A stretch of 64,000 bases of DNA from Nannocystis bainbridge (GCF_028368995.1 NZ_JAQNDL010000001.1:3648001-3712000); one strand, 5' to 3'; counted from the stretch's first letter, positions 1 through 64,000 are shown. Numbers and translations are program-made. The notes: generated by a model not told the origin, from the letters alone.

Positions 1-2626
1 GCGGGCCCTTGCCGAACAAGCTGCCGAGCAGATCGCCGGTCCGCTCACCCTTGCCGAAGGTCATCACCGACATGCCCGCCAGCGGCTGGCCGGTGCGCGA
101 GTCGAGCAGGACGCCGCGCAGCCCGGCCCACGGCTGCAGGTCGAGGACGAGCGCGGCGCGCTCGCCCGGCTTCAGCGCGAGCTCGTGCTCGACGCGGCCG
201 CTGTCGGCGACGGCGATCAGGCTGTACTCGCCGGGGTCGAGGTGGTCGATGCGGTGGCTGCCGGTCGCGCTGTCGACGTTCTCGCGCTCGCTGCGGGTGC
301 CCCCGCCCGGCTTGTGGGAGGTGACGTGCAGCTCCCAGCGCGGCACCGGCTGGCCCCCGGCGCGCGCGGTGACCGTCAGCTCGGCGAGCGAGACCGTCTG
401 CAGGCGCACGTCTGTCCCCGGGGACAGGCCGGTGACCTCGACGCGCGCGCTGCCGCGGAGGGCCTCGGCGCGCAGGGTGTAGGTCCGGCGGGCCAGGCCG
501 GTGAACTCGAAGCGGCCGTCCTCGCCCGACAGCGCCGGCTCGCCGCGCCCCTCGAACCCCGGGAACGCCTGCGACTCGGGCTCCTTCGGCGGCTCGGGCA
601 CGAGCCCGACCTTCTCCCCCGACCGGGCGGCCTCGGGCCGGTGGAATTGGGACTCGCCCGGGTCGCGCTGCTCCGGCGCGGCGGTGACCCATGCGTCGGC
701 CGTCGGCGCGCCGTCGGGCCCGAGCACCACCCCGCGCAGCACCCCGTCGCGCAGCTCGACCACCAGGTCGACGCCGTGCGTGACGACCGCGGCCGAGATG
801 GTCTTTCGAACAGGTTCGTACGACCTGTCCGCAGGGACATCCCAGCGGATCACGTTGCCCCCGCGGTCGAGCACCCGCAGCTCGTACTCGCCGCCCTCGA
901 GGCCGCGCGCGGCGTAGGTGCCGTCCTCGGCGATCGGGTGGCGGTCGCGGCGTTCGCCGTCGAACACCATCGACATGTTGCCCCGCTTCGACGTCACCGG
1001 CATCAGCTGCACGCTGCCGCCCTTGACCGGCGCGCCGCGGGCGTCGACCACCCGGCCGGTGACCGTCGCGCGCGGCTCGAGCGTCACCACCGCCCCGCGC
1101 AGCCCTTCGACGCCGACTTCGACGTCGAGCTGGCCACGGCTGCCATCAGGCGCCTCGGCGATCACCCGCAGCTTGCCCGGCTTGACCGGCCGCAGCGTGA
1201 ACTCCCCGCCGGCGTCGGCGCGGCTGCGGACCAGCACGTTGCCGAGGTTGGCGAGCACGGTCATGAAGCCCGGTTCGTCGTCGGCGAGGGTCAGCGAGAT
1301 CGCGGCCAGCGCCGGCGGCTCGACGCGCCCGCGCAGCTCGACCCCGCGGTCGAGCTCGACCAGCACGCCGGCGATGTCGGCGTCGACCACGGTGACCGTC
1401 GGCCCGCCGAGGATCTCCGGCAGCGCCTGCTCGGCCACCGAGCCGAGCATGTACGTGCCAGGCCGCACTCCGAGCACCTCGAAGTAGCCGTCGACGGCGC
1501 TCGGGCCGGTGGCCGGCCGCAGCGCGAACGGGTCCAGCGCCAGCGCGCCGACCATGACGCCGTCGAGCGCCTTGCGCGGGTCGTCCTTCGGGGCGACAAA
1601 GCCGGAGATCTTGAACGCCCGCTCGACGCGGACCTCGACCCCCGTGAGCGCCTCGCCGATGCCCAGCTCCACCTCCGCCGGCTCGCGCGAGGCGTGCCCG
1701 GACGCCACGGCCGACAGCTTGTGCGCGCCCGAGGCCAGCCCGCCGAGGCGGAACCGGCCGCGCGCGTCGCTGACCGCCGAGCCGCCGCCGAACCCGCCGA
1801 ACTCGCCGACGCTGACGAGCGCGCCCTCGACCGGGGCGTCGCCCGGGTCGGCGCGCACCGTGCCCTCGACCGACGCGGCCGGCACCAGCCGCAGGTCGAC
1901 CGAGCGCGGGCCGCCGGCGACGTCGACGCTCTCGCTGTCGCCGGTGTAGTCGGCGTGCCAGGCGGTGACCTGGTACACGCCATCGTCGACCTGCACCACG
2001 AACCGCCCCTCGCCGTCGCTGACCGCCGGGAACGAGGCGCGGCTGAACTGGATGACGTTGCCCTCGCCCCGGCGATCGACGCTGACGATCGCGCCCTCGA
2101 CCGGGCCGCCGCCGATGTCGCTCACCGTGCCGCGCAGGGCGTGCCCGCCAGCGACCAGCGCGGCGTCGAGGCCGGCGTGGGCGGTACCTGCCTGAAACGA
2201 CAGGTCCTTGCGGACATACGGCAGGTAGCCGTCGGCCGAGGCGCTGAGGATGTAGTGACCGGGCCGCACCAGCGGCACCGACCAATCACCCGAGGCGTCG
2301 GTGCGCGCGGTGATCGGCGCACCGGTATCACCGGACTCGACCGGCGCACCGAGACCTTTCGGCCGCAGCATCACCACCGCGCCGGCGAGGCCCCGCTTGC
2401 TGCGGGCGTCGATCACCCGCCCCGCGGCGGAGCAGGGCGAGACGTCGATCTCACCGCGAGCCCGCGCCGCGGTCCGCTCCTGGGTGATGGCAGCCGCCCG
2501 CGCGGCCCGGTCCACCTTCTCCTCGGGCTTCGCCGGCCCCGCCTCCGGGCGTCCGAGCGCCGCCCACACCGCGATCGCCAGCAACACCAGCGCGACCGCG
2601 ACGCCTCCCAAAAATTTGCGCGACAC
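1..2626 (-). CDS. Large membrane-anchored carboxypeptidase-regulatory-like (CarboxypepD_reg) repeat protein; runs off the left edge
   Basis: Not in the ORF track; translated by hand. Starts VSRKFLGGVAVALVLLAIAVW (TM), then repeated GxVxD.xGxPVxGAxV / DxxGxF beta-sandwich modules. Alternative in-frame ATG at 2671. Confidence 0.8.
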   Translation of the reverse strand, partial: MSRKFLGGVAVALVLLAIAVWAALGRPEAGPAKPEEKVDRAARAAAITQERTAARARGEIDVSPCSAAGRVIDARSKRGLAGAVVMLRPKGLGAPVESGDTGAPITARTDASGDWSVPLVRPGHYILSASADGYLPYVRKDLSFQAGTAHAGLDAALVAGGHALRGTVSDIGGGPVEGAIVSVDRRGEGNVIQFSRASFPAVSDGEGRFVVQVDDGVYQVTAWHADYTGDSESVDVAGGPRSVDLRLVPAASVEGTVRADPGDAPVEGALVSVGEFGGFGGGSAVSDARGRFRLGGLASGAHKLSAVASGHASREPAEVELGIGEALTGVEVRVERAFKISGFVAPKDDPRKALDGVMVGALALDPFALRPATGPSAVDGYFEVLGVRPGTYMLGSVAEQALPEILGGPTVTVVDADIAGVLVELDRGVELRGRVEPPALAAISLTLADDEPGFMTVLANLGNVLVRSRADAGGEFTLRPVKPGKLRVIAEAPDGSRGQLDVEVGVEGLRGAVVTLEPRATVTGRVVDARGAPVKGGSVQLMPVTSKRGNMSMVFDGERRDRHPIAEDGTYAARGLEGGEYELRVLDRGGNVIRWDVPADRSYEPVRKTISAAVVTHGVDLVVELRDGVLRGVVLGPDGAPTADAWVTAAPEQRDPGESQFHRPEAARSGEKVGLVPEPPKEPESQAFPGFEGRGEPALSGEDGRFEFTGLARRTYTLRAEALRGSARVEVTGLSPGTDVRLQTVSLAELTVTARAGGQPVPRWELHVTSHKPGGGTRSERENVDSATGSHRIDHLDPGEYSLIAVADSGRVEHELALKPGERAALVLDLQPWAGLRGVLLDSRTGQPLAGMSVMTFGKGERTGDLLGSLFGKGP

Positions 2627-2670
2627 CGGCCCAGTCTCGACCAGCCGACGCGCGAGCGCAAGCCTCAGCA

Positions 2671-2698
2671 TGTCCCTCAGGACATGCTCTTCGGGACA
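2671..2698. repeat. TGTC-N6-GACA palindrome array (2 units)
   Basis: tgtc-cctcag-gaca-tgct-cttcgg-gaca. Confidence 0.7.
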
Positions 2699-2803
2699 CC
2701 CTCAGGATTCACCGCGGTGACGATCACGGACCCGACGCCGCTGGCAACTCGACTTCGCCATCGCGCGTCTGGCACGACGCTGCGCGACTGCCGGCACGCG
2801 CTC

Positions 2804-3652
2804 TCAGCTCGCGCGCCGGACCGGCGGGCGGTCCGGCGGGTGCGCCAGCAGCAGCTCGCGCAGGCGGGCCGCGGCGGGTGGCAGGCGGTCGATGCCGCGG
2901 TGGACCAGGTGGAGCGGGCGGGCGATCGGGGTCCGCGGGTCGGGCACCTCGACGAGGCGGCCCTGCGCCAGGTCGTTGCGGGCGGCGGCGCGGCTGATGA
3001 GCGCGACGCCGATGCCCGCGCGCACGTTGCCCTTGACCGAGGCGATGCTGCCGAGCTCCATCACGACGTCGGCCGCGGGGAAGTGGCGCTCGAGCAGCTC
3101 GCGCGAGGTGGTGCCGCGGGCGAAGGTCACGAACGGCGCGTGGGTCGGATCGGGCAGCTCGGGCGCAGCGACCACGATCATCTCGTCGACGCACCACGGC
3201 TCACCGCGATCGGTGGTGACCACGCCGAGGTCGAGGTCACCGCGGTGCAGGGCGTCGAGCACCTCGTCGGTGTTGGCCTCGCGCAGCAAGAAGCGCACGC
3301 CCGGGTGCTCGGCGCGGAAGGCCGCCAGCGTCGGCGGCAGCAGGTACGTGCACGCCGTCGCCCCCGCGCCGACCCGCACCTCGCCCGCGTGAAGGCCCTC
3401 GATCTCCGCCACCGCGCGGCGGGCGTCGTCGAGCGCCGCCAGCACCGCCCGCGCTCGGGTCACCAGCGCCGCGCCCGCGGCCGTCGGCGTCGCCCCGCCC
3501 GGTCCGCGGTCGAGCAGCCGGGCCGCGAAGGCGCCCTCGAGCCGGTGGATCGAGGCAGTGAGCGCCGGCTGCGACAGATGCGCTCGGCGCGCGGCCTCGG
3601 TGAAGGTGCCGAGCTCGACGATGTGCAGGAAATGGCGCAGCTCGTCGATCAT
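2804..3652 (-). CDS. LysR-family transcriptional regulator
   Basis: N-terminal HTH (LRHFLHIVELGTFTEAARRAHLSQPALTASIHRLE) plus substrate-binding domain; divergent from a TauE-like gene. Confidence 0.93.
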   Translation of the reverse strand: MIDELRHFLHIVELGTFTEAARRAHLSQPALTASIHRLEGAFAARLLDRGPGGATPTAAGAALVTRARAVLAALDDARRAVAEIEGLHAGEVRVGAGATACTYLLPPTLAAFRAEHPGVRFLLREANTDEVLDALHRGDLDLGVVTTDRGEPWCVDEMIVVAAPELPDPTHAPFVTFARGTTSRELLERHFPAADVVMELGSIASVKGNVRAGIGVALISRAAARNDLAQGRLVEVPDPRTPIARPLHLVHRGIDRLPPAAARLRELLLAHPPDRPPVRRAS

Positions 3653-3735
3653 CAGGAGTTTTTATAGCAGCCTTCCGAAGAATCGATTGGGCGAATGGTG
3701 GTCCCGACACTACACCAGGCCCAGGAGGTCGCTGC

Positions 3736-4452
3736 TTGGAGATTGGACTGCTGCTGGTGCTGGGAGGGGTCGCGGGCTGGCTGACGACCGTGGCCGGGCT
3801 CGGCGGCGGGGTGTTCCTCATCCTGGCCCTGTCGCTGCGCATGAGCCCAGCCGAGGCGCTGGCGCTGTCGTCGCCGGCGCTGCTGGTCGGCAACCTGCAC
3901 CGCTGGGCCGTCGGCCGCGACGATGTCGACCGCCGGATCGCCGTCCCGTTCGCGCTCGGCGCCCTGCCTGGCAGCGCGCTCGGCGGGCTGGTGGTGGTCG
4001 CCATGCCGACGGCCGTGCTGCAGCTGCTGCTGGTGCTGACCAGCGCGCTGGCGCTGGCGCGGGCGGTCGGGTGGTGGCTGCCGCGGCCCCCGCCCGCGGC
4101 GGCGCTGGTGCCCGCGGGCGCGGCGATCGGGGCGATGGCGGCGACGACGGGCAGCGCGGGCCTGGCCCTCGGGGCGATCTTGCAGTCGGCCGGGCTGACG
4201 GGCGCGACCTACGTGGCGACCGCGGCGGCGACGGCGACGGCGATGCACGTCGGCCGCCTCGCGGCTTACGGCTTCGGCGGCCTGGTGACCGGCGAGACGC
4301 TCGTGCGCGCGGCCGTGCTGGCGCTGGCGATCCTGGCCGGCAACCTGGCCGGCAGCCGCTTCCGCCGCGGCCTGTCGGCCCGCACCGGCGCCCGCATCGA
4401 GCTCGGGGTGCTGTTCGCCTGCGTGGTCCTGGCGCTGGTCGGCATGGCGTGA
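3736..4452 (+). CDS. Sulfite exporter TauE/SafE-family membrane protein
   Basis: Multi-TM protein with AGLGGG motif; 238 aa; TTG start uncertain. Confidence 0.78.
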   Translation: MEIGLLLVLGGVAGWLTTVAGLGGGVFLILALSLRMSPAEALALSSPALLVGNLHRWAVGRDDVDRRIAVPFALGALPGSALGGLVVVAMPTAVLQLLLVLTSALALARAVGWWLPRPPPAAALVPAGAAIGAMAATTGSAGLALGAILQSAGLTGATYVATAAATATAMHVGRLAAYGFGGLVTGETLVRAAVLALAILAGNLAGSRFRRGLSARTGARIELGVLFACVVLALVGMA

Positions 4453-4465
4453 GACCTGTTCATGA

Positions 4466-4535
4466 TGCCCCTTCGGACATGCCCCTTGTGACATGTCTTT
4501 TAAAACATGCCTGAAAGGGCATATTTTTTAGGGAT
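4466..4535. repeat. 14-bp-phased palindrome array (4-5 degenerate units) between convergent genes
   Basis: tgcc-ccttcg-gaca / tgcc-ccttgt-gaca / tgtc-ttttaa-aaca / tgcc-tgaaag-ggca. Confidence 0.8.
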
Positions 4536-5445
4536 ATCGCAGCGGCCCGTCGCCGCGCTCGCGCGCGCGCAGGAACAGGCGGGCCAGCTCGGGGTGGCGC
4601 TGAAATTCGTCGCTGGCCGTGCGGCCGCGGTGGGCGCCGTGAAAGCCGCGGGTCTGCGTCTCGATCCGGAACGCCGGGCGAGCCGGGCGCAGCACCTGGC
4701 CGCTGTCGACCCCGAGGCTGACGATCGCCCGCGGCCGCCCGACAGTCAGCACCTCGGCCAGCACGCGCTGAAAGTTGGCAGCGGTGGTGTCGGTGTCGAA
4801 GTAACGGCCGGTCAGCGCCTCGGCGGCGGTGGCCGCCAGCGGCAGCACCGCGCTCGCCAGCGTCAGGCGGCGGCCGTTTCCGGCGTAGCGGTGCAGCGTG
4901 ACGGCGCCGAGCGACTCGCGCTCGCCCGGCACCAGGCCCGCGCTCGCCAGCCGGACCGTGACGTCGAGGCAGTCGGCCCCGTCGACGAACGCCGCCGTGG
5001 GGTTGTCGGCGACCCCGGCGAACGGGCCGAAGCCGGTGAGCACGAGCATCGCATCGCCTGTCCCTGAGGACAGCTCGCGCACCGCGGTGGCGATCACCCG
5101 CGCGCACTGCTGCAGGTTGTCGGCCCGCGGCAGCAGATGCCCCGCGGCGGCCGCCGAGGCGCCGGTGCAGCGGTCGGGCGGGACGTGGATGAAGCCGGTG
5201 AGCACGCCGGCGAGCCGCGAGTCGCCGGCCAGCGCGATCAGGTTGGCGAGCTGATCGGCGCAATAAAAGCTGCCGGGGTCGACACCGAGCTGCACGTCGG
5301 CCTCGGCGCCGGCGTCGGCGACGGCGATCGCCCGCAGCAGGTCGCGCTGGCCGACGTAGCGGTCGCCGCTGCGGATCGCGTGGTCGGCGACGCCCGCGGC
5401 CGCCTGCGGGGCGTAGTCACGGCCGTAGGCCTCGAGCGCGTCCAT
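4528..5445 (-). CDS. Circularly permuted pyroglutamyl-peptidase I (peptidase C15)-like protein
   Basis: DPGSFYC (Cys) and GFIHVP (His) motifs precede LTGFGPF...NPT, PRAIVSLG and FRIE (Glu), the reverse of canonical Pcp order. Confidence 0.75.
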   Translation of the reverse strand: MDALEAYGRDYAPQAAAGVADHAIRSGDRYVGQRDLLRAIAVADAGAEADVQLGVDPGSFYCADQLANLIALAGDSRLAGVLTGFIHVPPDRCTGASAAAAGHLLPRADNLQQCARVIATAVRELSSGTGDAMLVLTGFGPFAGVADNPTAAFVDGADCLDVTVRLASAGLVPGERESLGAVTLHRYAGNGRRLTLASAVLPLAATAAEALTGRYFDTDTTAANFQRVLAEVLTVGRPRAIVSLGVDSGQVLRPARPAFRIETQTRGFHGAHRGRTASDEFQRHPELARLFLRARERGDGPLRYP

Positions 5446-5475
5446 GCCGACGCCGAGGCTAGCACGCGCGCCGCT

Positions 5476-6162
5476 TCAGCGGGTCTGGAAGTAGAAGCGG
5501 TAGTTGGCGTTGTCGTGCAGCATCGCGCAGCTGTCGGTGTCGCTGTTGCTCGGGGTGCCGACGAGGGTCAGCTCGCGGATCGAGTTGAAGCCGAACTGGT
5601 AGCTGTTGTTGGCCCGGTTGAAGGCGCCCTGGTAGAGCTGGGTGTTGCTGCCGAGCTTGAAGGCGTAGAAGCGGTAATCGACGCCGTCGTGAAGCATGGA
5701 CCAGCGCGACCAGTCGGTGTCGCCGGGGAACTCGATCACGGGCAGCTGCGGCGTCGAGTTGTGACCGAAGCGGTAGACGTTGGTGCCGCGGACCCACGCG
5801 CCCTGGTAGAGCGTCTGCGAGTGGCCGAGCCGCCGCATGTAGAGCCGGTAGTCGGCGCCGTCGAACAGCATCGAGAAGCTGCTGGCGTCGACGTCGGCCG
5901 GGAAGCCTTCGAGCCGCAGCTCGGGGATCGAGTTGTGGCCGAAGGCGTAGCTGGCCCCGTTGAAGCTGAACTGGTAGATCGCGTCGCGGCTGCTGCCCTT
6001 GAAGCAGTAGAGGCGGAAGGCCGCGTCGTCGTGGAGCATCGACCAGCGGGCCAGGTTGGCGTCGGCCGGCGCGCCGGTGATCGGGATGTTGGGGATCGAG
6101 TTGTGACCGAATCGATAATGGTCAGTGCCCGCGACGTACGCAAATTGGTTGAGGGACGGCAT
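5476..6162 (-). CDS. Hypothetical protein of four ~57-aa tandem repeats (probable beta-propeller or lectin-like)
   Basis: Repeat LYQ.....Y.FGHNSIP.L...G.P.D.D...SMLHDG.DYR(L/F)Y x4; gaaaggaa RBS upstream of ATG 6162. Confidence 0.8.
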   Translation of the reverse strand: MPSLNQFAYVAGTDHYRFGHNSIPNIPITGAPADANLARWSMLHDDAAFRLYCFKGSSRDAIYQFSFNGASYAFGHNSIPELRLEGFPADVDASSFSMLFDGADYRLYMRRLGHSQTLYQGAWVRGTNVYRFGHNSTPQLPVIEFPGDTDWSRWSMLHDGVDYRFYAFKLGSNTQLYQGAFNRANNSYQFGFNSIRELTLVGTPSNSDTDSCAMLHDNANYRFYFQTR

Positions 6163-6505
6163 CGAATGGTTCCTTTCACGCCGCGCCAATGCGGCGACCC
6201 GGATGCTTTCAAACGCCGCCGCGTGGTTCAACGGGAGTTATCGCCCGCGGCGCCGCGACACGCCATTGATGCGGACTACTAGCATTGTCGAGGAGACGCG
6301 GTACGAACGGCGAATGCGACGACCGTGCGCGCCGCCGAAACGGCGTGACCCGGGACCGCGCGCCTGGGGTCGCGGCGTGAGCGAGCGACGTTCACCCGCG
6401 ACCGCCGGCAAGCCGTGCGCTGCGGCCAGCATGCCCCGCATCCCCTTTCGCGCGGGCTCGCCAGGGGCTCGCGCGCGACGGGCCGGAGCGCTACCATCGC
6501 CGGCC

Positions 6506-7525
6506 GTGAGCCTCGACCGCGCCGACGCGTACATGGACAACGTCGCCCACGTGACGACCTGGGAGGAGGCCGCGGCGCACATGGCGTTGTTCCTGCTGTG
6601 GGCGTCCGACCAGGGGCTCGCGCGCGCGCCGGTCGCCGCGGACCTGCGACGGCTGCCCTTCGCGGAGTTCCTGGCCGCGTTCGTGGCGACGCACCCGCTC
6701 AAGTTCACCGACGATCTCGTCAGCGAGGGCCAGCGCTTCGCCGCCGAACACTATGAGGCGTTCGCTTCGGAGTTCGCGCCGCCGAACCGGGCGCACAGCG
6801 TCCTGCACGCCGGCGAGGCCGGGTGGACCGCGGCGCACACGTGGCTGGACGAGGCCCTGGCGGTGTTCCGGCGCGCGCGCGGCGAGCCGCCCGGGCCGCC
6901 GCAGCACGACCTCGCCCACGCGGTGGGCGAGCTGCTGGCGCGCTGCGGCGAGCCGCACGACGAGGCGACGCTGACGCCGGTGATCGCCAGGCTCTCGCCC
7001 GCGGTGCGAGCCGCGCTCGAGGCCCCGCTCGCGCGCGAGTGGCTGCGCTTCACGGTGGCCCGCGACAAACCGGCGCAAGCGGGCCCCGGGGTGATGCTGG
7101 TGCGACCGACGCCGTCGGTCGAATACACGAACTACGGCGCGCCCCGCCTGGCGATCCGCGACGGCCGGGCGTTCGCCGGCGAGGCCGACGTGACCGCGGC
7201 GCTCGACATCCACGATCGCCTCGAGCTGTTCGGCGACGAGGCCTGCGTCGAGTGGCTGCTGGCGCACGTCGACACCGGGCCCGACGGCCTGCCGCGCAGC
7301 GCGTGGCGTTCGCTCGCGCGAGCGTGCCTGTTCGTCCGCCTGCGCGAGGCCGAACTCGAGAGCCCGCATCCGATCGGCAGCGTGCTGACGCGCGAAGATT
7401 TCCAGGCCCGGGTGGCGGCGCGCCTCGGCAGCGGCGAGCGCCCGCCGGTCGGTCAGTTCGCCTACGTCCCGCCGCGCCTGGCCGGCGCCTACCTGCGCCC
7501 GTGGGCCGAGCGAGTCGCCGGCTGA
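6506..7525 (+). CDS. Hypothetical protein
   Basis: Globular-looking ORF with host codon bias; N-terminal DRADAY...EEAAAHMALFLLWA segment; GTG start estimated. Confidence 0.65.
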   Translation: MSLDRADAYMDNVAHVTTWEEAAAHMALFLLWASDQGLARAPVAADLRRLPFAEFLAAFVATHPLKFTDDLVSEGQRFAAEHYEAFASEFAPPNRAHSVLHAGEAGWTAAHTWLDEALAVFRRARGEPPGPPQHDLAHAVGELLARCGEPHDEATLTPVIARLSPAVRAALEAPLAREWLRFTVARDKPAQAGPGVMLVRPTPSVEYTNYGAPRLAIRDGRAFAGEADVTAALDIHDRLELFGDEACVEWLLAHVDTGPDGLPRSAWRSLARACLFVRLREAELESPHPIGSVLTREDFQARVAARLGSGERPPVGQFAYVPPRLAGAYLRPWAERVAG

Positions 7526-7595
7526 GGCCGCGCGGTCGCTGACGTCGAGCGAGACACCGCCCACAAATGGGCCGCGTCGATCCGCGATCCTCGCA

Positions 7596-8953
<1,358 letters not shown>

Positions 8954-8957
<4 letters not shown>

Positions 8958-9880
8958 GCGGCCTCCGGCAGGCGCACGCAGAAGCAGGCGCCGCGCCCGT
9001 CGGGGCCGAGGCCGCCGCCGGGGACCAGCTCGAGCGCGCCGCCGTGGGCCTCGGCGATGCGCGCGGCGGTGGCGAGGCCGAGGCCGGTGCCGGTCTTCTT
9101 GGTGGTGAAGAACGGCTCGAACAGCCGCGCCGCGTGCTCGGGCGCGACGCCGGGGCCGTCGTCGCGCACCAGCAGCTCGACCGTCGGCCCGCGCCGGCGC
9201 ACCCGCAGCTCGATGCGCCCGTCGTCGCCGATCGCCTGGGCGGCGTTCAGCGCCAGGCCGTAGACCAACTGCGCCAGCAGGTCGGGGTCGCCGCGCAGCG
9301 CCGGCCCGTCGCCCTCGGCGGCGTCGAGCCGGCCGCGCTTCGGCCGCAAGGCGTCGCGCACCAGCGGCTCGACCGCGGTCACCAGCCCCGCGAGCTCGAC
9401 CTCCTCGCGCCGCGGCGCCAGCGGCCGCGCGTAGTCGAGCAGCGCGGTGACGACGGCGTTGAGACGATCGACCTCCTCGACGATGAAGCGCGCGGCCTGA
9501 TGATTATCTGTCCCCGGGGACATGTCCTCGAGGACAAGCGAGGCCGACGAGCGGATCACCCCGAGCGGGTTGCGGACCTCGTGGGCGACGCCGGCGGCGA
9601 GGCGACCGATCGCCGCCAGCTTCTCGCTGTGGGCCGCGCGCCGGTGGCTGGCCGCGAGCGCGGCGGCGCTGGCCCGCAGCCGGTCACGGGCGTCGAGCAG
9701 CAGGCCGATCGCGTAGCCGAAGCCGGCGAAGGTGAGGGCGAAGAAGCCGACCACCACCGGCGAGACTTCGACGCCGGCGAGCCCCAGCAGCAGGAAATCG
9801 AACAGGCCGGCCGCGAACCCGAGGGCGGCGCCGAACCAGGCGCGGCGCGTGGAAGGTGGCGAGGGCGGCGCTGGGGTCAC
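8954..9880 (-). CDS. Sensor histidine kinase with two TM helices and no extracytoplasmic domain
   Basis: H-box AHEVRNPL, N-box NAAQA, DDGPG, FFTTK, GTGLGL; ATGA overlap with the regulator; start estimated. Confidence 0.9.
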
Positions 9881-10278
9881 GGGGTCGTCTCCGGCCGGGG
9901 CGAGCGCGAGGGCGCGGAGACGACTATAGGCGAGGCGTGGTCGCGGGGTCACGCGCCTCGCAGAGCACGCGCCGTGCCAGCGGCGCAGACGCGCAGCGCC
10001 TGATGGGCTCGATCCTCGCCAGCGGACCGCCCGCAGACCCGCATCACCTCGCGGGCGATGTCCCCGGCCTCGCCGACGCCGCTGCCTCGCAGGCGCTCGC
10101 GGCCCGGAATCGTCGCCGCGTCGAACCTCGCGCCGCGCCGCCGAGGATGCACCGCCGCAACGCGTGTTGCAGGCCCGCAACATCGATCGCGCCACGCCGG
10201 CCCCGAAGCCCCGCCGCGGCCCCGATCGGCCGCTGGCACGCGAGTTGCTCAAGCACGGGCAGCAAAGGAAATCATCGC

Positions 10279-10578
10279 ATGAATACCCGCCAGATCGTCC
10301 TCGCCCTCGTCGCCCTCGACTTCCTCGCCATGACCGTCTACGTGGTCGCCAACCACGGCTATGTCGGCATGTTCGCCGACCTGCTTTCGACCTGGCCCGG
10401 CATCCTCACCGCCTTCGACCTGACCATCGCCCTGGTCATGATCGCCGGCTGGATGCTCGTCGACGCCCGCAAGCACGGCCTCACGGTCGCGCCCTACCTC
10501 GTCGCCACGCTGGCGTTCGGCTCGCTCGGCCCCCTGGCCTACCTGCTCCGCCGCGAGTCGGCGCTCAAGACCCACTGA
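10279..10578 (+). CDS. Small 3-TM membrane protein (DUF2834-like)
   Basis: MNTRQIVLALV...DARKHG...FGSLGPLAYLLRR; aaggaa RBS. Confidence 0.75.
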   Translation: MNTRQIVLALVALDFLAMTVYVVANHGYVGMFADLLSTWPGILTAFDLTIALVMIAGWMLVDARKHGLTVAPYLVATLAFGSLGPLAYLLRRESALKTH

Positions 10579-10597
10579 AGCGCCAGGTGGAGCGGAA

Positions 10598-10780
10598 AAC
10601 ATGTCCCGCGGGACAGGCCCGCGGGAGCCGCGAACTCCGCGCAGATCGCGGCTCGCCTAACATGTCCCCCGGGACAGCTAGGGCGAGCCGCGACCTCCCG
10701 GCATCGACCTGTTCTTCGCTACATCTCATCCGTCAGCCGCCAGAATCTATGGTCTTTCGAACATGTCTGTTAAGACATGC
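10598..10780. repeat. Three TGTC-N6-GACA sites; the first two lie in a ~61-bp-period direct repeat
   Basis: Sites at 10602, 10663 and 10764; aacatgtccc..gggacag...gagccgcga repeated. Confidence 0.75.
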
Positions 10781-10787
10781 ACGAAAA

Positions 10788-11741
10788 TCATGCTGCACGT
10801 GGCCGGCGGTAGCGCTCGGCGGCCACCGCGTCGACGAACTCGCCGAGCAGGTCGAGCGCCGAGCCGACCGGGAACAGCGCGGCGATCTCGGCGTGGACCG
10901 TGCGCCGCGCCGCCTCCATCGCCCCGACGCTGGCGCGCACCGCCGGGCCGGCCAGCAGCAGCTTGCGGATCGCCCCGAGGCTGGCCGGCAGCTCGGCGCG
11001 CAGCCGGGTCAGCTCGGCGCGCTCGGCCACGCTGGCGCGCGCGGTGAAGCAGACCAGCGGGAAGCTGAGCGTGCCGCGCTCGAGGTCGCGGCTGCGCGGC
11101 GCGGCCAGGAGATCGTGGAGGTCCTCGGCGATCCGGCCCACCTCGGCGGTGGCCTCGCCGATCCGGCAATAGGCCGCGACGCGCTCGGGCTCACAGCCGG
11201 CGGCGATCGCCGCCAGCTCGGCCGACAGCGCCGACACCGAGGCCCTGTCGGCGTGGTGCTGGCGCGCTCCGGCCTCGTCATGGGCGATCGTGCCGCCGAG
11301 ATCGCGGTGCCGGGCCGCGACCGCGCGCAGCGAGTGGCGCTGCAGCGACCGCCGCGCGGCCTCGGCCCGACCCGCAGGGACCGCCCCGGCGATCATGTCG
11401 ACGGCCACCATGTGCAGCGCCAGGCCGGCGTTGTCGACCAGCGCCGCGCGCCGGCGATCGCTGGCGGCCGCCGGGCCGGAGCCGTCGTCGAACAGCTGCA
11501 GCGCCATGTCATAAAGGGTGCAGCCGGCCGCGAGGTCGACGTTGGCCTTGCCGCACTCGGACAGCCCGACCAGCAGCGGCAGCGCCGCGGGGTCGGCCAT
11601 CAGGCTGGACTTCTTTGCTCGCATGCGGGCGAAGAACGCCAACAACAGCTCGCTCTGGGCCGAATCGAGCAACGGGTCGCGGACGACGTCGTCGCACTCG
11701 TGGTGGGCGGCGGTGACGGCGATGGCGAGCGTTTCATGCAT
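10788..11741 (-). CDS. Degenerate class I isoprenoid-synthase-fold protein (polyprenyl synthase/ComQ-like)
   Basis: LFDD (eroded first Asp-rich motif) and IAEDLHDL...SRDL..G..SFP (second motif region); all-helical pattern. Confidence 0.6.
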   Translation of the reverse strand: MHETLAIAVTAAHHECDDVVRDPLLDSAQSELLLAFFARMRAKKSSLMADPAALPLLVGLSECGKANVDLAAGCTLYDMALQLFDDGSGPAAASDRRRAALVDNAGLALHMVAVDMIAGAVPAGRAEAARRSLQRHSLRAVAARHRDLGGTIAHDEAGARQHHADRASVSALSAELAAIAAGCEPERVAAYCRIGEATAEVGRIAEDLHDLLAAPRSRDLERGTLSFPLVCFTARASVAERAELTRLRAELPASLGAIRKLLLAGPAVRASVGAMEAARRTVHAEIAALFPVGSALDLLGEFVDAVAAERYRRPRAA

Positions 11742-12916
11742 GACGAAGATCTCAATGGTTAGAGTGCGAACGAACAAGGGAATGGCGAGCGCTTCGCCCC
11801 GACCGAGACCATCACAATGACCATGGCGCGGCGAGGCAGCGACTTTATTTCGGAATAGCAGAGTTCGTGTCGAAGCCAAGAGGCCGCCGATCCGCCGGCG
11901 GGGCGCGTGATGGGCTTCGGGGGCGGCAAGATGGCTGCCTCGGGCCCGGCGCTCGGGTCGCCGATTGCGGCCCGTAGATCGCGGGGAGGCTGTCTGCGGT
12001 AACGTCGCACCCGGGCATGGTCTCCCCTTCGTGTCGAAGGACGAGCTCCCGTCCTCGATGCCCGGGTAGCGTCGCCGACCGGCCTTAACGATCAACCCTT
12101 TCGCTGCGAGATGTCGCCGGCGTCGCCAGGCGCCACGTCGCCGAGGAGGCGCGAGAGGGCGATCACAAGTCGTCTCGCGCGCTGCGCCCGGCCCGCGAGC
12201 ACGTGCCTTCGCGCTCGAGGCATTCGTTGCGCCGTTGAAACTATGCACAGTGGGACCGCGCGGCGGAGGTTTCACGCGAGCGTCGACGCGCCCGCGAGAA
12301 AGCGCAAAAAAGCGGGCCAGGACGCGGGGGAGGGTGCGTCCTGGCCCGGGGGTGGGGAAGGCAACGTGTGACGGTGGAGCGGGTGCAGCGGCCCGGCCGC
12401 CGGGCATGTCCTTTCGCAGGGAGCTCTCGCCGGTGACCGCCGCGCCTCGGTGCATCCCGGGCCGCGTCGTCCCTCGGCTCTCCGGTAGTGTCGCCACCTC
12501 GCCTTTCGGGTTAATCGCGTCGATGCATATTGCGAGGATGCAGACGGTGAGACAGCAGCAGATACGCGAATCACCGGAGAACCCGACGCGCCGAGCGCCA
12601 CGGACATGTACGTCCGCGGCGCTCGCGGTGCCACGATTCGCGGGTGACGCAGGGGCGCAGCCGACTAAGGGATGCATCGCGGGTGCTCCTCAGCCAGGTG
12701 ACCGAAGGGCGCCGAACAATTTCTCGCAGCGCCGAATTCTCGATCACCCGCCGGTGCGCCGCCTCCGCGCGCGGCCGGCCGCGGAGGCCCCATCGTCACC
12801 GTCCACGAGGTCGGCCAGGACGACGGCCAGGTGCCCGTGGCGACGGCGCTCGTCCGCGGCGCCGCCCTCGACGCGTGGGCCCGTGACGGCCGTGGCGCGA
12901 GGTCGCCCGCCCTCGG

Positions 12917-13222
12917 CTAATCATCGAGGCGTTCGCCGAAGCAGGAATCCGCGAGGTCGTAGCCGTACTTGTGGCAGTACTTCATGGCCTTCTTCTCGCA
13001 CCATTCCCTGGAGTAGTCTTCTGGATCGATGGCCCCGCTCACGCGATTGTAGGCATCCCTGCCCTCGCATTTGGCCAGGCAATACGTCGCCAACTCCTCC
13101 TCCTCCTCTTCCTCCTCGCCGTGGCCGCTGGCGCCGCACTCGTAGTCGCGGGGGACCGTGTCGTTTTGGGGGGAGGCGAGGAAGAGCACAGTCATGAGCA
13201 ACATCTGGGACTGGATCAGCAT
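12917..13222 (-). CDS. Small secreted Cys-rich peptide with acidic pro-like region
   Basis: Signal-like MLIQSQMLLMTVLFLAS, poly-Glu run, 6 Cys; gagga RBS; lower GC. Confidence 0.65.
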   Translation of the reverse strand: MLIQSQMLLMTVLFLASPQNDTVPRDYECGASGHGEEEEEEEELATYCLAKCEGRDAYNRVSGAIDPEDYSREWCEKKAMKYCHKYGYDLADSCFGERLDD

Positions 13223-13573
13223 TTTTTCCTCTTTTCCGATCGGCGTATCGATATACGCCGACGTGACGAAAACATAATCGCGTTCCTCGTGATTTCCAGC
13301 GGGCAACAGGAGCATTTTCTACCCGTCGGCCTGGCCGAAGAGGAGGTCGCGTCCGCTTGCGACAGCCCTACGCGGATCCGAGATGTCGTGCCATCGATCG
13401 CGCGTCCGCCGGGCTGATGCCGCCGAGGTCGTCGGTATCGATGGCGAAGGCAGCCTCATGGACCTGGGCAAGCACGGCTGTCATGCCCTCCGCCGTGGCT
13501 GGCGCCGCGGGCAGGAAGCGCACGTCGACGCCGCATTCCGCGAATGCGCTGTCGGTGACCGGGTGGAGCTCGA

Positions 13574-13642
13574 CACCTCCTCGCAGTCGCGGTCCCTGTC
13601 GGCCCCGCGATTGCGCTGGCACATAGCGAGGTCGCGGCGCTC
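13574..13642 (-). repeat. Degenerate 69-bp copy of the sterol-reductase near-3' end (14716-14784)
   Basis: 61/69 identical; reads ERRDLAMCQRNRGADRDRDCEEV versus ERRDHAMCQRKYGADWDRYCEKV. Confidence 0.85.
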
Positions 13643-13646
13643 GGTC

Positions 13647-14663
13647 TCACGCCACCGCGAGCAGGGCCTGCAAGATCGCCTGCGAGCGGCGCTGGCCGTA
13701 GCCGCGCCCGTAGGCGCGGCTCGTGATGGCGACCACCACGTCCAGCGCCGGCACCACGTAGATCTTGTTGCCGCCGTTGCCCGAGGCGAAGAGCACGCGC
13801 ACCGGCCCGCCGCGCGCTGCGTGCGTGGCGTGGTACCAGTAGAGACCGTAGTGCGAGGCGAAGGGATCGGTGTCGCCGATGGCGAAGGCCGGTCGCTGCG
13901 TGCCCTCGATCCACTCGCGGCCCAGCACGCGCGTTTCGCCGTGTCGGCCGCCGTCCGCCAGCAGACGGCCGATGCGGAGCAAGTCGTGCACTGCGAGCGA
14001 GAGGTTGCCCTGGCCCTTCACGTTGCCGGCCGCGTCGCGGGCCCAATGCCAGCGCGTGATGCCGAGCGGCGCGAACAGGGCGTCGCGGGCGAAGGCTTCG
14101 AGGTCCTGACCGCAGGCCTGCTGCACGACGAGGCCGGCGACGTAGGCGGCCAGCGAGTTGTAGCGGTAGTGCAGGCCCGGCGCCGTGGCTCGCGGCACCG
14201 ACCAGGCGAAGGCCACCGGATCGGGCGCGGCGTCCATGAGATCCTCGCGGCCGGGCGAGGCGGGATCCTCGTCGTCGGCGTCGACGCCGCTGCGCATGTC
14301 GAGCAGGTCGCGCAGCGGCACGTCGGCGAAGGCGCTGCCGCGCGCGGCCGGGAGGTAGCGCTGCACGGGATCGGCGAGATCGCGCAACATGCCGCGATCG
14401 AAGGCCGCGCCGGCCAGCAGCGAGGTGATGCTCTTGCCGGCGGAGCGCACGTCGTGCAGCTCGTCGGCGCGCGCGCCGTTGTAGGTGCGCGACGCGACCC
14501 GTCGCCCGCCGCGGTCCACGCTGACGGCGCGCAGGTCGGCGTGTTCGTCGTGGTCGAAGCCGGCGAGCACGTCGTCGAACCCGTCCGCGGCGCGCGGCGG
14601 ATTCGAGAGCGCCGGGGTGCAGGCGACCAGCGGCAGGGCGCGGAGCAGGTCACGGCGGCGCAT
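13647..14663 (-). CDS. Serine hydrolase, beta-lactamase family; Tat-lipoprotein
   Basis: MRRRDLL...LVAC signal; SAGK (SxxK), YRYNS, ASGNGG. Confidence 0.88.
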   Translation of the reverse strand: MRRRDLLRALPLVACTPALSNPPRAADGFDDVLAGFDHDEHADLRAVSVDRGGRRVASRTYNGARADELHDVRSAGKSITSLLAGAAFDRGMLRDLADPVQRYLPAARGSAFADVPLRDLLDMRSGVDADDEDPASPGREDLMDAAPDPVAFAWSVPRATAPGLHYRYNSLAAYVAGLVVQQACGQDLEAFARDALFAPLGITRWHWARDAAGNVKGQGNLSLAVHDLLRIGRLLADGGRHGETRVLGREWIEGTQRPAFAIGDTDPFASHYGLYWYHATHAARGGPVRVLFASGNGGNKIYVVPALDVVVAITSRAYGRGYGQRRSQAILQALLAVA

Positions 14664-14685
14664 GGGCATCGGCGTCGAGGGGTCG

Positions 14686-15954
14686 TCAGTAGACGAACGG
14701 CACGATGCGGTACGGCACCTTCTCGCAGTAGCGGTCCCAGTCGGCCCCGTACTTGCGCTGGCACATCGCGTGGTCGCGGCGCTCACGGTTGAGCAGCAGC
14801 GGCGCGAAGTAGAAGAAGTAGAAGTACGGCACGAGGCTGCCGCTGCCGCACGCCATGCACCACGCCAGCGCCATCATGAGGTCGCCCATGTAGTTGGCGT
14901 GGCGCGCGAGGCCCCACCAGCCCGACAGCAGCAGCTTGCTGCCGCGCGCGGTCTCCATGGCGACCGGGACCTCGCCCCAGATCGGTCGCCGGGGGTCGCG
15001 GCGGAACCGCAGCTTCTGCAGGTTCGAGTCGCGGAACACGTAGTAACCGGCGAAGTTGAAGATGATGATCGCGGCCGCGGCGACCACCGACAGCTCGGGC
15101 CGCGCCTCGAGCACGTACTGCTGCTGCAGCGTGAAGTTGAACGGCATCCACGCGAGGAACGCGAACCACAGCATGAAGCCGAGGTTCTCCTCGATGATGT
15201 CGAGCGTCGCCAGCAGGTTCGACTCGAACACGAAGAACTCGAAGATGTAGAACAGCTGGCACAGGCTGACGACCAGCATCGCCGTCGAGAGCGACCCGTG
15301 CGCCTGCAGCTCGGCCGCCGGCATGAGGATGGCGAACAGCCCCCACGTGCCCATGCCGATGCGCGACTCGAAGAAGAACTTGACGTCGTGACGACCGACC
15401 CGCGGGTTGAGCATCGCGCCCATGTAGAAGTCGTAGATCCCCACCCCGGAGCTGCGCTCGAGGTGCGCCCGCCGCCGGCCCGCCGCGTAGGTGAGCGCCG
15501 CGCCGGCGAACGCAAACACGACCGAGATCGTCAGCAGCGGCCCGAGCTGCGCCAGCACGGCCGCCGGCGAGACGATGTCGGCGGCGATGCCCGCGACCAG
15601 CAGCGCCATCGTCAGGCCGAACGCGACCAGCCCGTTGAGGCGGTACTCGGCCTGCTCGCCGTGCGCGGTCCGCCGCCCCTGCACCACGCGGCCCGGCACC
15701 ACCACGTAGAGCAGCGCCTGCAGCCCGAGCCAGCCGGTGAACATCGCCGCGGCCTCCCAGGTCGGCGCCGGGATCATCGCCAGCAGCTCGGCGAGCGAGC
15801 CCGGCAACCACAGCGAGCCGCCGTGCTGGGCCACCGCCGACCACAGATAAAACGTGATCGTCGGCATCAGGATCGTCAGCGCGAGCGCGCCCCCCGGGCC
15901 GCCGAATTGGTCGGGGCGGGTCCTGTTGTTGGTCGTCTCCGCGTCGCCGGTCAT
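14686..15954 (-). CDS. ERG4/ERG24/LBR-family sterol reductase (probably Delta14)
   Basis: FGGPGG, YRLNG, DFYMGAMLNPR, LLLSGWWGLARHANYMGD, RERRD..C..KYG.DW..YC..VPYRI. Confidence 0.92.
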   Translation of the reverse strand: MTGDAETTNNRTRPDQFGGPGGALALTILMPTITFYLWSAVAQHGGSLWLPGSLAELLAMIPAPTWEAAAMFTGWLGLQALLYVVVPGRVVQGRRTAHGEQAEYRLNGLVAFGLTMALLVAGIAADIVSPAAVLAQLGPLLTISVVFAFAGAALTYAAGRRRAHLERSSGVGIYDFYMGAMLNPRVGRHDVKFFFESRIGMGTWGLFAILMPAAELQAHGSLSTAMLVVSLCQLFYIFEFFVFESNLLATLDIIEENLGFMLWFAFLAWMPFNFTLQQQYVLEARPELSVVAAAAIIIFNFAGYYVFRDSNLQKLRFRRDPRRPIWGEVPVAMETARGSKLLLSGWWGLARHANYMGDLMMALAWCMACGSGSLVPYFYFFYFAPLLLNRERRDHAMCQRKYGADWDRYCEKVPYRIVPFVY

Positions 15955-16177
15955 CGGCCGCGACGATAGAGGCGCCGCTCGCCGATCTCCAGCCCGGCCG
16001 CAGCCCCACGCGCGCCCGCGCCGTGACGCTCGCGCGGTCCAACGCCCGCGCAAGGCCTCCTGGCGCCCCTCCCCGGCCTCGTTGCAGCGAACGCGTCGTG
16101 ATCCCGAGCACGACACCCGCGGATACAGATCTCCCCGCGCCGTGCCGCGTCACCCGCGATGCGCGCGACCTGGCCCC

Positions 16178-16281
16178 GCGTCTTCGGTGCCGCTCCGAGG
16201 CTCGACGCCTCCGCCCCGTGCATCACGCCAGAACGCACCCCGCCGGGCGCCTTCGGTGCCGCCCCGAGACCCGAGCCTCCG
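16178..16281. repeat. Two-copy imperfect direct repeat (~35 bp, 69-bp period)
   Basis: cttcggtgccgc(t/c)ccgag at 16182 and 16251. Confidence 0.6.
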
Positions 16282-16312
16282 AGCGACCTCACCCCGCGCC
16301 GCAGCACTTTCA

Positions 16313-16372
16313 GACATGTCCTTTACAACATGCCCTGATCGCCATGTCCTTATCGACATGTCTGATCCGGCA
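16313..16372. repeat. 14-bp-phased palindrome array (4 units) downstream of nudC
   Basis: gaca-tgtc-ctttac-aaca-tgcc-ctgatc-gcca-tgtc-cttatc-gaca-tgtc-tgatcc-ggca. Confidence 0.85.
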
Positions 16373-16387
16373 TACGCACCCGCCGCT

Positions 16388-17338
16388 TCAGCCGCGGGCC
16401 AGCGTCGTCAGCTCGAGCCCGGCCGTCTCGCGCAGCCAGTGCTCGATCAGCCGGAACGACACCGACAGCGGCGGCGGCAGCACCAGCGAGCCGTCGGCCA
16501 GCGAGCCCACGATCTCGTCGGCCGTGAACCACCGGGCCGCCTCGAGCTCCGGGCCCACCTGCAGCTCCGGGCCCTGCGCCTCCGCGGTGAAGCCCAGCAT
16601 CAGCGACGCCGGGAACGGCCACGGCTGCGACGAGTGGTAATCGCACTCGGCCACCGTCACCCCGCTCTCCTCGAACACCTCGCGGCGGACCGCGTCCTCG
16701 AGCGTCTCGCCTGGCTCGACGAACCCTGCCAGCGTCGAGAAGCGGCCTGGCGGCCAGCTGGCCTGGCGGCCGAGCAGGCACGCGTCGCCCCAGCCGACGA
16801 TGACGATGATCGCCGGGTCGGTGCGCGGGAAGTGTTCGATGCGGCAGGCCGGATTGGTGCAGCGGGCCCGGTGCCCCGCCGACACGAAGATCGTCGGCGA
16901 ACCGCACGCGCCGCAGAAGCGGGCTCGCGTCTGCCAGTGGAGCAGCCCGCGGGCGTACGCGAACAGCCCGGCGTCGAAGGCCGGCAGCGCCAGCCCGGCC
17001 GCGCGCAGGTCCATCCATTGCCCGCCGAGCTCGCGCGCCAGCGGCTCCTCGTCGTCGCCGGCGTGGGCCACCGCGAAGTGGGCCACCTGCTCCGCCTCGC
17101 CCAGATAGAACAGCGGCGCCGTCGCCAGCCACGCCGCCCGCTCCGCCTCGGCCAGCAGGCGCAGCCCGCGGCGCGTCGCGTCGACCAGCGCCTTGCCGTC
17201 CGGGCGCACCACCGCGTATCGCGTCGTCTCGGCCGTCCTGCGCGTCTCGATCCACCCCGCGTCGTCGCGGCGCTCGCTCGCGCGGTCGAGCGCCAGCGCG
17301 GCGAACACATTGTTGCGGCTGCGGGTGCTGGTCGCCAT
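16388..17338 (-). CDS. nudC: NADH pyrophosphatase / NAD-cap decapping enzyme
   Basis: Zn ribbon FCGACG...C..C, Nudix box GFVEPGETLEDAVRREVFEESG, SQPWPFPASLM. Confidence 0.95.
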   Translation of the reverse strand: MATSTRSRNNVFAALALDRASERRDDAGWIETRRTAETTRYAVVRPDGKALVDATRRGLRLLAEAERAAWLATAPLFYLGEAEQVAHFAVAHAGDDEEPLARELGGQWMDLRAAGLALPAFDAGLFAYARGLLHWQTRARFCGACGSPTIFVSAGHRARCTNPACRIEHFPRTDPAIIVIVGWGDACLLGRQASWPPGRFSTLAGFVEPGETLEDAVRREVFEESGVTVAECDYHSSQPWPFPASLMLGFTAEAQGPELQVGPELEAARWFTADEIVGSLADGSLVLPPPLSVSFRLIEHWLRETAGLELTTLARG

Positions 17339-17708
17339 CGTCAGAGTTCCTCCTGCGCCCGTCGGCGTGGGCGAGCGCGGCCGGGGCCTGGGCGGGGACG
17401 CGGGAGCATCGGCGGCGGGCAGCATGCCGCGTCCGTCCGCCCCGCGCCAGCGGCCCTGGCGACCGCCGCCACGCCAGGCCATGCACGCCACCGATCGGCC
17501 GCCCGCCTCGCCCCGCGGTGACCCCGCGAGCGTCCGCGCATTCACATCACATGTCTCTCGGGACATCTACCCAATCGCCGCCGCGAATCACGGTTGCGTC
17601 CCCGGATTAGGGGTTCCTCGCCCGCAGAGGTGTCGGCGAACGACCCCTGAACAAAAGACTAGCTGTGGCGCGCGGTATCGCGTACAAGGAGCGCGGAGAC
17701 ACCCCCTC

Positions 17709-18344
17709 ATGTCCATCACGTTTTACTACAACCCCATGTCCTCGGCCTCTCGCGTCCAGCTCACCCTCGCGGAGCTCGACATCCCCCACGAGAAGGTCTT
17801 CGTCGACCTGCAGGCGAAGGACCAGCGCAAGCCCGAGTTCCTCAAGCTCAACCCCAACGGCAAGATCCCCACGATCGTCGTCGACGGCCAGCCGATGTTC
17901 GAGTCGATCGCCATCCAGATCTACCTGGGCGAGCGCTACGGCGTCGAGCGCGGCCTGTGGCCGGCCGTCGGCTCACGCGAGCACATGCAAGCCCTGACCT
18001 GGCTGTGCTGGGCCCAGGTCTCGCTCGGCACCCCGCTCTTCACGTACATGCACAACGCCAGCGAGCAGGTCCCTGCCGAGGCGCGCAACGCCGTGCAGGC
18101 CGAGCGGGCGCTGGCCGAGCTGCACGAGGCCCTGGCGATCCTCGACGCCCGCCTCGGCGAGACCGGCAACATCGTCCACGACAAGTGGACCCTCGTCGAC
18201 GCCGACGTGTCGAGCGTGCTCGGATGGGGCCTCTACATGATCAAGCTCGACGCCTCCAAGTACACCCATCTCACTGCCTGGCTGGAGCGCGCGGACAGCC
18301 GCCCCGCCGCCCGCGCCCTGAGGGAAGCCCACCAGCAGGCCTGA
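17709..18344 (+). CDS. Glutathione S-transferase family protein
   Basis: LNPNGKIPT, FESIAI, C-terminal TLVDA N-cap. Confidence 0.92.
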   Translation: MSITFYYNPMSSASRVQLTLAELDIPHEKVFVDLQAKDQRKPEFLKLNPNGKIPTIVVDGQPMFESIAIQIYLGERYGVERGLWPAVGSREHMQALTWLCWAQVSLGTPLFTYMHNASEQVPAEARNAVQAERALAELHEALAILDARLGETGNIVHDKWTLVDADVSSVLGWGLYMIKLDASKYTHLTAWLERADSRPAARALREAHQQA

Positions 18345-18507
18345 TCGCGCCCCGCGGGCGTGATTCGCGGTGGCACGATTGTCGCCACCGCACGGCCGCC
18401 CTGGTCTCGGCCGAGTCTGCGAATGGCGAGACGACCCGAGGCTTCGCGCGTCAATCGCGACACCACCCCGCGGACAGCGGGGTGGCGCGAAGCTCTTCGC
18501 GCTCGGC

Positions 18508-19362
18508 TCAAGCCTGCCGACGCCGCCAGGCCAGCAAGCCCAGCCCCATCAGCGCCAGCCCGCCCGCGGGCGAGCCCCCGTTGGCGTTGCACTCGCAGCC
18601 GACCTCGCCCTCCGCGTGGCAGGTGTTGCCCTTGCACTCGGCGCTGCCCTCCGCGTACACCTCGATGTCGAGCAACGCCTTGAGCGCGTCGACGCAGGCG
18701 TCGAGCTGCCCGCCGACGTCGACGAACTGCCCGTCGCAGAACAGCGCGCCCTCGGGCCGCTGGCAGTGCAGCTTGCAGCCGCCCTCGAGGTCGGCCCGGC
18801 AGTTGACGTAGCCGCTGGCCTGGCAATCGATCTGGCAGTCGATGTTGGCCTGCGCGTCGCACGAGCCGGTGCACGACGCCTGGCACTTGGCCTCGCAGTC
18901 GACCTCCGGCGGGGTGACCTTGCACTGGCCGTCGCAGCCGGCCGAGCAGGTCGCCTCGCACGAGGCCTTGCACTCGCCCCCGTTCGCCGACGCCGAGCAT
19001 TTGCCGTCGCAGTTGGCGCTGCAGTCGGCCTGGCACTCGAGCTGGCAGTTGAACTCGCCCGGGTCCACGTCGCAATCGGCCCGGCACTCGCCCTCGCAGC
19101 TGCCGACACAATCGACGCTGGCCTCGGCGTTGCAATCACCCGCGCACTCGGCCCGCAGGTCCGCGGCGCAGGCGGCGGTCAAGCTGACCGGCTTGCACAT
19201 GCCCTCGCACACCGGGCCGACGTACACCGTACATTCGGCGCCGCCCTGCACGAAGATCTCGCCGCAGGGCGCCAGGCTGGAATCGGCCCGGACCTCGGCC
19301 GCGAGCAGCAGCGGGATCGCAAAGGCCAATGTATGGAGGAGGCTGGAGAAGGTGCGTCGCAT
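18508..19362 (-). CDS. Cys-rich (CxxxC-repeat) surface protein with MYXO-CTERM sorting tail
   Basis: Signal peptide; >30 Cys in CxxxC spacing; GCEC...LALMGLGLLAWRRR tail. Confidence 0.85.
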   Translation of the reverse strand: MRRTFSSLLHTLAFAIPLLLAAEVRADSSLAPCGEIFVQGGAECTVYVGPVCEGMCKPVSLTAACAADLRAECAGDCNAEASVDCVGSCEGECRADCDVDPGEFNCQLECQADCSANCDGKCSASANGGECKASCEATCSAGCDGQCKVTPPEVDCEAKCQASCTGSCDAQANIDCQIDCQASGYVNCRADLEGGCKLHCQRPEGALFCDGQFVDVGGQLDACVDALKALLDIEVYAEGSAECKGNTCHAEGEVGCECNANGGSPAGGLALMGLGLLAWRRRQA

Positions 19363-19926
19363 GTCGAGACCTCTGGGGGGCGACGTTGCCATTACACGCG
19401 ATCGCCGACGCGGCCAGCCCCGACGAGCACGCCGACGCCCCGGAGAGCGAGCCCAGCCGCGATGAAGCCAGCCAGGCGACGCTCGCGCTCGCCGCCCGGT
19501 CGATTCACCTCTGCGCATCGAAGGCCTCCGGCGAGCGGCCGAGCCCGGTCGCAGTGCCCGGATAGATGTCCGGCGCAATTCGCGTCTCACCGCCGAGGCA
19601 GCTCACGAATCGACCGCTCGCTGCAATTGCAACGAACATCCCCACCGACGCTACCCGGCATCACGACACCATCAGCCTCGCGCCCATCCTCTCCGTGCAG
19701 CGAAAGTTTTCGCGCCGGGCGCTCGCGCTCGTGCACCCTCCTGCGAACCCCGACCTCCGTCACCCGCTGCCGCGTGGCACCGCCCGATCTGCGCCCGCCT
19801 GCGCTCTCGCCATTCTATTCATTCCGGTCGCGCGCCACCGCGGAACTCGCCCTCACCGCGCCCATTCCCTGCCCTTTGCCCCCGGTTTGCGACGCCCGGA
19901 GCGGCGTGCCACGCTCCCCCTCCGTG

Positions 19927-21075
19927 ATGATTCGCCTCCTCCCCGCGGCGCTGCTGGTCGGCAGCGCTGCTTGCATCTTCCCGCTCTCGCCCGACCCCAC
20001 CGGCTCCGACCCGGACACCGATGCCTCCGGGAGCACCACCGGCGCCGTCGACCCCGTCACCGGCGAGCCCGACCCCACCGGCGGCCCCGGCACCACCGCC
20101 GCGCCCACCACCAGCGGCGCCACCACCAGCGACGGCAGCGGCGAGCCCTCCACGGGCGGGCCCGACATCACCGGCGACGACCCCTCGCCGGCCCCGATCG
20201 TCACCGAGGTGTGGGAGTTCGACGCCATGGACCTCGGTGACGTCGACGGCGACGGCCGCCTCGACCTCGTCACCTCCGGCACCGGCGCTCCCCCGCGCAT
20301 CACCGTCTACCCCGGCCGCGGCGACGGCAGCTTCGACCGCGACGCCGCCGTCGACAGCCCGCTGTTCGGCTTCTCGCAGTTCGTCGTCGCCGACGTCACC
20401 GGAGACGGGCGCGCCGACGTCCTGGCCCATGGGACAGGTAGCCCGCCGCGGATCACCGTCTACGCCGGCGGCGACGACCTCACCGTCTCCGAGCTGGCCA
20501 CCACCCAGCTCTTCACCTTCAAGCACATGCACGCGGGCGACCTGACCGGCGACGGCCACGCCGACCTCCTGATCGGCGACGGCGACAGCTTCATGCCGTG
20601 GGTCCAGGTGTGGCCGGGCACCGAGAGCGGCATCGCCGACGCGCCGCTCTCCGCCGTCAATCCATGGGCCTACGCCCTGCTACGCAGCGGCGACGTCACC
20701 GGCGACGGCCACCTCGACCTCGTCACCGCCAGCACCGGCTCCCCGCCGCAGTTGTACGTCCACCCCGGCGACGGCGCCGGCAACCTCGGCGAGCCGCAGA
20801 TCGCGGAGATCTTCAACCTCTCATGGTTCGACCTCGGCGACTTCGACGGCGACGGCCTCGCCGACGCGGCGACCGACATCCCCGGCAACGCCTGGCGCTT
20901 TCAAGTCTACCTCGCCACCCAGGGCGGCTGGACCGACCCGGTCGCCCACGACGGCTTCAACTTCGTGCGCTTCGAGCTCGGCGACCTCGACGGCGACGGC
21001 CGCGCCGATCTCGTCGCCCAGGCCGCCGGTTATCCGCCCCGCGTCGAGGTCTACCTCGGCGCCGCGCTGCCCTGA
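19927..21075 (+). CDS. FG-GAP/VCBS-repeat lipoprotein
   Basis: Lipobox SAAC, T/G/P linker, six GD(V/L/F)(D/T)GDG..DL repeats. Confidence 0.88.
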   Translation: MIRLLPAALLVGSAACIFPLSPDPTGSDPDTDASGSTTGAVDPVTGEPDPTGGPGTTAAPTTSGATTSDGSGEPSTGGPDITGDDPSPAPIVTEVWEFDAMDLGDVDGDGRLDLVTSGTGAPPRITVYPGRGDGSFDRDAAVDSPLFGFSQFVVADVTGDGRADVLAHGTGSPPRITVYAGGDDLTVSELATTQLFTFKHMHAGDLTGDGHADLLIGDGDSFMPWVQVWPGTESGIADAPLSAVNPWAYALLRSGDVTGDGHLDLVTASTGSPPQLYVHPGDGAGNLGEPQIAEIFNLSWFDLGDFDGDGLADAATDIPGNAWRFQVYLATQGGWTDPVAHDGFNFVRFELGDLDGDGRADLVAQAAGYPPRVEVYLGAALP

Positions 21076-21109
21076 TGCGACCTGTCCCGCGAGACAGGTC
21101 ACGCATCCT

Positions 21110-21901
21110 TCAGCCCAGCGCCGCCAGCATCGTCGGGTTGTCGATGAAGTAGTGGACGCGACGCACCAGCCCGTCGCGGACCTGCCACACGTGGGCGATC
21201 GGCACGTCGTAGCGGCGGCCGTGGGCCCTTTCGGTCCCGCGGGTGCGGCCGAGCGCCACCACGTGCTCCCCGGCGTCGATGAAGCGCTCGAGCGCCAGCG
21301 TCGAGTCGAGCGCCTGCATCAGCCGCGCGAAGCACTGCTGCAGCCCCGTCTGGCCCTCGTAGTGCCCGCCCCACGGCACCTCCGTGGATTGATCGATCTG
21401 CACCTCGGGCGCGAACAGGGCCAGCGCCGCCGCCAGGTCGCGGCGAGTGAACGCCGCGTACACCTGCTTCACCACCTCCACGTTCGCGCGCCCCTCCGTC
21501 GCCCCCGGGAACCACTCCACCTGCTGCTCGCCGCGGCGGCCGTGGTACACGACCCGCTTGCCGTCGATCCACACGTCGTAGCCGACGCAGCCGGCCGCGC
21601 GCGTGCGCCGGACGAACTCGGGGTACTTCACCGCGCCCTCCTGGGCCCCGCGGACCGCCGCTTGCACGGCGATGCCGTCGAACTCGCGGGCGATGGCCGG
21701 TTCGGCCAGGGACAGCTCGAACGTGCACACCTGGCCGTCGGCCGTGTAATAGGTGCTCCGCCCCGCGCGATAATCGACGTGGTACGACTCGACCCCCGCC
21801 GCCGCCAGGCGCGTGACCACGGTCCCGAAGTCGATCGTGCCTGCGTGGGACTGCCGCGCGCAGTCCTCGATCGTCGCCATATTCACATTCGGATTCGTCA
21901 T
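21110..21901 (-). CDS. DUF1398 domain fused to SnoaL/NTF2-like domain
   Basis: N-half GVESYHVDY...AGCVGY.V.IDG; C-half NVEVVKQVYAAF..RD...PWGG.Y.G...AHVWQVRDG. Confidence 0.8.
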   Translation of the reverse strand: MTNPNVNMATIEDCARQSHAGTIDFGTVVTRLAAAGVESYHVDYRAGRSTYYTADGQVCTFELSLAEPAIAREFDGIAVQAAVRGAQEGAVKYPEFVRRTRAAGCVGYDVWIDGKRVVYHGRRGEQQVEWFPGATEGRANVEVVKQVYAAFTRRDLAAALALFAPEVQIDQSTEVPWGGHYEGQTGLQQCFARLMQALDSTLALERFIDAGEHVVALGRTRGTERAHGRRYDVPIAHVWQVRDGLVRRVHYFIDNPTMLAALG

Positions 21902-21920
21902 ATACCCTTCGCTTGCGCCC

Positions 21921-22388
21921 CTAATCGACGGGGGCACTCGTGATGTGGTGGGTGCGGGCGATCTCCTGCAGCACGCGCATCAGCTCGTCGCGGGCTTGTC
22001 TGGGCAATCGACCGAAGAATTCCTGGTCGTTCGCGTCGGCCAGGGCGGCCAGTCGGGGCACCAGGGCCCGCCCTTCCGCCGTCAAGGCCACCGCCTGCTG
22101 CCGGCGATCGACCTGCGACGGCGAGCGCGTCGCCAGCCCCTTGCTCTCGAGGCGGTCGATCAGCTTCGACACGGCCCCCTTCGTCATCCCCAACGACTGC
22201 ACCAGCGCCCCCGGCGAGCCGCTGTCGGGGCCGTAGAGCTCGCGCAGTACCACCCACTCCGACACGCTCACCCCCGACGCCTCGACCTTGAGGCGAAACG
22301 CGTGGGACACCTGGTTGGACACCAGCCGCAGCCAGTAGCCCAGGTGCGCCGCGAGCCCGCTGACCTCCTCTTGCGCCCCAGCCGTCAT
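21921..22388 (-). CDS. MarR-family regulator
   Basis: wHTH GMTKGAVSKLIDRLE.KGL..R.....DRR...V.LT. Confidence 0.92.
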   Translation of the reverse strand: MTAGAQEEVSGLAAHLGYWLRLVSNQVSHAFRLKVEASGVSVSEWVVLRELYGPDSGSPGALVQSLGMTKGAVSKLIDRLESKGLATRSPSQVDRRQQAVALTAEGRALVPRLAALADANDQEFFGRLPRQARDELMRVLQEIARTHHITSAPVD

Positions 22389-22397
22389 TGCCCGGTC

Positions 22398-22426
22398 GTT
22401 GTAGTTTCCGTGGAAACTATTGTCAA
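22398..22426 (-). promoter_or_regulatory. Sigma70 promoter of marR with palindromic operator in the spacer
   Basis: Minus strand TTGACA-N17-TACAAC; operator tagtttcc-gt-ggaaacta at 22402-22419. Confidence 0.8.
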
Positions 22427-22627
22427 CTTTTTCCCGCGGCGCGCGCCTCGCCGGCGGTTTGGGCGCGGCTGCGAGCACGGCGCCCCGTAATGTCGAGCTC
22501 GGCGAAGCGACCGCTGCCGATGCCGACGGGTAGAGCGCCCAATTATTTCTGTGGGGAAACAAACACTGTTACTATTGGCTTCTTTGTCTCTGCTCGGGAA
22601 TAATGGCTGGGGAGAATCCCAGAGATA

Positions 22628-23527
22628 ATGGATCAGCTACTGGCGATGCGGGTCTTCGCGCGAGTCGTCGAAGCCGGCAGTTTTACGCGCGCCGCGGCCT
22701 CTTTACAGATGCCGAAGGCCACAGTGACCAAACTGGTGCAGGGCCTGGAGGCGCGTCTGCGCGTCCAGCTGCTCGAACGGACCACGCGGCGCGTCACCGT
22801 GACCGCCGACGGCGCCTCCTATTACGAGCATACGGGCCGCCTGCTCGGCGAATTGAGCGACATCGAGGCCACCCTCAGCCACGCGCAGAAGAGCCCGCGC
22901 GGCCGCCTGCGCGTCGACCTGGCCACCGCCACCGCCTGCATGCTCATCATCCCCGCGCTGCCGCGGTTTCAGGCGCTGCACCCCGACATCGAGCTCGATC
23001 TCGAGATCAGCGACCGGCTCTCCGGCCCCATCGGCGAAAATGTCGATTGCGTCATCCGCGGCGCCGCGTATGACCTCGCCCACGTCTCGCGCCGGCTCGG
23101 CGCCGTTCGCTGGGTCACGTGCGCCACGCCCGGCTACCTCGAGCGCCACGGCGCGCCGCAGCACCCGCGCGACCTGGAGGACAGCGAACAGAACCTCGTG
23201 GCCTACGTGCCGCCTGCGACGGCCCGGCCGATGGTGCTGCATTTCGAGCGAGACGGCGAGACCCTCGCCATCAAGGGCCGCTGCCGCCTCTCGATCAACG
23301 ACAGCCAGGCCCACCTCGTCGCCGCCCTCGCCGGCCTCGGCGTGGTCCAGGTCCTCGAGTGCATGGCGCGTCCTCACCTCGAGCGCGGCGAGCTCGTGCC
23401 CGTGCTCACCGACTGGCAGCGCCCGCCCCACCCGATCTACATCATGTATCCGCAAAATCGCCACCTCAGCGCCAAGCTGCAGGTGTTCGTCGATTGGGTC
23501 GCCGACCTGTTCGCCCCACACAGTTGA
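22628..23527 (+). CDS. LysR-family regulator (DmlR/CrgA-like)
   Basis: MDQLLAMRVFARVVEAGSFTRAA...LEARL.VQLLERTTRRV. Confidence 0.93.
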   Translation: MDQLLAMRVFARVVEAGSFTRAAASLQMPKATVTKLVQGLEARLRVQLLERTTRRVTVTADGASYYEHTGRLLGELSDIEATLSHAQKSPRGRLRVDLATATACMLIIPALPRFQALHPDIELDLEISDRLSGPIGENVDCVIRGAAYDLAHVSRRLGAVRWVTCATPGYLERHGAPQHPRDLEDSEQNLVAYVPPATARPMVLHFERDGETLAIKGRCRLSINDSQAHLVAALAGLGVVQVLECMARPHLERGELVPVLTDWQRPPHPIYIMYPQNRHLSAKLQVFVDWVADLFAPHS

Positions 23528-23786
23528 CTACCGCGCCGGCCGGTTCGCACGTGTGAATCCCCGATCGCACGGATGGGCGGCTCGCCCTGCTCGCCCGAAT
23601 CATGACACCCGCCCACCTCGACGCCCGTCGCATCGGCGAAACCTCGGCGTGTGGGCGGGGTTTCAGCGGCCATTGTGAGCCCCGCCCATGACACCGCGGC
23701 CGGACGTGTCACGACATTCGGGTCGTGAGCCTCCCGCCCGGCGCGCCGCGATCCTTCGCCACGGCGCCGGCAGCTACCCCGGCATC

Positions 23787-24089
23787 ATGGCGAACATGCA
23801 TTGGCTTGTCCCCTTCATGCTCCTGCTCGGCGCTTGCAACCACGATGGCAGCACCGAGACCGGGTCCTGCTATTACAGCCCGCGCGTCGAGGTGCCGCGC
23901 GATGAATACGACGCCGCCGAGGAGGACGGCGAGCTGCCGCAGGAGGCCTGCGAGGCGCTTTGCAACAAGTACCTCGAAGTCGAGGACTCTGGCGGCCCCG
24001 AGCAGGTGGAGGCGCCCGAGTGCATCGTCGAGGTCCGGGGGGCCGAGCTCGTGACCATGGATTGCCAGGTCCCGACCGGCTGCGCCTGA
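23787..24089 (+). CDS. Small Cys-rich lipoprotein
   Basis: Lipobox LGAC; six further Cys; acidic. Confidence 0.7.
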   Translation: MANMHWLVPFMLLLGACNHDGSTETGSCYYSPRVEVPRDEYDAAEEDGELPQEACEALCNKYLEVEDSGGPEQVEAPECIVEVRGAELVTMDCQVPTGCA

Positions 24090-24099
24090 GCGGCGACGG

Positions 24100-24471
24100 T
24101 CAGTCGTTGCTCGTCACCCGCTGGATCGCGTCGAGCAGGTCCTTCGCCTGGAACGGCTTGGTCAGGAACGCCAGCGCTCCCGCGCGGAGGCACTGCTTGC
24201 GCACGTCGTCGTCGCCGTGCGCCGTCAGCACCACCACGGGCAGCCGCGAATCGCGGCGCCCCAGCTCGACCAGCAGATCGACCCCGCTCATGCCCGGCAT
24301 CCGCACGTCGAGCACCAGCGCGTTGATCGCCGCCACCTTGCCCGTCTCGAGGAACGCCTCGGCCGACGGGAACGTCTCGACCAGGAAGCCCGTCGAGCCC
24401 AGCAGGTTGCCGAGCGAGCGGCGCAGCGAGGCATCGTCGTCGACGATCGCAATCATCCGTTCCTCCGTCAT
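24100..24471 (-). CDS. Single-domain response regulator
   Basis: IVDDD, LDVRMP, LTAH, KPF; ATGA overlap. Confidence 0.9.
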   Translation of the reverse strand: MTEERMIAIVDDDASLRRSLGNLLGSTGFLVETFPSAEAFLETGKVAAINALVLDVRMPGMSGVDLLVELGRRDSRLPVVVLTAHGDDDVRKQCLRAGALAFLTKPFQAKDLLDAIQRVTSND

Positions 24472-25127
24472 CTCGCGCGCGCTTCCTCGCCCGGGCCGAG
24501 CTGCCCGAGTCGGACCGCGAAGCGCACCAGCTCGGCCACCGAGCCCGCGCGCATCTTCTCCATCACCTTCGCCCGCTGCTCCTTGACCGTCGCCTCGCGG
24601 GTCCCGAACTCGGCCGCGATCTGCTTGTTCAGCTGGCCGGCCACCACCCCGCGCATCACCTCGCGCTCGCGGAGCGTCAGCGACTCGTAGCGGCTCGTCA
24701 GCGCCGCCAGGTCGTCGCGGCCCTGGCGGGCCACCCGGTCGCGCTCGATCGCCTCGCGGATCGCCGCGATCAGGCCCGCCGGCTCGAACGGCTTGGTCAT
24801 GAACTCGACCGCGCCCGCCTTCATCGCCCGCACCGACATCGGGATGTCGCCTTGCCCGGTGAGGAAGATGATCGGCAGGGTCACCTGCGCGTCGGACAGC
24901 CGCCGCTGCAGCTCGAGGCCGTCGAGCAGCGGCAGCTTCACGTCGAGCACCGCGCAGCCGCGGGCCTCCGAGTGGTCGGCCGACAGGAAGCTCTCCGCGC
25001 TGGGGAAGGTCTCGACGGCCAGGTCGACCGACGACAGCAGTCGGCTCAGGCTCGTGCGCACGGCCGGGTCGTCGTCGACCACGAAGACCTTCGGTGCAGA
25101 TCGGGGGGAGGTGGAGGTCGCGCTCAT
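24468..25127 (-). CDS. FixJ/NodW-type response regulator (receiver plus LuxR HTH)
   Basis: VVDDD, LDVKLP, AMKAGAVEFMTKP, LTLREREV...NKQIA. Confidence 0.93.
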   Translation of the reverse strand: MSATSTSPRSAPKVFVVDDDPAVRTSLSRLLSSVDLAVETFPSAESFLSADHSEARGCAVLDVKLPLLDGLELQRRLSDAQVTLPIIFLTGQGDIPMSVRAMKAGAVEFMTKPFEPAGLIAAIREAIERDRVARQGRDDLAALTSRYESLTLREREVMRGVVAGQLNKQIAAEFGTREATVKEQRAKVMEKMRAGSVAELVRFAVRLGQLGPGEEARAR

Positions 25128-28100
25128 CAAGAGCTCCGCGGCGTCGTCCGGGGCAGGGCCGTGAGGGAGAACCCGAATGTAGCACCGACGCCGGACGCGT
25201 TGGAATCGGCCCACAGGCGACCTCCATGTCGCTCGATGATCGACCGGCTGATCGCCAGCCCCATCCCGAGCCCGTTCGCCTTGGTCGTGAAGAACGGCTC
25301 GAACAGGTGCGCCGGGGCCAGCGAGCCGATGCCCACCCCCCAGTCCTCGACCTCCACCACCACGGATGGGTCCGCTTCGCCCCATTCGACGAACGTGCGC
25401 ACTGTGATGCGCCGTCGCCCCGGCTCGACGTCGCGCGACGCGTCGCTGGCGTTGAGGATCAGGTTCAGCACCACCTGTTGCAGCTGGACCGGGTCACCGA
25501 TCACCGGCGGCAGGTTCGGCTGCAGCGAAGTCTCGAGCACCACCTCCGCCTGCAGCAGCTGGCGGCGCACCACCGGCAGCGCCGCGTACACCACCGCCGT
25601 CAGATCGCACGGATTGGTCTCGATCGACGAGCGCGACAGCAGCGCCCGGATCCGCCGCAAGATCTCCCCCGCGCGGTTGCTCTCGCTGGCGATCGCCCCC
25701 AGCGACTCGCGCACGTTGTCGAGCTTTGGTTGCGGCGCCGACAGCCAGTTGGTGCAGGCCGCCGCCTCGGCGATGATCGCCGTCAGTGGTTGATTGATCT
25801 CGTGGGCGATCGACGCCGCCAGCTCGCCGAGCGTGGTGATGCGGGTGACGTGGGCGAGGTCGGTCTGGGCCCGGTGCAGCGCCGACTCGCTGCGCTCGAG
25901 GTCCAGCTCGGCGCGGCGGCGGGCCAGCGCGTTGGCGAACACCTCGCCGAAGATCCGCAGGCGCTGGCGGACCGGGTCGGTCCATTGCATATGGCGCGAC
26001 GTGCAAGCCAGGTTGAGCGACGCGATCGTCGCCCCGCCGACGATCAGCGGCAGCCCGATCACCGACTTGATCCCCATCGCCGTCAGCGCCAGCCGCTCCT
26101 CGGCTTTGTGGTCCGGCATGCGCTGGACGTCGTGGACCGGCACGTCCTCGCCGCGGCGCATCTCCTCCACGCTGTCGGGGAACATCGTCACCGTGTTCGG
26201 CGGCAGCCCCACCCCCGACTTGGCCCACGTGTGCGTCGTGACCGCGTCGTGGCCGGTGACCGGGAACCAGAAGATGAAGATGCTGTCGACCTCGAAGAAC
26301 GCGCCGAGCTGGGCCAGCATCGCGTCGATCTCGGCGTCGAGGCGGTCGGTCGGCGACGCGGCCAGGCGGCTCGAGACGAGCGAGCGCAGCGTCCAGAACC
26401 TGACCCGCGAGTCGAGCTCCTCCTCGGCCTGCTTGCGATCCTCGATGTCGGTGCTCGTGCCGTACCACTCGACGATCCCCTGCTCGTCGTAGAGCGGCTG
26501 GACCCGCGTCAAGAACCACCGGTACGCCCCGTCGGCGCGGCGCAGCCGGGCCTCGAACGAGCCCGGCTCGCCCGACTGCACCAGCCGCTGCCAGTGCGAC
26601 CTGGCCGCCTCCGTATCGTCGGGGTGGGTCGCGCTCGGGTGGCGCTGCGCCTGCGCCTCGGCCAGCGACAGCCCGGTGTAATCGAGCCACTGGCGGTTGA
26701 AGAACATCGCCGCGCCGTCGGGCCGGGCCGACCACGCCAGCGTCGGGATCGTGTCGATGATGCGCGTCAGTCGGTCCTCCGAGCGACCGGCCTCCGCGTA
26801 GAGGCGCGCGTTCTCCAGCGAGATCGCCGCCTGCGACGCCAGCAGCGTCAGCACCGCGATCCGCTCCGACGTGAAAGCGTGCGGCGTCAGCGTGTTCTCG
26901 AGCAGCAGCACCGCGACCAGCTGCGACGGCTTGGCCAGCGGCAGGCACAGCAGCGAGCGACAGCCGTGCCTGGTGACGTATGGGTCGTCCGCGAACGGGT
27001 GCGCCTGCCGGGCGTCCTCGAGCAGCACGCTCTGGCGGGTGCGCGCCACGTACTGGATCACCGTCTCCGGCAGCGCCTCGGCCGGCGCCGACGGCCCGCG
27101 CAGCTGCACCGTCACCCCGTCCTTGCCGGTCGTCGCCACCGCCGCGACCTCGACCTCGCCGCGGGCCAGCGTCACCAGCACCCCGCGCGTCGCCCCTGCG
27201 CTCTCGACCGTCGTGCGCATCAACGCCTCGATCAACCGGTCGAGCACGATCTCGCTCGACAGCGCCTGCGAGGCCCGGATCACCGCCGCCGCGTCGAGCC
27301 GCTCGAGCAGCGTCTCGCTCGACGGCATCACCGCCGGGCGACCGGCCCGCAGCCGCCGCGCCAGCAGCTCCACCTTGCCGCGCGCCCCCCAGCGGTCGTA
27401 GAGCGCCTGCGCCTCGCGGGTGTACGCCGCCGCGATCGTGGCGAACCCGCGGCGCTCGTGGAAGCGCGCCGCCAGGTCGTTGGCGATCGCCTCGAACTGT
27501 ACGAAGCCGGCCTCGCGCGCCAGCCCGATCGCCCGCTCGTACAGCCGCTCCGCCGCCAGCTCGTGACCCTGCAGGCGGGCCAGCTCCGCCTCGACCAGCG
27601 CCGCCTGGCAGCCGAACGTCGGCGGCGAGTCCACGGCCCAGGTGACCAGCTGGGTGTGATGCGCCGCCACCAGCGCGACGTGATCGCGCCCGGGCGCGCC
27701 GTCGCTGACCGCCGCGTGGGCCAGCGCCGAGTACAGGTGGAACTCGGCCTCCTCGTAGAACAGCGCCGCCAGCTCGATACTCTCGTGGGCCCGTGCGGCG
27801 ATGGCTTGGGCCTCGGCGAAGCGCTCGAGGTGGAAGCAGGCCTGGAGCTCGCGGATCCAGCGAAACACCGCGAGCAGGGCGCCGGGGATCGATCGGTCGT
27901 CGACGAGCCGGGCTTCGGCGGTCGCGGCCGAGGGATCGTCGAGCGGCGCGCGCAGGGTCCGGATCAGCGCGAGCTGGGCCCCGATCAGGTCGACGGCGAA
28001 GGCGTAGCCGGCCCGGCGCGCCACGCCGAGAGCGGCCTCTGCCTCGCGCAGCACCTCGGCCAGCGGGGCCCCCGCGGCCAGGCGGAACGTGATCGCAAAC

Positions 28101-31100
28101 CCGGCGCAGTACGACGCGTAGGTGAGGTCGCCGCTCTCGAGCGCGGTCTCGCCGGCGCGCCACGTGATCGCATGGCTGGCGCGCAGGTGGCTGGTCCACG
28201 GGATCACGTTGGTGGCGAACACCATCTGCACGCGCGCGGCGTAGCGGTCGAGCCCGCGCCGCTCGACCAGGTCGGCGCTCAGCCGGCCGAACCGGTGGCC
28301 GTCGCGATAAGCGGCGAAACGCGGACCGATCACCGTGCCGAGCAGCGAGAAGGCCAGCGCCGAGCCGTCGGTGATGCCGTGCTCGAGGCTGAGCAGGACG
28401 ATGTGGACGATCAGCAGCGCGTAAAGGTTCTTGTCGGCGAAGTACGCCGGCGTGGTGAACAGCGACAGCACGTCGACCGTGGCGCGCCGCCCCGGGTCGG
28501 TCATCGGCGGCAGGTCGAACAGCGACTCGATCGTGCGCTCGCCCATGCGCGCGCGCATGCCCTGGTACTGCGCCCGCACCTCCGCGTCGGTCGGCGCCGG
28601 CGGCAGCGCGATGCCGACGCTGCGCAAGTAATCGAGGCAGATCGGCACCACCCGATCGAACCTGTCGGAGGTCGTGTACAGGTGGACCTGCATGCACACG
28701 ATCGCCGCCCGCTCGATCGGGTCGCTCACGTGCGAGGCCAGCCGCGACAGCCGCGCCTCGGCCGAATCATTGGCCCCGTCGAGCCGCTCGCACTCCGCCA
28801 GCGCCAGCTCGATCGGGAACGTCAGCGCCGGGCAGCGCTGCCAGCGGTCGGCCGGCAGCAGCGCGTTCGCCTGCGTCAAGTAGCGGTGCGCCTGCGCGTA
28901 CGCGCTCGAGGCCCGCGCCCGGCCGCCCGCCAGCAGGTTGAGCTCCGCCAGCAGCAGCCGCTCGTCCTCCGCCGCCACCAGCGACGAGCCGGCGTTGTAC
29001 TGATTGACGACGTCGAACACCGCCTCCTCGCGCCGCTCGCTCGGCGTGCTCGCCAGCAGTCGCTGCGCGATCCGCCGGTGCGCCGCCGGCCGCTCCGACT
29101 CGGCCAGCAGCGCATACGAGGCCTCGCGCACGCGGTCGTGGAGGAACGAGTAGGCGCCGTCGAGCTGGTACACCAGGCCCGAGCGGATCGCCTCGGCCAG
29201 CGCCGCGTGGATGTGCTCGCCGTGCACGACCTCGAGGATCCGCGCCGGCGCGGTGTGACCGAGGCAAGCCAGATCCTTCAGCGCCTCGCGGGTCGCCGCC
29301 GGCAGGCCGCCGAAGCGCGTCATCATCAGCTCGACGACGTTGTCGGTGAAGTTCTGGGCCTGGATCCGCGCGACGTCCCACGTCCAGCTGCCGCTCACCG
29401 GGTCGAAGCCGATCAGCGCGTCGTCGTAGAGCGCGCCGACGAACTGGATGGCGAAGAACGGGTTGCCGCTGGTCTTCTCGAACACCAGCCGCGCCAATGG
29501 GCGCACGTGCTCGCGGCTGCAGCCCAGCGCCCCGCCGAGCATCTTCTCGAAGTCCTGCACCTGCAGCGGCGGCACCGCGATCTCCCGCAGCGTCGCCCCG
29601 GCCGCGGTCATCCGCGCGATCGCCCGCGCCAGCGCGTGGTCGCCATCCACCTGTTGGTCGCGATAGGCGCCGACCAAAAACAAATGCGTGACCTCGTCCT
29701 GCCCGACCAGGTGCTCGAGCAGCGCCACCGTCGCCTCGTCGGCCCACTGCAGGTCGTCGAGGAACAGCACCAGCGGGTGCTCGGCCGTCGCCAGGACCCC
29801 GAGGAACCGCCGGAACACCGCATAGAAGCGGCTGTTGGCCTCCTCCGGCGCCAGCTCGGCGATCGCCGCCTGCTCGCCGATGACCAGCGCCAGCTCGGGC
29901 ACCAGGTCGACGATCAGCTTGCCGCTCGGCCCGAGCGCGCGCTGCAGCGACTCGCGCCAGCGCCCGACCTCTTCCTCGCTCTGGGCCAGGATCCCCCGCA
30001 CCACGGTGCGCAGGCCGCCGGCGAACGGCGCGTACGGGACCTCGCGCGTCGACTCGTCGGCCTTGCCGCTGGCGAACAGCGCCCGCGCCGGCAGCAGCAC
30101 GCGCCGCAGCTCGCCGACCAGCGACGACTTGCCGGCGCCCGGATAGCCGGTGACCAGCACCAGCTCGCGCGCGCCACCCGATATCGCGCGGGCGAAGGCC
30201 GCCAGCAGCTCGTCGCTCTCGCGCTCGCGCCCATACAGCTTGTCCGGCACGCGGAGCCGCCGCGCCACGTCCTGGGCGCCGAGGCGGAACGGCTCGACGC
30301 GGCCGAACGACTCCCACTCGGCGAGGCAGCGCCGCAGGTCGGTGAGCACCCCGCGCGCCGACTGGTAGCGGTCCTCCGGCGTCTTCGCCAGCAGCTTGAG
30401 CACGATCGCCGACAGCGGCCGCGGCGCATCCGGCACCAGCTCGTGCGGCGGCCTCGGCTCGCGCGCCAAATGCCCGTGCAGCAGCTCCGCCGGGTCGTCG
30501 GCCGCGAACGGCAACACCCCGGTCAGCAGCTGGTAGAGCGTCACGCCGAGCGAGTAGAGGTCGCTGCGCGCGTCGGTCGACCGGTTCATGCGCCCGGTCT
30601 GCTCCGGGGCCACGTACGCCAGCGTGCCCGCCGGCACCGGCCCGCCGACGCTCTGGTGCTCGCGCCGCGACAGCGAGGCGATGCCGAACCCGGTGAGCCA
30701 CACCGCACCGGCGCGCGCGTCGACCAGGATGTTGGCCGGCCGCAGATCCTTGTGGGTGATGCCGCGGTCGTGGGCGCGGTCGAGCGCGATCGCCAGGCCG
30801 ATCGCCGCCCGCAAGAAGGCCGTCGTCTCCCACGCGCGCCCGACCAGCTCGGCCAGGCTGTCGCCGCCCGGATCGCGCAGCAACAACACGAGCCGCCCAC
30901 CGTCGCGCGCGAGCCCCAGCGGCTGCGCGCCCCACGACGGCTCGATGACGTGGCGCAGCGCCAGCTCGTGCTCGAGGCGCGCGACCGGCCCGCGCACGAC
31001 CAGCACCGCCGCCCCATCGCTGCGGCGAGCCGCCCGCGCGAGCCCGACGTCGCCCTCCTGCCACAGCGGCGAGCCGCCCATCAATTCGACGGGGAGGGGC

Positions 31101-31147
31101 TCGCCGGCGCCACCAGAGATCTCGCGCATCGGTAAAACCATGGTCAT
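25127..31147 (-). CDS. Hybrid Ser/Thr-kinase-like / AAA ATPase / GAF / PAS / GAF / histidine kinase sensor
   Basis: HKDLRPAN, GTLAYVAPE, GYPGAGKS, LFLDDLQWAD, GAF, PAS (HPDD...YRWF), AHEINQPL, FFTTK, GMGL. Confidence 0.92.
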   Translation of the reverse strand: MTMVLPMREISGGAGEPLPVELMGGSPLWQEGDVGLARAARRSDGAAVLVVRGPVARLEHELALRHVIEPSWGAQPLGLARDGGRLVLLLRDPGGDSLAELVGRAWETTAFLRAAIGLAIALDRAHDRGITHKDLRPANILVDARAGAVWLTGFGIASLSRREHQSVGGPVPAGTLAYVAPEQTGRMNRSTDARSDLYSLGVTLYQLLTGVLPFAADDPAELLHGHLAREPRPPHELVPDAPRPLSAIVLKLLAKTPEDRYQSARGVLTDLRRCLAEWESFGRVEPFRLGAQDVARRLRVPDKLYGRERESDELLAAFARAISGGARELVLVTGYPGAGKSSLVGELRRVLLPARALFASGKADESTREVPYAPFAGGLRTVVRGILAQSEEEVGRWRESLQRALGPSGKLIVDLVPELALVIGEQAAIAELAPEEANSRFYAVFRRFLGVLATAEHPLVLFLDDLQWADEATVALLEHLVGQDEVTHLFLVGAYRDQQVDGDHALARAIARMTAAGATLREIAVPPLQVQDFEKMLGGALGCSREHVRPLARLVFEKTSGNPFFAIQFVGALYDDALIGFDPVSGSWTWDVARIQAQNFTDNVVELMMTRFGGLPAATREALKDLACLGHTAPARILEVVHGEHIHAALAEAIRSGLVYQLDGAYSFLHDRVREASYALLAESERPAAHRRIAQRLLASTPSERREEAVFDVVNQYNAGSSLVAAEDERLLLAELNLLAGGRARASSAYAQAHRYLTQANALLPADRWQRCPALTFPIELALAECERLDGANDSAEARLSRLASHVSDPIERAAIVCMQVHLYTTSDRFDRVVPICLDYLRSVGIALPPAPTDAEVRAQYQGMRARMGERTIESLFDLPPMTDPGRRATVDVLSLFTTPAYFADKNLYALLIVHIVLLSLEHGITDGSALAFSLLGTVIGPRFAAYRDGHRFGRLSADLVERRGLDRYAARVQMVFATNVIPWTSHLRASHAITWRAGETALESGDLTYASYCAGFAITFRLAAGAPLAEVLREAEAALGVARRAGYAFAVDLIGAQLALIRTLRAPLDDPSAATAEARLVDDRSIPGALLAVFRWIRELQACFHLERFAEAQAIAARAHESIELAALFYEEAEFHLYSALAHAAVSDGAPGRDHVALVAAHHTQLVTWAVDSPPTFGCQAALVEAELARLQGHELAAERLYERAIGLAREAGFVQFEAIANDLAARFHERRGFATIAAAYTREAQALYDRWGARGKVELLARRLRAGRPAVMPSSETLLERLDAAAVIRASQALSSEIVLDRLIEALMRTTVESAGATRGVLVTLARGEVEVAAVATTGKDGVTVQLRGPSAPAEALPETVIQYVARTRQSVLLEDARQAHPFADDPYVTRHGCRSLLCLPLAKPSQLVAVLLLENTLTPHAFTSERIAVLTLLASQAAISLENARLYAEAGRSEDRLTRIIDTIPTLAWSARPDGAAMFFNRQWLDYTGLSLAEAQAQRHPSATHPDDTEAARSHWQRLVQSGEPGSFEARLRRADGAYRWFLTRVQPLYDEQGIVEWYGTSTDIEDRKQAEEELDSRVRFWTLRSLVSSRLAASPTDRLDAEIDAMLAQLGAFFEVDSIFIFWFPVTGHDAVTTHTWAKSGVGLPPNTVTMFPDSVEEMRRGEDVPVHDVQRMPDHKAEERLALTAMGIKSVIGLPLIVGGATIASLNLACTSRHMQWTDPVRQRLRIFGEVFANALARRRAELDLERSESALHRAQTDLAHVTRITTLGELAASIAHEINQPLTAIIAEAAACTNWLSAPQPKLDNVRESLGAIASESNRAGEILRRIRALLSRSSIETNPCDLTAVVYAALPVVRRQLLQAEVVLETSLQPNLPPVIGDPVQLQQVVLNLILNASDASRDVEPGRRRITVRTFVEWGEADPSVVVEVEDWGVGIGSLAPAHLFEPFFTTKANGLGMGLAISRSIIERHGGRLWADSNASGVGATFGFSLTALPRTTPRSS

Positions 31148-31295
31148 CGACCGCAGGGCCGCAGGACCGCCCGAGTCTACGCCCTGAGCCGCGAGGGCCG
31201 GCGCCGGGCGACACCCGACCTTGGTCGGGTAGCGCGATCCCCCTGCGCCGATGCGGGCTCGTCCGCCCCCGAGGGCCGCGCTATCGTCGACCGCA

Positions 31296-32120
31296 GTGGC
31301 GCGCGGAGTCGGCGAGATCGCGGGAACCCCGGCGCTGGCCTGCGTCGCCGCCACCGCGCTCGCGCTGCTCGTCACCGCCGCGGTGTTCTACCTGCTGGCG
31401 CGGCGGCTGCGGGATCAGGCCCGGCTCGAGCAAACCTCGCTGACCACGCCGCCGCCGCTGACGAACGGCCCGGTCGCGCTCGCCGGCACCGTCGAGACCA
31501 GCGACGGCGCCGCGGCGATCGAGGTCACGCTCGAGGAGGAGCGCGAAGACGGCGACTGGCGCGAGGTCAGCCGCACCACCGCCGCCCGGCCGTTCGTCCT
31601 GCGCCTCGAAGGCGGCGCCGCGGTGCGGGTCGTGCCGGGCGACGCTCCGCTGCTGCTCGACGCCCTCGGCCCCGCCGAGACCCTCGCGCCCGCTCACCAG
31701 CGACGGCGCGCGAGCCTCGACAACGGCGAGCGCGTGTTCGTGCGCGGCCTCTTGCGCCGCAGCGGCGAGCCCGGCGGCGCCTCCCCGTACCGCGCTGGCG
31801 ACCCGCCGTTCGAGCTCGCGGCCCCGCGACGCGGCCCGATGGTGCTGTCAACCGAGGCTTTGAGCGGCGCGCTCGAGCGGCGCGCCGGCGACCACCTCGG
31901 CCGCAGCCACCTGCTCCTGGCCAGCCTCGCCGTCGTCGTCCTGCTCTCGCTGCACGTGTTGTTCGCCGCGCTGTGGTGGATCGTCGTCGACGCTCCCCCG
32001 CCCACGCTCCAGTTCGACCTCTACTTCTGGGTCATGCTGATCGCCGGCACCGCGATCGCCGGCGCCGTCATCTCGGCCGCGACCGAGCGGCCGTGGTACG
32101 CCCGCCGCGGCCCGCGCTGA
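31296..32120 (+). CDS. Membrane protein with GIDE-like domain
   Basis: TM, then W......PF.L......V.V.P...L..GE.VFV.G...YR, then 2 TMs; start uncertain. Confidence 0.55.
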   Translation: MARGVGEIAGTPALACVAATALALLVTAAVFYLLARRLRDQARLEQTSLTTPPPLTNGPVALAGTVETSDGAAAIEVTLEEEREDGDWREVSRTTAARPFVLRLEGGAAVRVVPGDAPLLLDALGPAETLAPAHQRRRASLDNGERVFVRGLLRRSGEPGGASPYRAGDPPFELAAPRRGPMVLSTEALSGALERRAGDHLGRSHLLLASLAVVVLLSLHVLFAALWWIVVDAPPPTLQFDLYFWVMLIAGTAIAGAVISAATERPWYARRGPR

Positions 32121-32123
32121 CGC

Positions 32124-32179
32124 TGTCCTTTACACCATGTCCCATCGCGCATGTCCCCGCGGACATACCCCAAGAGTCA
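32124..32179. repeat. 14-bp-phased palindrome array (3-4 units) between convergent genes
   Basis: tgtc at 32124, 32138 and 32152; gaca at 32162. Confidence 0.8.
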
Positions 32180-32764
32180 CCCGCGCGGCTCGATCGCCCG
32201 CCAGAACAGCTCGACGATCTGCTCGCGATAGTTCGGGTCGAGCTCCGGCGCCGCCGCGCCGAGGGCGTGGCGCATGAAGTGGGGCACCTGCAGGCTCGAG
32301 CCGAACGCCGTCGCCAGCGAGCTCGGCGACGGCGCGACGATCCGGCCCGCGTCCGCCAGCTGGGTGAACCACGCCACCACGGCGCGGTGCGAACGCAGCC
32401 CTGGCCAGCCCTCCTTCTCCCAGTTGAGCACCTTCGAAGGCTGGGTCTTGGCCGCCGACAGCACCGAGATGCACGGCATCTGCTGGACCAGGAACGCGTC
32501 CATCTTGGCCGCCAGCTCGTGCAGCTGCTCGAGCACCGGCCGCTCGTCGGGGCCCTTCTCGAGGTCGGCGACCCAGGGCGGGCTGCGGGGGATCAGCGCC
32601 CGCACCATCAGCTCTTGCTTGGTCCGGAACCGCTTGAACAGCGCCGCCTGCGACACCCCGAGCTCCTGGGCGATCACGTCCGTCGACACGCTCGGGCCGT
32701 GCTCGAGGAAACACCGACGCGCGGTGTCGAGGAGCTCATCGTCGCTGAAAGAACGCGGTCGCAT
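32177..32764 (-). CDS. TetR/AcrR-family regulator
   Basis: LLDTARRCFLEHG....IAQELGVSQAALFKRFRTKQEL; divergent from RND operon. Confidence 0.92.
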   Translation of the reverse strand: MRPRSFSDDELLDTARRCFLEHGPSVSTDVIAQELGVSQAALFKRFRTKQELMVRALIPRSPPWVADLEKGPDERPVLEQLHELAAKMDAFLVQQMPCISVLSAAKTQPSKVLNWEKEGWPGLRSHRAVVAWFTQLADAGRIVAPSPSSLATAFGSSLQVPHFMRHALGAAAPELDPNYREQIVELFWRAIEPRG

Positions 32765-32960
32765 CGCCGATTGGAGGGTGCCACCTTCTGAATAACACGC
32801 CACCCTCTCCAATCACCGGACGCTCACACCTGCGCGCCCGCCGCCGCGCGTGTGGACGCGCTCGCTTCCGGACGGTCGCCCGGCCCGCTGCCGGACCCAG
32901 CTCGATTCCGCACATCCCGAATTTCGGCTCCTGAGCGGTGCTAGCCCGGCAAATTCAAAG

Positions 32961-33030
32961 TAAGTGATTGCTCATTTATTTTTCTTGCGCCCGCCCGGGC
33001 CCCGAGTTAGAACGTGCTCACTCACTAACT
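32961..33030 (+). promoter_or_regulatory. Putative efflux-operon promoter with two TetR-like operators
   Basis: TTGCGC(32985)-N17-TAGAAC(33008); imperfect palindromes taagtgattgctcattta and agttag...ctaact. Confidence 0.6.
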
Positions 33031-33185
33031 AAATGCCCCAAAAGGCGCGCGTTCACGCCTGCCTGAAATCGCCGGACAATGTCATCACCTGTGATGATAC
33101 GACCCTGGTCGATGCATTTATGGCGCGTGCGAATGGCACGCGTGCGGACAATCGAAGCTACTCACATTCCGAGGCGGCCCCAGCA

Positions 33186-34184
33186 ATGACACCCGTGCAC
33201 CTCTCACGCCTGCTCCTCGGGGCGGCGCTGCTCATCCCCTTCGCGTGCGACAGCGGCGACCAGCCGAAGATCGGTCTCCCCCCGGCGCGCGCGGCCGACG
33301 GCGCTGACGCCCCCAAGGTCCCGGGTCCCCCGCCGCGGCCCGAGCAGGGGCCCGCCGCCGCTGCGCCGACCGCCAGCGCCGCCGGCCGCTACGTCGCCAC
33401 CGCCCTGCCCAAGCACAGCGCCGACCTCAGCCCGCGCATGAGCGGCACCCTCACCGACGTGATGGTGGAGGAGGGCGAGCGGGTCAAGAAGGGTCAATTG
33501 CTGTTCCGCCTCGACGCCCGCGCCAGCCGCCTCGGCATCGCCCAGGCCGAGGCCTCGCTGCAGGGCGCCACCATCCAGCGGGACAACGCCCAGCGCGAGC
33601 TCGAGCGCCAGCAACGCCTGGCCCAGTCCGGCACCATCTCCGCCGCCGTGCTCGAGCGGGCCGAGGCCACCTTCACCAGCGCCAGCAACGGCATCAGCCA
33701 GGCCGAGGTCGCCCTGTCGATGGCCAAGCGCAACAGCGGCGACTCCACCGTGTCGTCGCCGATCGACGGCGTCGTCACCAAGAAGGCCAAGCACGTCGGC
33801 GAGTCGGTGACGATGATGCCGCCGACCGTCGTGATGGTCGTCCAGGACCAGTCCGTCATCGAGCTGCGCGCGCGCATCCCCGAGGCCGCGCTCAAGACCA
33901 TCCGCGAGGGTCAGACGATCACCGCCCACTTCAGCGCGCTCGAGCTGGCCCGCAGCGCCACCGTCGTGCGCATCCAGCCGACCGTCGACGCCCAGACCCG
34001 CACCATCGAGATCGTCGCCGACGTCGCCAACGCCGACAACCTGCTGCGCCCCGGCATGTACGTCGAGGTCGAGCTGACCCCGCCGGCCGCCGAGGTCGCC
34101 GCCGCCCCGGCCGCGGCCGGCAAGGAGCAACCCGTCGCCAGCGCCAAGCGCAAGCGGTCGCCGACCGCGGGGGCCAAGCTGTGA
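33186..34184 (+). CDS. RND efflux periplasmic adaptor (MFP), lipoprotein
   Basis: PFAC lipobox, VEEGERVKKGQLL, SPIDGVV, LRPGM. Confidence 0.93.
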   Translation: MTPVHLSRLLLGAALLIPFACDSGDQPKIGLPPARAADGADAPKVPGPPPRPEQGPAAAAPTASAAGRYVATALPKHSADLSPRMSGTLTDVMVEEGERVKKGQLLFRLDARASRLGIAQAEASLQGATIQRDNAQRELERQQRLAQSGTISAAVLERAEATFTSASNGISQAEVALSMAKRNSGDSTVSSPIDGVVTKKAKHVGESVTMMPPTVVMVVQDQSVIELRARIPEAALKTIREGQTITAHFSALELARSATVVRIQPTVDAQTRTIEIVADVANADNLLRPGMYVEVELTPPAAEVAAAPAAAGKEQPVASAKRKRSPTAGAKL

Positions 34185-37100
34185 AGCTCGCCGAAATTTC
34201 GATCAAACAGCCCGTGTTCGCGGCGATGCTGATCGCCGCGCTCATGGTGTTCGGCCTCTACGCGCTGCCGCGCATCGGGGTCGAGATGTTCCCCAGCGTC
34301 GAGTTCCCGGTCGTGACGACCACCGTCGTCTACCCGGGCGCCGACCCGGCGACCATGGAGTCCAAGGTCGCCGACCCGATCGAGGAGGCGCTGCAGTCGC
34401 TGAGCGGCGTCAAGCGCATGACCTCGCGCAACTACGAGGGCGTCACCGCGGTGATCCTCGAGTTCGAGCTCGAGGTCAACGGCGACCAGGCCGTGCAGGA
34501 CGTCCGCGACAAGGTCGCCGCGATCGAGCGCGAGCTGCCGAACGGCATCGACCCGCCGACGGTGCAGAAGCTCGACGTCGGCGCCACCCCGGTGCTCTCG
34601 GTCGCCCTCGCCGGCCAGCTGCCGATCGGCGAGCTGACGCGCATCGCCAAGGACGAGGTCAAGCAGCGCATCCAGCAGATCCCCGGCGTCGGCATCGTCG
34701 ACGTCATCGGCGGCCGCGAGCGCGAGATCAAGGTCCTCGTCAACCCGGCGCGCATGACCGGCTTCGGCCTCACCGTCGACGACGTCATCAACGCCATCAA
34801 GGCCGGCAACCTCGAGCTGCCCGCCGGCTACATCAAGAGCGGCGGCAACGAGCTCACGATCAAGACCAAGGGCGAGATCAAGAGCGCCGGCGAGATCGGC
34901 GACATCGTCATCGTCGGGGTCGGCGGCGCCGCGATCCGCGTCAAGGACTGCGCCGAGGTGCTCGACGACGTCGAGGACGCCCGCTCCGCCTCCTACCTCG
35001 ACGGCAACGCCGCCATCGGCCTCATCGTCCGCAAGCAGAGCGGCGCCAACGTCGTCTCGCTGGCCGAACGGATCCGCGAGGAGCTGGTCGAGATGGAGCC
35101 GCTGCTGAGCAAGCACGGCATCACCGCGGCGATCCCGACCGACAACTCGGTGTTCACCGAGCACGCGATCCACGACGTGCAGTTCGACCTCGCCCTCGGC
35201 GCGGCGCTGACCGTCCTCTTGATCCTCATCTTCCTCCACGACTTCCGCGCGACCTTCATCGCCGCGGTGGCGATCCCCACCAGCATCGTCGCGACCTTCG
35301 CGTTCATGAGCTACCTGGGGTTCACCTTCAACAACATCTCGATGTTGGCCCTGTCGCTGTCGATCGGCATCCTCGTCGACGACGCGATCGTGGTCATCGA
35401 GAACATCTACCGCCACCTCGAGATGGGCAAGGGCCGCATGCGCGCGGCCCTCGACGCGACGTCGGAGATCGGCCTCGCCGTCATCGCCACCACCCTCTCG
35501 CTGGTCGCCGTGTTCGTGCCGGTCGCCTTCATGAAGGGCATCATCGGCCGCTTCTTCTTCCAGTTCGGTATCACCGTCTCGGTCGCCGTGCTGCTGTCGA
35601 TGCTGGTCTCCTTCACCCTCACGCCGATGCTGTCGTCGGTGCTGATGCGCCACGGCCACGAGCACCAGCCCGGCTGGTTCGCCCGCACCTTCAACCGCGC
35701 CTTTGGCGGGTTCGAGCGGGTGTACACCGCCATCCTCGGCTGGGCCCTGCGCTGGCCGTGGACCACCGTGCTGCTGGCCGTGCTCTCGCTGGTCGGCTCG
35801 GTCGCCCTCGTCACCCGCGTGCCCGGCGAGTTCATGCCGAGTCAGGACCGCTCGCAGTTCGCCGTCCAGGTCGAGCTGCCGACCGGCACCGGCCTCGAGG
35901 CCACCATCACCACCGCCGAGGCCGTCGCCGCCGACCTGCGCGAGCACCTGCCCGGCGTCAAGACCACCTTCACCACCATCGGCGGCGGCCAGCAGGCCCA
36001 GGTCAACAAGGCCGAGATCCAGGTCATCCTCATCGGCCGCCACGACCGCGGCTTCGGCCAGCGCGACGCCATGCAATGGGTCCGCGACCGCATGACCGGC
36101 ATCGACGGCGTCCAGGTCACCGTCGCCGAGATCAACGCGCTCGGCGGCGACGGCGGCCGCAGCCAGCCGATCCAGTTCTCGATCCGCGGCAACGACCTCG
36201 CCGAGCTCACCGCCGCCGCCACCGCCCTGCGTGACGAGCTGGCCCAGACCGGCAAGTTCGTCGACCTCGACGTCACCTTCCGCGGCGGCAAGCCCGAGCT
36301 CGCCGTCCACGTCGACCGCAACAAGGCCGCCGACCTCGGCGTCCCGATCGCCTCTGTCGCCCGCACCATCCGCTCGCTCATGGCCGGCGACACCATCTCC
36401 GACCTCAAGGACGGCTCCGACATCTACGACGTGATCGTGCAGATGCCCGAGGCGCAGCGGACCCAGATCGAGGCGCTCAGCAACCTCAAGGTCCGCGCCA
36501 CCACCGGGCAGATGATCGACCTCGCCAGCCTGGTCTCGGTCGAGCGCGAGTCGGGCCCCAGCGAGATCGAGCGCCAGAACCGCCAGCGCCAGGTGCTGCT
36601 GCTGGCCAACCTGCGCGACGCCACCCTCGGCGAGGCCCAGCAGATCCTCGACGAGGCCGCCGCCCGCGTCATCCCGGGCCACCTCAGCACCGGCTACATC
36701 GGCAACGCCGAGATGATGAAGGAGTCGTTCGAGGCGATGCTGCTCGCGCTCGGCCTGGCGATCGTGCTCGTCTACATGATCCTCGCCGCCCAGTTCAACA
36801 GCTTCGTCCAGCCGGTCGTCATCATGATCTCGCTGCCGCTGTCGGTCATCGGCGCCTTCGGCGGGATCTACCTCGCCGGCATGACCCTCAACGTGTTCTC
36901 GTTCATCGGCCTCATCATGCTGATGGGCCTCGTCACCAAGACCGCGATCCTCCTGGTCGACTTCGCCAACGACGAGCGCAAGCGCGGGCAGGAGATCGTG
37001 CCCGCCCTCGTCAACGCCGGCCGCGTCCGCCTGCGCCCGATCGTCATGACCGCCGCCGCCACCATCTTCGGCATGGTCCCCGTCGCCCTGGCCCTCGGCG

Positions 37101-37285
37101 AGGGCGGCGAGGCTCGCGCGCCGATGGCCGTCATCGTCATCGGCGGCATGATCACCTCGACGGTCCTCACCCTCGTCGTCGTCCCGGTCTCCTACCTCCT
37201 GTTCGACCGCATGGTGACCGCCCGCTCGACCCGCTGGATCGCCCGCAAGCTGTTCGGCGACGCCCCGGCCGAGTCGCTCGACTAG
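34181..37285 (+). CDS. RND efflux permease (AcrB family)
   Basis: 1034 aa; [22 protein letters not shown]. Confidence 0.96.
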
Positions 37286-37295
37286 CAGGTACGAC

Positions 37296-37328
37296 ATGGC
37301 CTTCGGGACATGCTGTCCCGAAGGCCAT
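37296..37328. terminator. Perfect 15-bp-stem hairpin built from the GACA/TGTC motif
   Basis: atggccttcgggaca-tgc-tgtcccgaaggccat. Confidence 0.6.
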
Positions 37329-37429
37329 CCGCCGTCGCAGCCGCGACGGTCCTCTCGAAAATCTCACACTGTCACTTTGGCCCATCCAGGCGCCGCCCGT
37401 CGCGGCGGCGCCAGATCGAGCACTGCCGC

Positions 37430-38992
37430 ATGATCGCCATCGCCTCCCTCTTCGTGGTCGCCCTCGCCGCTCCGCCCGTCGACGCCGGCCCCGTGCCCGA
37501 CCCGCGCCGCGCCGCTGGCGTCGACTCGGCCGCCTCCCGGACCGTCGCCGTCGATGTCGCCGAGCTCGAGCAGATCCTGCGCGCGGGCCCGCTCGGCAAG
37601 GGCCTCGCCCCGGTGGCCGGCGGGCTCACCGACGACGCCGTCGCCGAGCGAGCGATCGCCGTGTCGCCGTCGCTGGCGATCAAGCAGGAGGCGATCGAGC
37701 GCGCCGCGGCCCGCGTCGACCAGGCGATCGTCAGCTTCTTGCCGACGCTCGGGGTCAAGGCCAGCTACTCGCGGCTGTCCAAGGCCGCGATCAACTTCGG
37801 CGGCGGCGCCAGCGTGGCCGCCGTCAACGGCCCGTCCGAGGGCGTCGCCCCGATCGTCGTCGGCGACTGCCCCGGCGGCGGGGGCCAGTGCGCGCTCGAT
37901 CCGGCCGGCGTGCCGCTCGTCATCACTCCGCCGTTCAAGATCCAGATCCCGCTCAACTCCTACTCGCTGTCGGCCAACCTCTCGGTCCCGATCTCCGACT
38001 ACATCCTCTCGCTCGCGCCCGCCCGCAAGGGCACCCTCGCCGCGCGCGAGTCGGCCGTGTTCGCCCGCGACGCCGAGCGCGTCAAGGTCCAGACCGACGC
38101 CCGCCTCGCCTATTACAACTGGCTGCGCGGCGTCGCCTCGCTGGTCGTCATCGAGGACTCGCTGCAGCGGACCCAGTCGCGCCTCGTCGACGCCGAGAAC
38201 CTGTTCGCCGCCGGCTCCGCCACCCGCTCCGACGTGCTCCGCGTCGACGCCCTCGTGTCGTCGCAGCAGGCCGCGATCGCCGACGCCCGCGCCTTCCGCA
38301 AGATCGCCGAGCGCAACCTCGCCGTCATGATGAACGAGCCGACCCGCGCCTACGACGTCGGCGAGGACATCCTCGCCCCGCCGCGCGACCTCGGCGAGCT
38401 GCCCACGGTCGACGACCTCATCGCCGAGGCCCAGGACAACCGCCTCGAGGTCCGCTCGCTCGAGCGCGCCGTCGACGGCACCCATCAGAACATCCGCGCC
38501 ACCCGGGCCGGCTACTACCCGCGCCTCGACGCCTTCGCCGACGCCCTGTACGCCAACCCCAACCAGCGGTTCTTCCCGCTGTCGCCCGTGTGGCGGGCCT
38601 CGTGGTCGGTCGGCGTGCAGCTCAGCTACACCATCAACCAGAGCCTGCGCACCAAGGCCCAGGTCCGCGAGCTCAAGACCAACAAGCGCGAGCTCGAGCT
38701 GCAGGCCGAGCAGTTGCGGCGCGCGATCGCCATCGAGGTCGCGCAGGCCTTCCACGACCGCGAGCGCGCCATCGCCGGGATCGAGCTCAGCACCCGCGGC
38801 CTGGCCTCGTCGGTCGAGGCCTACCGCGTCGCCAGCGAGAACTACAAGCAGGGCGCCGCGACCACCAACGAGATCATCGCCGCCGAGGGCGAGCAGGTGC
38901 AGGCGGCCCTGCGCGCCGTCAATTCGCGCATCGACCTCCACGTCGCCACCACCCGCCTGCTGTACGCGACCGGCCGCCTCAACCCGAAGTGA
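37430..38992 (+). CDS. TolC-family outer-membrane efflux protein
   Basis: Signal peptide, two OEP halves (SFLPTL, GYYPRL, YKQG); follows the RND permease. Confidence 0.9.
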   Translation: MIAIASLFVVALAAPPVDAGPVPDPRRAAGVDSAASRTVAVDVAELEQILRAGPLGKGLAPVAGGLTDDAVAERAIAVSPSLAIKQEAIERAAARVDQAIVSFLPTLGVKASYSRLSKAAINFGGGASVAAVNGPSEGVAPIVVGDCPGGGGQCALDPAGVPLVITPPFKIQIPLNSYSLSANLSVPISDYILSLAPARKGTLAARESAVFARDAERVKVQTDARLAYYNWLRGVASLVVIEDSLQRTQSRLVDAENLFAAGSATRSDVLRVDALVSSQQAAIADARAFRKIAERNLAVMMNEPTRAYDVGEDILAPPRDLGELPTVDDLIAEAQDNRLEVRSLERAVDGTHQNIRATRAGYYPRLDAFADALYANPNQRFFPLSPVWRASWSVGVQLSYTINQSLRTKAQVRELKTNKRELELQAEQLRRAIAIEVAQAFHDRERAIAGIELSTRGLASSVEAYRVASENYKQGAATTNEIIAAEGEQVQAALRAVNSRIDLHVATTRLLYATGRLNPK

Positions 38993-39018
38993 GCGCCCGT
39001 GTTATGCATCGGCGTGAC

Positions 39019-40167
39019 ATGACCGGCGCCGACGACGACCCACGCGACGACGAGGACGACGAGGACGACGACGCCGACGAGCCGCCGCCCCCGCCCCCGG
39101 ACTTCACGCGCGAGCAGTTCCTCGAGTGGCGCTCGCCGCGATACGGCGCCGCCAACCCCGAGCGTCTTACCAATCCGGTGTGGACCTGGCTCGTGCGGGC
39201 CGGCGTCAACGCCTGGAGCGTCACCCGGCAATTCGACGGCCCCTCGGCCCTCGCGGCCGGCCCCGGCTGGTGCTTCGAGCGCTTCGGTCGCAGCACCACC
39301 GAGCTGCCCGACGGGCGCCAGATCCTCGTCGCCGGCGAGCACGAGGACTACTACGACCCCGACTTCTTCATCTACAACGACGTCGTCGTCCGCCACCCCG
39401 ACGGTCGCATCGACATCTTCGGTTACCCGCGCGACGTGTTCCCGCCGACCGACGGCCACTCGGCCACGCGCGTCGGCGACCGCATCATCCTCATCGGCAG
39501 CATCGGCTACCAGAACGAGCGCCGGCCCGGCCACACGCAGGTGCTCGCGCTCGACCTCGGGACCTTCGCCATCACCACCATCCCCACCGGCGGCGAGATG
39601 CCCGGGTGGATTCACGGCCACGGCGCCGCGCTGACCGACGACGGCCGCGCGATCGTGGTCCAGCGCGGCAAGCTCGAGCTCGGCGGTGACACCTCCCTCG
39701 TCGAGAACATCGACGACTGGCGGCTCGACCTCGACACCTGGCAGTGGCAGCGCCTCACCGATCGCCGCTGGCCTCGCTTCGAGCTCCACCGCGAAGACCG
39801 TCAGCGCAATCACCTGTGGGATCTGCGGCAAGCCTGCTGGTATCGCGAAGTCGGCTGGGGCGACCAGCTCGCGGAGCAGCTCGAGAAGCTCGACACGGCG
39901 CTCGGAGCCCCGCCCGACCTCGACCTCGCCGGGCAGCTGTTCCGCCCGTCCATCGCCCACGAGGTGCTCAAGGACGACGACGACGCGTACAACACCGTCC
40001 GCGTCCGCGTCGACGGCGTGGTCGTGCGCTTCGTCGACAACGGCCATTCGTTGCAGATGACCGTCGAGGGCGAGCTCCCCGAAGCCACGGTCCGAGCGAT
40101 CGCCGACGAGCTGCGGGCCAAGCTCGAGCTGCTCGAGCGGACGTCCTATACCTCGAAGCGGCTGTGA
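39019..40167 (+). CDS. Hypothetical protein with partial Kelch-like repeats
   Basis: RFGRSTT.LPDG...VAGEHEDYYDPDF.IYND, PTDGHSAT.VG, WIHGH.A. Confidence 0.7.
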   Translation: MTGADDDPRDDEDDEDDDADEPPPPPPDFTREQFLEWRSPRYGAANPERLTNPVWTWLVRAGVNAWSVTRQFDGPSALAAGPGWCFERFGRSTTELPDGRQILVAGEHEDYYDPDFFIYNDVVVRHPDGRIDIFGYPRDVFPPTDGHSATRVGDRIILIGSIGYQNERRPGHTQVLALDLGTFAITTIPTGGEMPGWIHGHGAALTDDGRAIVVQRGKLELGGDTSLVENIDDWRLDLDTWQWQRLTDRRWPRFELHREDRQRNHLWDLRQACWYREVGWGDQLAEQLEKLDTALGAPPDLDLAGQLFRPSIAHEVLKDDDDAYNTVRVRVDGVVVRFVDNGHSLQMTVEGELPEATVRAIADELRAKLELLERTSYTSKRL

Positions 40168-40326
40168 TTCACGCCGGCGCTGTCGCCCTTCCTCCGACAT
40201 CGCCGGCCGTGAACCACGCATCCTGGTGCGGCCTGCAAAATTTCGTGCGTCGCGGCGGCTCCCGATGACCGGAAGCGGCGGGAGCCTGCACTACCTCCCA
40301 GGTCCCTCGTCGGCCCCGGGCTCGTG

Positions 40327-40881
40327 ATGACGTCGCCACGCTCTTCTTCCACCACCAACGCGAGCGCCTGGCTGGCGCTGCGCGACTACCTCGCCGACGC
40401 CTACAACAATCAGGACATGCGGCTCCTGCTCGAGCTGACGCTGCTCGCCGAGGCGGGTTCGCGGCTGCCGGACGAGCGGGTCTCGCCGCACGAGTTCGCC
40501 CACAACCTCTGCAGCCTCATCCAGCGCCACTCCGGCTACCCGGTGCCGGAGTTCTGGAAGCAGCTGGCCGACGACAGGCCCCTGCGCGCCCCCGAGGTCT
40601 ACAAGCTGCGCACGATCTTCGAGGCGGCCATGGCCGCTTCGGGTCGGCCCCCGCCGCCCCCGCCGAAGCCGCCCCGTCGCCGTCCGTTCACCGCGCCGCC
40701 GCTGCTCACCGCCGCTCTGATCACCGCCATCGGCGCCGGCACGGCCTACTGCGCCGCGACCCGCAACGGCGACTCGCTGATCCCCAAGAGCACGATCATG
40801 TGCAACGACGGCACGCCCTCGCCGACCTGCACCGAGCCTCACGGCGGCTGCTGTTCGACCCACGGCGGCATCAAAAAATAG
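40327..40881 (+). CDS. EAD-like helical domain, Pro linker, TM and DUF3761-like Cys motif
   Basis: LRDYLADAY...LP...S...A..L...QRH...F...L...RP.R..EV; C-terminal CNDGT.S..C....GCCS.HGG. Confidence 0.65.
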   Translation: MTSPRSSSTTNASAWLALRDYLADAYNNQDMRLLLELTLLAEAGSRLPDERVSPHEFAHNLCSLIQRHSGYPVPEFWKQLADDRPLRAPEVYKLRTIFEAAMAASGRPPPPPPKPPRRRPFTAPPLLTAALITAIGAGTAYCAATRNGDSLIPKSTIMCNDGTPSPTCTEPHGGCCSTHGGIKK

Positions 40882-40952
40882 CCTGAACGACCTTACCGCT
40901 CGCGCGACGGCGCCGCGATCGCTCGCGGCGTCGTGATGGATCTCTGTTGCCC

Positions 40953-41525
40953 ATGCACGACCACGACCACGCCAACAGCCTCTCGATCGGCGGACCGAAC
41001 GGCATACGCATCTCCGCACCGGCAGCCCCTGCGCGTCGAACCTCGGACGCACCGACCCGCCTCGCCGACCCGCGCACCAGCGTCGCGGTCCAGCGCGGCC
41101 TGGCGGCGCACGGCCGGCTCATCGTCGGCGGCGTGGCGATCCTCGGCGGCGTCGTCCTCCTGTCGTGGCTCGCGCTCGTCAGCAGCCTCGCGCTTCCGGG
41201 CCTGTTGGTGCTGCCCGGCGTGGTCGCTGCCGCGGCGCTGTGGATCGCCGCCGCCGTGATCCACGTGATCGCGCGCGACAGCCGGCGCTCGCTCGCCGCG
41301 GCGCGCGAGCAGCGGATCCTCGCCCTCGCCGCGCGCACGCCCGGCCCGCTGACCGTCGTCGAGGTCGCGCGCGCGCTCGACCTCTCGCTCGCCGACGCCG
41401 AGGCCGCCCTGACCGCCATGAGCCGCGGCGGCCACATGGACGCCGACATCGACCTCGACAGCGGTCGACTCCAGTTCTCCCTCGCAGCCCGCCCCGCATC
41501 CCTCGCCCAGGACCTTCGCCCATGA
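40953..41525 (+). CDS. Two-TM protein with C-terminal winged helix
   Basis: EQRILALA...GPLTVVEVARALDLSLADAEAAL..M...G. Confidence 0.7.
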   Translation: MHDHDHANSLSIGGPNGIRISAPAAPARRTSDAPTRLADPRTSVAVQRGLAAHGRLIVGGVAILGGVVLLSWLALVSSLALPGLLVLPGVVAAAALWIAAAVIHVIARDSRRSLAAAREQRILALAARTPGPLTVVEVARALDLSLADAEAALTAMSRGGHMDADIDLDSGRLQFSLAARPASLAQDLRP

Positions 41526-42028
41526 ATCAACTATCGACCTTGCCGCCCCCGCGCTCGCCCGCCCCTGCTCCGCTCGCAACCCCGCCGGTGTTCGACCCGC
41601 GGTGGGCCCAGGCGATGCAGGCCGGCCCCGGCCAGCAACCCATGGCCTCTCCGCCTCAAGGCCAGGCGCAGGCGTTCGGCCAGCCCGGGGCCATGCCCGC
41701 CCAGAACATGATGTACCCGGCCCAGGGCTATCCGCAGCCGATCAACATCGTCGTCCAGAACACCAACACGATGACGCAGGGCCCGGCCGCCGGGGCGCTC
41801 GTGCGGGTCGCCGATCGCAACAAGTGGGTCGCCGCGCTCCTGGCCTTCTTCCTCGGCGGCTTCGGCATCCACAAGTTCTATCTCGGCCAGACCGGCATGG
41901 GCATCGTCTATCTGCTGTTCTTCTGGACGCTGATCCCGATGGTCATCAGCCTGATCGAGACCTTGCTGCTGGTCCTCGCCAGCCAGCGCGAGTTCGACGT
42001 GCGCTTCAACTCGCGGCTGGCGCGCTGA
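41522..42028 (+). CDS. TM2 (NINE) domain protein with Pro/Gln-rich N-terminus
   Basis: NKWVAALLAFFLGGFGIHKFYLG; ATGA coupling to upstream gene. Confidence 0.88.
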   Translation: MNQLSTLPPPRSPAPAPLATPPVFDPRWAQAMQAGPGQQPMASPPQGQAQAFGQPGAMPAQNMMYPAQGYPQPINIVVQNTNTMTQGPAAGALVRVADRNKWVAALLAFFLGGFGIHKFYLGQTGMGIVYLLFFWTLIPMVISLIETLLLVLASQREFDVRFNSRLAR

Positions 42029-42462
42029 GCGTCGAGCGAGTCGTGCCTGTGGCTCGCAGCCGGGGCCGCGTCGCCGCGCTGCAGGCCGCACGGCCGGTGA
42101 TTTGAATGCGCCGACTCGGCGCGATTGGCGGGTCCGAGCAATCGCGCTCGCCGGCGGCGAATGTCCGCACCTCGCGCGCGTGACGGCGCCGTCACCTCGC
42201 GCCGGTCCCGCTCCTGCGGCGAACTCGGCTTTCGCCATCGGGGCCGCAGGCGCCCGCGAATGTGCACTGGGCGTGAACGCGCGCGCGGTCGGGCGAACTC
42301 GGCGTCGCTGCGCAGCATCGCCCACGCGCGGAAGCGTGCGCGCGCGGATCTTCGTGTCCGCGGGCGCAGCTTCGCATTCGAAGTCGCCGCGCAATCGCCC
42401 GTGTTGACGCCGTCTCGCCGCTCCACCTATCTTGCGAAACGAGGGCCTGAGGCCCCCGAGCG

Positions 42463-44604
42463 ATGGCTGTCGACGTTACCAATCCCACTTCGGTGCTGCA
42501 ATCCAGCGACGCGATCTTCACCCTCGACGTCGGCGGCGCCTCGCTGCGGGTGGTCCGCTTCAGCGGCCGCGAGGCGATCTCGAGTCCGTTCGAGTTCCGC
42601 ATCGAGGTCGCCGGCATCGACCTCGACACCGAGGGCGTGCTCGGCCAGACGGCGGTGCTCACGATCGAGGGCGCCGAGGCTGCGCGCCACGTGCACGGCA
42701 TCGTCTACGACGCCGAGTACATCGGCCACACCCGCGAGTTCGACCTCTACGAGCTCAAGGTCGGGCCGTCGGCGCACCTGCTGCTGCACCGCAGCGACTG
42801 CCGGATCTTCCAGGACAAGACCACCGAGCAGATCGTCAGCGAGGTGCTGACGCGGGCCGGCCTCGGCAAGGACCGGTTCCGGTTCGCGCTGACGGGCAAG
42901 TACAGCCCGCGCAACTACTGTGTGCAATACCGCGAGACCGACCTCGCCTTCGTCAGCCGCCTGCTCGAGGAGGACGGGATCTGCTACTGGTTCGAGCACG
43001 ACGAGGGCAAGCACGTGTGGGTGATGGCCGACAGCAGCCAGGCCCACCCGGCGATCGCCGGTGACTCGACCGTGTGGTTCAACCCGCCGGACGGCGCGAT
43101 CCAGGACCGCGAGCACGTCAAGGGCTTTCGCTTCGGCGGACGGATCCGCACCGGCACCGTCTCGCTGCGCGACAAGAACCTCCACAAGACCGACCAGAAC
43201 ATGGAGGTCAAGGAGACCGGCAAGGCCAAGCCCGAGCTCGAGGCCTACGACTTCCCCGGCGAATATCAGGACCCCGGCCGCGCCGGCCCGCACGAGGGCC
43301 AGATGCTGGCGAAGATCCGGCTCGAGGAGCTGCAGGCCGCGCGGCGCCGCGGCGAGGGCGTCAGCGACTGCCCGCGGCTCACGCCCGGCATGACGATGAC
43401 GCTCGCCGGTCACTCGCAGCAGGAGCTCAACACCCAGTACCGCATCGTCGAGGTCCAGCACCGCGGCGAGCAGCCGCAGGTGCTCGACCACGACGGCCAG
43501 GAGGCCAGCTCGTACGACAACACCTTCGCCGTCACCGAGCTCAAGGTCCAGTTCCGGCCGGCCCGCGTCACCCAGCGGCCGGTGATGCGCGGCCTGCAGT
43601 CGGCGGTGGTCACCGGGCCCGAGGGCGAGGAGGTCCACGTCGACAAGTACGGCCGCGTGCGCATCCAGTTCCACTGGGACCGCGAGGGCGCGTTCGACGA
43701 CACCAGCACCTGCTGGTGCCGCGTCAGCCAGCTGTGGGCCGGCAACGGCTGGGGCGCGATGTTCATCCCGCGCATCGGTCACGAGGTGTTGGTCGATTTC
43801 CTCGAGGGCGACCCCGACCGGCCGATCATCACCGGGCGCATCTACCACGGGCAGAACGAGGTGCCGTACCCGCTGCCCGAGCAGAAGACCAAGAGCACCA
43901 TCAAGTCCGACAGCTCGCTCGGCGGCGGCGGTTACAACGAGTTCCGCTTCGAGGACAAGAAGAAGGAGGAGCAGATCTTCCTCCACGCCGAGCGCAACAT
44001 CGACGTGCGCGTCAACAACGACGCCTTCTCGACGGTGTGGAACAACTCGCACGTGACCGTCGGCCACGACGAGGGCGGCACCGCCGGCGACAGCTTCGTC
44101 CAGCTGTTCCACGACCACCACCTGAAGATCCACCGCAACACCAAGGCCCACCTCGGCGGCGACGTCGAGCTGCTGATCGGCGGCATCGACGGCGTCGGCC
44201 GCCTCGACATGCACACGCTCGGCGACAAGCTCGAGCTGATCGACGGCGACCGCCACGAGCACACCCGCAAGAACACGCTCGAGAAGGTCGACGGGCACGT
44301 CTCGCGGATCGTCGACGGCAACGAGCAGACGACCATCGGCGGCCGCCTGGCGATCGAGGCCGCCGACGAGATCCACCTGCGCTCGAGCAAGATCGTGCTC
44401 GACGCCGGCAGCGGCCTCACGATCCAGGGCCCCGGCGGGTTCATCACCATCAACGCCGGCGGCATCTACATCAAGGGCAACATGGTCTACATCAACAGCG
44501 CCGGCGCGCCGCTGCGCGGGACCGACGCCGCCCCCAACACCGCGAGCGACGCCAACGACGCCGCCCCGACCGCGGCGACGCCGTCCGAGCGCGGCTCGAA
44601 GTGA
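42463..44604 (+). CDS. vgrG: Type VI secretion tip protein VgrG (orphan)
   Basis: GREAISSPFEF, CVQYRETD..FV.RLLEEDGI, VQ-like IQFHWDR, IPRIGHEVLVDFLEGDPDRPI, NEFRFEDKK..EQIFLHAE. Confidence 0.96.
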   Translation: MAVDVTNPTSVLQSSDAIFTLDVGGASLRVVRFSGREAISSPFEFRIEVAGIDLDTEGVLGQTAVLTIEGAEAARHVHGIVYDAEYIGHTREFDLYELKVGPSAHLLLHRSDCRIFQDKTTEQIVSEVLTRAGLGKDRFRFALTGKYSPRNYCVQYRETDLAFVSRLLEEDGICYWFEHDEGKHVWVMADSSQAHPAIAGDSTVWFNPPDGAIQDREHVKGFRFGGRIRTGTVSLRDKNLHKTDQNMEVKETGKAKPELEAYDFPGEYQDPGRAGPHEGQMLAKIRLEELQAARRRGEGVSDCPRLTPGMTMTLAGHSQQELNTQYRIVEVQHRGEQPQVLDHDGQEASSYDNTFAVTELKVQFRPARVTQRPVMRGLQSAVVTGPEGEEVHVDKYGRVRIQFHWDREGAFDDTSTCWCRVSQLWAGNGWGAMFIPRIGHEVLVDFLEGDPDRPIITGRIYHGQNEVPYPLPEQKTKSTIKSDSSLGGGGYNEFRFEDKKKEEQIFLHAERNIDVRVNNDAFSTVWNNSHVTVGHDEGGTAGDSFVQLFHDHHLKIHRNTKAHLGGDVELLIGGIDGVGRLDMHTLGDKLELIDGDRHEHTRKNTLEKVDGHVSRIVDGNEQTTIGGRLAIEAADEIHLRSSKIVLDAGSGLTIQGPGGFITINAGGIYIKGNMVYINSAGAPLRGTDAAPNTASDANDAAPTAATPSERGSK

Positions 44605-44614
44605 GCTGATCGCG

Positions 44615-44654
44615 ACGGCCCGCGGCGGCCCGATCGGGTCGCTACCGCGGGCCG
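44615..44654. terminator. GC-rich hairpin between convergent vgrG and LRR gene
   Basis: cggcccgcgg...cggcccg-atc-gggtcg...ccgcgggccg. Confidence 0.55.
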
Positions 44655-44671
44655 CGTTCACCCGGCCGGGC

Positions 44672-46276
44672 TCATTCGTCGCCGTCCTGTCGCTCGCTGC
44701 ACACGTCGGGCGCGCCGTGCCGCGTCAGCCAGGCGCACAGCGGCGCGGGATCGGCGAGTCGGCCGTCGCCGGGCCAGCCGTACCAGCGCAGGGTCTTGCC
44801 GTGGTGCAGGCTCACAGCGGCCAGCAGCCCGGCGTCGCGGTGGAGCTCGATCGTCAGGGCGCCGCAGCACATGCAAGAGGTGTCGCTGAGCGACTCGTCG
44901 AGGCGCAGCAGCGGCAACAGCTCGCGCACGGCGGCCGGGTCCTCGTGCACGAAGAAGACCCGCTCGAACGCGGGTCGCCGGTGACACACGCCGCCCGCGC
45001 GCACGACGATGCGGGTCGCGCAGGCGCCGACGTCGGCGAGCTTTTGATCCCAGCGATGATGCACGTCGACCGCGGGCGCGAGCGCGGCGAACTCCTCGAC
45101 GATGGCGTCGTCGAGGCCGGTCGCCATCACCCCGAGGGTGCGCAGCGCGGGCGGCGGCGGCATGGGCAGGCCGGCGATCGGGCTGCCATCGGCGAGCAGC
45201 TCGACGAGCTGCGGGTGACCGGCGAGCGGTGCCAGGCTGGTGACGCCGGTGCGGCCGACGTCGAGCCGGCGCAGCGCCGGCAGGCCGGGGACAAATCCGA
45301 GGTCGGTGAGCTGGCGGCGCCCCGACAGATCGAGGACGCGCAGGCGGGTGAGGTCGCGCAGCCGTTCGAGGTCGTGGACGGGCAGCGAGGCGTCGATCCG
45401 GAGGTGCTCGAGCGTTGCGAGCCGCGCGAGGTCGGCGGCGTCGACCCAGCTCGGCCCGCCTGAGGCGATCTGGGTGACATCGAGGTGGAGGTATCGCAGC
45501 TGCCCCAGGTCCGCGAGATCCGCGAGCACCAGCGGCCCGTCCGCTGTGATCTCGCCGCGCAACAGGCCGAGGAAGTCGCCGAGAGCGACGCCGAGGCGCA
45601 GCCCGTGGAGGCGGGGCGGGAGCCGTAAATTCGGGGCGTGCTGGCCGTCGGCGAGCGTGTAGTCGAGCACCAGCCCCGCGCCGTCGAGTCGCGCGAGCGC
45701 GGCGGCAACGTCGTCGCTCCATGTCCCAAGGGACAGGCCGCGGAGCTGGCGGAGCGTCGCCGTCGGCCGGCCCGGCAGGTCCTCGGCCTGGAGGTGGACG
45801 AGGTGCCGCGCGCCGCCGTCGTACGCCAGCTCGAGGGCGTCGGGGTGGGCGCTGACGGTGAAGTAACTGTAGAGCCCGGGCTGCCCGAGCACCATGCTGG
45901 CGCTGCCCCGGGCGACGGGTTCGTCCGGCGCGAACAGCGGAGACCGCGAGTCGCTGCGAAGGTCGAGGTGAATGATGTCACCCGCTCGCGGGAGGTCGCC
46001 GCCGGCGAGCGAGGTGATGCGAGGATCGACGGACGCGCCGTCGAGCTCGAAGCGGTAGCCGGAGTCGACGGGGGCCGGCTGCTTGCAGCGGTAAAGGAGC
46101 GCGCGCGGCGGGTCGAACGACATCGCGAGCCCGGGCTCGACGTCGGCCGCATCGTGCGGCGGGTCGGTGGGGTCGAGGACGACCTGTCCCAAAGGACCGG
46201 CGATGGCACGCCCAGGGTCCGGGGTGCAGGCGAGCAGCACCGCGAGACCGCCGACGAGCGCGCGCGCACGTCCCAT
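44672..46276 (-). CDS. Leucine-rich-repeat lipoprotein
   Basis: LLAC lipobox; internalin-like LxxLxxLxxL repeats; Cys-containing C-terminal domain (CMCCG). Confidence 0.78.
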   Translation of the reverse strand: MGRARALVGGLAVLLACTPDPGRAIAGPLGQVVLDPTDPPHDAADVEPGLAMSFDPPRALLYRCKQPAPVDSGYRFELDGASVDPRITSLAGGDLPRAGDIIHLDLRSDSRSPLFAPDEPVARGSASMVLGQPGLYSYFTVSAHPDALELAYDGGARHLVHLQAEDLPGRPTATLRQLRGLSLGTWSDDVAAALARLDGAGLVLDYTLADGQHAPNLRLPPRLHGLRLGVALGDFLGLLRGEITADGPLVLADLADLGQLRYLHLDVTQIASGGPSWVDAADLARLATLEHLRIDASLPVHDLERLRDLTRLRVLDLSGRRQLTDLGFVPGLPALRRLDVGRTGVTSLAPLAGHPQLVELLADGSPIAGLPMPPPPALRTLGVMATGLDDAIVEEFAALAPAVDVHHRWDQKLADVGACATRIVVRAGGVCHRRPAFERVFFVHEDPAAVRELLPLLRLDESLSDTSCMCCGALTIELHRDAGLLAAVSLHHGKTLRWYGWPGDGRLADPAPLCAWLTRHGAPDVCSERQDGDE

Positions 46277-46486
46277 GTCGCGAGGGTACACGCGAGCGCC
46301 GCGACCCGGTGGGCGAATTACGGGCCCAGGCGCACGCGCGCAGCGATGCGTCTGGCCGAGGCCCCCGCGGAGGATGATCCGCGCCCTCCTGTCGAGCGGG
46401 CTCGGCGGGCGCCAGGTCGCCACGCGACGAGCCTCGCGGCGCCGGTCCGGCTGCTTGTCCGGCGAAGATTGCCTACGATGCCGGCC

Positions 46487-47269
46487 ATGAAGGACAAGGT
46501 CATCGTCATCACTGGCGCGTCGAAGGGGATCGGCGCAGCGCTGGCTCAGCTCTGTCACGCACGCGGGGCCACGGTCGTGCTCGCGGCTCGCGGCGCGGAG
46601 GCGCTGGCGAGCGTCGCCGAGCAGCTCGGCGAGCGCGCGCTCGCGGTCCCCACCGACGTCTCGCGCCAGGCCGACAACGAGCAACTGGTGGCGCGCACCC
46701 TGGCCCAGTTCGGCCGCCTCGACGTGTTCGTCGCCAACGCCGGCCGCGGGATCTCCCGCCCGCCCTCGCAGCTCACCGAGGCCGACGTCGACGACATGAT
46801 CACCACCAACTTCAAGTCGGTGCTCTACGCCGTGCAGGCCGTGCTGCCCCACTTCAAGCAGCGCCAGCGCGGCCAGATCGTCGCCGTGTCGTCGATGCTC
46901 GGACGGATCCCCTTCACCCCGATGCGCAGCGCCTACAGCGCGGCCAAGGCCGCCGTGAACTCGTTGATGGCCAGCGTGCGCATCGAGCTCCGGCCGCAGT
47001 TCCCCGAGATCCACGCGACCACCGTGCTGCCCGGCGTGGTCGCCACCGAGTTCGGCAACAACGCGCTGCACGGCGGCATGGACTCGCGCCAGATCCCCGG
47101 CGCGCAGCCGGTGGCCGAGGTGGCCGAGGTCATCGCCGCCGCGATCGATGCCCCGCGCGCCGAGGTGTTCACCCGCCCCGAGATGCACGCGATGCAGGCC
47201 AAGTTTTACGCGGCCGAGGACATCGCCACGATCGAGGCGACGCTCGGCGGCCCGCCGCCTGGGCGCTGA
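46487..47269 (+). CDS. Short-chain dehydrogenase/reductase
   Basis: TGASKGIG, NAG, YSAAK. Confidence 0.93.
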   Translation: MKDKVIVITGASKGIGAALAQLCHARGATVVLAARGAEALASVAEQLGERALAVPTDVSRQADNEQLVARTLAQFGRLDVFVANAGRGISRPPSQLTEADVDDMITTNFKSVLYAVQAVLPHFKQRQRGQIVAVSSMLGRIPFTPMRSAYSAAKAAVNSLMASVRIELRPQFPEIHATTVLPGVVATEFGNNALHGGMDSRQIPGAQPVAEVAEVIAAAIDAPRAEVFTRPEMHAMQAKFYAAEDIATIEATLGGPPPGR

Positions 47270-47295
47270 GCCGTCGCCGCTCATGCGTCTTTAAG

Positions 47296-47351
47296 GACAT
47301 GTTCTAATCGACATGTCCCAAACGATATGTCCAAATCGACATATCCTCATG
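47296..47351. repeat. 14-bp-phased palindrome array (4 units)
   Basis: gacatgtt-ctaatc / gacatgtc-ccaaac / gatatgtc-caaatc / gacatatc-ctcatg. Confidence 0.85.
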
Positions 47352-47485
47352 AACGAGTGACTTCGGCCCGCTCGTCCTGAAGCGCGAGCGGCCGGGTTGC
47401 GAAACGTACCGGTCTTCCGTACGACCGCGTCGCGCCAGCCCTGCGCGCCGTACCTCGCGCCGCGAATTCGAGTAAGCTCCGCCGC

Positions 47486-48004
47486 GTGTCCGAGCTGTTC
47501 GCCGCAGCCGTCTCGATCGCCCCGACGCGGCGGCGTCGCTTCCTGTGGGCCGCCTGGTGGACCGCGCCGCCGAGCCGCGAGCCGTTCCGCCGCCCTGACG
47601 CCTCCGAGGGGGGCGCGCGCACCCGCGACGAGGCGCTGCGCCGGGCCGAGAAGGCAGCAGGCCGCGCGCTGGTCCAGATCGAGCCGCTGTGGGCGCGCGC
47701 GTGGGGCCGCGTGCTGATGGGCGAGCCGCCGTTCTCGCCGACGGACAAGGACACCACCACCCACGCCGCGCCGCGAGCGAACCGCGAGCCTGCCCCTGCG
47801 TCGATCTGGCAGCTGCTCAGGCTCACGCCCCACGCGACGGTGCCGGAGATCCGCGCCGCCTTTCGCCAGCGCGCGCTCGTCACTCACCCGGACCGCGGCG
47901 GCGACCCGGAGGCGTTCCGCGCCCTGCGCGAGGCCCACGACGAAGCGCTCGCCCGCCGCGCCCGCGACGGCAAGCGACCGCGCCGCAAACGACCGGCGCC
48001 CTGA
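47486..48004 (+). CDS. C-terminal J-domain protein
   Basis: AFRQRALVTHPDRGG; Trp-rich N-terminal domain. Confidence 0.8.
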   Translation: MSELFAAAVSIAPTRRRRFLWAAWWTAPPSREPFRRPDASEGGARTRDEALRRAEKAAGRALVQIEPLWARAWGRVLMGEPPFSPTDKDTTTHAAPRANREPAPASIWQLLRLTPHATVPEIRAAFRQRALVTHPDRGGDPEAFRALREAHDEALARRARDGKRPRRKRPAP

Positions 48005-48074
48005 CCTCACCGAGGGTGAGCCGCGCCGCGGTCCGCTCGGGTCGTCGTTCGCGCGGTAGAGACCGGCTCCCCGA

Positions 48075-48320
48075 GCGGACCGCCGACGTCGAGGTCTCAT
48101 GCATGTCCTCGAGGACATGCCCTTCAGGACCTGTCCTCTTCGCCATTCGACGTCACTCCTCGTTCACGCGGTTCGCGCGGCGCCCCGACCCGCGAACCGA
48201 GCAGACCGCGGACCACCGACGACGAGGTCGATATATGTCCCCAAGGACATGCCCTTCAAGACCTGTCCTCTTCGCCATTCGACGTCACTCCTCGTTCACG
48301 CGGTAGTGCGGCACCCCGAC
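48075..48320. repeat. Direct duplication (~115 bp, ~132-bp period) containing the mvaS 3' end and a palindrome array
   Basis: 48075-48189 versus 48208-48320; shared gacctgtcctcttcgccattcgacgtcactcctcgttcacgcggt. Confidence 0.9.
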
Positions 48321-49763
48321 GTCCTGCCAGCTCTTGTCGTAGCGCACGCCACGACCCGCGATCGCAAACGGCCGCGGCGCATGCAGCTCGCGCACCGGGG
48401 CGCGGCGCTCGTGCAGCGCCTCGTAGTCCTCGCGGCAGACATCGATCGCCCCGGCCAGCGCACCCGCCAGGTCGCTGCGCCCCGCCGCCTCGCGCCAGCC
48501 CGGCGTCACGCGGCCGCGCCACACCTCGGCCGCGTCGCCGCTGCCGTAACCGATCAGCGTCACGGCGGCGCCCTCCCACGCCAGCCCGCGCGCGTGCGCG
48601 TCGGCGAAGGCCGCGGCGATCCACGCCGGCAGCGACGCCGTGTAGAGGTTGCCGAGCTGCCTCACCAGGGTGCGACCGGGCTGCGTCGCCGCCAGCACGC
48701 GCGCGAACGCCGGCTCGCCCTGGACGTGGCGCGCGACCGCCTGGGTGCGCGCGAGCGGATCGAACTCCCCCCCCTGCGCGCGCACACCGTCCCGCGCATG
48801 GACATCGGCGGCCAGCTCGGCGATCAGCGCGTCGAAGCTCACGTCGGCGGCGAGGCACGCGGCGGCCAGCGCCTCGCGATCACCGGCGCGGACGCAGGCC
48901 CACACCCACGCCGCGCCGAGGGCCGCGACCGGCATGCGATCGTACGGCCGGTGCAGCAGCAGCGCCGCGGGCTCGGCCAGCAGCGCCCGGGGATCGCCGC
49001 CGCCGCGCGCGTAGGCCGAATCGAGCGCGCGCACCACCGCCTCGACGTAGCAGACCGTCGAGTACTTGCCGTTGAACACCGGGAAGTCGCGCTCGCCGCG
49101 GCAGCCGTCCGGGTACTCGCGCATGAAGTGGCGCGCGACCGGCTTGCGAAAGTCCCAGCCGCGCTCGTCCGACGAGCTGCCCGCGGCCCGCAGGTCGAGC
49201 GCGAGCAGCCGCGCCCGCGGCTCGACCAGCATCGCCACCGCGCCCGCGCCCTGGGTCGGCTCGCCCGAGCTGCCGCGCTCGTACTGGGCGATGTCGGCGG
49301 CCACCACGATCGCCACCCGCTCGGCCCCGTCGGTCTGCACGTAGCGCAGCGCCGCCTTGAGCGCATACATCCCGCCGAGACAGGCGTGCTTGACCTCCGG
49401 CACCTCGACATCGCGCGGCAGCGGCGCCCGCCCCTCGCGGCGCAGCGCGTCGTCGACCATGCCGCGCACGATCACCGCGCCGACCGCGTTGTCGACGCTC
49501 GACTCGGTGCCGAGCGCGAGCATGCCGACCCGCGCAGGATCGACGTCGTGCTGCCGCAAGAGCCGCAGCACCGCCGCCGCCGCCATCGTATAGACGTCCT
49601 CGTCGGGCTGCGGCACGCGGAACGCGTCGCCCACCACCGCCGCCAGCTTGCCCGGATCGGCGCCCGTCCACTCGGCGAACGCGGCCAGCGGGACGCGCGG
49701 CCGCGGTACGTACAACGAGAGCCCCGAGAGGCCCGGATTCGCGGGTGCAAGGACATCGGACAT
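48285..49763 (-). CDS. mvaS: Hydroxymethylglutaryl-CoA synthase
   Basis: GTES, KHACLGG (catalytic Cys), GEPTQGAGAVAML, HRPY, GNLYTAS, GYGSG. Confidence 0.88.
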   Translation of the reverse strand: MSDVLAPANPGLSGLSLYVPRPRVPLAAFAEWTGADPGKLAAVVGDAFRVPQPDEDVYTMAAAAVLRLLRQHDVDPARVGMLALGTESSVDNAVGAVIVRGMVDDALRREGRAPLPRDVEVPEVKHACLGGMYALKAALRYVQTDGAERVAIVVAADIAQYERGSSGEPTQGAGAVAMLVEPRARLLALDLRAAGSSSDERGWDFRKPVARHFMREYPDGCRGERDFPVFNGKYSTVCYVEAVVRALDSAYARGGGDPRALLAEPAALLLHRPYDRMPVAALGAAWVWACVRAGDREALAAACLAADVSFDALIAELAADVHARDGVRAQGGEFDPLARTQAVARHVQGEPAFARVLAATQPGRTLVRQLGNLYTASLPAWIAAAFADAHARGLAWEGAAVTLIGYGSGDAAEVWRGRVTPGWREAAGRSDLAGALAGAIDVCREDYEALHERRAPVRELHAPRPFAIAGRGVRYDKSWQDVGVPHYRVNEE

Positions 49764-49889
49764 GGCGCCGACCCTACGCGAATCGCTCGCTCACCCGTGT
49801 GCGCCGCGCCACGGACCATGATTCGCGCGACTCACGACATTGCTCCCGAGGCGGGCGAAACCCCGCGCAGAGGCGGTCCACCCGGGCCC

Positions 49890-50290
49890 TCGCGCGTTCC
49901 TCGTGACTGCCGCGATTCACGGAGATGCGGCGATGACGCTCGTTCGCCTGTCATCTCGCGCTACCGTTGTTCGCGCGATCTTCGACGTGCCGCGATTTGC
50001 GGCGATGCGTTGATGACGCTCGTTCGCGCCTGCCATCACGCGCCACCGGTGTTCGCGCGATCTTCGACGTGCCGCGATTCGCGGCGATGCAGCGATGCAT
50101 TGCGCTCGCGCCGTCATCACGCGCTACCGATCTCCGCCCGATCTGCGGCGCTGCCGCGATTCGCTGCGATGCGGGATGATGCCCGCTCGCGCCCATCATC
50201 ACGCCCTACCGATCTCCGCGCGATCTTCGACGCAGCCGCTATTTGCTGCGATGCGGCGATGACGCCCGATCGCGTCCGCGATCAGGCGGC
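49890..50290. repeat. Non-coding ~82-bp tandem repeat (~4.6 copies) with palindromic core
   Basis: Anchor (t/a)gccgc(g/t)att at 49908, 49988, 50070, 50152, 50234; core gccgcgattcgcggc. Confidence 0.85.
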
Positions 50291-50456
50291 GTCGACTCGC
50301 GCATGTGATTCATGCATGCACGCTCCGCCTGATGTCGCGCGATCGCCACTGCGATGAATCATAGCGACGGCGCGCCGCTGCGATGATTGCCGCAGCGGGC
50401 CGCGGGCCCGGGCGCTCGTCGCTTTGCTTTCACGGGTCCATGTGGTCTGCTCCGTC

Positions 50457-52340
50457 ATGCCCATTCGCAGCGCGCTCCCGACTTCCTTGGCCTTGCTGGT
50501 CGCCTGCGGCGACGCGGCCGTGACGACCACCGAGACCGGCACCGGCACCGACACCTCGAGCGGCACCACCGACGGCACTGACGCGACGACCGCGATCACC
50601 GGGACCACCGTCACGCCGACCACCGGCGAGCCGACGACCACCACCGGTGATACCGCCACGACCACCACCGGTGACTCGACCACCACCGAAGACACCGCCA
50701 CGACCACCGGCGAGCCGGTCGACACCACGACCACGACCTCGACCTCGACCGGCCCCGACACCACCACCGATCCGGGTGAGACCACCACCACCGGCGACCT
50801 GCCGCCGGACCTCGACGCGCTGCTGGTCGGCCTCGACGGCGGCGTGCGGCTCGACTGGCTCGGCGAGGGTGACGGCGGCATCGAGCACAGCACCTACTGG
50901 GCGCTCGTGAAGGGCAGCGCCGAGTACAACGCCCTGCCGCCGGCCGAGCAGAAGAAGGTCGACCTGATGAAGGCCAGCGTGCTGCACAGCGCGCAGCGGG
51001 TGCCCACCAGCCAGACCCCGGGAGTCGAGATCACCGGCGCGTTGACGATCGACGCGCGCACGCAGGAGATCGTGCTGGCAGTGCCGACCGACTACAACGG
51101 GCGGCTGGTGGTGCTCGGCACCCCGGGCACGCGCGACCAGTGGTCGAGCCATGGCGTGCTGCTCTCGTGGCTGGTGGCTCGCGGCTACGCGGTGGTCGTC
51201 GGCAACAAGGGCATGACCAATGGCGGCGTCGACGGCAACGCGACCATGCTCAACAAGCAGCACCCGTCGCAGCACTGGGGCGCCATGCTGATCGACCTCG
51301 GGCAGTGGGCCGGCGACCGCCTGACCGCCGCGCATGGTGAAGCGCCCACGGCGATCTACGCCGCCGGCCTGTCGAACGGCGCCTACCAGGTCCGCCGCGC
51401 GCTCGAGCTCGATCGCCTGCGCGTGCTGGAGGGCGAGGCTGCCGTGTTCGCCGGCGGACTCGACTGGGCCGGCGTCTACTGGCCCGACGCGCGCGTGCTC
51501 GACACCGACGCCGACGACACCGTCACGCCGGCCGAGCTGGCCGCCGGCGACCACCTCATCCGCACCAACGAGGCCGCCGCCATGACCATGCGCTACGCCT
51601 ACGATCCGCAGACCGAGACCACCCCCGCCAACTACGCCCAGATCCCGCCCTACCCGAACGCCCAGGCTGCCATGCAGGCCGGCGGCTTCGACCCGGCCTC
51701 GGCGCCGATCTGGGGCGCCTACAACACCGCCTTCGACTACCTCAAGGGCTTCGGCCTGCCGCAGTTCAAGGGCGTCGGCTACTACAACTTCACCGGCTAC
51801 GTGTTCCGCGCCGAGCTGATGGGCCACGACGCTACCGAGGCCGCCGCCTACTCCTGCTACACCGGCCCCAACGACGCGCCGCCGGCCATGTACGCCTGGC
51901 TCGCGCAGGCGCAGGACGCCGGCTTCACCGCCGAACACGTGACGTGGGCCCTCGCCAACGCGACCACCGGCGAGTTCTCGGTCCCGCTGATCAGCGTGCA
52001 CGGCGACGCCGACGGCCTCAACGCATTCGCCGTGCACGCGCAGAGCTACCGCGCCGCGGTGGCGGCCTTCGGCACCCCGTCGCAGCACCGCCTCTACGTC
52101 GTGTCGCACGGCGGTCACGTCGACGCGCACAGCGACGGCCTCGGCCTCGACTTCGATTTCGACGGCACGATCGGCGAGGAGGGCGCAGCCGACCGCTTCG
52201 TGTTGATGCAGCCCTACGCCGAGCGCGCCTTCCTCTACCTGGTCGACTGGGTCGAGAACCAGGTCCCCGCGCCGGCCGGCAAGACGCTGGCGACCGACCC
52301 GGCCAGCGACGTCCTCGACGCCGAGTCGCTGGCGTTCTGA
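50457..52340 (+). CDS. Lipoprotein alpha/beta hydrolase (tannase / 3HB-oligomer-hydrolase-like) with Thr-rich linker
   Basis: LVAC lipobox; YNGRLVV.G.PG, GLSNG, VHGDAD, GGHVD. Confidence 0.75.
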   Translation: MPIRSALPTSLALLVACGDAAVTTTETGTGTDTSSGTTDGTDATTAITGTTVTPTTGEPTTTTGDTATTTTGDSTTTEDTATTTGEPVDTTTTTSTSTGPDTTTDPGETTTTGDLPPDLDALLVGLDGGVRLDWLGEGDGGIEHSTYWALVKGSAEYNALPPAEQKKVDLMKASVLHSAQRVPTSQTPGVEITGALTIDARTQEIVLAVPTDYNGRLVVLGTPGTRDQWSSHGVLLSWLVARGYAVVVGNKGMTNGGVDGNATMLNKQHPSQHWGAMLIDLGQWAGDRLTAAHGEAPTAIYAAGLSNGAYQVRRALELDRLRVLEGEAAVFAGGLDWAGVYWPDARVLDTDADDTVTPAELAAGDHLIRTNEAAAMTMRYAYDPQTETTPANYAQIPPYPNAQAAMQAGGFDPASAPIWGAYNTAFDYLKGFGLPQFKGVGYYNFTGYVFRAELMGHDATEAAAYSCYTGPNDAPPAMYAWLAQAQDAGFTAEHVTWALANATTGEFSVPLISVHGDADGLNAFAVHAQSYRAAVAAFGTPSQHRLYVVSHGGHVDAHSDGLGLDFDFDGTIGEEGAADRFVLMQPYAERAFLYLVDWVENQVPAPAGKTLATDPASDVLDAESLAF

Positions 52341-52440
52341 CAGCAATCTCGCAGCAGCTCGAGCCGCGCTCCGAGCGAGCATCTGCTTCGCCTCGTCCCC
52401 GCCGAAGAGGCGGCAGCCAACGAGACGACTGTCGAGGCCG

Positions 52441-52740
52441 CCCTCGACGAGGCGACCCTCGACGAGGCGACCCTCGACGAGGCGACCCTCGACGAGGCGG
52501 CTCTCGGCGAGGCGACCCTCGACGAGGCGACCCTCGACGAGGCGACCCTCGACGAGGCGACCCTCGACGAGGCGACTCTCGACGAGGCGACCCTCGACGA
52601 GGCGCCCCTCGACAAGACGGCCCTCGACAAGGCGGCCCTCGACGAGGCGACCCTCGACGAGGCGGTCCCCGACGAGGCGACCCTCGACGAGGCGACCCTC
52701 GACGAGGCGACCCTCGACGAGTTGACCCTCGACGAGGCGG
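52441..52740. repeat. 15-bp VNTR, 20 copies (ccctcgacgaggcga)
   Basis: Direct count; each unit contains the palindrome cctcg-a-cgagg. Confidence 0.97.
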
Positions 52741-52959
52741 CCGTCGACTCGCAGCGAGCCCCACGAAACACGCCGTGACGCGCGCAGCACGAAGCTGCGG
52801 CCCCCACAGGCTCCGAGCAGCCTGCGCTCTGCGAGGCGCCCGCTCTCCCGCTCGATCGCGCGGAGGCGCCTCGCGTCGTCATGATGCTGCGTAGCGTGAG
52901 TCACTGCCAGCGGCACAGGCATCGGCGCGCGTCGCAGCATGTTTCCGCCGGGTTCGAAA

Positions 52960-54303
52960 TCAGGGGCAGCTCACCGCCCCCGGCACCTTCGCCGGGTCGG
53001 CGTACCACTTGCTGTCGCTGCCCTGGTACAGCGGGAACGCCGTCGACATGCCGTACTTGGCGAACAGCGAGGTATACGTCGCGTCCGCCACGCCGAAGCC
53101 GTGCGGGTAGCTGGTGAAGCGCGACAGGTGCCCGGTGATCGTAGCCGTCACCGCCTGCACGTACGGCGTCGACGGCGTGCACGGAGCCTCGCCAGTGTCG
53201 CCACTGCCGGTGTCACCATTCCCGGTCTCGCCGCTGCCCGTGTCATCGCCGCCGGTCTCGCCGCCGGTCTCGCTGCCGGTGTCACCATTCCCGGTCTCAC
53301 CGTCCCCGGTCTCACCGGTCCCGGTCTCGCCGTTCCCGCCGCAGTCGGCGCAGATCCGGCGATTGTGCGTACTGAAGAAATCAGCGAGGTACCACGCGTA
53401 GTTGACGTGCTTCGGCGACACGTACGACTTGTCGGCCCCGGCGCCGCTGCCGGCCGGCCACGCGTGGGCCAGGCCCGTCGCGCGGATCTGCGACACCCGC
53501 GGCCCCTCGGCGTCGGCCCACAAGAGCCCCGTCCCGGCCGGCTGATAGCCCTCGAGGTCGGCCACGCTGAAGCCGCCCGCCGAGGACGCCCCGTACAGCT
53601 GCGCCATCACGGCCGCGTTGAGGTCGGCGTAGCCCTGCGCCACCACGTAGTCGCCGGTCCCCGCCAGCACCGACGTCAGCTGGGTCTGGAGCGCCCCCGC
53701 GTTCGACCCGGCCAGGCTCGTGCACAGCGACTTGGCCGCCTGCTGCGTCGTCGACACCTTGCCGATCTGCGACGAGCTGGTGCCGATCGTCGGGCCGGCG
53801 TCGATCCCCACCCCCGCGAACACGTCGGGCGCCACGCAGCCCATCACCATCGCCATGCCGCCGCCCGAAGACAGCCCGGCCACGTAGACCTGGGCCGGGT
53901 CGACATCGAGCGCCGCGTCGGCCTTGAGGTTGGCCGCCAGTTGCAGCAGCGCCCCCGCGTGGCCCTGCGTGCGCGAGTGATTGCCGCCGAAGTAATCCCA
54001 ACAGCCCAGCAGCACCCCGCCGTTCGGCGCGCTCGGGACCGCCACCACCATCCCGTACGCCTCGGCCGCGCTGGCCCAGTTGCCGAGGTCGCGGAACACC
54101 GTCGCCGACTGTGAGCACCCGTGCAGCGCGATCAGCAGGCCGCGGCCCTCGCCGACCACCCCCGCGGTCGCCGGCGTGTACACGTGGGTCGTCATCCCGG
54201 CGACGCTGCGCGAGGTCCATACCCCATTCGCGGCCGCGGGCGTCGGGCCCGCGAGCATACCGACGATAAGGGCGGTGACGAAGATCGGTGCGAATCGCTG
54301 CAT
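52960..54303 (-). CDS. Secreted PHB-depolymerase-family esterase
   Basis: Signal peptide, ALHGCSQ, CWDYF, GLSSGG lipase box, HAWP; GETG-repeat linker and small C-terminal domain. Confidence 0.85.
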   Translation of the reverse strand: MQRFAPIFVTALIVGMLAGPTPAAANGVWTSRSVAGMTTHVYTPATAGVVGEGRGLLIALHGCSQSATVFRDLGNWASAAEAYGMVVAVPSAPNGGVLLGCWDYFGGNHSRTQGHAGALLQLAANLKADAALDVDPAQVYVAGLSSGGGMAMVMGCVAPDVFAGVGIDAGPTIGTSSSQIGKVSTTQQAAKSLCTSLAGSNAGALQTQLTSVLAGTGDYVVAQGYADLNAAVMAQLYGASSAGGFSVADLEGYQPAGTGLLWADAEGPRVSQIRATGLAHAWPAGSGAGADKSYVSPKHVNYAWYLADFFSTHNRRICADCGGNGETGTGETGDGETGNGDTGSETGGETGGDDTGSGETGNGDTGSGDTGEAPCTPSTPYVQAVTATITGHLSRFTSYPHGFGVADATYTSLFAKYGMSTAFPLYQGSDSKWYADPAKVPGAVSCP

Positions 54304-54325
54304 GGTCGTGTCCTTCGCTGTGGCG

Positions 54326-55114
54326 TTATTGTGCGGTCCAGGCCCCGTCCATCGTCCAGGCGACGCCGCGGACCTGCGCGGCCGCGTCGCTGCTGAGGAA
54401 GCAGACCAGCTCGGCGAGCTGTTCGGGGGTCACGAATTGGCCGGAGGGCTGCTTCTCGGCCAGCAGCGCGTCACGGGCGTCGTCGAAGGCCAGGCCGCCG
54501 GAGACCGCCCGCGCCTCGACCTGCGCCTGCACCAGCGGCGTCAGCACCCAGCCGGGGCACACCGCGTTGCAGGTGATGTTGGTGCGCGCCGTCTCGAGCG
54601 CCACCACCTTCGTCAACCCGACCAGCCCGTGCTTGGCCGCCACGTACGCCGCCTTGTACGCCGACGCCACCAGCCCGTGCACCGACGCCACGTTGACGAT
54701 CCGGCCCCAGCCCGCGCGGCGCATCCGCGGCAGCGCCAGCCGCGTGGTGTGGAACGCCGAGCTGAGGTTGATCGCCAGCACCGCGTCCCACCGCTCCGGC
54801 GCGAATTCCTCGACCGGCGCCACGTGCTGGATCCCCGCGTTGTTGACGAGGATGTCGACCCCGCCGAACACATCGTCCGCGTAGCGCATCATCGCCTCGA
54901 CGTCGGCCGGCTGCGACACGTCGGCGGCGTGATGGGCCACCCGTCCGCCCACCGGCGCCGCCGCGTCGCGCACCACCGCGAGCGCCGCCTCGATGTCGCC
55001 GAAGCCGTTCAGCAGCACATTGGCGCCCCGCGCCGCCAGGGCCGCGGCGATGCCGAGGCCGATCCCGCTGGTCGAACCGGTGACGAGCGCCGTCTTGCCT
55101 GCGAACTGCGTCAT
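54326..55114 (-). CDS. bdhA: D-3-hydroxybutyrate dehydrogenase
   Basis: TGSTSGIG, NNAGIQHV, SVHGLVAS..KAAYVAAKHG, CPGWVLTPLV, EKQPS. Confidence 0.93.
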   Translation of the reverse strand: MTQFAGKTALVTGSTSGIGLGIAAALAARGANVLLNGFGDIEAALAVVRDAAAPVGGRVAHHAADVSQPADVEAMMRYADDVFGGVDILVNNAGIQHVAPVEEFAPERWDAVLAINLSSAFHTTRLALPRMRRAGWGRIVNVASVHGLVASAYKAAYVAAKHGLVGLTKVVALETARTNITCNAVCPGWVLTPLVQAQVEARAVSGGLAFDDARDALLAEKQPSGQFVTPEQLAELVCFLSSDAAAQVRGVAWTMDGAWTAQ

Positions 55115-56364
55115 GATCGCTGCCCTCCTGCGAATGCCGGGTCGTGCGCGCGGATGAATGCGCGGACCGCCGGGTAGATCGAGTTGCGCCAGCGCGCGCC
55201 AGAGAAGATCCCGTAGTGGCCAGCGCCCTCGGCCGTGAGCCGCTGCCTGGCGGCCTCGGGCACCCCGCGGCACAGCTCCTGCGCGGCATGGGTCTGGCCG
55301 GCGCCGGTGATGTCGTCCTCCGCGCCCTCGACGGTGAGCACCGCGGTGTCACGAATGTCGCCCGGGCGCACCCGCTCGCCGGCGACCTTCCAGGTGCCGC
55401 GGGCCAGGGCGTGCTCCTGAAACACCAGCCGCACCGTCTCGAGGTAATAGAGCGCGTCCATGTCGAGGACGGCGTTGTATTCGTCGTAGAAGCGCTCGTG
55501 CGCCGCCGCCTGCTCGTCGCGCCCGCGCACGCGGTCGAACCAGTAATCGCGGTAAGCCGCGAAGTGCCGGCGCGGGTTCATCGACACGAACGCGGCCAGC
55601 TGCAAAAACCCCGGGTACACCCGCCGGCCCTCGCCGGGGAAGCCGGCGGGCACGCGGTGCACGAGGTTCTTCTCGAACCACACCAGCGGCCGCTCGGTCG
55701 CCAGGCGATTGACCTGCGTGGGGTTGATGCGCCCGTCGATCGGTCCGCCCATCAAGGTCAGCGAGGCCGCGGTCTCCTCGCCCGCCGAGGCCATGCGGGC
55801 CACCGCGGCCAGGGCCGGGACGGCCGGCTGACAGACGGCGACGACATGGGTGCGCGCCGGGCCGAGCGCGCGCAAGAACCGCTCGAGGTGCAGCACGTAG
55901 TCGTCGAGCCCGAAGAAGCCGGCCGACAGCGGGACCTCGCGCGCGTCCGACCAGTCGGTGACGTAGACGTCGTGATCGGCCGACAGCGAGCGCACGGTGT
56001 CGCGCAGCAGGGTGGCGAAGTGCCCCGACAGCGGGGCGCACAGCAAGACGCGCGGATCGGCGTCGAGGCGCGCGGCCAGCTGAGGATCGTCGGCGTGGCG
56101 AGCGAAGCGTACGAGGCGACACCACGGGGTGTGGGCGACGACCTCCTCGCGGATGCGGACGGGCTGACCGTCGACCTCGACGCTGTCGATGCCGAAGGCG
56201 GGCCGCGGGTGATCCTTGATGATGCGCCGCAGCAATTCCCACCCGGCGGCGGCGGGCCGCCCGAGACCCCCGGGGGCCATGCGCAAGAGCTCCGCGTTGA
56301 CCCGGGAGAGGCCGGCGATCGGTCGCAGCCAGCGGCGCTGCAGGTGGTGGAGCTCGTAGAGCAT
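55111..56364 (-). CDS. phaZ: Intracellular-type polyhydroxyalkanoate depolymerase
   Basis: APLSGHFATLLR, VYVTDW, AVCQP, MGGPID, VYPGFLQL, EG.EDDI, GHYGIF. Confidence 0.93.
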   Translation of the reverse strand: MLYELHHLQRRWLRPIAGLSRVNAELLRMAPGGLGRPAAAGWELLRRIIKDHPRPAFGIDSVEVDGQPVRIREEVVAHTPWCRLVRFARHADDPQLAARLDADPRVLLCAPLSGHFATLLRDTVRSLSADHDVYVTDWSDAREVPLSAGFFGLDDYVLHLERFLRALGPARTHVVAVCQPAVPALAAVARMASAGEETAASLTLMGGPIDGRINPTQVNRLATERPLVWFEKNLVHRVPAGFPGEGRRVYPGFLQLAAFVSMNPRRHFAAYRDYWFDRVRGRDEQAAAHERFYDEYNAVLDMDALYYLETVRLVFQEHALARGTWKVAGERVRPGDIRDTAVLTVEGAEDDITGAGQTHAAQELCRGVPEAARQRLTAEGAGHYGIFSGARWRNSIYPAVRAFIRAHDPAFAGGQRS

Positions 56365-56498
56365 GCTGGGCGGCAGCATGCCCCGGACTTTGCTGCGCTG
56401 CAACATAGATTCCTTTAAATGGGCGGATTCCTGAGGCTGTCGAGCGGGGGGCATGTTGCGGCGCAGCAAATACTTCTGCGTGTGCAGGCGGGGCGCGG

Positions 56499-56590
56499 GC
56501 TCGAGCTTTCGAGGGCCCGGTACTCCTGCCGAGGAGTGCTCGAGCTGCCGAGGGGCTCGGTGCTCGAGCTGCCGAGGGGCCCGGTGTTCC
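56499..56590. repeat. 24-bp tandem repeat (2 copies plus a degenerate third)
   Basis: gtgctcgagctgccgagggg(c)(t/c)cg at 56536 and 56560. Confidence 0.7.
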
Positions 56591-57144
56591 TGCTTCGCGA
56601 ATTGCCGACAGCGCCTCGCGGGGGTCCGGGGAAGGGTCGCCCGCCTCGGCGCGGGCTCTACAGACGTGTCCCGAGGATCCGCGGGCGAGGTAAGCGTGCA
56701 GGCCAAAGCTTGGCAGCGAGGAGAATGGTGTGAGCATGGGTCACTCCGGACTGGCCCGGACACGAGCCATGGGATGAAGCTAAACGAGATGGATCCGCGG
56801 TGCCAGGATTTAAATGCATGCAACCGTGCTTGGGGCGCACCTGTTGTTATTGGTGATGCCCAACGATATTTGGTGAGAAAGCACGAATCGTCGGAGCTGG
56901 CGCGGCGCATGCGATTCGATACTCTGGTGCCGTGGCCAGGGCGACTCACATGTCCGAGACGGTGATGCCGAGGGGCGGCGGAGGAAGAACCGACTGCGCC
57001 CGGGCAGCGCCGCGTCTATCTCGGGGCGAGGCGAAGAGGTTGCCGCTGGATGCGGGCTGCACGGATGCGGCCGTCGTGGGCCCTCCCCCTGTCGTGGATT
57101 TGGTAGTCCACGAGAGAAGGACGGCACGACCGACGAGTCGCCGC

Positions 57145-58641
57145 TTACTCTGCTGGCGCCGGCTCGGCGGTCTCTTCGCCCTCTTGCCCGGGCTCGATCA
57201 CCCCGAGCGGCAGTCGGCGGTCTTCGACCGGGTCGGTGCCCCGGCGCACGCGCACCAGCGTGCCCGGGTCGCCGGCGTGCTCGAGCAGCGAGTTCCAGCC
57301 GGGGGGCACGTTCGGCGAGGTGGCCGCGTAGACGCGGGCGGCGTCCTTCGGCGACAGGTTGATGCAGCCGTGGCTGCGGCGCTTGCCGAAATCGTCGTGC
57401 CAGTACGAGGCGTGCAGGGCGTAGCGCCGGTGGAAATACTGCACCCACGGCACGCCCTCGACGAAGTACGGGTCCTCGGCGTTGGGGCCGCTGCGCATGG
57501 TGGCGACGGCCAGCTTCTCGTAGATGCGGAACAGGCCCGGCGGGGTGCCGGTGCCGCCGGCGCCGCTCGAGATCAGGGTGACGAACTCGGGCGATTGGCC
57601 GCGCATCACGGCCAATGTCTGCTGCCCGAGCTCGACGTCGATCCACACCTCGTCCGCGCGCGCCTCGGCCAGCGTGGGGCCGGGGATCCAATAGTTCATG
57701 TCAGCAGCGACGACGTAGGCATCGTTGCCCGGGCCCGCGCCGTCCGGCACGGCGTACCACGATTCCTCGCCGACGACGATCGGCGTCGGGTCGACGGCCA
57801 GCGATGCGTGGTACTCGACGGTGCCGACCTGCTTCGCGTTCGTGGCCGGAGCGTCGCGCAGCACCGCGGGGTGGCCGACGGCCCATGCGGGCCGGAGTCC
57901 GGACGCGACCGGCTCACGCGCGAGCTCGCGGCCGGCGAACAGGCTCGGCGCGGCGATCTTCATGTCGCGGGCCGGGGTGGCGCGCTCATCGGCGTCGATG
58001 AGCATCAGGCCGGCGCGCCGGGTCTTGGTGCGGAGGAAGGTGTACTGCCGATCGGGCTCGAGCCAGTCGATCGGCGGGTCGTTGCGGACCAGCGCGTAGC
58101 GGTCGAGGTAGCGCGGGACCCTGGCGATCGCGCCGGTCTTGCGGTCGAGGATCTTCGGCCGGGCGTAGATGAACGGCAACATCTGCTCCGCCGCGAGCTC
58201 CGGCTGGATCTGCGCCGGACCCTTGCTGGTACCCGCGTGCTCGAGGCACACGAAGCCGCCCTGCTCGACCCGCGCCCAGCCCTCGCCCTCGCAGCCCGGC
58301 CCGGGTTCGACGCCGAAGATGGCGAACGGCCGCCGCGGCTCGGTCCGCCCGCGACGCCCGCCGCGGCGGTTCGGCGCGGCGTAGACGAGCGCGCCCGAGC
58401 GCACGACCCGGTGACCGACCGGCGTGGCGGTCTCGACCGATCTCTCGCTCGGCGTCGGCCCGGCCACCGCCGGCTCCTCGACGGGGTCCGGCGATGCCTC
58501 GTCGCTCGCCGCCGGCTCGCTCTCCGACACCTCCGCCAGCCCAGCCGGCGGCGCCGAACAGGCCGCGAGCACGGCGCTCACGAGCGCGAAGCAGAAACCA
58601 GAGCGAAGGGGCGCCGGAACATCTCGCGGCGAGCGCGGCAT
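57145..58641 (-). CDS. L,D-transpeptidase (YkuD) lipoprotein
   Basis: LAAC lipobox; TPPG.F, ALHASYWH..FG...SHGCINLS. Confidence 0.93.
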   Translation of the reverse strand: MPRSPRDVPAPLRSGFCFALVSAVLAACSAPPAGLAEVSESEPAASDEASPDPVEEPAVAGPTPSERSVETATPVGHRVVRSGALVYAAPNRRGGRRGRTEPRRPFAIFGVEPGPGCEGEGWARVEQGGFVCLEHAGTSKGPAQIQPELAAEQMLPFIYARPKILDRKTGAIARVPRYLDRYALVRNDPPIDWLEPDRQYTFLRTKTRRAGLMLIDADERATPARDMKIAAPSLFAGRELAREPVASGLRPAWAVGHPAVLRDAPATNAKQVGTVEYHASLAVDPTPIVVGEESWYAVPDGAGPGNDAYVVAADMNYWIPGPTLAEARADEVWIDVELGQQTLAVMRGQSPEFVTLISSGAGGTGTPPGLFRIYEKLAVATMRSGPNAEDPYFVEGVPWVQYFHRRYALHASYWHDDFGKRRSHGCINLSPKDAARVYAATSPNVPPGWNSLLEHAGDPGTLVRVRRGTDPVEDRRLPLGVIEPGQEGEETAEPAPAE

Positions 58642-59076
58642 ACGACCGCATTGTCCTCCTGCGCGAGGGTGCGGGCAAATAACGAGCGCGCCGCCTCTAA
58701 CCGGGTCTGCCCGCCGCGTGCGAGTCCGCCGATGCCCACCTCCGAGACTGCGGCGCCTCGTCCGCGGTCCGACCTCCGCCCCGCGGGTCCACCGATGTCG
58801 GTCGGCGGAACTTGCGCCACTCGCGTTTTCGCGCCGTGGCTTTCAGGCCAGGCCGCATTCTCGACTCTGGGGAGTGCCATGATTTGGCGAGTGCCAGGAT
58901 TGGCGCGGTACGCCGAGAATGATGTTACTCGACGTACTCCGTTCGACAGCCGCAACCATCGCCATGCGGGTGTCGAGGGTCGGCGTTCGCTGCGAGATCG
59001 AAGTCGCGAGTTCGTGGAGCATCCAGGCGCCGATCATCCGCACAGCTCCCGATCGTGCGCCCACGCAGCTCGCCGA

Positions 59077-59589
59077 TCACCCGGGCTCGCGGATCCACGC
59101 TCGTACGGCCGCGTCGTAAGCAGCCTGCTTCTGCTCGAGCAGCGCCAGCGCGTCCGCGAGGCTGTCGCGGCACTGCTCCTGATAGGCCTCCGCGTTCAGG
59201 CTCATCAGCGCGGCGCGGCAGGCGTCGCCGACGACGATCGCCACGGGCGAGTGGATCCTGGCGCCGGCGTGCCAGCGCCCCAGCCCGAAGATCCACTCCA
59301 TCTCGTCGCCCCACGAGTACGACAGCTCGCGCAGGTCGACGACGAGGCCGCTCGCGCTCCAGGCGGCGAGCGCCATCTTCACGACGGCCGTGATGTAGAG
59401 GGCGTCCGGCTGCCCCTGCGAGCCAGAGCGGTAGGCCCCGCGGAACCGGACGATCACGAACTCCCGGCCCGAGCGCGCCCCGTCGTCGGGCACGAGGACC
59501 TCGCTCTCGAGCGCGCTCAGGTCGGTGAGCCGGACCTCTCGCAGCGCCAAGCCGTCCAGCACGACGGACCTCATCGGCTCGCTCCGCAT
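59077..59589 (-). CDS. Hypothetical protein
   Basis: Globular-looking ORF (G.YR.GS.G..DA, VDLREL.Y.WGDE), weakly STAS-like. Confidence 0.65.
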   Translation of the reverse strand: MRSEPMRSVVLDGLALREVRLTDLSALESEVLVPDDGARSGREFVIVRFRGAYRSGSQGQPDALYITAVVKMALAAWSASGLVVDLRELSYSWGDEMEWIFGLGRWHAGARIHSPVAIVVGDACRAALMSLNAEAYQEQCRDSLADALALLEQKQAAYDAAVRAWIREPG

Positions 59590-59594
59590 GATGC

Positions 59595-59622
59595 TGTCCC
59601 CCAGGACATGTCCGGAGAGACC
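59595..59622. repeat. TGTC-N6-GACA array (2 units)
   Basis: tgtc-ccccag-gaca-tgtc-cggaga-gacc. Confidence 0.75.
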
Positions 59623-59914
59623 GGGGCCGGGGGTGCCTCACTCACGAAGACCTGCGATCGCACGCGCTTCACGGGTCACCGACAGTGCCAAACGGAGCCA
59701 CACGCCGCAAGGCGATCGAGCCGGCGACCCGCTCGACCCTCGTCGCCCTCGGCGGTCCGCAGCGCTCGCAGATCCTTCGCGCCGCGAGGGCGCTGCGCGA
59801 GCCCCTGCCCCACGGGGGTCCAACCCGGCCATGAACGGTGTTCTGGACCCGATCACGAGCCCTCCCACGGACTGGCGTCGGGCGGTCCTTTCGGCTACGG
59901 TCCCGCTCGCCGGC

Positions 59915-61189
59915 ATGTCGTCTCTCTGCTGCGTCTCCCTGATGGTATGGCTGCTCGGGGCGCCAGCGGGCCCCACGACGACGAACGCGGGCGCGCTGGC
60001 CCAACCGGCCAACCCCAAGGCCGAGCGGACCGCGCGGGCCGCCAAGTTCTTCGAGGGCGGGCGCTACGTCGAGGCCGCGCTCGAGTTCGAGGCGCTGCGG
60101 CGCGATTTCCCCGACGACCCGTCGATCCTCTTCAACGCCGCCGCCAGCCGCGACTCTGCCGGTCACTTCGCGCACGCGGTCGCCTACGTGCGCGAGTACC
60201 TGACGCGCAAGGACATCGGGCCCGACGATCGCAAGCAGGGCGAGGAGCAGCTCGAGGAGTCGGCGCGCAAGGTGACGCCGGTGGCGGTGACGATCACGCT
60301 GCCGCTCGAGGGCCCGCAGACCGTGACCGTGCTCGCGCGCCACGTGGCCGACAGCCCGGCGGACCTGCGGCCCGATCTGTCGTTCGCGCTGAAGAGCCCG
60401 CGACAGCCGCTGAAGCTCGAGCTCGACCCGGGCACGTGGATCGTGCGGGTGGAGGGCGCGGCGTACGAGCCGGTGGAGCAGCAGGTGACGGTCGGCTCGG
60501 CTCCGCTGGCGATCTCGCTGCGACCCCAGCTGACGCCGCTGACGCCACCGGTGGATCGCGAGCCGCCGCCGCAGACAGGCGTGGTGCCGCTCGAGGTCGT
60601 CAAGACGACGACGCGCGGCCTCTTCATCAGCGGCGGCGCGGCGGCTATTGCCGGGCTCGGGTTCATCGGCGGCGGCGTGGGGATGATCCACGGCCAGCGC
60701 GTCAAGTCGTGCGAGGATCCGACGCTCGCGGATTGCCGGCGCCGGTTCGCCAGCGGGTTCGTGTTCCGCAACCTCGGCTCGACGTTCCTCGGCGCGGGGG
60801 CGGGCTTGGCCGTCAGCGCGCTGGTGTGGCGCGCCGACGACCCGCGCAAGCGCATGATCGCGTGGAGCGCCCTGGCGGCGGTCGGCGGCGTAGGCCTGAT
60901 CCTCGGCGAGGTGCTGCTGGTGCGCGGCACGATCCCGTTCAGCCGCGACAACGCGAGCCCGCAGGGCACCCTCGACGGCTGGCCCGAGCACTGGAGCGAG
61001 CATCGCCACTCGGGGCTGCCCGCCCTGGCCGCGACGGTGCGCGGGCTCGGCGTCGGCCTGCTTGCGGGCGCGATCACGGGGCTCGTCGTCCAGCGCAAGC
61101 ACCTCGGCCCCGGCGGCGCGCGGGCGATCCGCGTCGCACCGAGCGCAGGCCCGGGCCAGACCGGCCTCGTGCTGTCCGGGAAGTTTTAA
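59915..61189 (+). CDS. Exported TPR / PEGA-like protein with hydrophobic C-terminal region
   Basis: FFEGGRYVEAALEF...ILFNAA TPR; PG.W.V.VE..YEP; C-terminal GLVLSGKF; start uncertain. Confidence 0.7.
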   Translation: MSSLCCVSLMVWLLGAPAGPTTTNAGALAQPANPKAERTARAAKFFEGGRYVEAALEFEALRRDFPDDPSILFNAAASRDSAGHFAHAVAYVREYLTRKDIGPDDRKQGEEQLEESARKVTPVAVTITLPLEGPQTVTVLARHVADSPADLRPDLSFALKSPRQPLKLELDPGTWIVRVEGAAYEPVEQQVTVGSAPLAISLRPQLTPLTPPVDREPPPQTGVVPLEVVKTTTRGLFISGGAAAIAGLGFIGGGVGMIHGQRVKSCEDPTLADCRRRFASGFVFRNLGSTFLGAGAGLAVSALVWRADDPRKRMIAWSALAAVGGVGLILGEVLLVRGTIPFSRDNASPQGTLDGWPEHWSEHRHSGLPALAATVRGLGVGLLAGAITGLVVQRKHLGPGGARAIRVAPSAGPGQTGLVLSGKF

Positions 61190-61320
61190 ATCATCATCGC
61201 AGCCGCAGGCCCGTCCGAGCCCGCGTCGCTGTGGGCCCGATTAGAGCGACTCGGTGCGGCGATTCCGTCTGCGGCCTCTCGGCGCCCATCACTTTCAATC
61301 GCGTCTCGCGCATGCGAGAC

Positions 61321-61665
61321 GAAGCATCGTCACGGCTGCCGGACCGCGCGGCAGCGCGGCGATTCGCCGGGGTGCACGCTCTTGCATACGAAGCATCGTC
61401 ACGGCTGCCGGGCAGCGCGGCAGCGCCGCGATTCGCCGGGGCGCACGCTCTTGCCCACGAAGCATCGTCACGGCTGCCGGACCGCCCGGCAGCGCCGCGA
61501 TTCGCCGGGGCGCAGGCTCTTGCCTACGAAGCGTCGTCACGGCTGCAGGACCGCACGGCAGCGCGGCGATTCGCCGGGGCGCAGGCTCTTGCCTACGAAG
61601 CGTCGTCACGGCTGCAGGACCGCGCGGCAGCGCGGCGATTCGCCGGGGTGCAGGCTCTTGCATAC
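61321..61665. repeat. 69-bp tandem repeat x5 derived from the 3' end of the thioredoxin-like gene
   Basis: Units start at 61321, 61390, 61459, 61528, 61597; each has an in-frame stop on the minus strand. Confidence 0.95.
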
Positions 61666-62808
61666 GAATCGATCGGCGCACGGACAATCCTGGCAGCAGT
61701 TGCCGCGGCTCTCGTGCGGATCGCAGATGCCATTGCCGCACATCGGCGAGGCGGCGGGCTCGCGCACCTGCAGCTCGGGGATCTTTTGCAAGCGCGAACA
61801 CTTGCCGTTGAGCAGCCGGGTCTTCGGCGGGCACGTCAGCGGCACCGCCTCTTGCAGCGGCGGGGCGACGACCGTGGCGGGCTCGGGCTCGCCGACTTCG
61901 CCGGACCCGGCCGGGTCGCCGCCGCGGCGACGCAGCGGCCCACAATCCTCGAAGCTGTGATGCGCCGCGGTGCGCTCGATCGGCTCGCAGCGGCCGTTTC
62001 CTGGCCACTCCTGGCTGCACCACGCGCCCGGCCGCGTGTCGGCCAGCTCGGCGCGCAGCTGATCGATCAGGGGCCCGAGCGCGGCGAAGTCGGCCTCGCC
62101 GAGCTGCTCGAACTTGGCCCAGCGGACCCGGCGGTTGCAGTCGAGCACCAGGGTCACCGGCAGGTTGCCGCGATAGAGGCCGCCGTCGTCGCCCGCCGCC
62201 AGCGTCGAGGCGAGCGCGTCACTCATCGTGCGATCGGCGAGGCGGACCGGCGCCGGCGGCATGACGCCGGAATAGTCATGATAGGACCGCAGCGGATCGG
62301 TGTGGTCCTTGATCTGGATCGGCACGAAGCGGACATTGTCCCATTCGCGGTGGCGGGCGAACATCGCCTTGAACTCGGGCAGCTCGGCGAGGCACGGGTC
62401 GCACCAGGTGGCCCAGAGGTTGACGACGTGGATCGTCCGCGCGGGCAACACCTGCGATGAGCCGAGGCGCAGCGTCTCGAGCGAGAGCTTGCCCGCCTCG
62501 CCCGGCGGCAGCGCCTCGAGGTTGAGGCGCATCGCCGGGGAGATGTCCATGCCGGAGGCGCCGAGGTAGCCCGATTTCGCCGGGTCCTGCCGCGGCGGCG
62601 GCCCCTGCACCGGCTCGGGGCTCGCCGGCTCGGGCGCAGGCGCGGCGGGCTCGCAGGCCCGCTGCCGCTCGGCCAGGATTCGCACGAATTGCTGGTGCTG
62701 GTCGGCCCGCCGGCCCATCAGCCACACCGTGATGATGAGACCCAGCGCCGTGAAGACGAGGTTGATCGCGGTCCATCCGAGGAACAGCCGGGTGCGGTCG
62801 CGGCTCAC
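61606..62808 (-). CDS. TlpA-like thioredoxin with N-terminal TM and Cys-rich C-terminal domains
   Basis: VVNLWATWCDPC..ELP, LPVT; CGNGIC...E....C..DC motifs. Confidence 0.85.
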   Translation of the reverse strand: MSRDRTRLFLGWTAINLVFTALGLIITVWLMGRRADQHQQFVRILAERQRACEPAAPAPEPASPEPVQGPPPRQDPAKSGYLGASGMDISPAMRLNLEALPPGEAGKLSLETLRLGSSQVLPARTIHVVNLWATWCDPCLAELPEFKAMFARHREWDNVRFVPIQIKDHTDPLRSYHDYSGVMPPAPVRLADRTMSDALASTLAAGDDGGLYRGNLPVTLVLDCNRRVRWAKFEQLGEADFAALGPLIDQLRAELADTRPGAWCSQEWPGNGRCEPIERTAAHHSFEDCGPLRRRGGDPAGSGEVGEPEPATVVAPPLQEAVPLTCPPKTRLLNGKCSRLQKIPELQVREPAASPMCGNGICDPHESRGNCCQDCPCADRFVCKSLHPGESPRCRAVLQP

Positions 62809-62809
62809 G

Positions 62810-62962
62810 TCACGGCTCCCGTTCGCACGCGCCCTCGAGCCGGCGCACGAAGGTGTCGCGCTCGTGTCGCCAGCGCACGCCGACGACCGCGGCGGCGACG
62901 ATGCTGGCCATGGCGAGCAGGCAGGTGAGCTGGGCGAACAGCCGCGCGCTTCGTTCGGTCAC
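62810..62962 (-). CDS. 50-aa single-TM microprotein (below the ORF-track cutoff)
   Basis: MTERSARLFAQLTCLLAMASIVAAAVVGVRWRHERDTFVRRLEGACEREP; GTGA overlap with upstream stop; ends 1 nt before the next start. Confidence 0.7.
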   Translation of the reverse strand: MTERSARLFAQLTCLLAMASIVAAAVVGVRWRHERDTFVRRLEGACEREP

Positions 62963-64000
62963 GGCGCGGGCTCCTCGAGGTCGACGGAGATCGGCGGCTT
63001 GTACTCATCGCCGAGGCAGGGGATCGGGATGACGAAGACGACGCGGTTGACGGCCGAGAACAGGGCCTGCCAGGCCGGGGTGGTGCGATCGTCGAGATCG
63101 ATCGCCCCCTCGAGCGCGGCGCGCAGCTCCTGGGCGCTGGTCGGATCGGCGGTGACGAGCGGTGAGATCGCAGGCGGTCGGCCACCCGGATCCATCAAGT
63201 AGGTCTGACGATAACGCGCGGGCTCGATGGTCCGCGTATTGGGCAGGCCGAACGAACGGATCCGGACGCGTCGACGATCGCGCTCGGTCTCGGGCACGCC
63301 CTCGTAGAGCACGAGGTCGAGCAGGTTCTCGACGAACTTGATCCGCGCCAGCGACAGCCAATGATTGGCTTCGGCGTCACCGTCGGGGCTGGCGCGACCG
63401 ATGACGAAGATCTGCTTGGCCTCGCGCAGCGGTCCGGCGAACCGCCGCACCTGGTCGAGGTAATGGGCGAGGACCTCCTGCGCCGGCCAATCCTTGCGCT
63501 TCAGGTTGGGCTGGCCGCTCGGGAAATGAACCGCGAAGCGGTCAGGGAAGGCCGAGAGCAGCAGGTCGAATTTGTCATCCTCGAGCGCGAGCTGCTCCCA
63601 TTCGGCGGTCGTGCAGGCGCCGGCCGAGACGATGTCGGCGACGGTCGTCTTGCGGGTCGAGCACTTGACCGCGAGCGTCTTGACCGCGTCGGCGAGCGCC
63701 TCGTTCTTCTCGCACACGAGCGGGGTGCGATCGATGCTCTCCGGCGAGGCGCAGCGCAGGTTGTGACAGACGAGGCCGTCCCCGCACTCGCAGTCGCGGC
63801 AGCTGTCGCCCTCGGCGCACAGGACCTCGATCGGCACCGGGACGCAGGCGTTCAGGCGGCAATACTGGCCCGCGGGACAGGTCGCGGTCGCGGGGCGCGA
63901 CAGGTCGCAAGTCGGTGCCGCGGCGGTGGCCAGAGGCTGGACCTGGTCGAGCGTGAGGTCGGTGTCGGAGGTGACGAGATAGACGACCGAGGCGACCGCG
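62959..64000 (-). CDS. Cys-rich protein with divergent OmpA-like C-terminal domain; 5' end outside the window
   Basis: Frame open to the edge; CPAGQYC..C...C..C.C..G..C; VHF..G, VIGRASPDG...N..LS.AR, NRVV. Confidence 0.7.
   Translation of the reverse strand, partial: AVASVVYLVTSDTDLTLDQVQPLATAAAPTCDLSRPATATCPAGQYCRLNACVPVPIEVLCAEGDSCRDCECGDGLVCHNLRCASPESIDRTPLVCEKNEALADAVKTLAVKCSTRKTTVADIVSAGACTTAEWEQLALEDDKFDLLLSAFPDRFAVHFPSGQPNLKRKDWPAQEVLAHYLDQVRRFAGPLREAKQIFVIGRASPDGDAEANHWLSLARIKFVENLLDLVLYEGVPETERDRRRVRIRSFGLPNTRTIEPARYRQTYLMDPGGRPPAISPLVTADPTSAQELRAALEGAIDLDDRTTPAWQALFSAVNRVVFVIPIPCLGDEYKPPISVDLEEPAP

Follow-up and report, generated by a model that had tools for sequence, protein, structure and literature searches.

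A phased 14-bp palindrome at gene ends in Nannocystis, a candidate site for a dimeric DNA-binding protein

Results

Units and arrays in the window

The window, i.e., the whole stretch of 64,000 nt of DNA from a soil-dwelling Nannocystis myxobacterium that was analysed, contains 19 exact copies of the inverted pair TGTC-N6-GACA. The first-pass annotation of this DNA had listed these 19 copies, and its coordinates proved exact, with no others in the window. It had also described units abutting head-to-tail every 14 bp. Tandem Repeats Finder recovered 14-bp periods at 4465-4495, 9509-9536, 16313-16362 and 47296-47346, and an array tracer found further arrays at 32124-32179, 48104-48145, 48236-48277, 2671-2698 and 59595-59622. 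Gene positions throughout are those of our own simple gene caller, by which seven copies (413, 826, 5059, 8732, 9509, 9523 and 45722) are intragenic, as annotated before. Fractions of species refer to four other Nannocystis species. The sites are as follows.

413..426, single unit, exact match; inside the minus-strand gene of a CarboxypepD_reg repeat protein (Pfam) running from beyond the window start to 2611; TGTC/GACA kept in 4/4 species
826..839, single unit; inside the same CarboxypepD_reg gene; core kept in 4/4 species, spacer differs (cgcagg or cgaagg)
2671..2698, 2-unit array; intergenic region 2612-2803; orthologous arrays in 4/4 species, same phase, different spacers
4466..4521, degenerate 4-unit array; fills the convergent intergenic region 4453-4527; arrays adjoin the same gene end in 4/4 species
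5059..5072, single unit; inside the minus-strand gene 4528-5445, which has no Pfam hit; core kept in 4/4 species, flanks and spacer vary (cctgag, ccttcg, tcttcg)
8732..8745, single unit; inside the minus-strand sigma-54 activator gene 7596-8957; identical in 4/4 species
9509..9536, two abutting exact units; in the HisKA domain of the minus-strand histidine kinase gene 8954-9880, encoding LVLEDMSPGT
10602..10777, three separate units at 10602, 10663 and 10764, exact matches; convergent intergenic region 10579-10787; 10663 caps a longer hairpin
16303..16372, 5-unit array; just before the stop of the minus-strand NUDIX gene 16388-17338; 4/4 species have arrays at this gene end; RNA fold z -4.0
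17552..17565, single unit, exact match; divergent intergenic region 17339-17708; unit at the orthologous position in 4/4 species
21083..21096, single unit, exact match; midway along a 34-bp convergent gap, capping a longer hairpin
32124..32179, 4-unit array; fills the convergent intergenic region 32121-32176 and adjoins a TetR gene; arrays at the same place in all 3 anchorable species of 4
45722..45735, single unit, exact match; inside the minus-strand LRR protein gene 44672-46192
47286..47355, 5-unit array; starts 17 bp past the stop of the short-chain dehydrogenase gene 46478-47269; RNA fold z -5.5
48104..48145, 3-unit array; belongs to the first copy of a tandem duplication of 132 bp
48236..48277, 3-unit array; belongs to the second copy of the 132-bp duplication and stops 8 bp short of the stop codon of the minus-strand HMG-CoA-synthase-like gene 48285-49715
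59595..59622, 2-unit array, from exact match and array tracing; divergent intergenic, 33 bp upstream of the minus-strand gene 59077-59562

The double unit at 9509-9536 shows no indel relative to its orthologues, and 5/6 other genomes have one exact unit. These five genomes also keep the rare codons CTT and ACA, which are used in this kinase gene and which the annotation had held to be forced by the motif. The region 10579-10787 has 2-8 kb of extra DNA in three other species, and in the fourth no right-hand anchor was found. At the orthologous position of 17552, the unit is an exact TGTC-N6-GACA in two species and has a degenerate right half-site (ggcc for GACA) in two. The unit at 21083 is present in two and absent in two of the four other species, which indicates gain or loss. 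Other species also have arrays downstream of the dehydrogenase orthologue, at a position that differs from that of 47286-47355. The four regions compared yielded no orthologous block for 45722, and the four species compared no orthologous anchors for 59595-59622.

Abundance and fixed spacing of the inverted pair

The genome-wide logo gives the full consensus M-TGTCY-N4-RGACA-K, a 14-bp palindrome whose flanks show M/K only, with no conserved tetranucleotide or GTAG-type tag. The 19 exact copies in the window compare with an expected 0.82 (mean of 100 dinucleotide-preserving shuffles, maximum 4), confirming the over-representation first noted by eye, and the effect is far stronger genome-wide: the 11-Mb Nannocystis genome holds 3663 copies of TGTC-N6-GACA versus 29-155 for each other spacing from N0 to N15. 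Copies lie on all five contigs at a mean density of 16.6 per 50 kb. On rereading the window copies, the first spacer base was again a pyrimidine in 19/19 and the last a purine in 17/19, while the spacer takes 854 distinct forms genome-wide.

After masking of the units, the lone half-site is not enriched (O/E 1.0-1.1; 1.05-1.12 for ATGTCC, CTGTCC, GGACAT and GGACAG), and partnerless GACATGTC is at background (71/2237), whereas isolated TGTC-N6-GACA is above background (318). The functional unit is thus the inverted pair, and these statistics support a motif whose two half-sites would be read together at a single spacing, the way a dimer reads. They also bear on molecular drive without a cellular role, through biased uptake and recombination, mismatch repair or gene conversion, as proposed for the uptake signals USS/DUS and for HIP1: the half-site alone is unenriched here, whereas uptake signals are single asymmetric words.

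Array phasing

Arrays consist of 2-8 units abutting head-to-tail with a period of exactly 14 bp, abutting pairs being found 1548 times at 14 bp versus once at 13 bp and five times at 15 bp. The rigid N6 spacing and exact phasing point to a protein of fixed geometry, since free hairpins would tolerate other loops and gaps. Molecular drive leaves the 14-bp phasing and the arrays of 5-6 units unexplained, and T at positions 4 and 5, the most frequent variant within arrays, resembles erosion of the motif more than repair in its favour.

The slight excess of 5-unit (n=308) and 6-unit (n=211) arrays relative to 4-unit arrays (n=296), a copy number in Nannocystis 10-20 times that of two sister genera (g2 and g4), and the gain or loss of a unit in some gaps might all suit a decayed MITE-like element (about 70-84 bp) that spread in a burst in the ancestor of Nannocystis. 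We regard such an origin as very improbable, as array positions are orthologous across species, no internal sequence is conserved among the many spacer forms, neighbouring spacers are unrelated, and half-sites are conserved far above the spacer, which neutral decay cannot yield. Terminal repeats were not seen either, nor, in an unsystematic inspection, were target duplications, and the intragenic units of genus g4 are isolated and form no arrays. Adjacent spacers are identical in 1.2% of cases versus 0.4% for random pairs. Orthologous intergenic arrays retain their place and phase with differing spacers, which, together with the unlike neighbouring spacers, indicates that the arrays are maintained and were not recently amplified.

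Placement at gene 3' ends and folding

Among 1330 convergent gaps, 59% carry a unit and 48% an array, while 20% of co-directional gaps carry an array and only 4/368 divergent gaps shorter than 150 bp are occupied. Per kb, coding sequence carries 0.14 copies, divergent gaps 0.46, co-directional gaps 1.21 and convergent gaps 2.98. Phased arrays favour the 3' ends of genes, not promoters, and do so chromosome-wide, as the window alone had led the annotation to propose.

Thousands of copies at transcription-unit ends constitute the habitat of REP/BIME elements, short lineage-specific palindromes of Enterobacteria and Pseudomonas that are RAYT-associated, number hundreds to thousands and cluster at 3' ends and between convergent genes; this comparison corrects the one made earlier with other systems. 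The units might accordingly be hairpins of this kind, active as RNA stem-loops in 3'-end protection or termination or as single-stranded DNA, recognised by a hairpin-specific protein and spreading or persisting at gene ends, with the intragenic copies as side products. Besides the clustered 3' intergenic habitat, folding lends this explanation some weight. RNA folding of arrays beats that of shuffles in 6/8 window examples (z -2.4 to -5.5; hairpins of 8-11 bp), sense-strand G.U-compatible variants are slightly favoured in co-directional gaps (463:379, 363:307, 470:412), and longer hairpins are capped by a few isolated units, 11% of the convergent isolated units extending by at least 4 bp. Loops and arrays showed no polarity relative to transcription, but a palindromic stem is identical on both strands and the absent strand bias is compatible with an RNA or single-strand hairpin role.

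We nevertheless consider a REP/BIME-like hairpin role less likely than a protein-bound duplex site. The stem of the unit is only 5-6 bp in a genome of 72% GC, the loop is fixed at 4, and the stem is not extended in most isolated units. Changes at mirror positions are almost independent of each other: Watson-Crick pairs are in weak excess at 3/12 (356 vs 318 expected), which taken alone suits a hairpin, but there is no covariation at 4/11 (423 vs 413), and spacer pairs match expectation. This argues against a selected stem, as such a stem would covary. The Y1 (RAYT) transposase PF01797 had no match in the window's genome (90% complete), with 6/14 control genomes matched, and the logo has no GTAG-type tag. 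Moreover, about one third of the copies (1301/3663) are intragenic and conserved at synonymous sites; these cannot serve as 3' hairpins, a point in favour of selection on the DNA itself. As a class, REP/BIME elements are strictly extragenic imperfect palindromes of ~20-40 nt with a tetranucleotide tag, to which a partly intragenic, tagless 14-bp unit with a free 4-6 nt centre and a zero-gap single register does not belong.

The units do not have the form of intrinsic (Rho-independent) terminators, in which a sense-strand T-run follows a G+C-rich hairpin: downstream T enrichment was absent in 1207 oriented copies, and a terminator scan of 44000-50000 gave 2 sites vs 1.4 expected, neither at an array.

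Selection on copies inside genes

The 1301 copies in coding sequences compare with 89-115 in ten synonymous-codon shuffles (13-fold above this null) and 44-52 in five codon-order shuffles. In five related Nannocystis genomes (about 64-95 kb), identity over 209 copy-by-species pairs, which are not independent, was 0.937 for the core, defined as the eight bases TGTC and GACA, 0.782 for the spacer and 0.761 for the flanks. Core bases at third codon positions were kept in 72/72 cases versus 544/672 in the flanks. These results support selection on the motif as DNA, since neither base composition nor codon usage accounts for it. The selected site postulated earlier thus stands up to the codon-aware null and to synonymous-site conservation, and it did not turn out to be a known MITE end.

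The same conservation could also stem from a drive by biased conversion instead of function. Copies within genes and at gene ends, conserved between species, depleted from accessory islands and rarer in genes of highest coding score are likewise found for USS/DUS and HIP1, which counts in favour of molecular drive. Within genes, motif density drops from 0.279 to 0.033 per kb with rising coding score, which we used as an expression proxy on the assumption that it is one; the drop is also what would be expected if bound sites were costly in busy genes. The repair gene Vsr (PF03852), however, is absent from the window's genome, from 4/5 other genomes of the genus that were searched (present in one) and from all 7 genomes of the two sister genera. 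Taken with the unenriched half-site and the phasing, this makes molecular drive without a cellular role improbable.

Distribution and search for a reader protein

Accessory DNA is poor in the motif, and dips in density coincide with accessory DNA and not with one chromosome domain. The motif is limited to Nannocystis and the two sister genera, and no comparable palindrome was present in samples of four other genera. The annotation had not recognised it as described in myxobacteria, and our literature search likewise found no published description of the palindrome.

No candidate binding protein was identified in the genome. The 13 HTH_Crp_2 (CRP-family) loci had no promoter-proximal copy on a rough reading of locus coordinates, and the 214 start-proximal copies gave no lead to a reader. 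The PadR operator consensus is ATGT-N8-ACAT; PadR (PF03551) had 0 matches in the window's genome, with controls matched 14/14, which speaks against a PadR operator.

Discussion

Comparison with known systems

The role comparisons made in the first-pass annotation held in part. The likeness to HIP1 is borne out by the conserved intragenic copies, a feature shared with uptake signals. That to matS/MatP, the Noc sites (NBS) and the SlmA sites (SBS) is not, as these are tens of domain-confined or domain-excluded sites versus thousands of copies on five contigs here. Of its overall interpretation, selection, a dimer-like fixed pair and chromosome-wide 3'-end arrays stand, the polymerising protein is a putative one, and the matS/Noc/SlmA role falls away.

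HIP1 (GCGATCGC) of cyanobacteria is an iterated palindrome that occurs inside and outside coding DNA and persists in orthologues despite codon preference, and the present motif shares its over-representation in coding sequence beyond codon usage and its orthologue conservation. HIP1 is, however, a contiguous 8-mer without arrays or 3'-end preference, whereas the motif here is bipartite and phased. HIP1 has also been linked to methyltransferases and short-patch repair, and the Vsr link finds no parallel in the window's genome. The DUS of Neisseria and the USS of Pasteurellaceae occur about once every one to few kb, both within genes and, in the form of inverted pairs, behind them, are shared within clades and are poor in newly acquired DNA. 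They differ in being single asymmetric 9-12-mers without phased arrays, whereas only the N6 inverted pair is enriched here.

The nearest model for the reading of the arrays is offered by the met-boxes of MetJ, the heptads of omega protein and the ParR/TubR centromeres, where short symmetric units lie head-to-tail in register, with one dimer on each unit and contacts between the dimers; these differ in being few loci (promoters or plasmid centromeres) with periods of 7-20 bp and other sequences. In the same phylum, sequence-reading nucleoid proteins exist: CdbA, a ribbon-helix-helix protein of Myxococcus xanthus, is reported to have >550 genic and intergenic sites with little effect on transcription (PMC7156744, PMC10313047). 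Its motif is a direct repeat with 4 bp separation, one helical turn apart (PMC7156744), whereas here the two halves are inverted and the period is 14 bp. A further difference is that all Myxococcales are said to have CdbA, and the palindrome occurs in three genera only. CRP/FNR operators, including that of M. xanthus MrpC (about 1600 sites, PMC4320627; motif TGTYN8RAC), share the inverted 4-N6-4 core geometry and usually come with an autoregulatory site, but the MrpC motif is two bases wider and its sites are at promoters.

Proposed reading of the motif

The motif is abundant, symmetric, rigidly spaced and phased; it lies at 3' ends, its half-sites are under purifying selection, and it is confined to one clade and depleted from accessory DNA. 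From these observations we propose, at a probability of roughly 0.45, that this lineage-specific iterated palindrome is the selected site of a putative dimeric DNA-binding protein, one that would assemble on the arrays where transcription units end. We infer that the reader would most likely be a dimeric, sequence-specific protein acting on double-stranded DNA. With the Nannocystis units stacked at 14 bp, neighbouring dimers would have a CA|TG junction in common, which might allow cooperative binding. The arrays would then most likely be protein-bound boundary elements at transcription-unit ends, possibly acting as a roadblock or termination aid or, alternatively, as a barrier or sink for the supercoils built up behind RNA polymerase. 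BIMEs, likewise, are bound by proteins (gyrase, IHF) where transcription-driven supercoils collect. The single intragenic copies may be lower-order sites of the same protein, tolerated mainly in genes of lowest coding score.

In its most specific form, a dedicated protein of Nannocystis and the two sister genera would polymerise on the arrays as a terminator, insulator or supercoil barrier at about half of the convergent pairs, and the intragenic singles would mark long-resident versus newly acquired DNA. We offer this version as a tentative one that may well prove wrong. To our knowledge, no bacterial counterpart of such a chromosome-wide, sequence-coded boundary system has been described.

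Implications

Textbook terminators are mostly lacking from very G+C-rich bacteria, and the way in which such bacteria end their transcription units is an old question. One phased DNA word, present in roughly every second convergent gap of an 11-Mb genome and under purifying selection even at silent positions, makes this question directly testable. An array of 42-70 bp is an ideal bait for the reader protein, and the arrays predict where topoisomerase activity, polymerase roadblocks or the 3' ends of RNAs should map. In practical terms, the motif can serve as a marker separating resident from recently acquired DNA in Nannocystis, a genus mined for natural-product gene clusters, and it deserves attention in the design of expression constructs for such hosts.

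Abundance and consensus of the palindrome

The window (C1:3648001-3712000 in a five-contig assembly of 11.05 Mb; G+C content 70-75%) contains 19 copies of the 14-bp palindrome TGTC-N6-GACA, whereas 100 dinucleotide-preserving shuffles have 0.82 on average and never more than 4. The first-pass annotation had listed 19 copies found by eye, and all its coordinates are exact matches that make up the window total. It had also taken the palindrome for a chromosome-wide site, which the genome-wide count bears out, as the motif occurs 3663 times with a spacer of N6 compared to 29-155 times at each other spacing from N0 to N15. The reversed arrangement is found genome-wide as GACA-N0-TGTC (n = 2237) and GACA-N14-TGTC (n = 1305), the signature of head-to-tail units. 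Isolated TGTC-N6-GACA pairs (n = 318) are well above background, while GACATGTC lacking a partner on either side is at background level (71 of 2237), and thus the elementary unit of the motif is the inverted pair rather than the junction. The sequence logo gives a wider motif, M-TGTCY-N4-RGACA-K, with A (0.58) or C (0.37) at position 0, C (0.75) at position 5, G (0.72) at position 10 and T (0.59) or G (0.35) at position 15, and with four almost unconstrained central bases. No Rfam family was found at gathering score across the whole window.

Phased arrays

The 14-bp head-to-tail period noticed in the window is a genome-wide property. Distances between units, computed with at most one mismatch per unit, peak at 14 bp (1548 pairs), 28 bp (820), 42 bp (558), 56 bp (318) and 70 bp (146), with a single off-register pair at 13 bp and five at 15 bp. 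Array tracing started at seeds matching 7 or more of the 8 half-site (core) bases and went on in 14-bp steps as long as 5 or more of the 8 matched. Of the 9501 loci obtained, 5878 were single units; the arrays had two (1907 loci), three (798), four (296), five (308), six (211), seven (69), eight (25) or more units (9). With five control palindromes of equal composition, there were 68-127 doublets and never more than 4 triplets. Chance as the origin of the motif is ruled out by the shuffles, the counts at other spacings and these control palindromes. Middle units picked solely on the quality of both neighbors (n = 820) have the consensus TG-Y-C-C-N4-G-G-R-C-A, and their TG and CA are retained at 0.89-0.94, which makes the CA-TG junction the best-kept part of the array. 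The spacers of units within one array are unrelated.

Location at the ends of transcription units

Genes were defined without external annotation, as long open reading frames scored with a self-trained codon table (7997 genes, 83.5% coding); of 20 proteins tested in the window, 15 were called in agreement with Pfam.

Palindrome copies and arrays by type of DNA
Convergent gaps (n = 1330): 2.98 copies per kb; unit in 59%; array of two or more in 48%
Co-directional gaps (n = 3877): 1.21 copies per kb; unit in 32%; array of two or more in 20%
Divergent gaps (n = 1443): 0.46 copies per kb; unit in 27%; array of two or more in 12%
Coding DNA: 0.14 copies per kb

In co-directional gaps, 70% of the copies are closer to the upstream stop codon, and an exact unit or array is present in only 4 of the 368 divergent gaps shorter than 150 bp. 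The occupancy of the gap types identifies the arrays as a feature of transcription-unit ends, where the first-pass annotation had placed them. The window also holds tandem repeats of other kinds.

Other tandem repeats in the window
52433-52748: 15-bp repeat, 21 copies, 90% matches, between genes 50493-52340 and 52960-54303; occupies a convergent gap, the usual place of palindrome arrays, and is found nowhere else in the genome
49907-50278: 82-bp repeat, 4.6 copies, in a divergent gap; local only
61319-61668: 69-bp repeat, 5.1 copies, 93% matches, at a convergent gene end; local only
48074-48320: 132-bp tandem duplication, 1.9 copies, 87% matches, taking in a three-unit array and the last codons and stop of an HMG-CoA-synthase-like gene

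Copies inside genes

Wholly within called genes there are 1301 copies, compared to 89-115 in ten within-gene synonymous-codon shuffles and only 44-52 in five shuffles of codon order, in agreement with the earlier claim that copies are retained in genes against codon bias. The excess is greatest in frame 1 (540 vs 12-23) and frame 0 (103 vs 1-5), the two that impose codons ending in A or T. Codon bias as the origin of these copies is ruled out by both kinds of shuffle, and misplaced gene borders are ruled out since the copies are evenly distributed along genes. Their density drops steadily as coding score rises, the lowest decile having 0.279 per kb and the highest 0.033. A histidine kinase gene contains the double unit at 9509-9536 within its HisKA domain and shows no insertion there relative to six orthologs, and the rare codons CTT and ACA that form the double unit are retained in five of the six.

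Conservation and selection

The window was compared with its orthologous 95-kb counterparts from four further genomes of the genus, in which the genes are collinear and 80-93% identical. The intragenic copies at 413, 826, 5059 and 8732 retain TGTC and GACA in all four species despite changes in spacer and flanks. Over the 209 copy-by-species pairs, i.e., all those within aligned blocks, identity in the core is 0.937, compared to 0.782 for spacer and 0.761 for flank positions, and all eight core bases are retained in 162 pairs. The proposed conservation at synonymous sites is likewise observed: in the intragenic copies of the window, third-codon positions of the core are retained in 72 of 72 cases vs 544 of 672 in the flanks (Fisher p ~8e-7, the pairs not being independent). 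The intergenic DNA around arrays is mostly unalignable between species. Nonetheless, in orthologous gaps the arrays recur beside the same gene end with unchanged phase, while their spacers differ (gaps 2612, 4453, 15955, 17339 and 32121); in gap 21076, three genomes have a unit and two have none. Conservation of the core and of third positions, together with the orthologous arrays, argues for maintained sites rather than recent amplification or neutral decay. Among the rival readings, molecular drive behind the palindrome seems quite improbable, and its origin in a decayed mobile element scarcely credible.

Three further loci stood out in the alignments.

Conserved or rearranged loci in the window
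17339-17708: block aacccctgaacaaaagactagc plus the following stretch, almost invariant in five species; the divergent gap, which lies upstream of a GST gene, has otherwise diverged
2612-2670: gcgcGACAc...cagtctcgaccagc...gcgcaag, conserved in five species, on the 5' side of gap 2612-2803, adjoining the start of a large CarboxypepD_reg gene, ahead of the array
47486-48004: small DnaJ-domain gene with arrays on either side

The aacccctgaacaaaagactagc block, which matches no Rfam family, could represent either a promoter or a small RNA. In each of the four other Nannocystis genomes compared, the DnaJ-domain gene is inverted relative to its neighbors and 2-6 kb of extra DNA is present there, and from this locus the arrays may mark rearrangement breakpoints.

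Taxonomic range and chromosomal distribution

Orthologs of one window gene in Nannocystis exedens, N. punicea, N. pusilla and Nannocystis sp. are 85-87% identical. The form TGTCC-N4-GGACA was counted in 51 genomes of the order, each at least 85% complete, including two sister genera of Nannocystis (g2 and g4).

TGTCC-N4-GGACA in genomes of the order
Genome of the window: 1987
Four large genomes of the genus: 1550-2090 per genome
Fragmentary 6.6-Mb genome of the genus: 333
Sister genus g2: 87-169 per genome
Sister genus g4: 67-161 per genome
Genus g22: 6-20 per genome
All other genera: 0-11 per genome
Reversed-pattern control: 0-10 per genome

A 100-kb sample of g4 contains ten copies, all isolated units, six of them within open reading frames and with mostly C...G flanks. 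From this, the dispersed single site looks ancestral and the arrays look like an elaboration of Nannocystis. In a de novo scan for 4-Nn-4 palindromes, the motif tops the list for the window and takes second place in g4. The same scan of 39-100 kb samples revealed no comparable palindrome, or "dialect" of the motif, in g22 and three other genera (g26, g27 and g28). A 100-kb sample from g2 (a relative of 60.5% G+C) has a different outlier, TGTA-N2-TACA, found 12 times vs 0.36 at other spacings. The exact double unit was absent from the viral contigs searched.

Along the chromosome, copies per 50-kb bin are over-dispersed, with a mean of 16.6 and a variance of 59.5. Stretches of 100-200 kb are poor in the motif (1-6 copies per 50-kb bin) and slightly lower in G+C, and have genes of ordinary size with a low coding fraction from our own caller. 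The three listed below span 50-200 kb and have 1-4 copies per 50 kb, with lower G+C and a low coding score.

Motif-poor stretches
C1:1,100,000-1,300,000
C1:500,000-600,000
C2:750,000-800,000

Two 20-kb pieces, one from the first stretch and one from that on C2, are mostly without orthologs in five other genomes of the genus, apart from a 10-kb segment of one piece at 94% identity in a single genome; the window, unlike these pieces, is collinear in all four genomes compared. Newly acquired DNA is thus motif-poor, and such stretches are probably recently acquired islands.

Duplex site or hairpin

The units could act as REP-like hairpins in RNA or as duplex sites read by a dimer. RNA folding is better than in shuffles for 6 of 8 window arrays (z -2.4 to -5.5), and in co-directional gaps the variants that allow G.U pairing in the sense RNA slightly exceed their mirror images (463:379, 363:307 and 470:412), as a hairpin would have it. 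Spacing and phasing are rigid, however, which favors a duplex site, and the half-site alone is unenriched once units are masked (O/E 1.0-1.1). Pairing at spacer positions is no more frequent than base frequencies predict, and mirror positions of degenerate units are near-independent (pairs 3/12, 356 vs 318 expected; 4/11, 423 vs 413). Longer stems around isolated units are rare, and no T-run follows the units. Intragenic copies are conserved, yet a stem of 5-6 bp can mean little in a message of 72% G+C. Oriented loops and array polarity were looked for and not seen, the arrays having neither left-right polarity nor orientation relative to transcription; strand symmetry as such is not evidence against a hairpin, because a palindromic stem is identical on both strands. 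Overall, we consider a hairpin role rather unlikely, and a duplex site read by a dimer is favored over it by about two to one.

Candidate reader proteins and known systems

Genes for RAYT, Vsr and PadR are absent from the genome of the window, and none of its 13 CRP-family loci has a promoter-proximal copy. An autoregulated gene for the hypothesized reader was sought among the 214 copies within 120 bp of gene starts, which gave no pattern and no lead. Small genes beside the window copies (Pfam matches DUF2834, MarR, GST, NUDIX and TM2) include no obvious candidate. Three identical start-proximal matches belong to a duplicated GST-like gene near contig ends and not to a mobile element. The three gene copies, with identical upstream DNA, lie at C2:960-1709, C5:711337-712086 and C5:715820-716569; two of them are near contig ends, and this is probably a large repeat, either duplicated or collapsed, at which the assembly breaks.

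Among known systems, REP/BIME elements match the motif in habitat and clustering, but three of their defining features fail here, namely the RAYT gene, the restriction to extragenic DNA and the sequence tag. HIP1 and uptake signals share conserved copies within genes; the present motif differs in being bipartite, with an unenriched half-site and without Vsr. MetJ, omega and ParR bind cooperative operator arrays, and by analogy these offer the best model for how a palindrome array could be read. Two myxobacterial proteins with many sites, MrpC (TGTYN8RAC; PMC4320627) and CdbA (a direct repeat whose halves lie 4 bp apart; PMC7156744), have a site geometry unlike that of this motif. The first-pass annotation had not recognized the palindrome as described, and literature searches, supplements aside, found neither this motif nor any iterated palindrome in Nannocystis; in PMC3462791, both half-site words are present solely in primer tables.

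We conclude that the motif is a real, strongly selected and clade-specific iterated palindrome with a new architecture. With a probability of roughly 0.45, and with some weight left for explanations beyond the rivals named above, it would serve in Nannocystis as the docking site for a putative DNA-binding dimer, one that would assemble along the arrays at the ends of transcription units.
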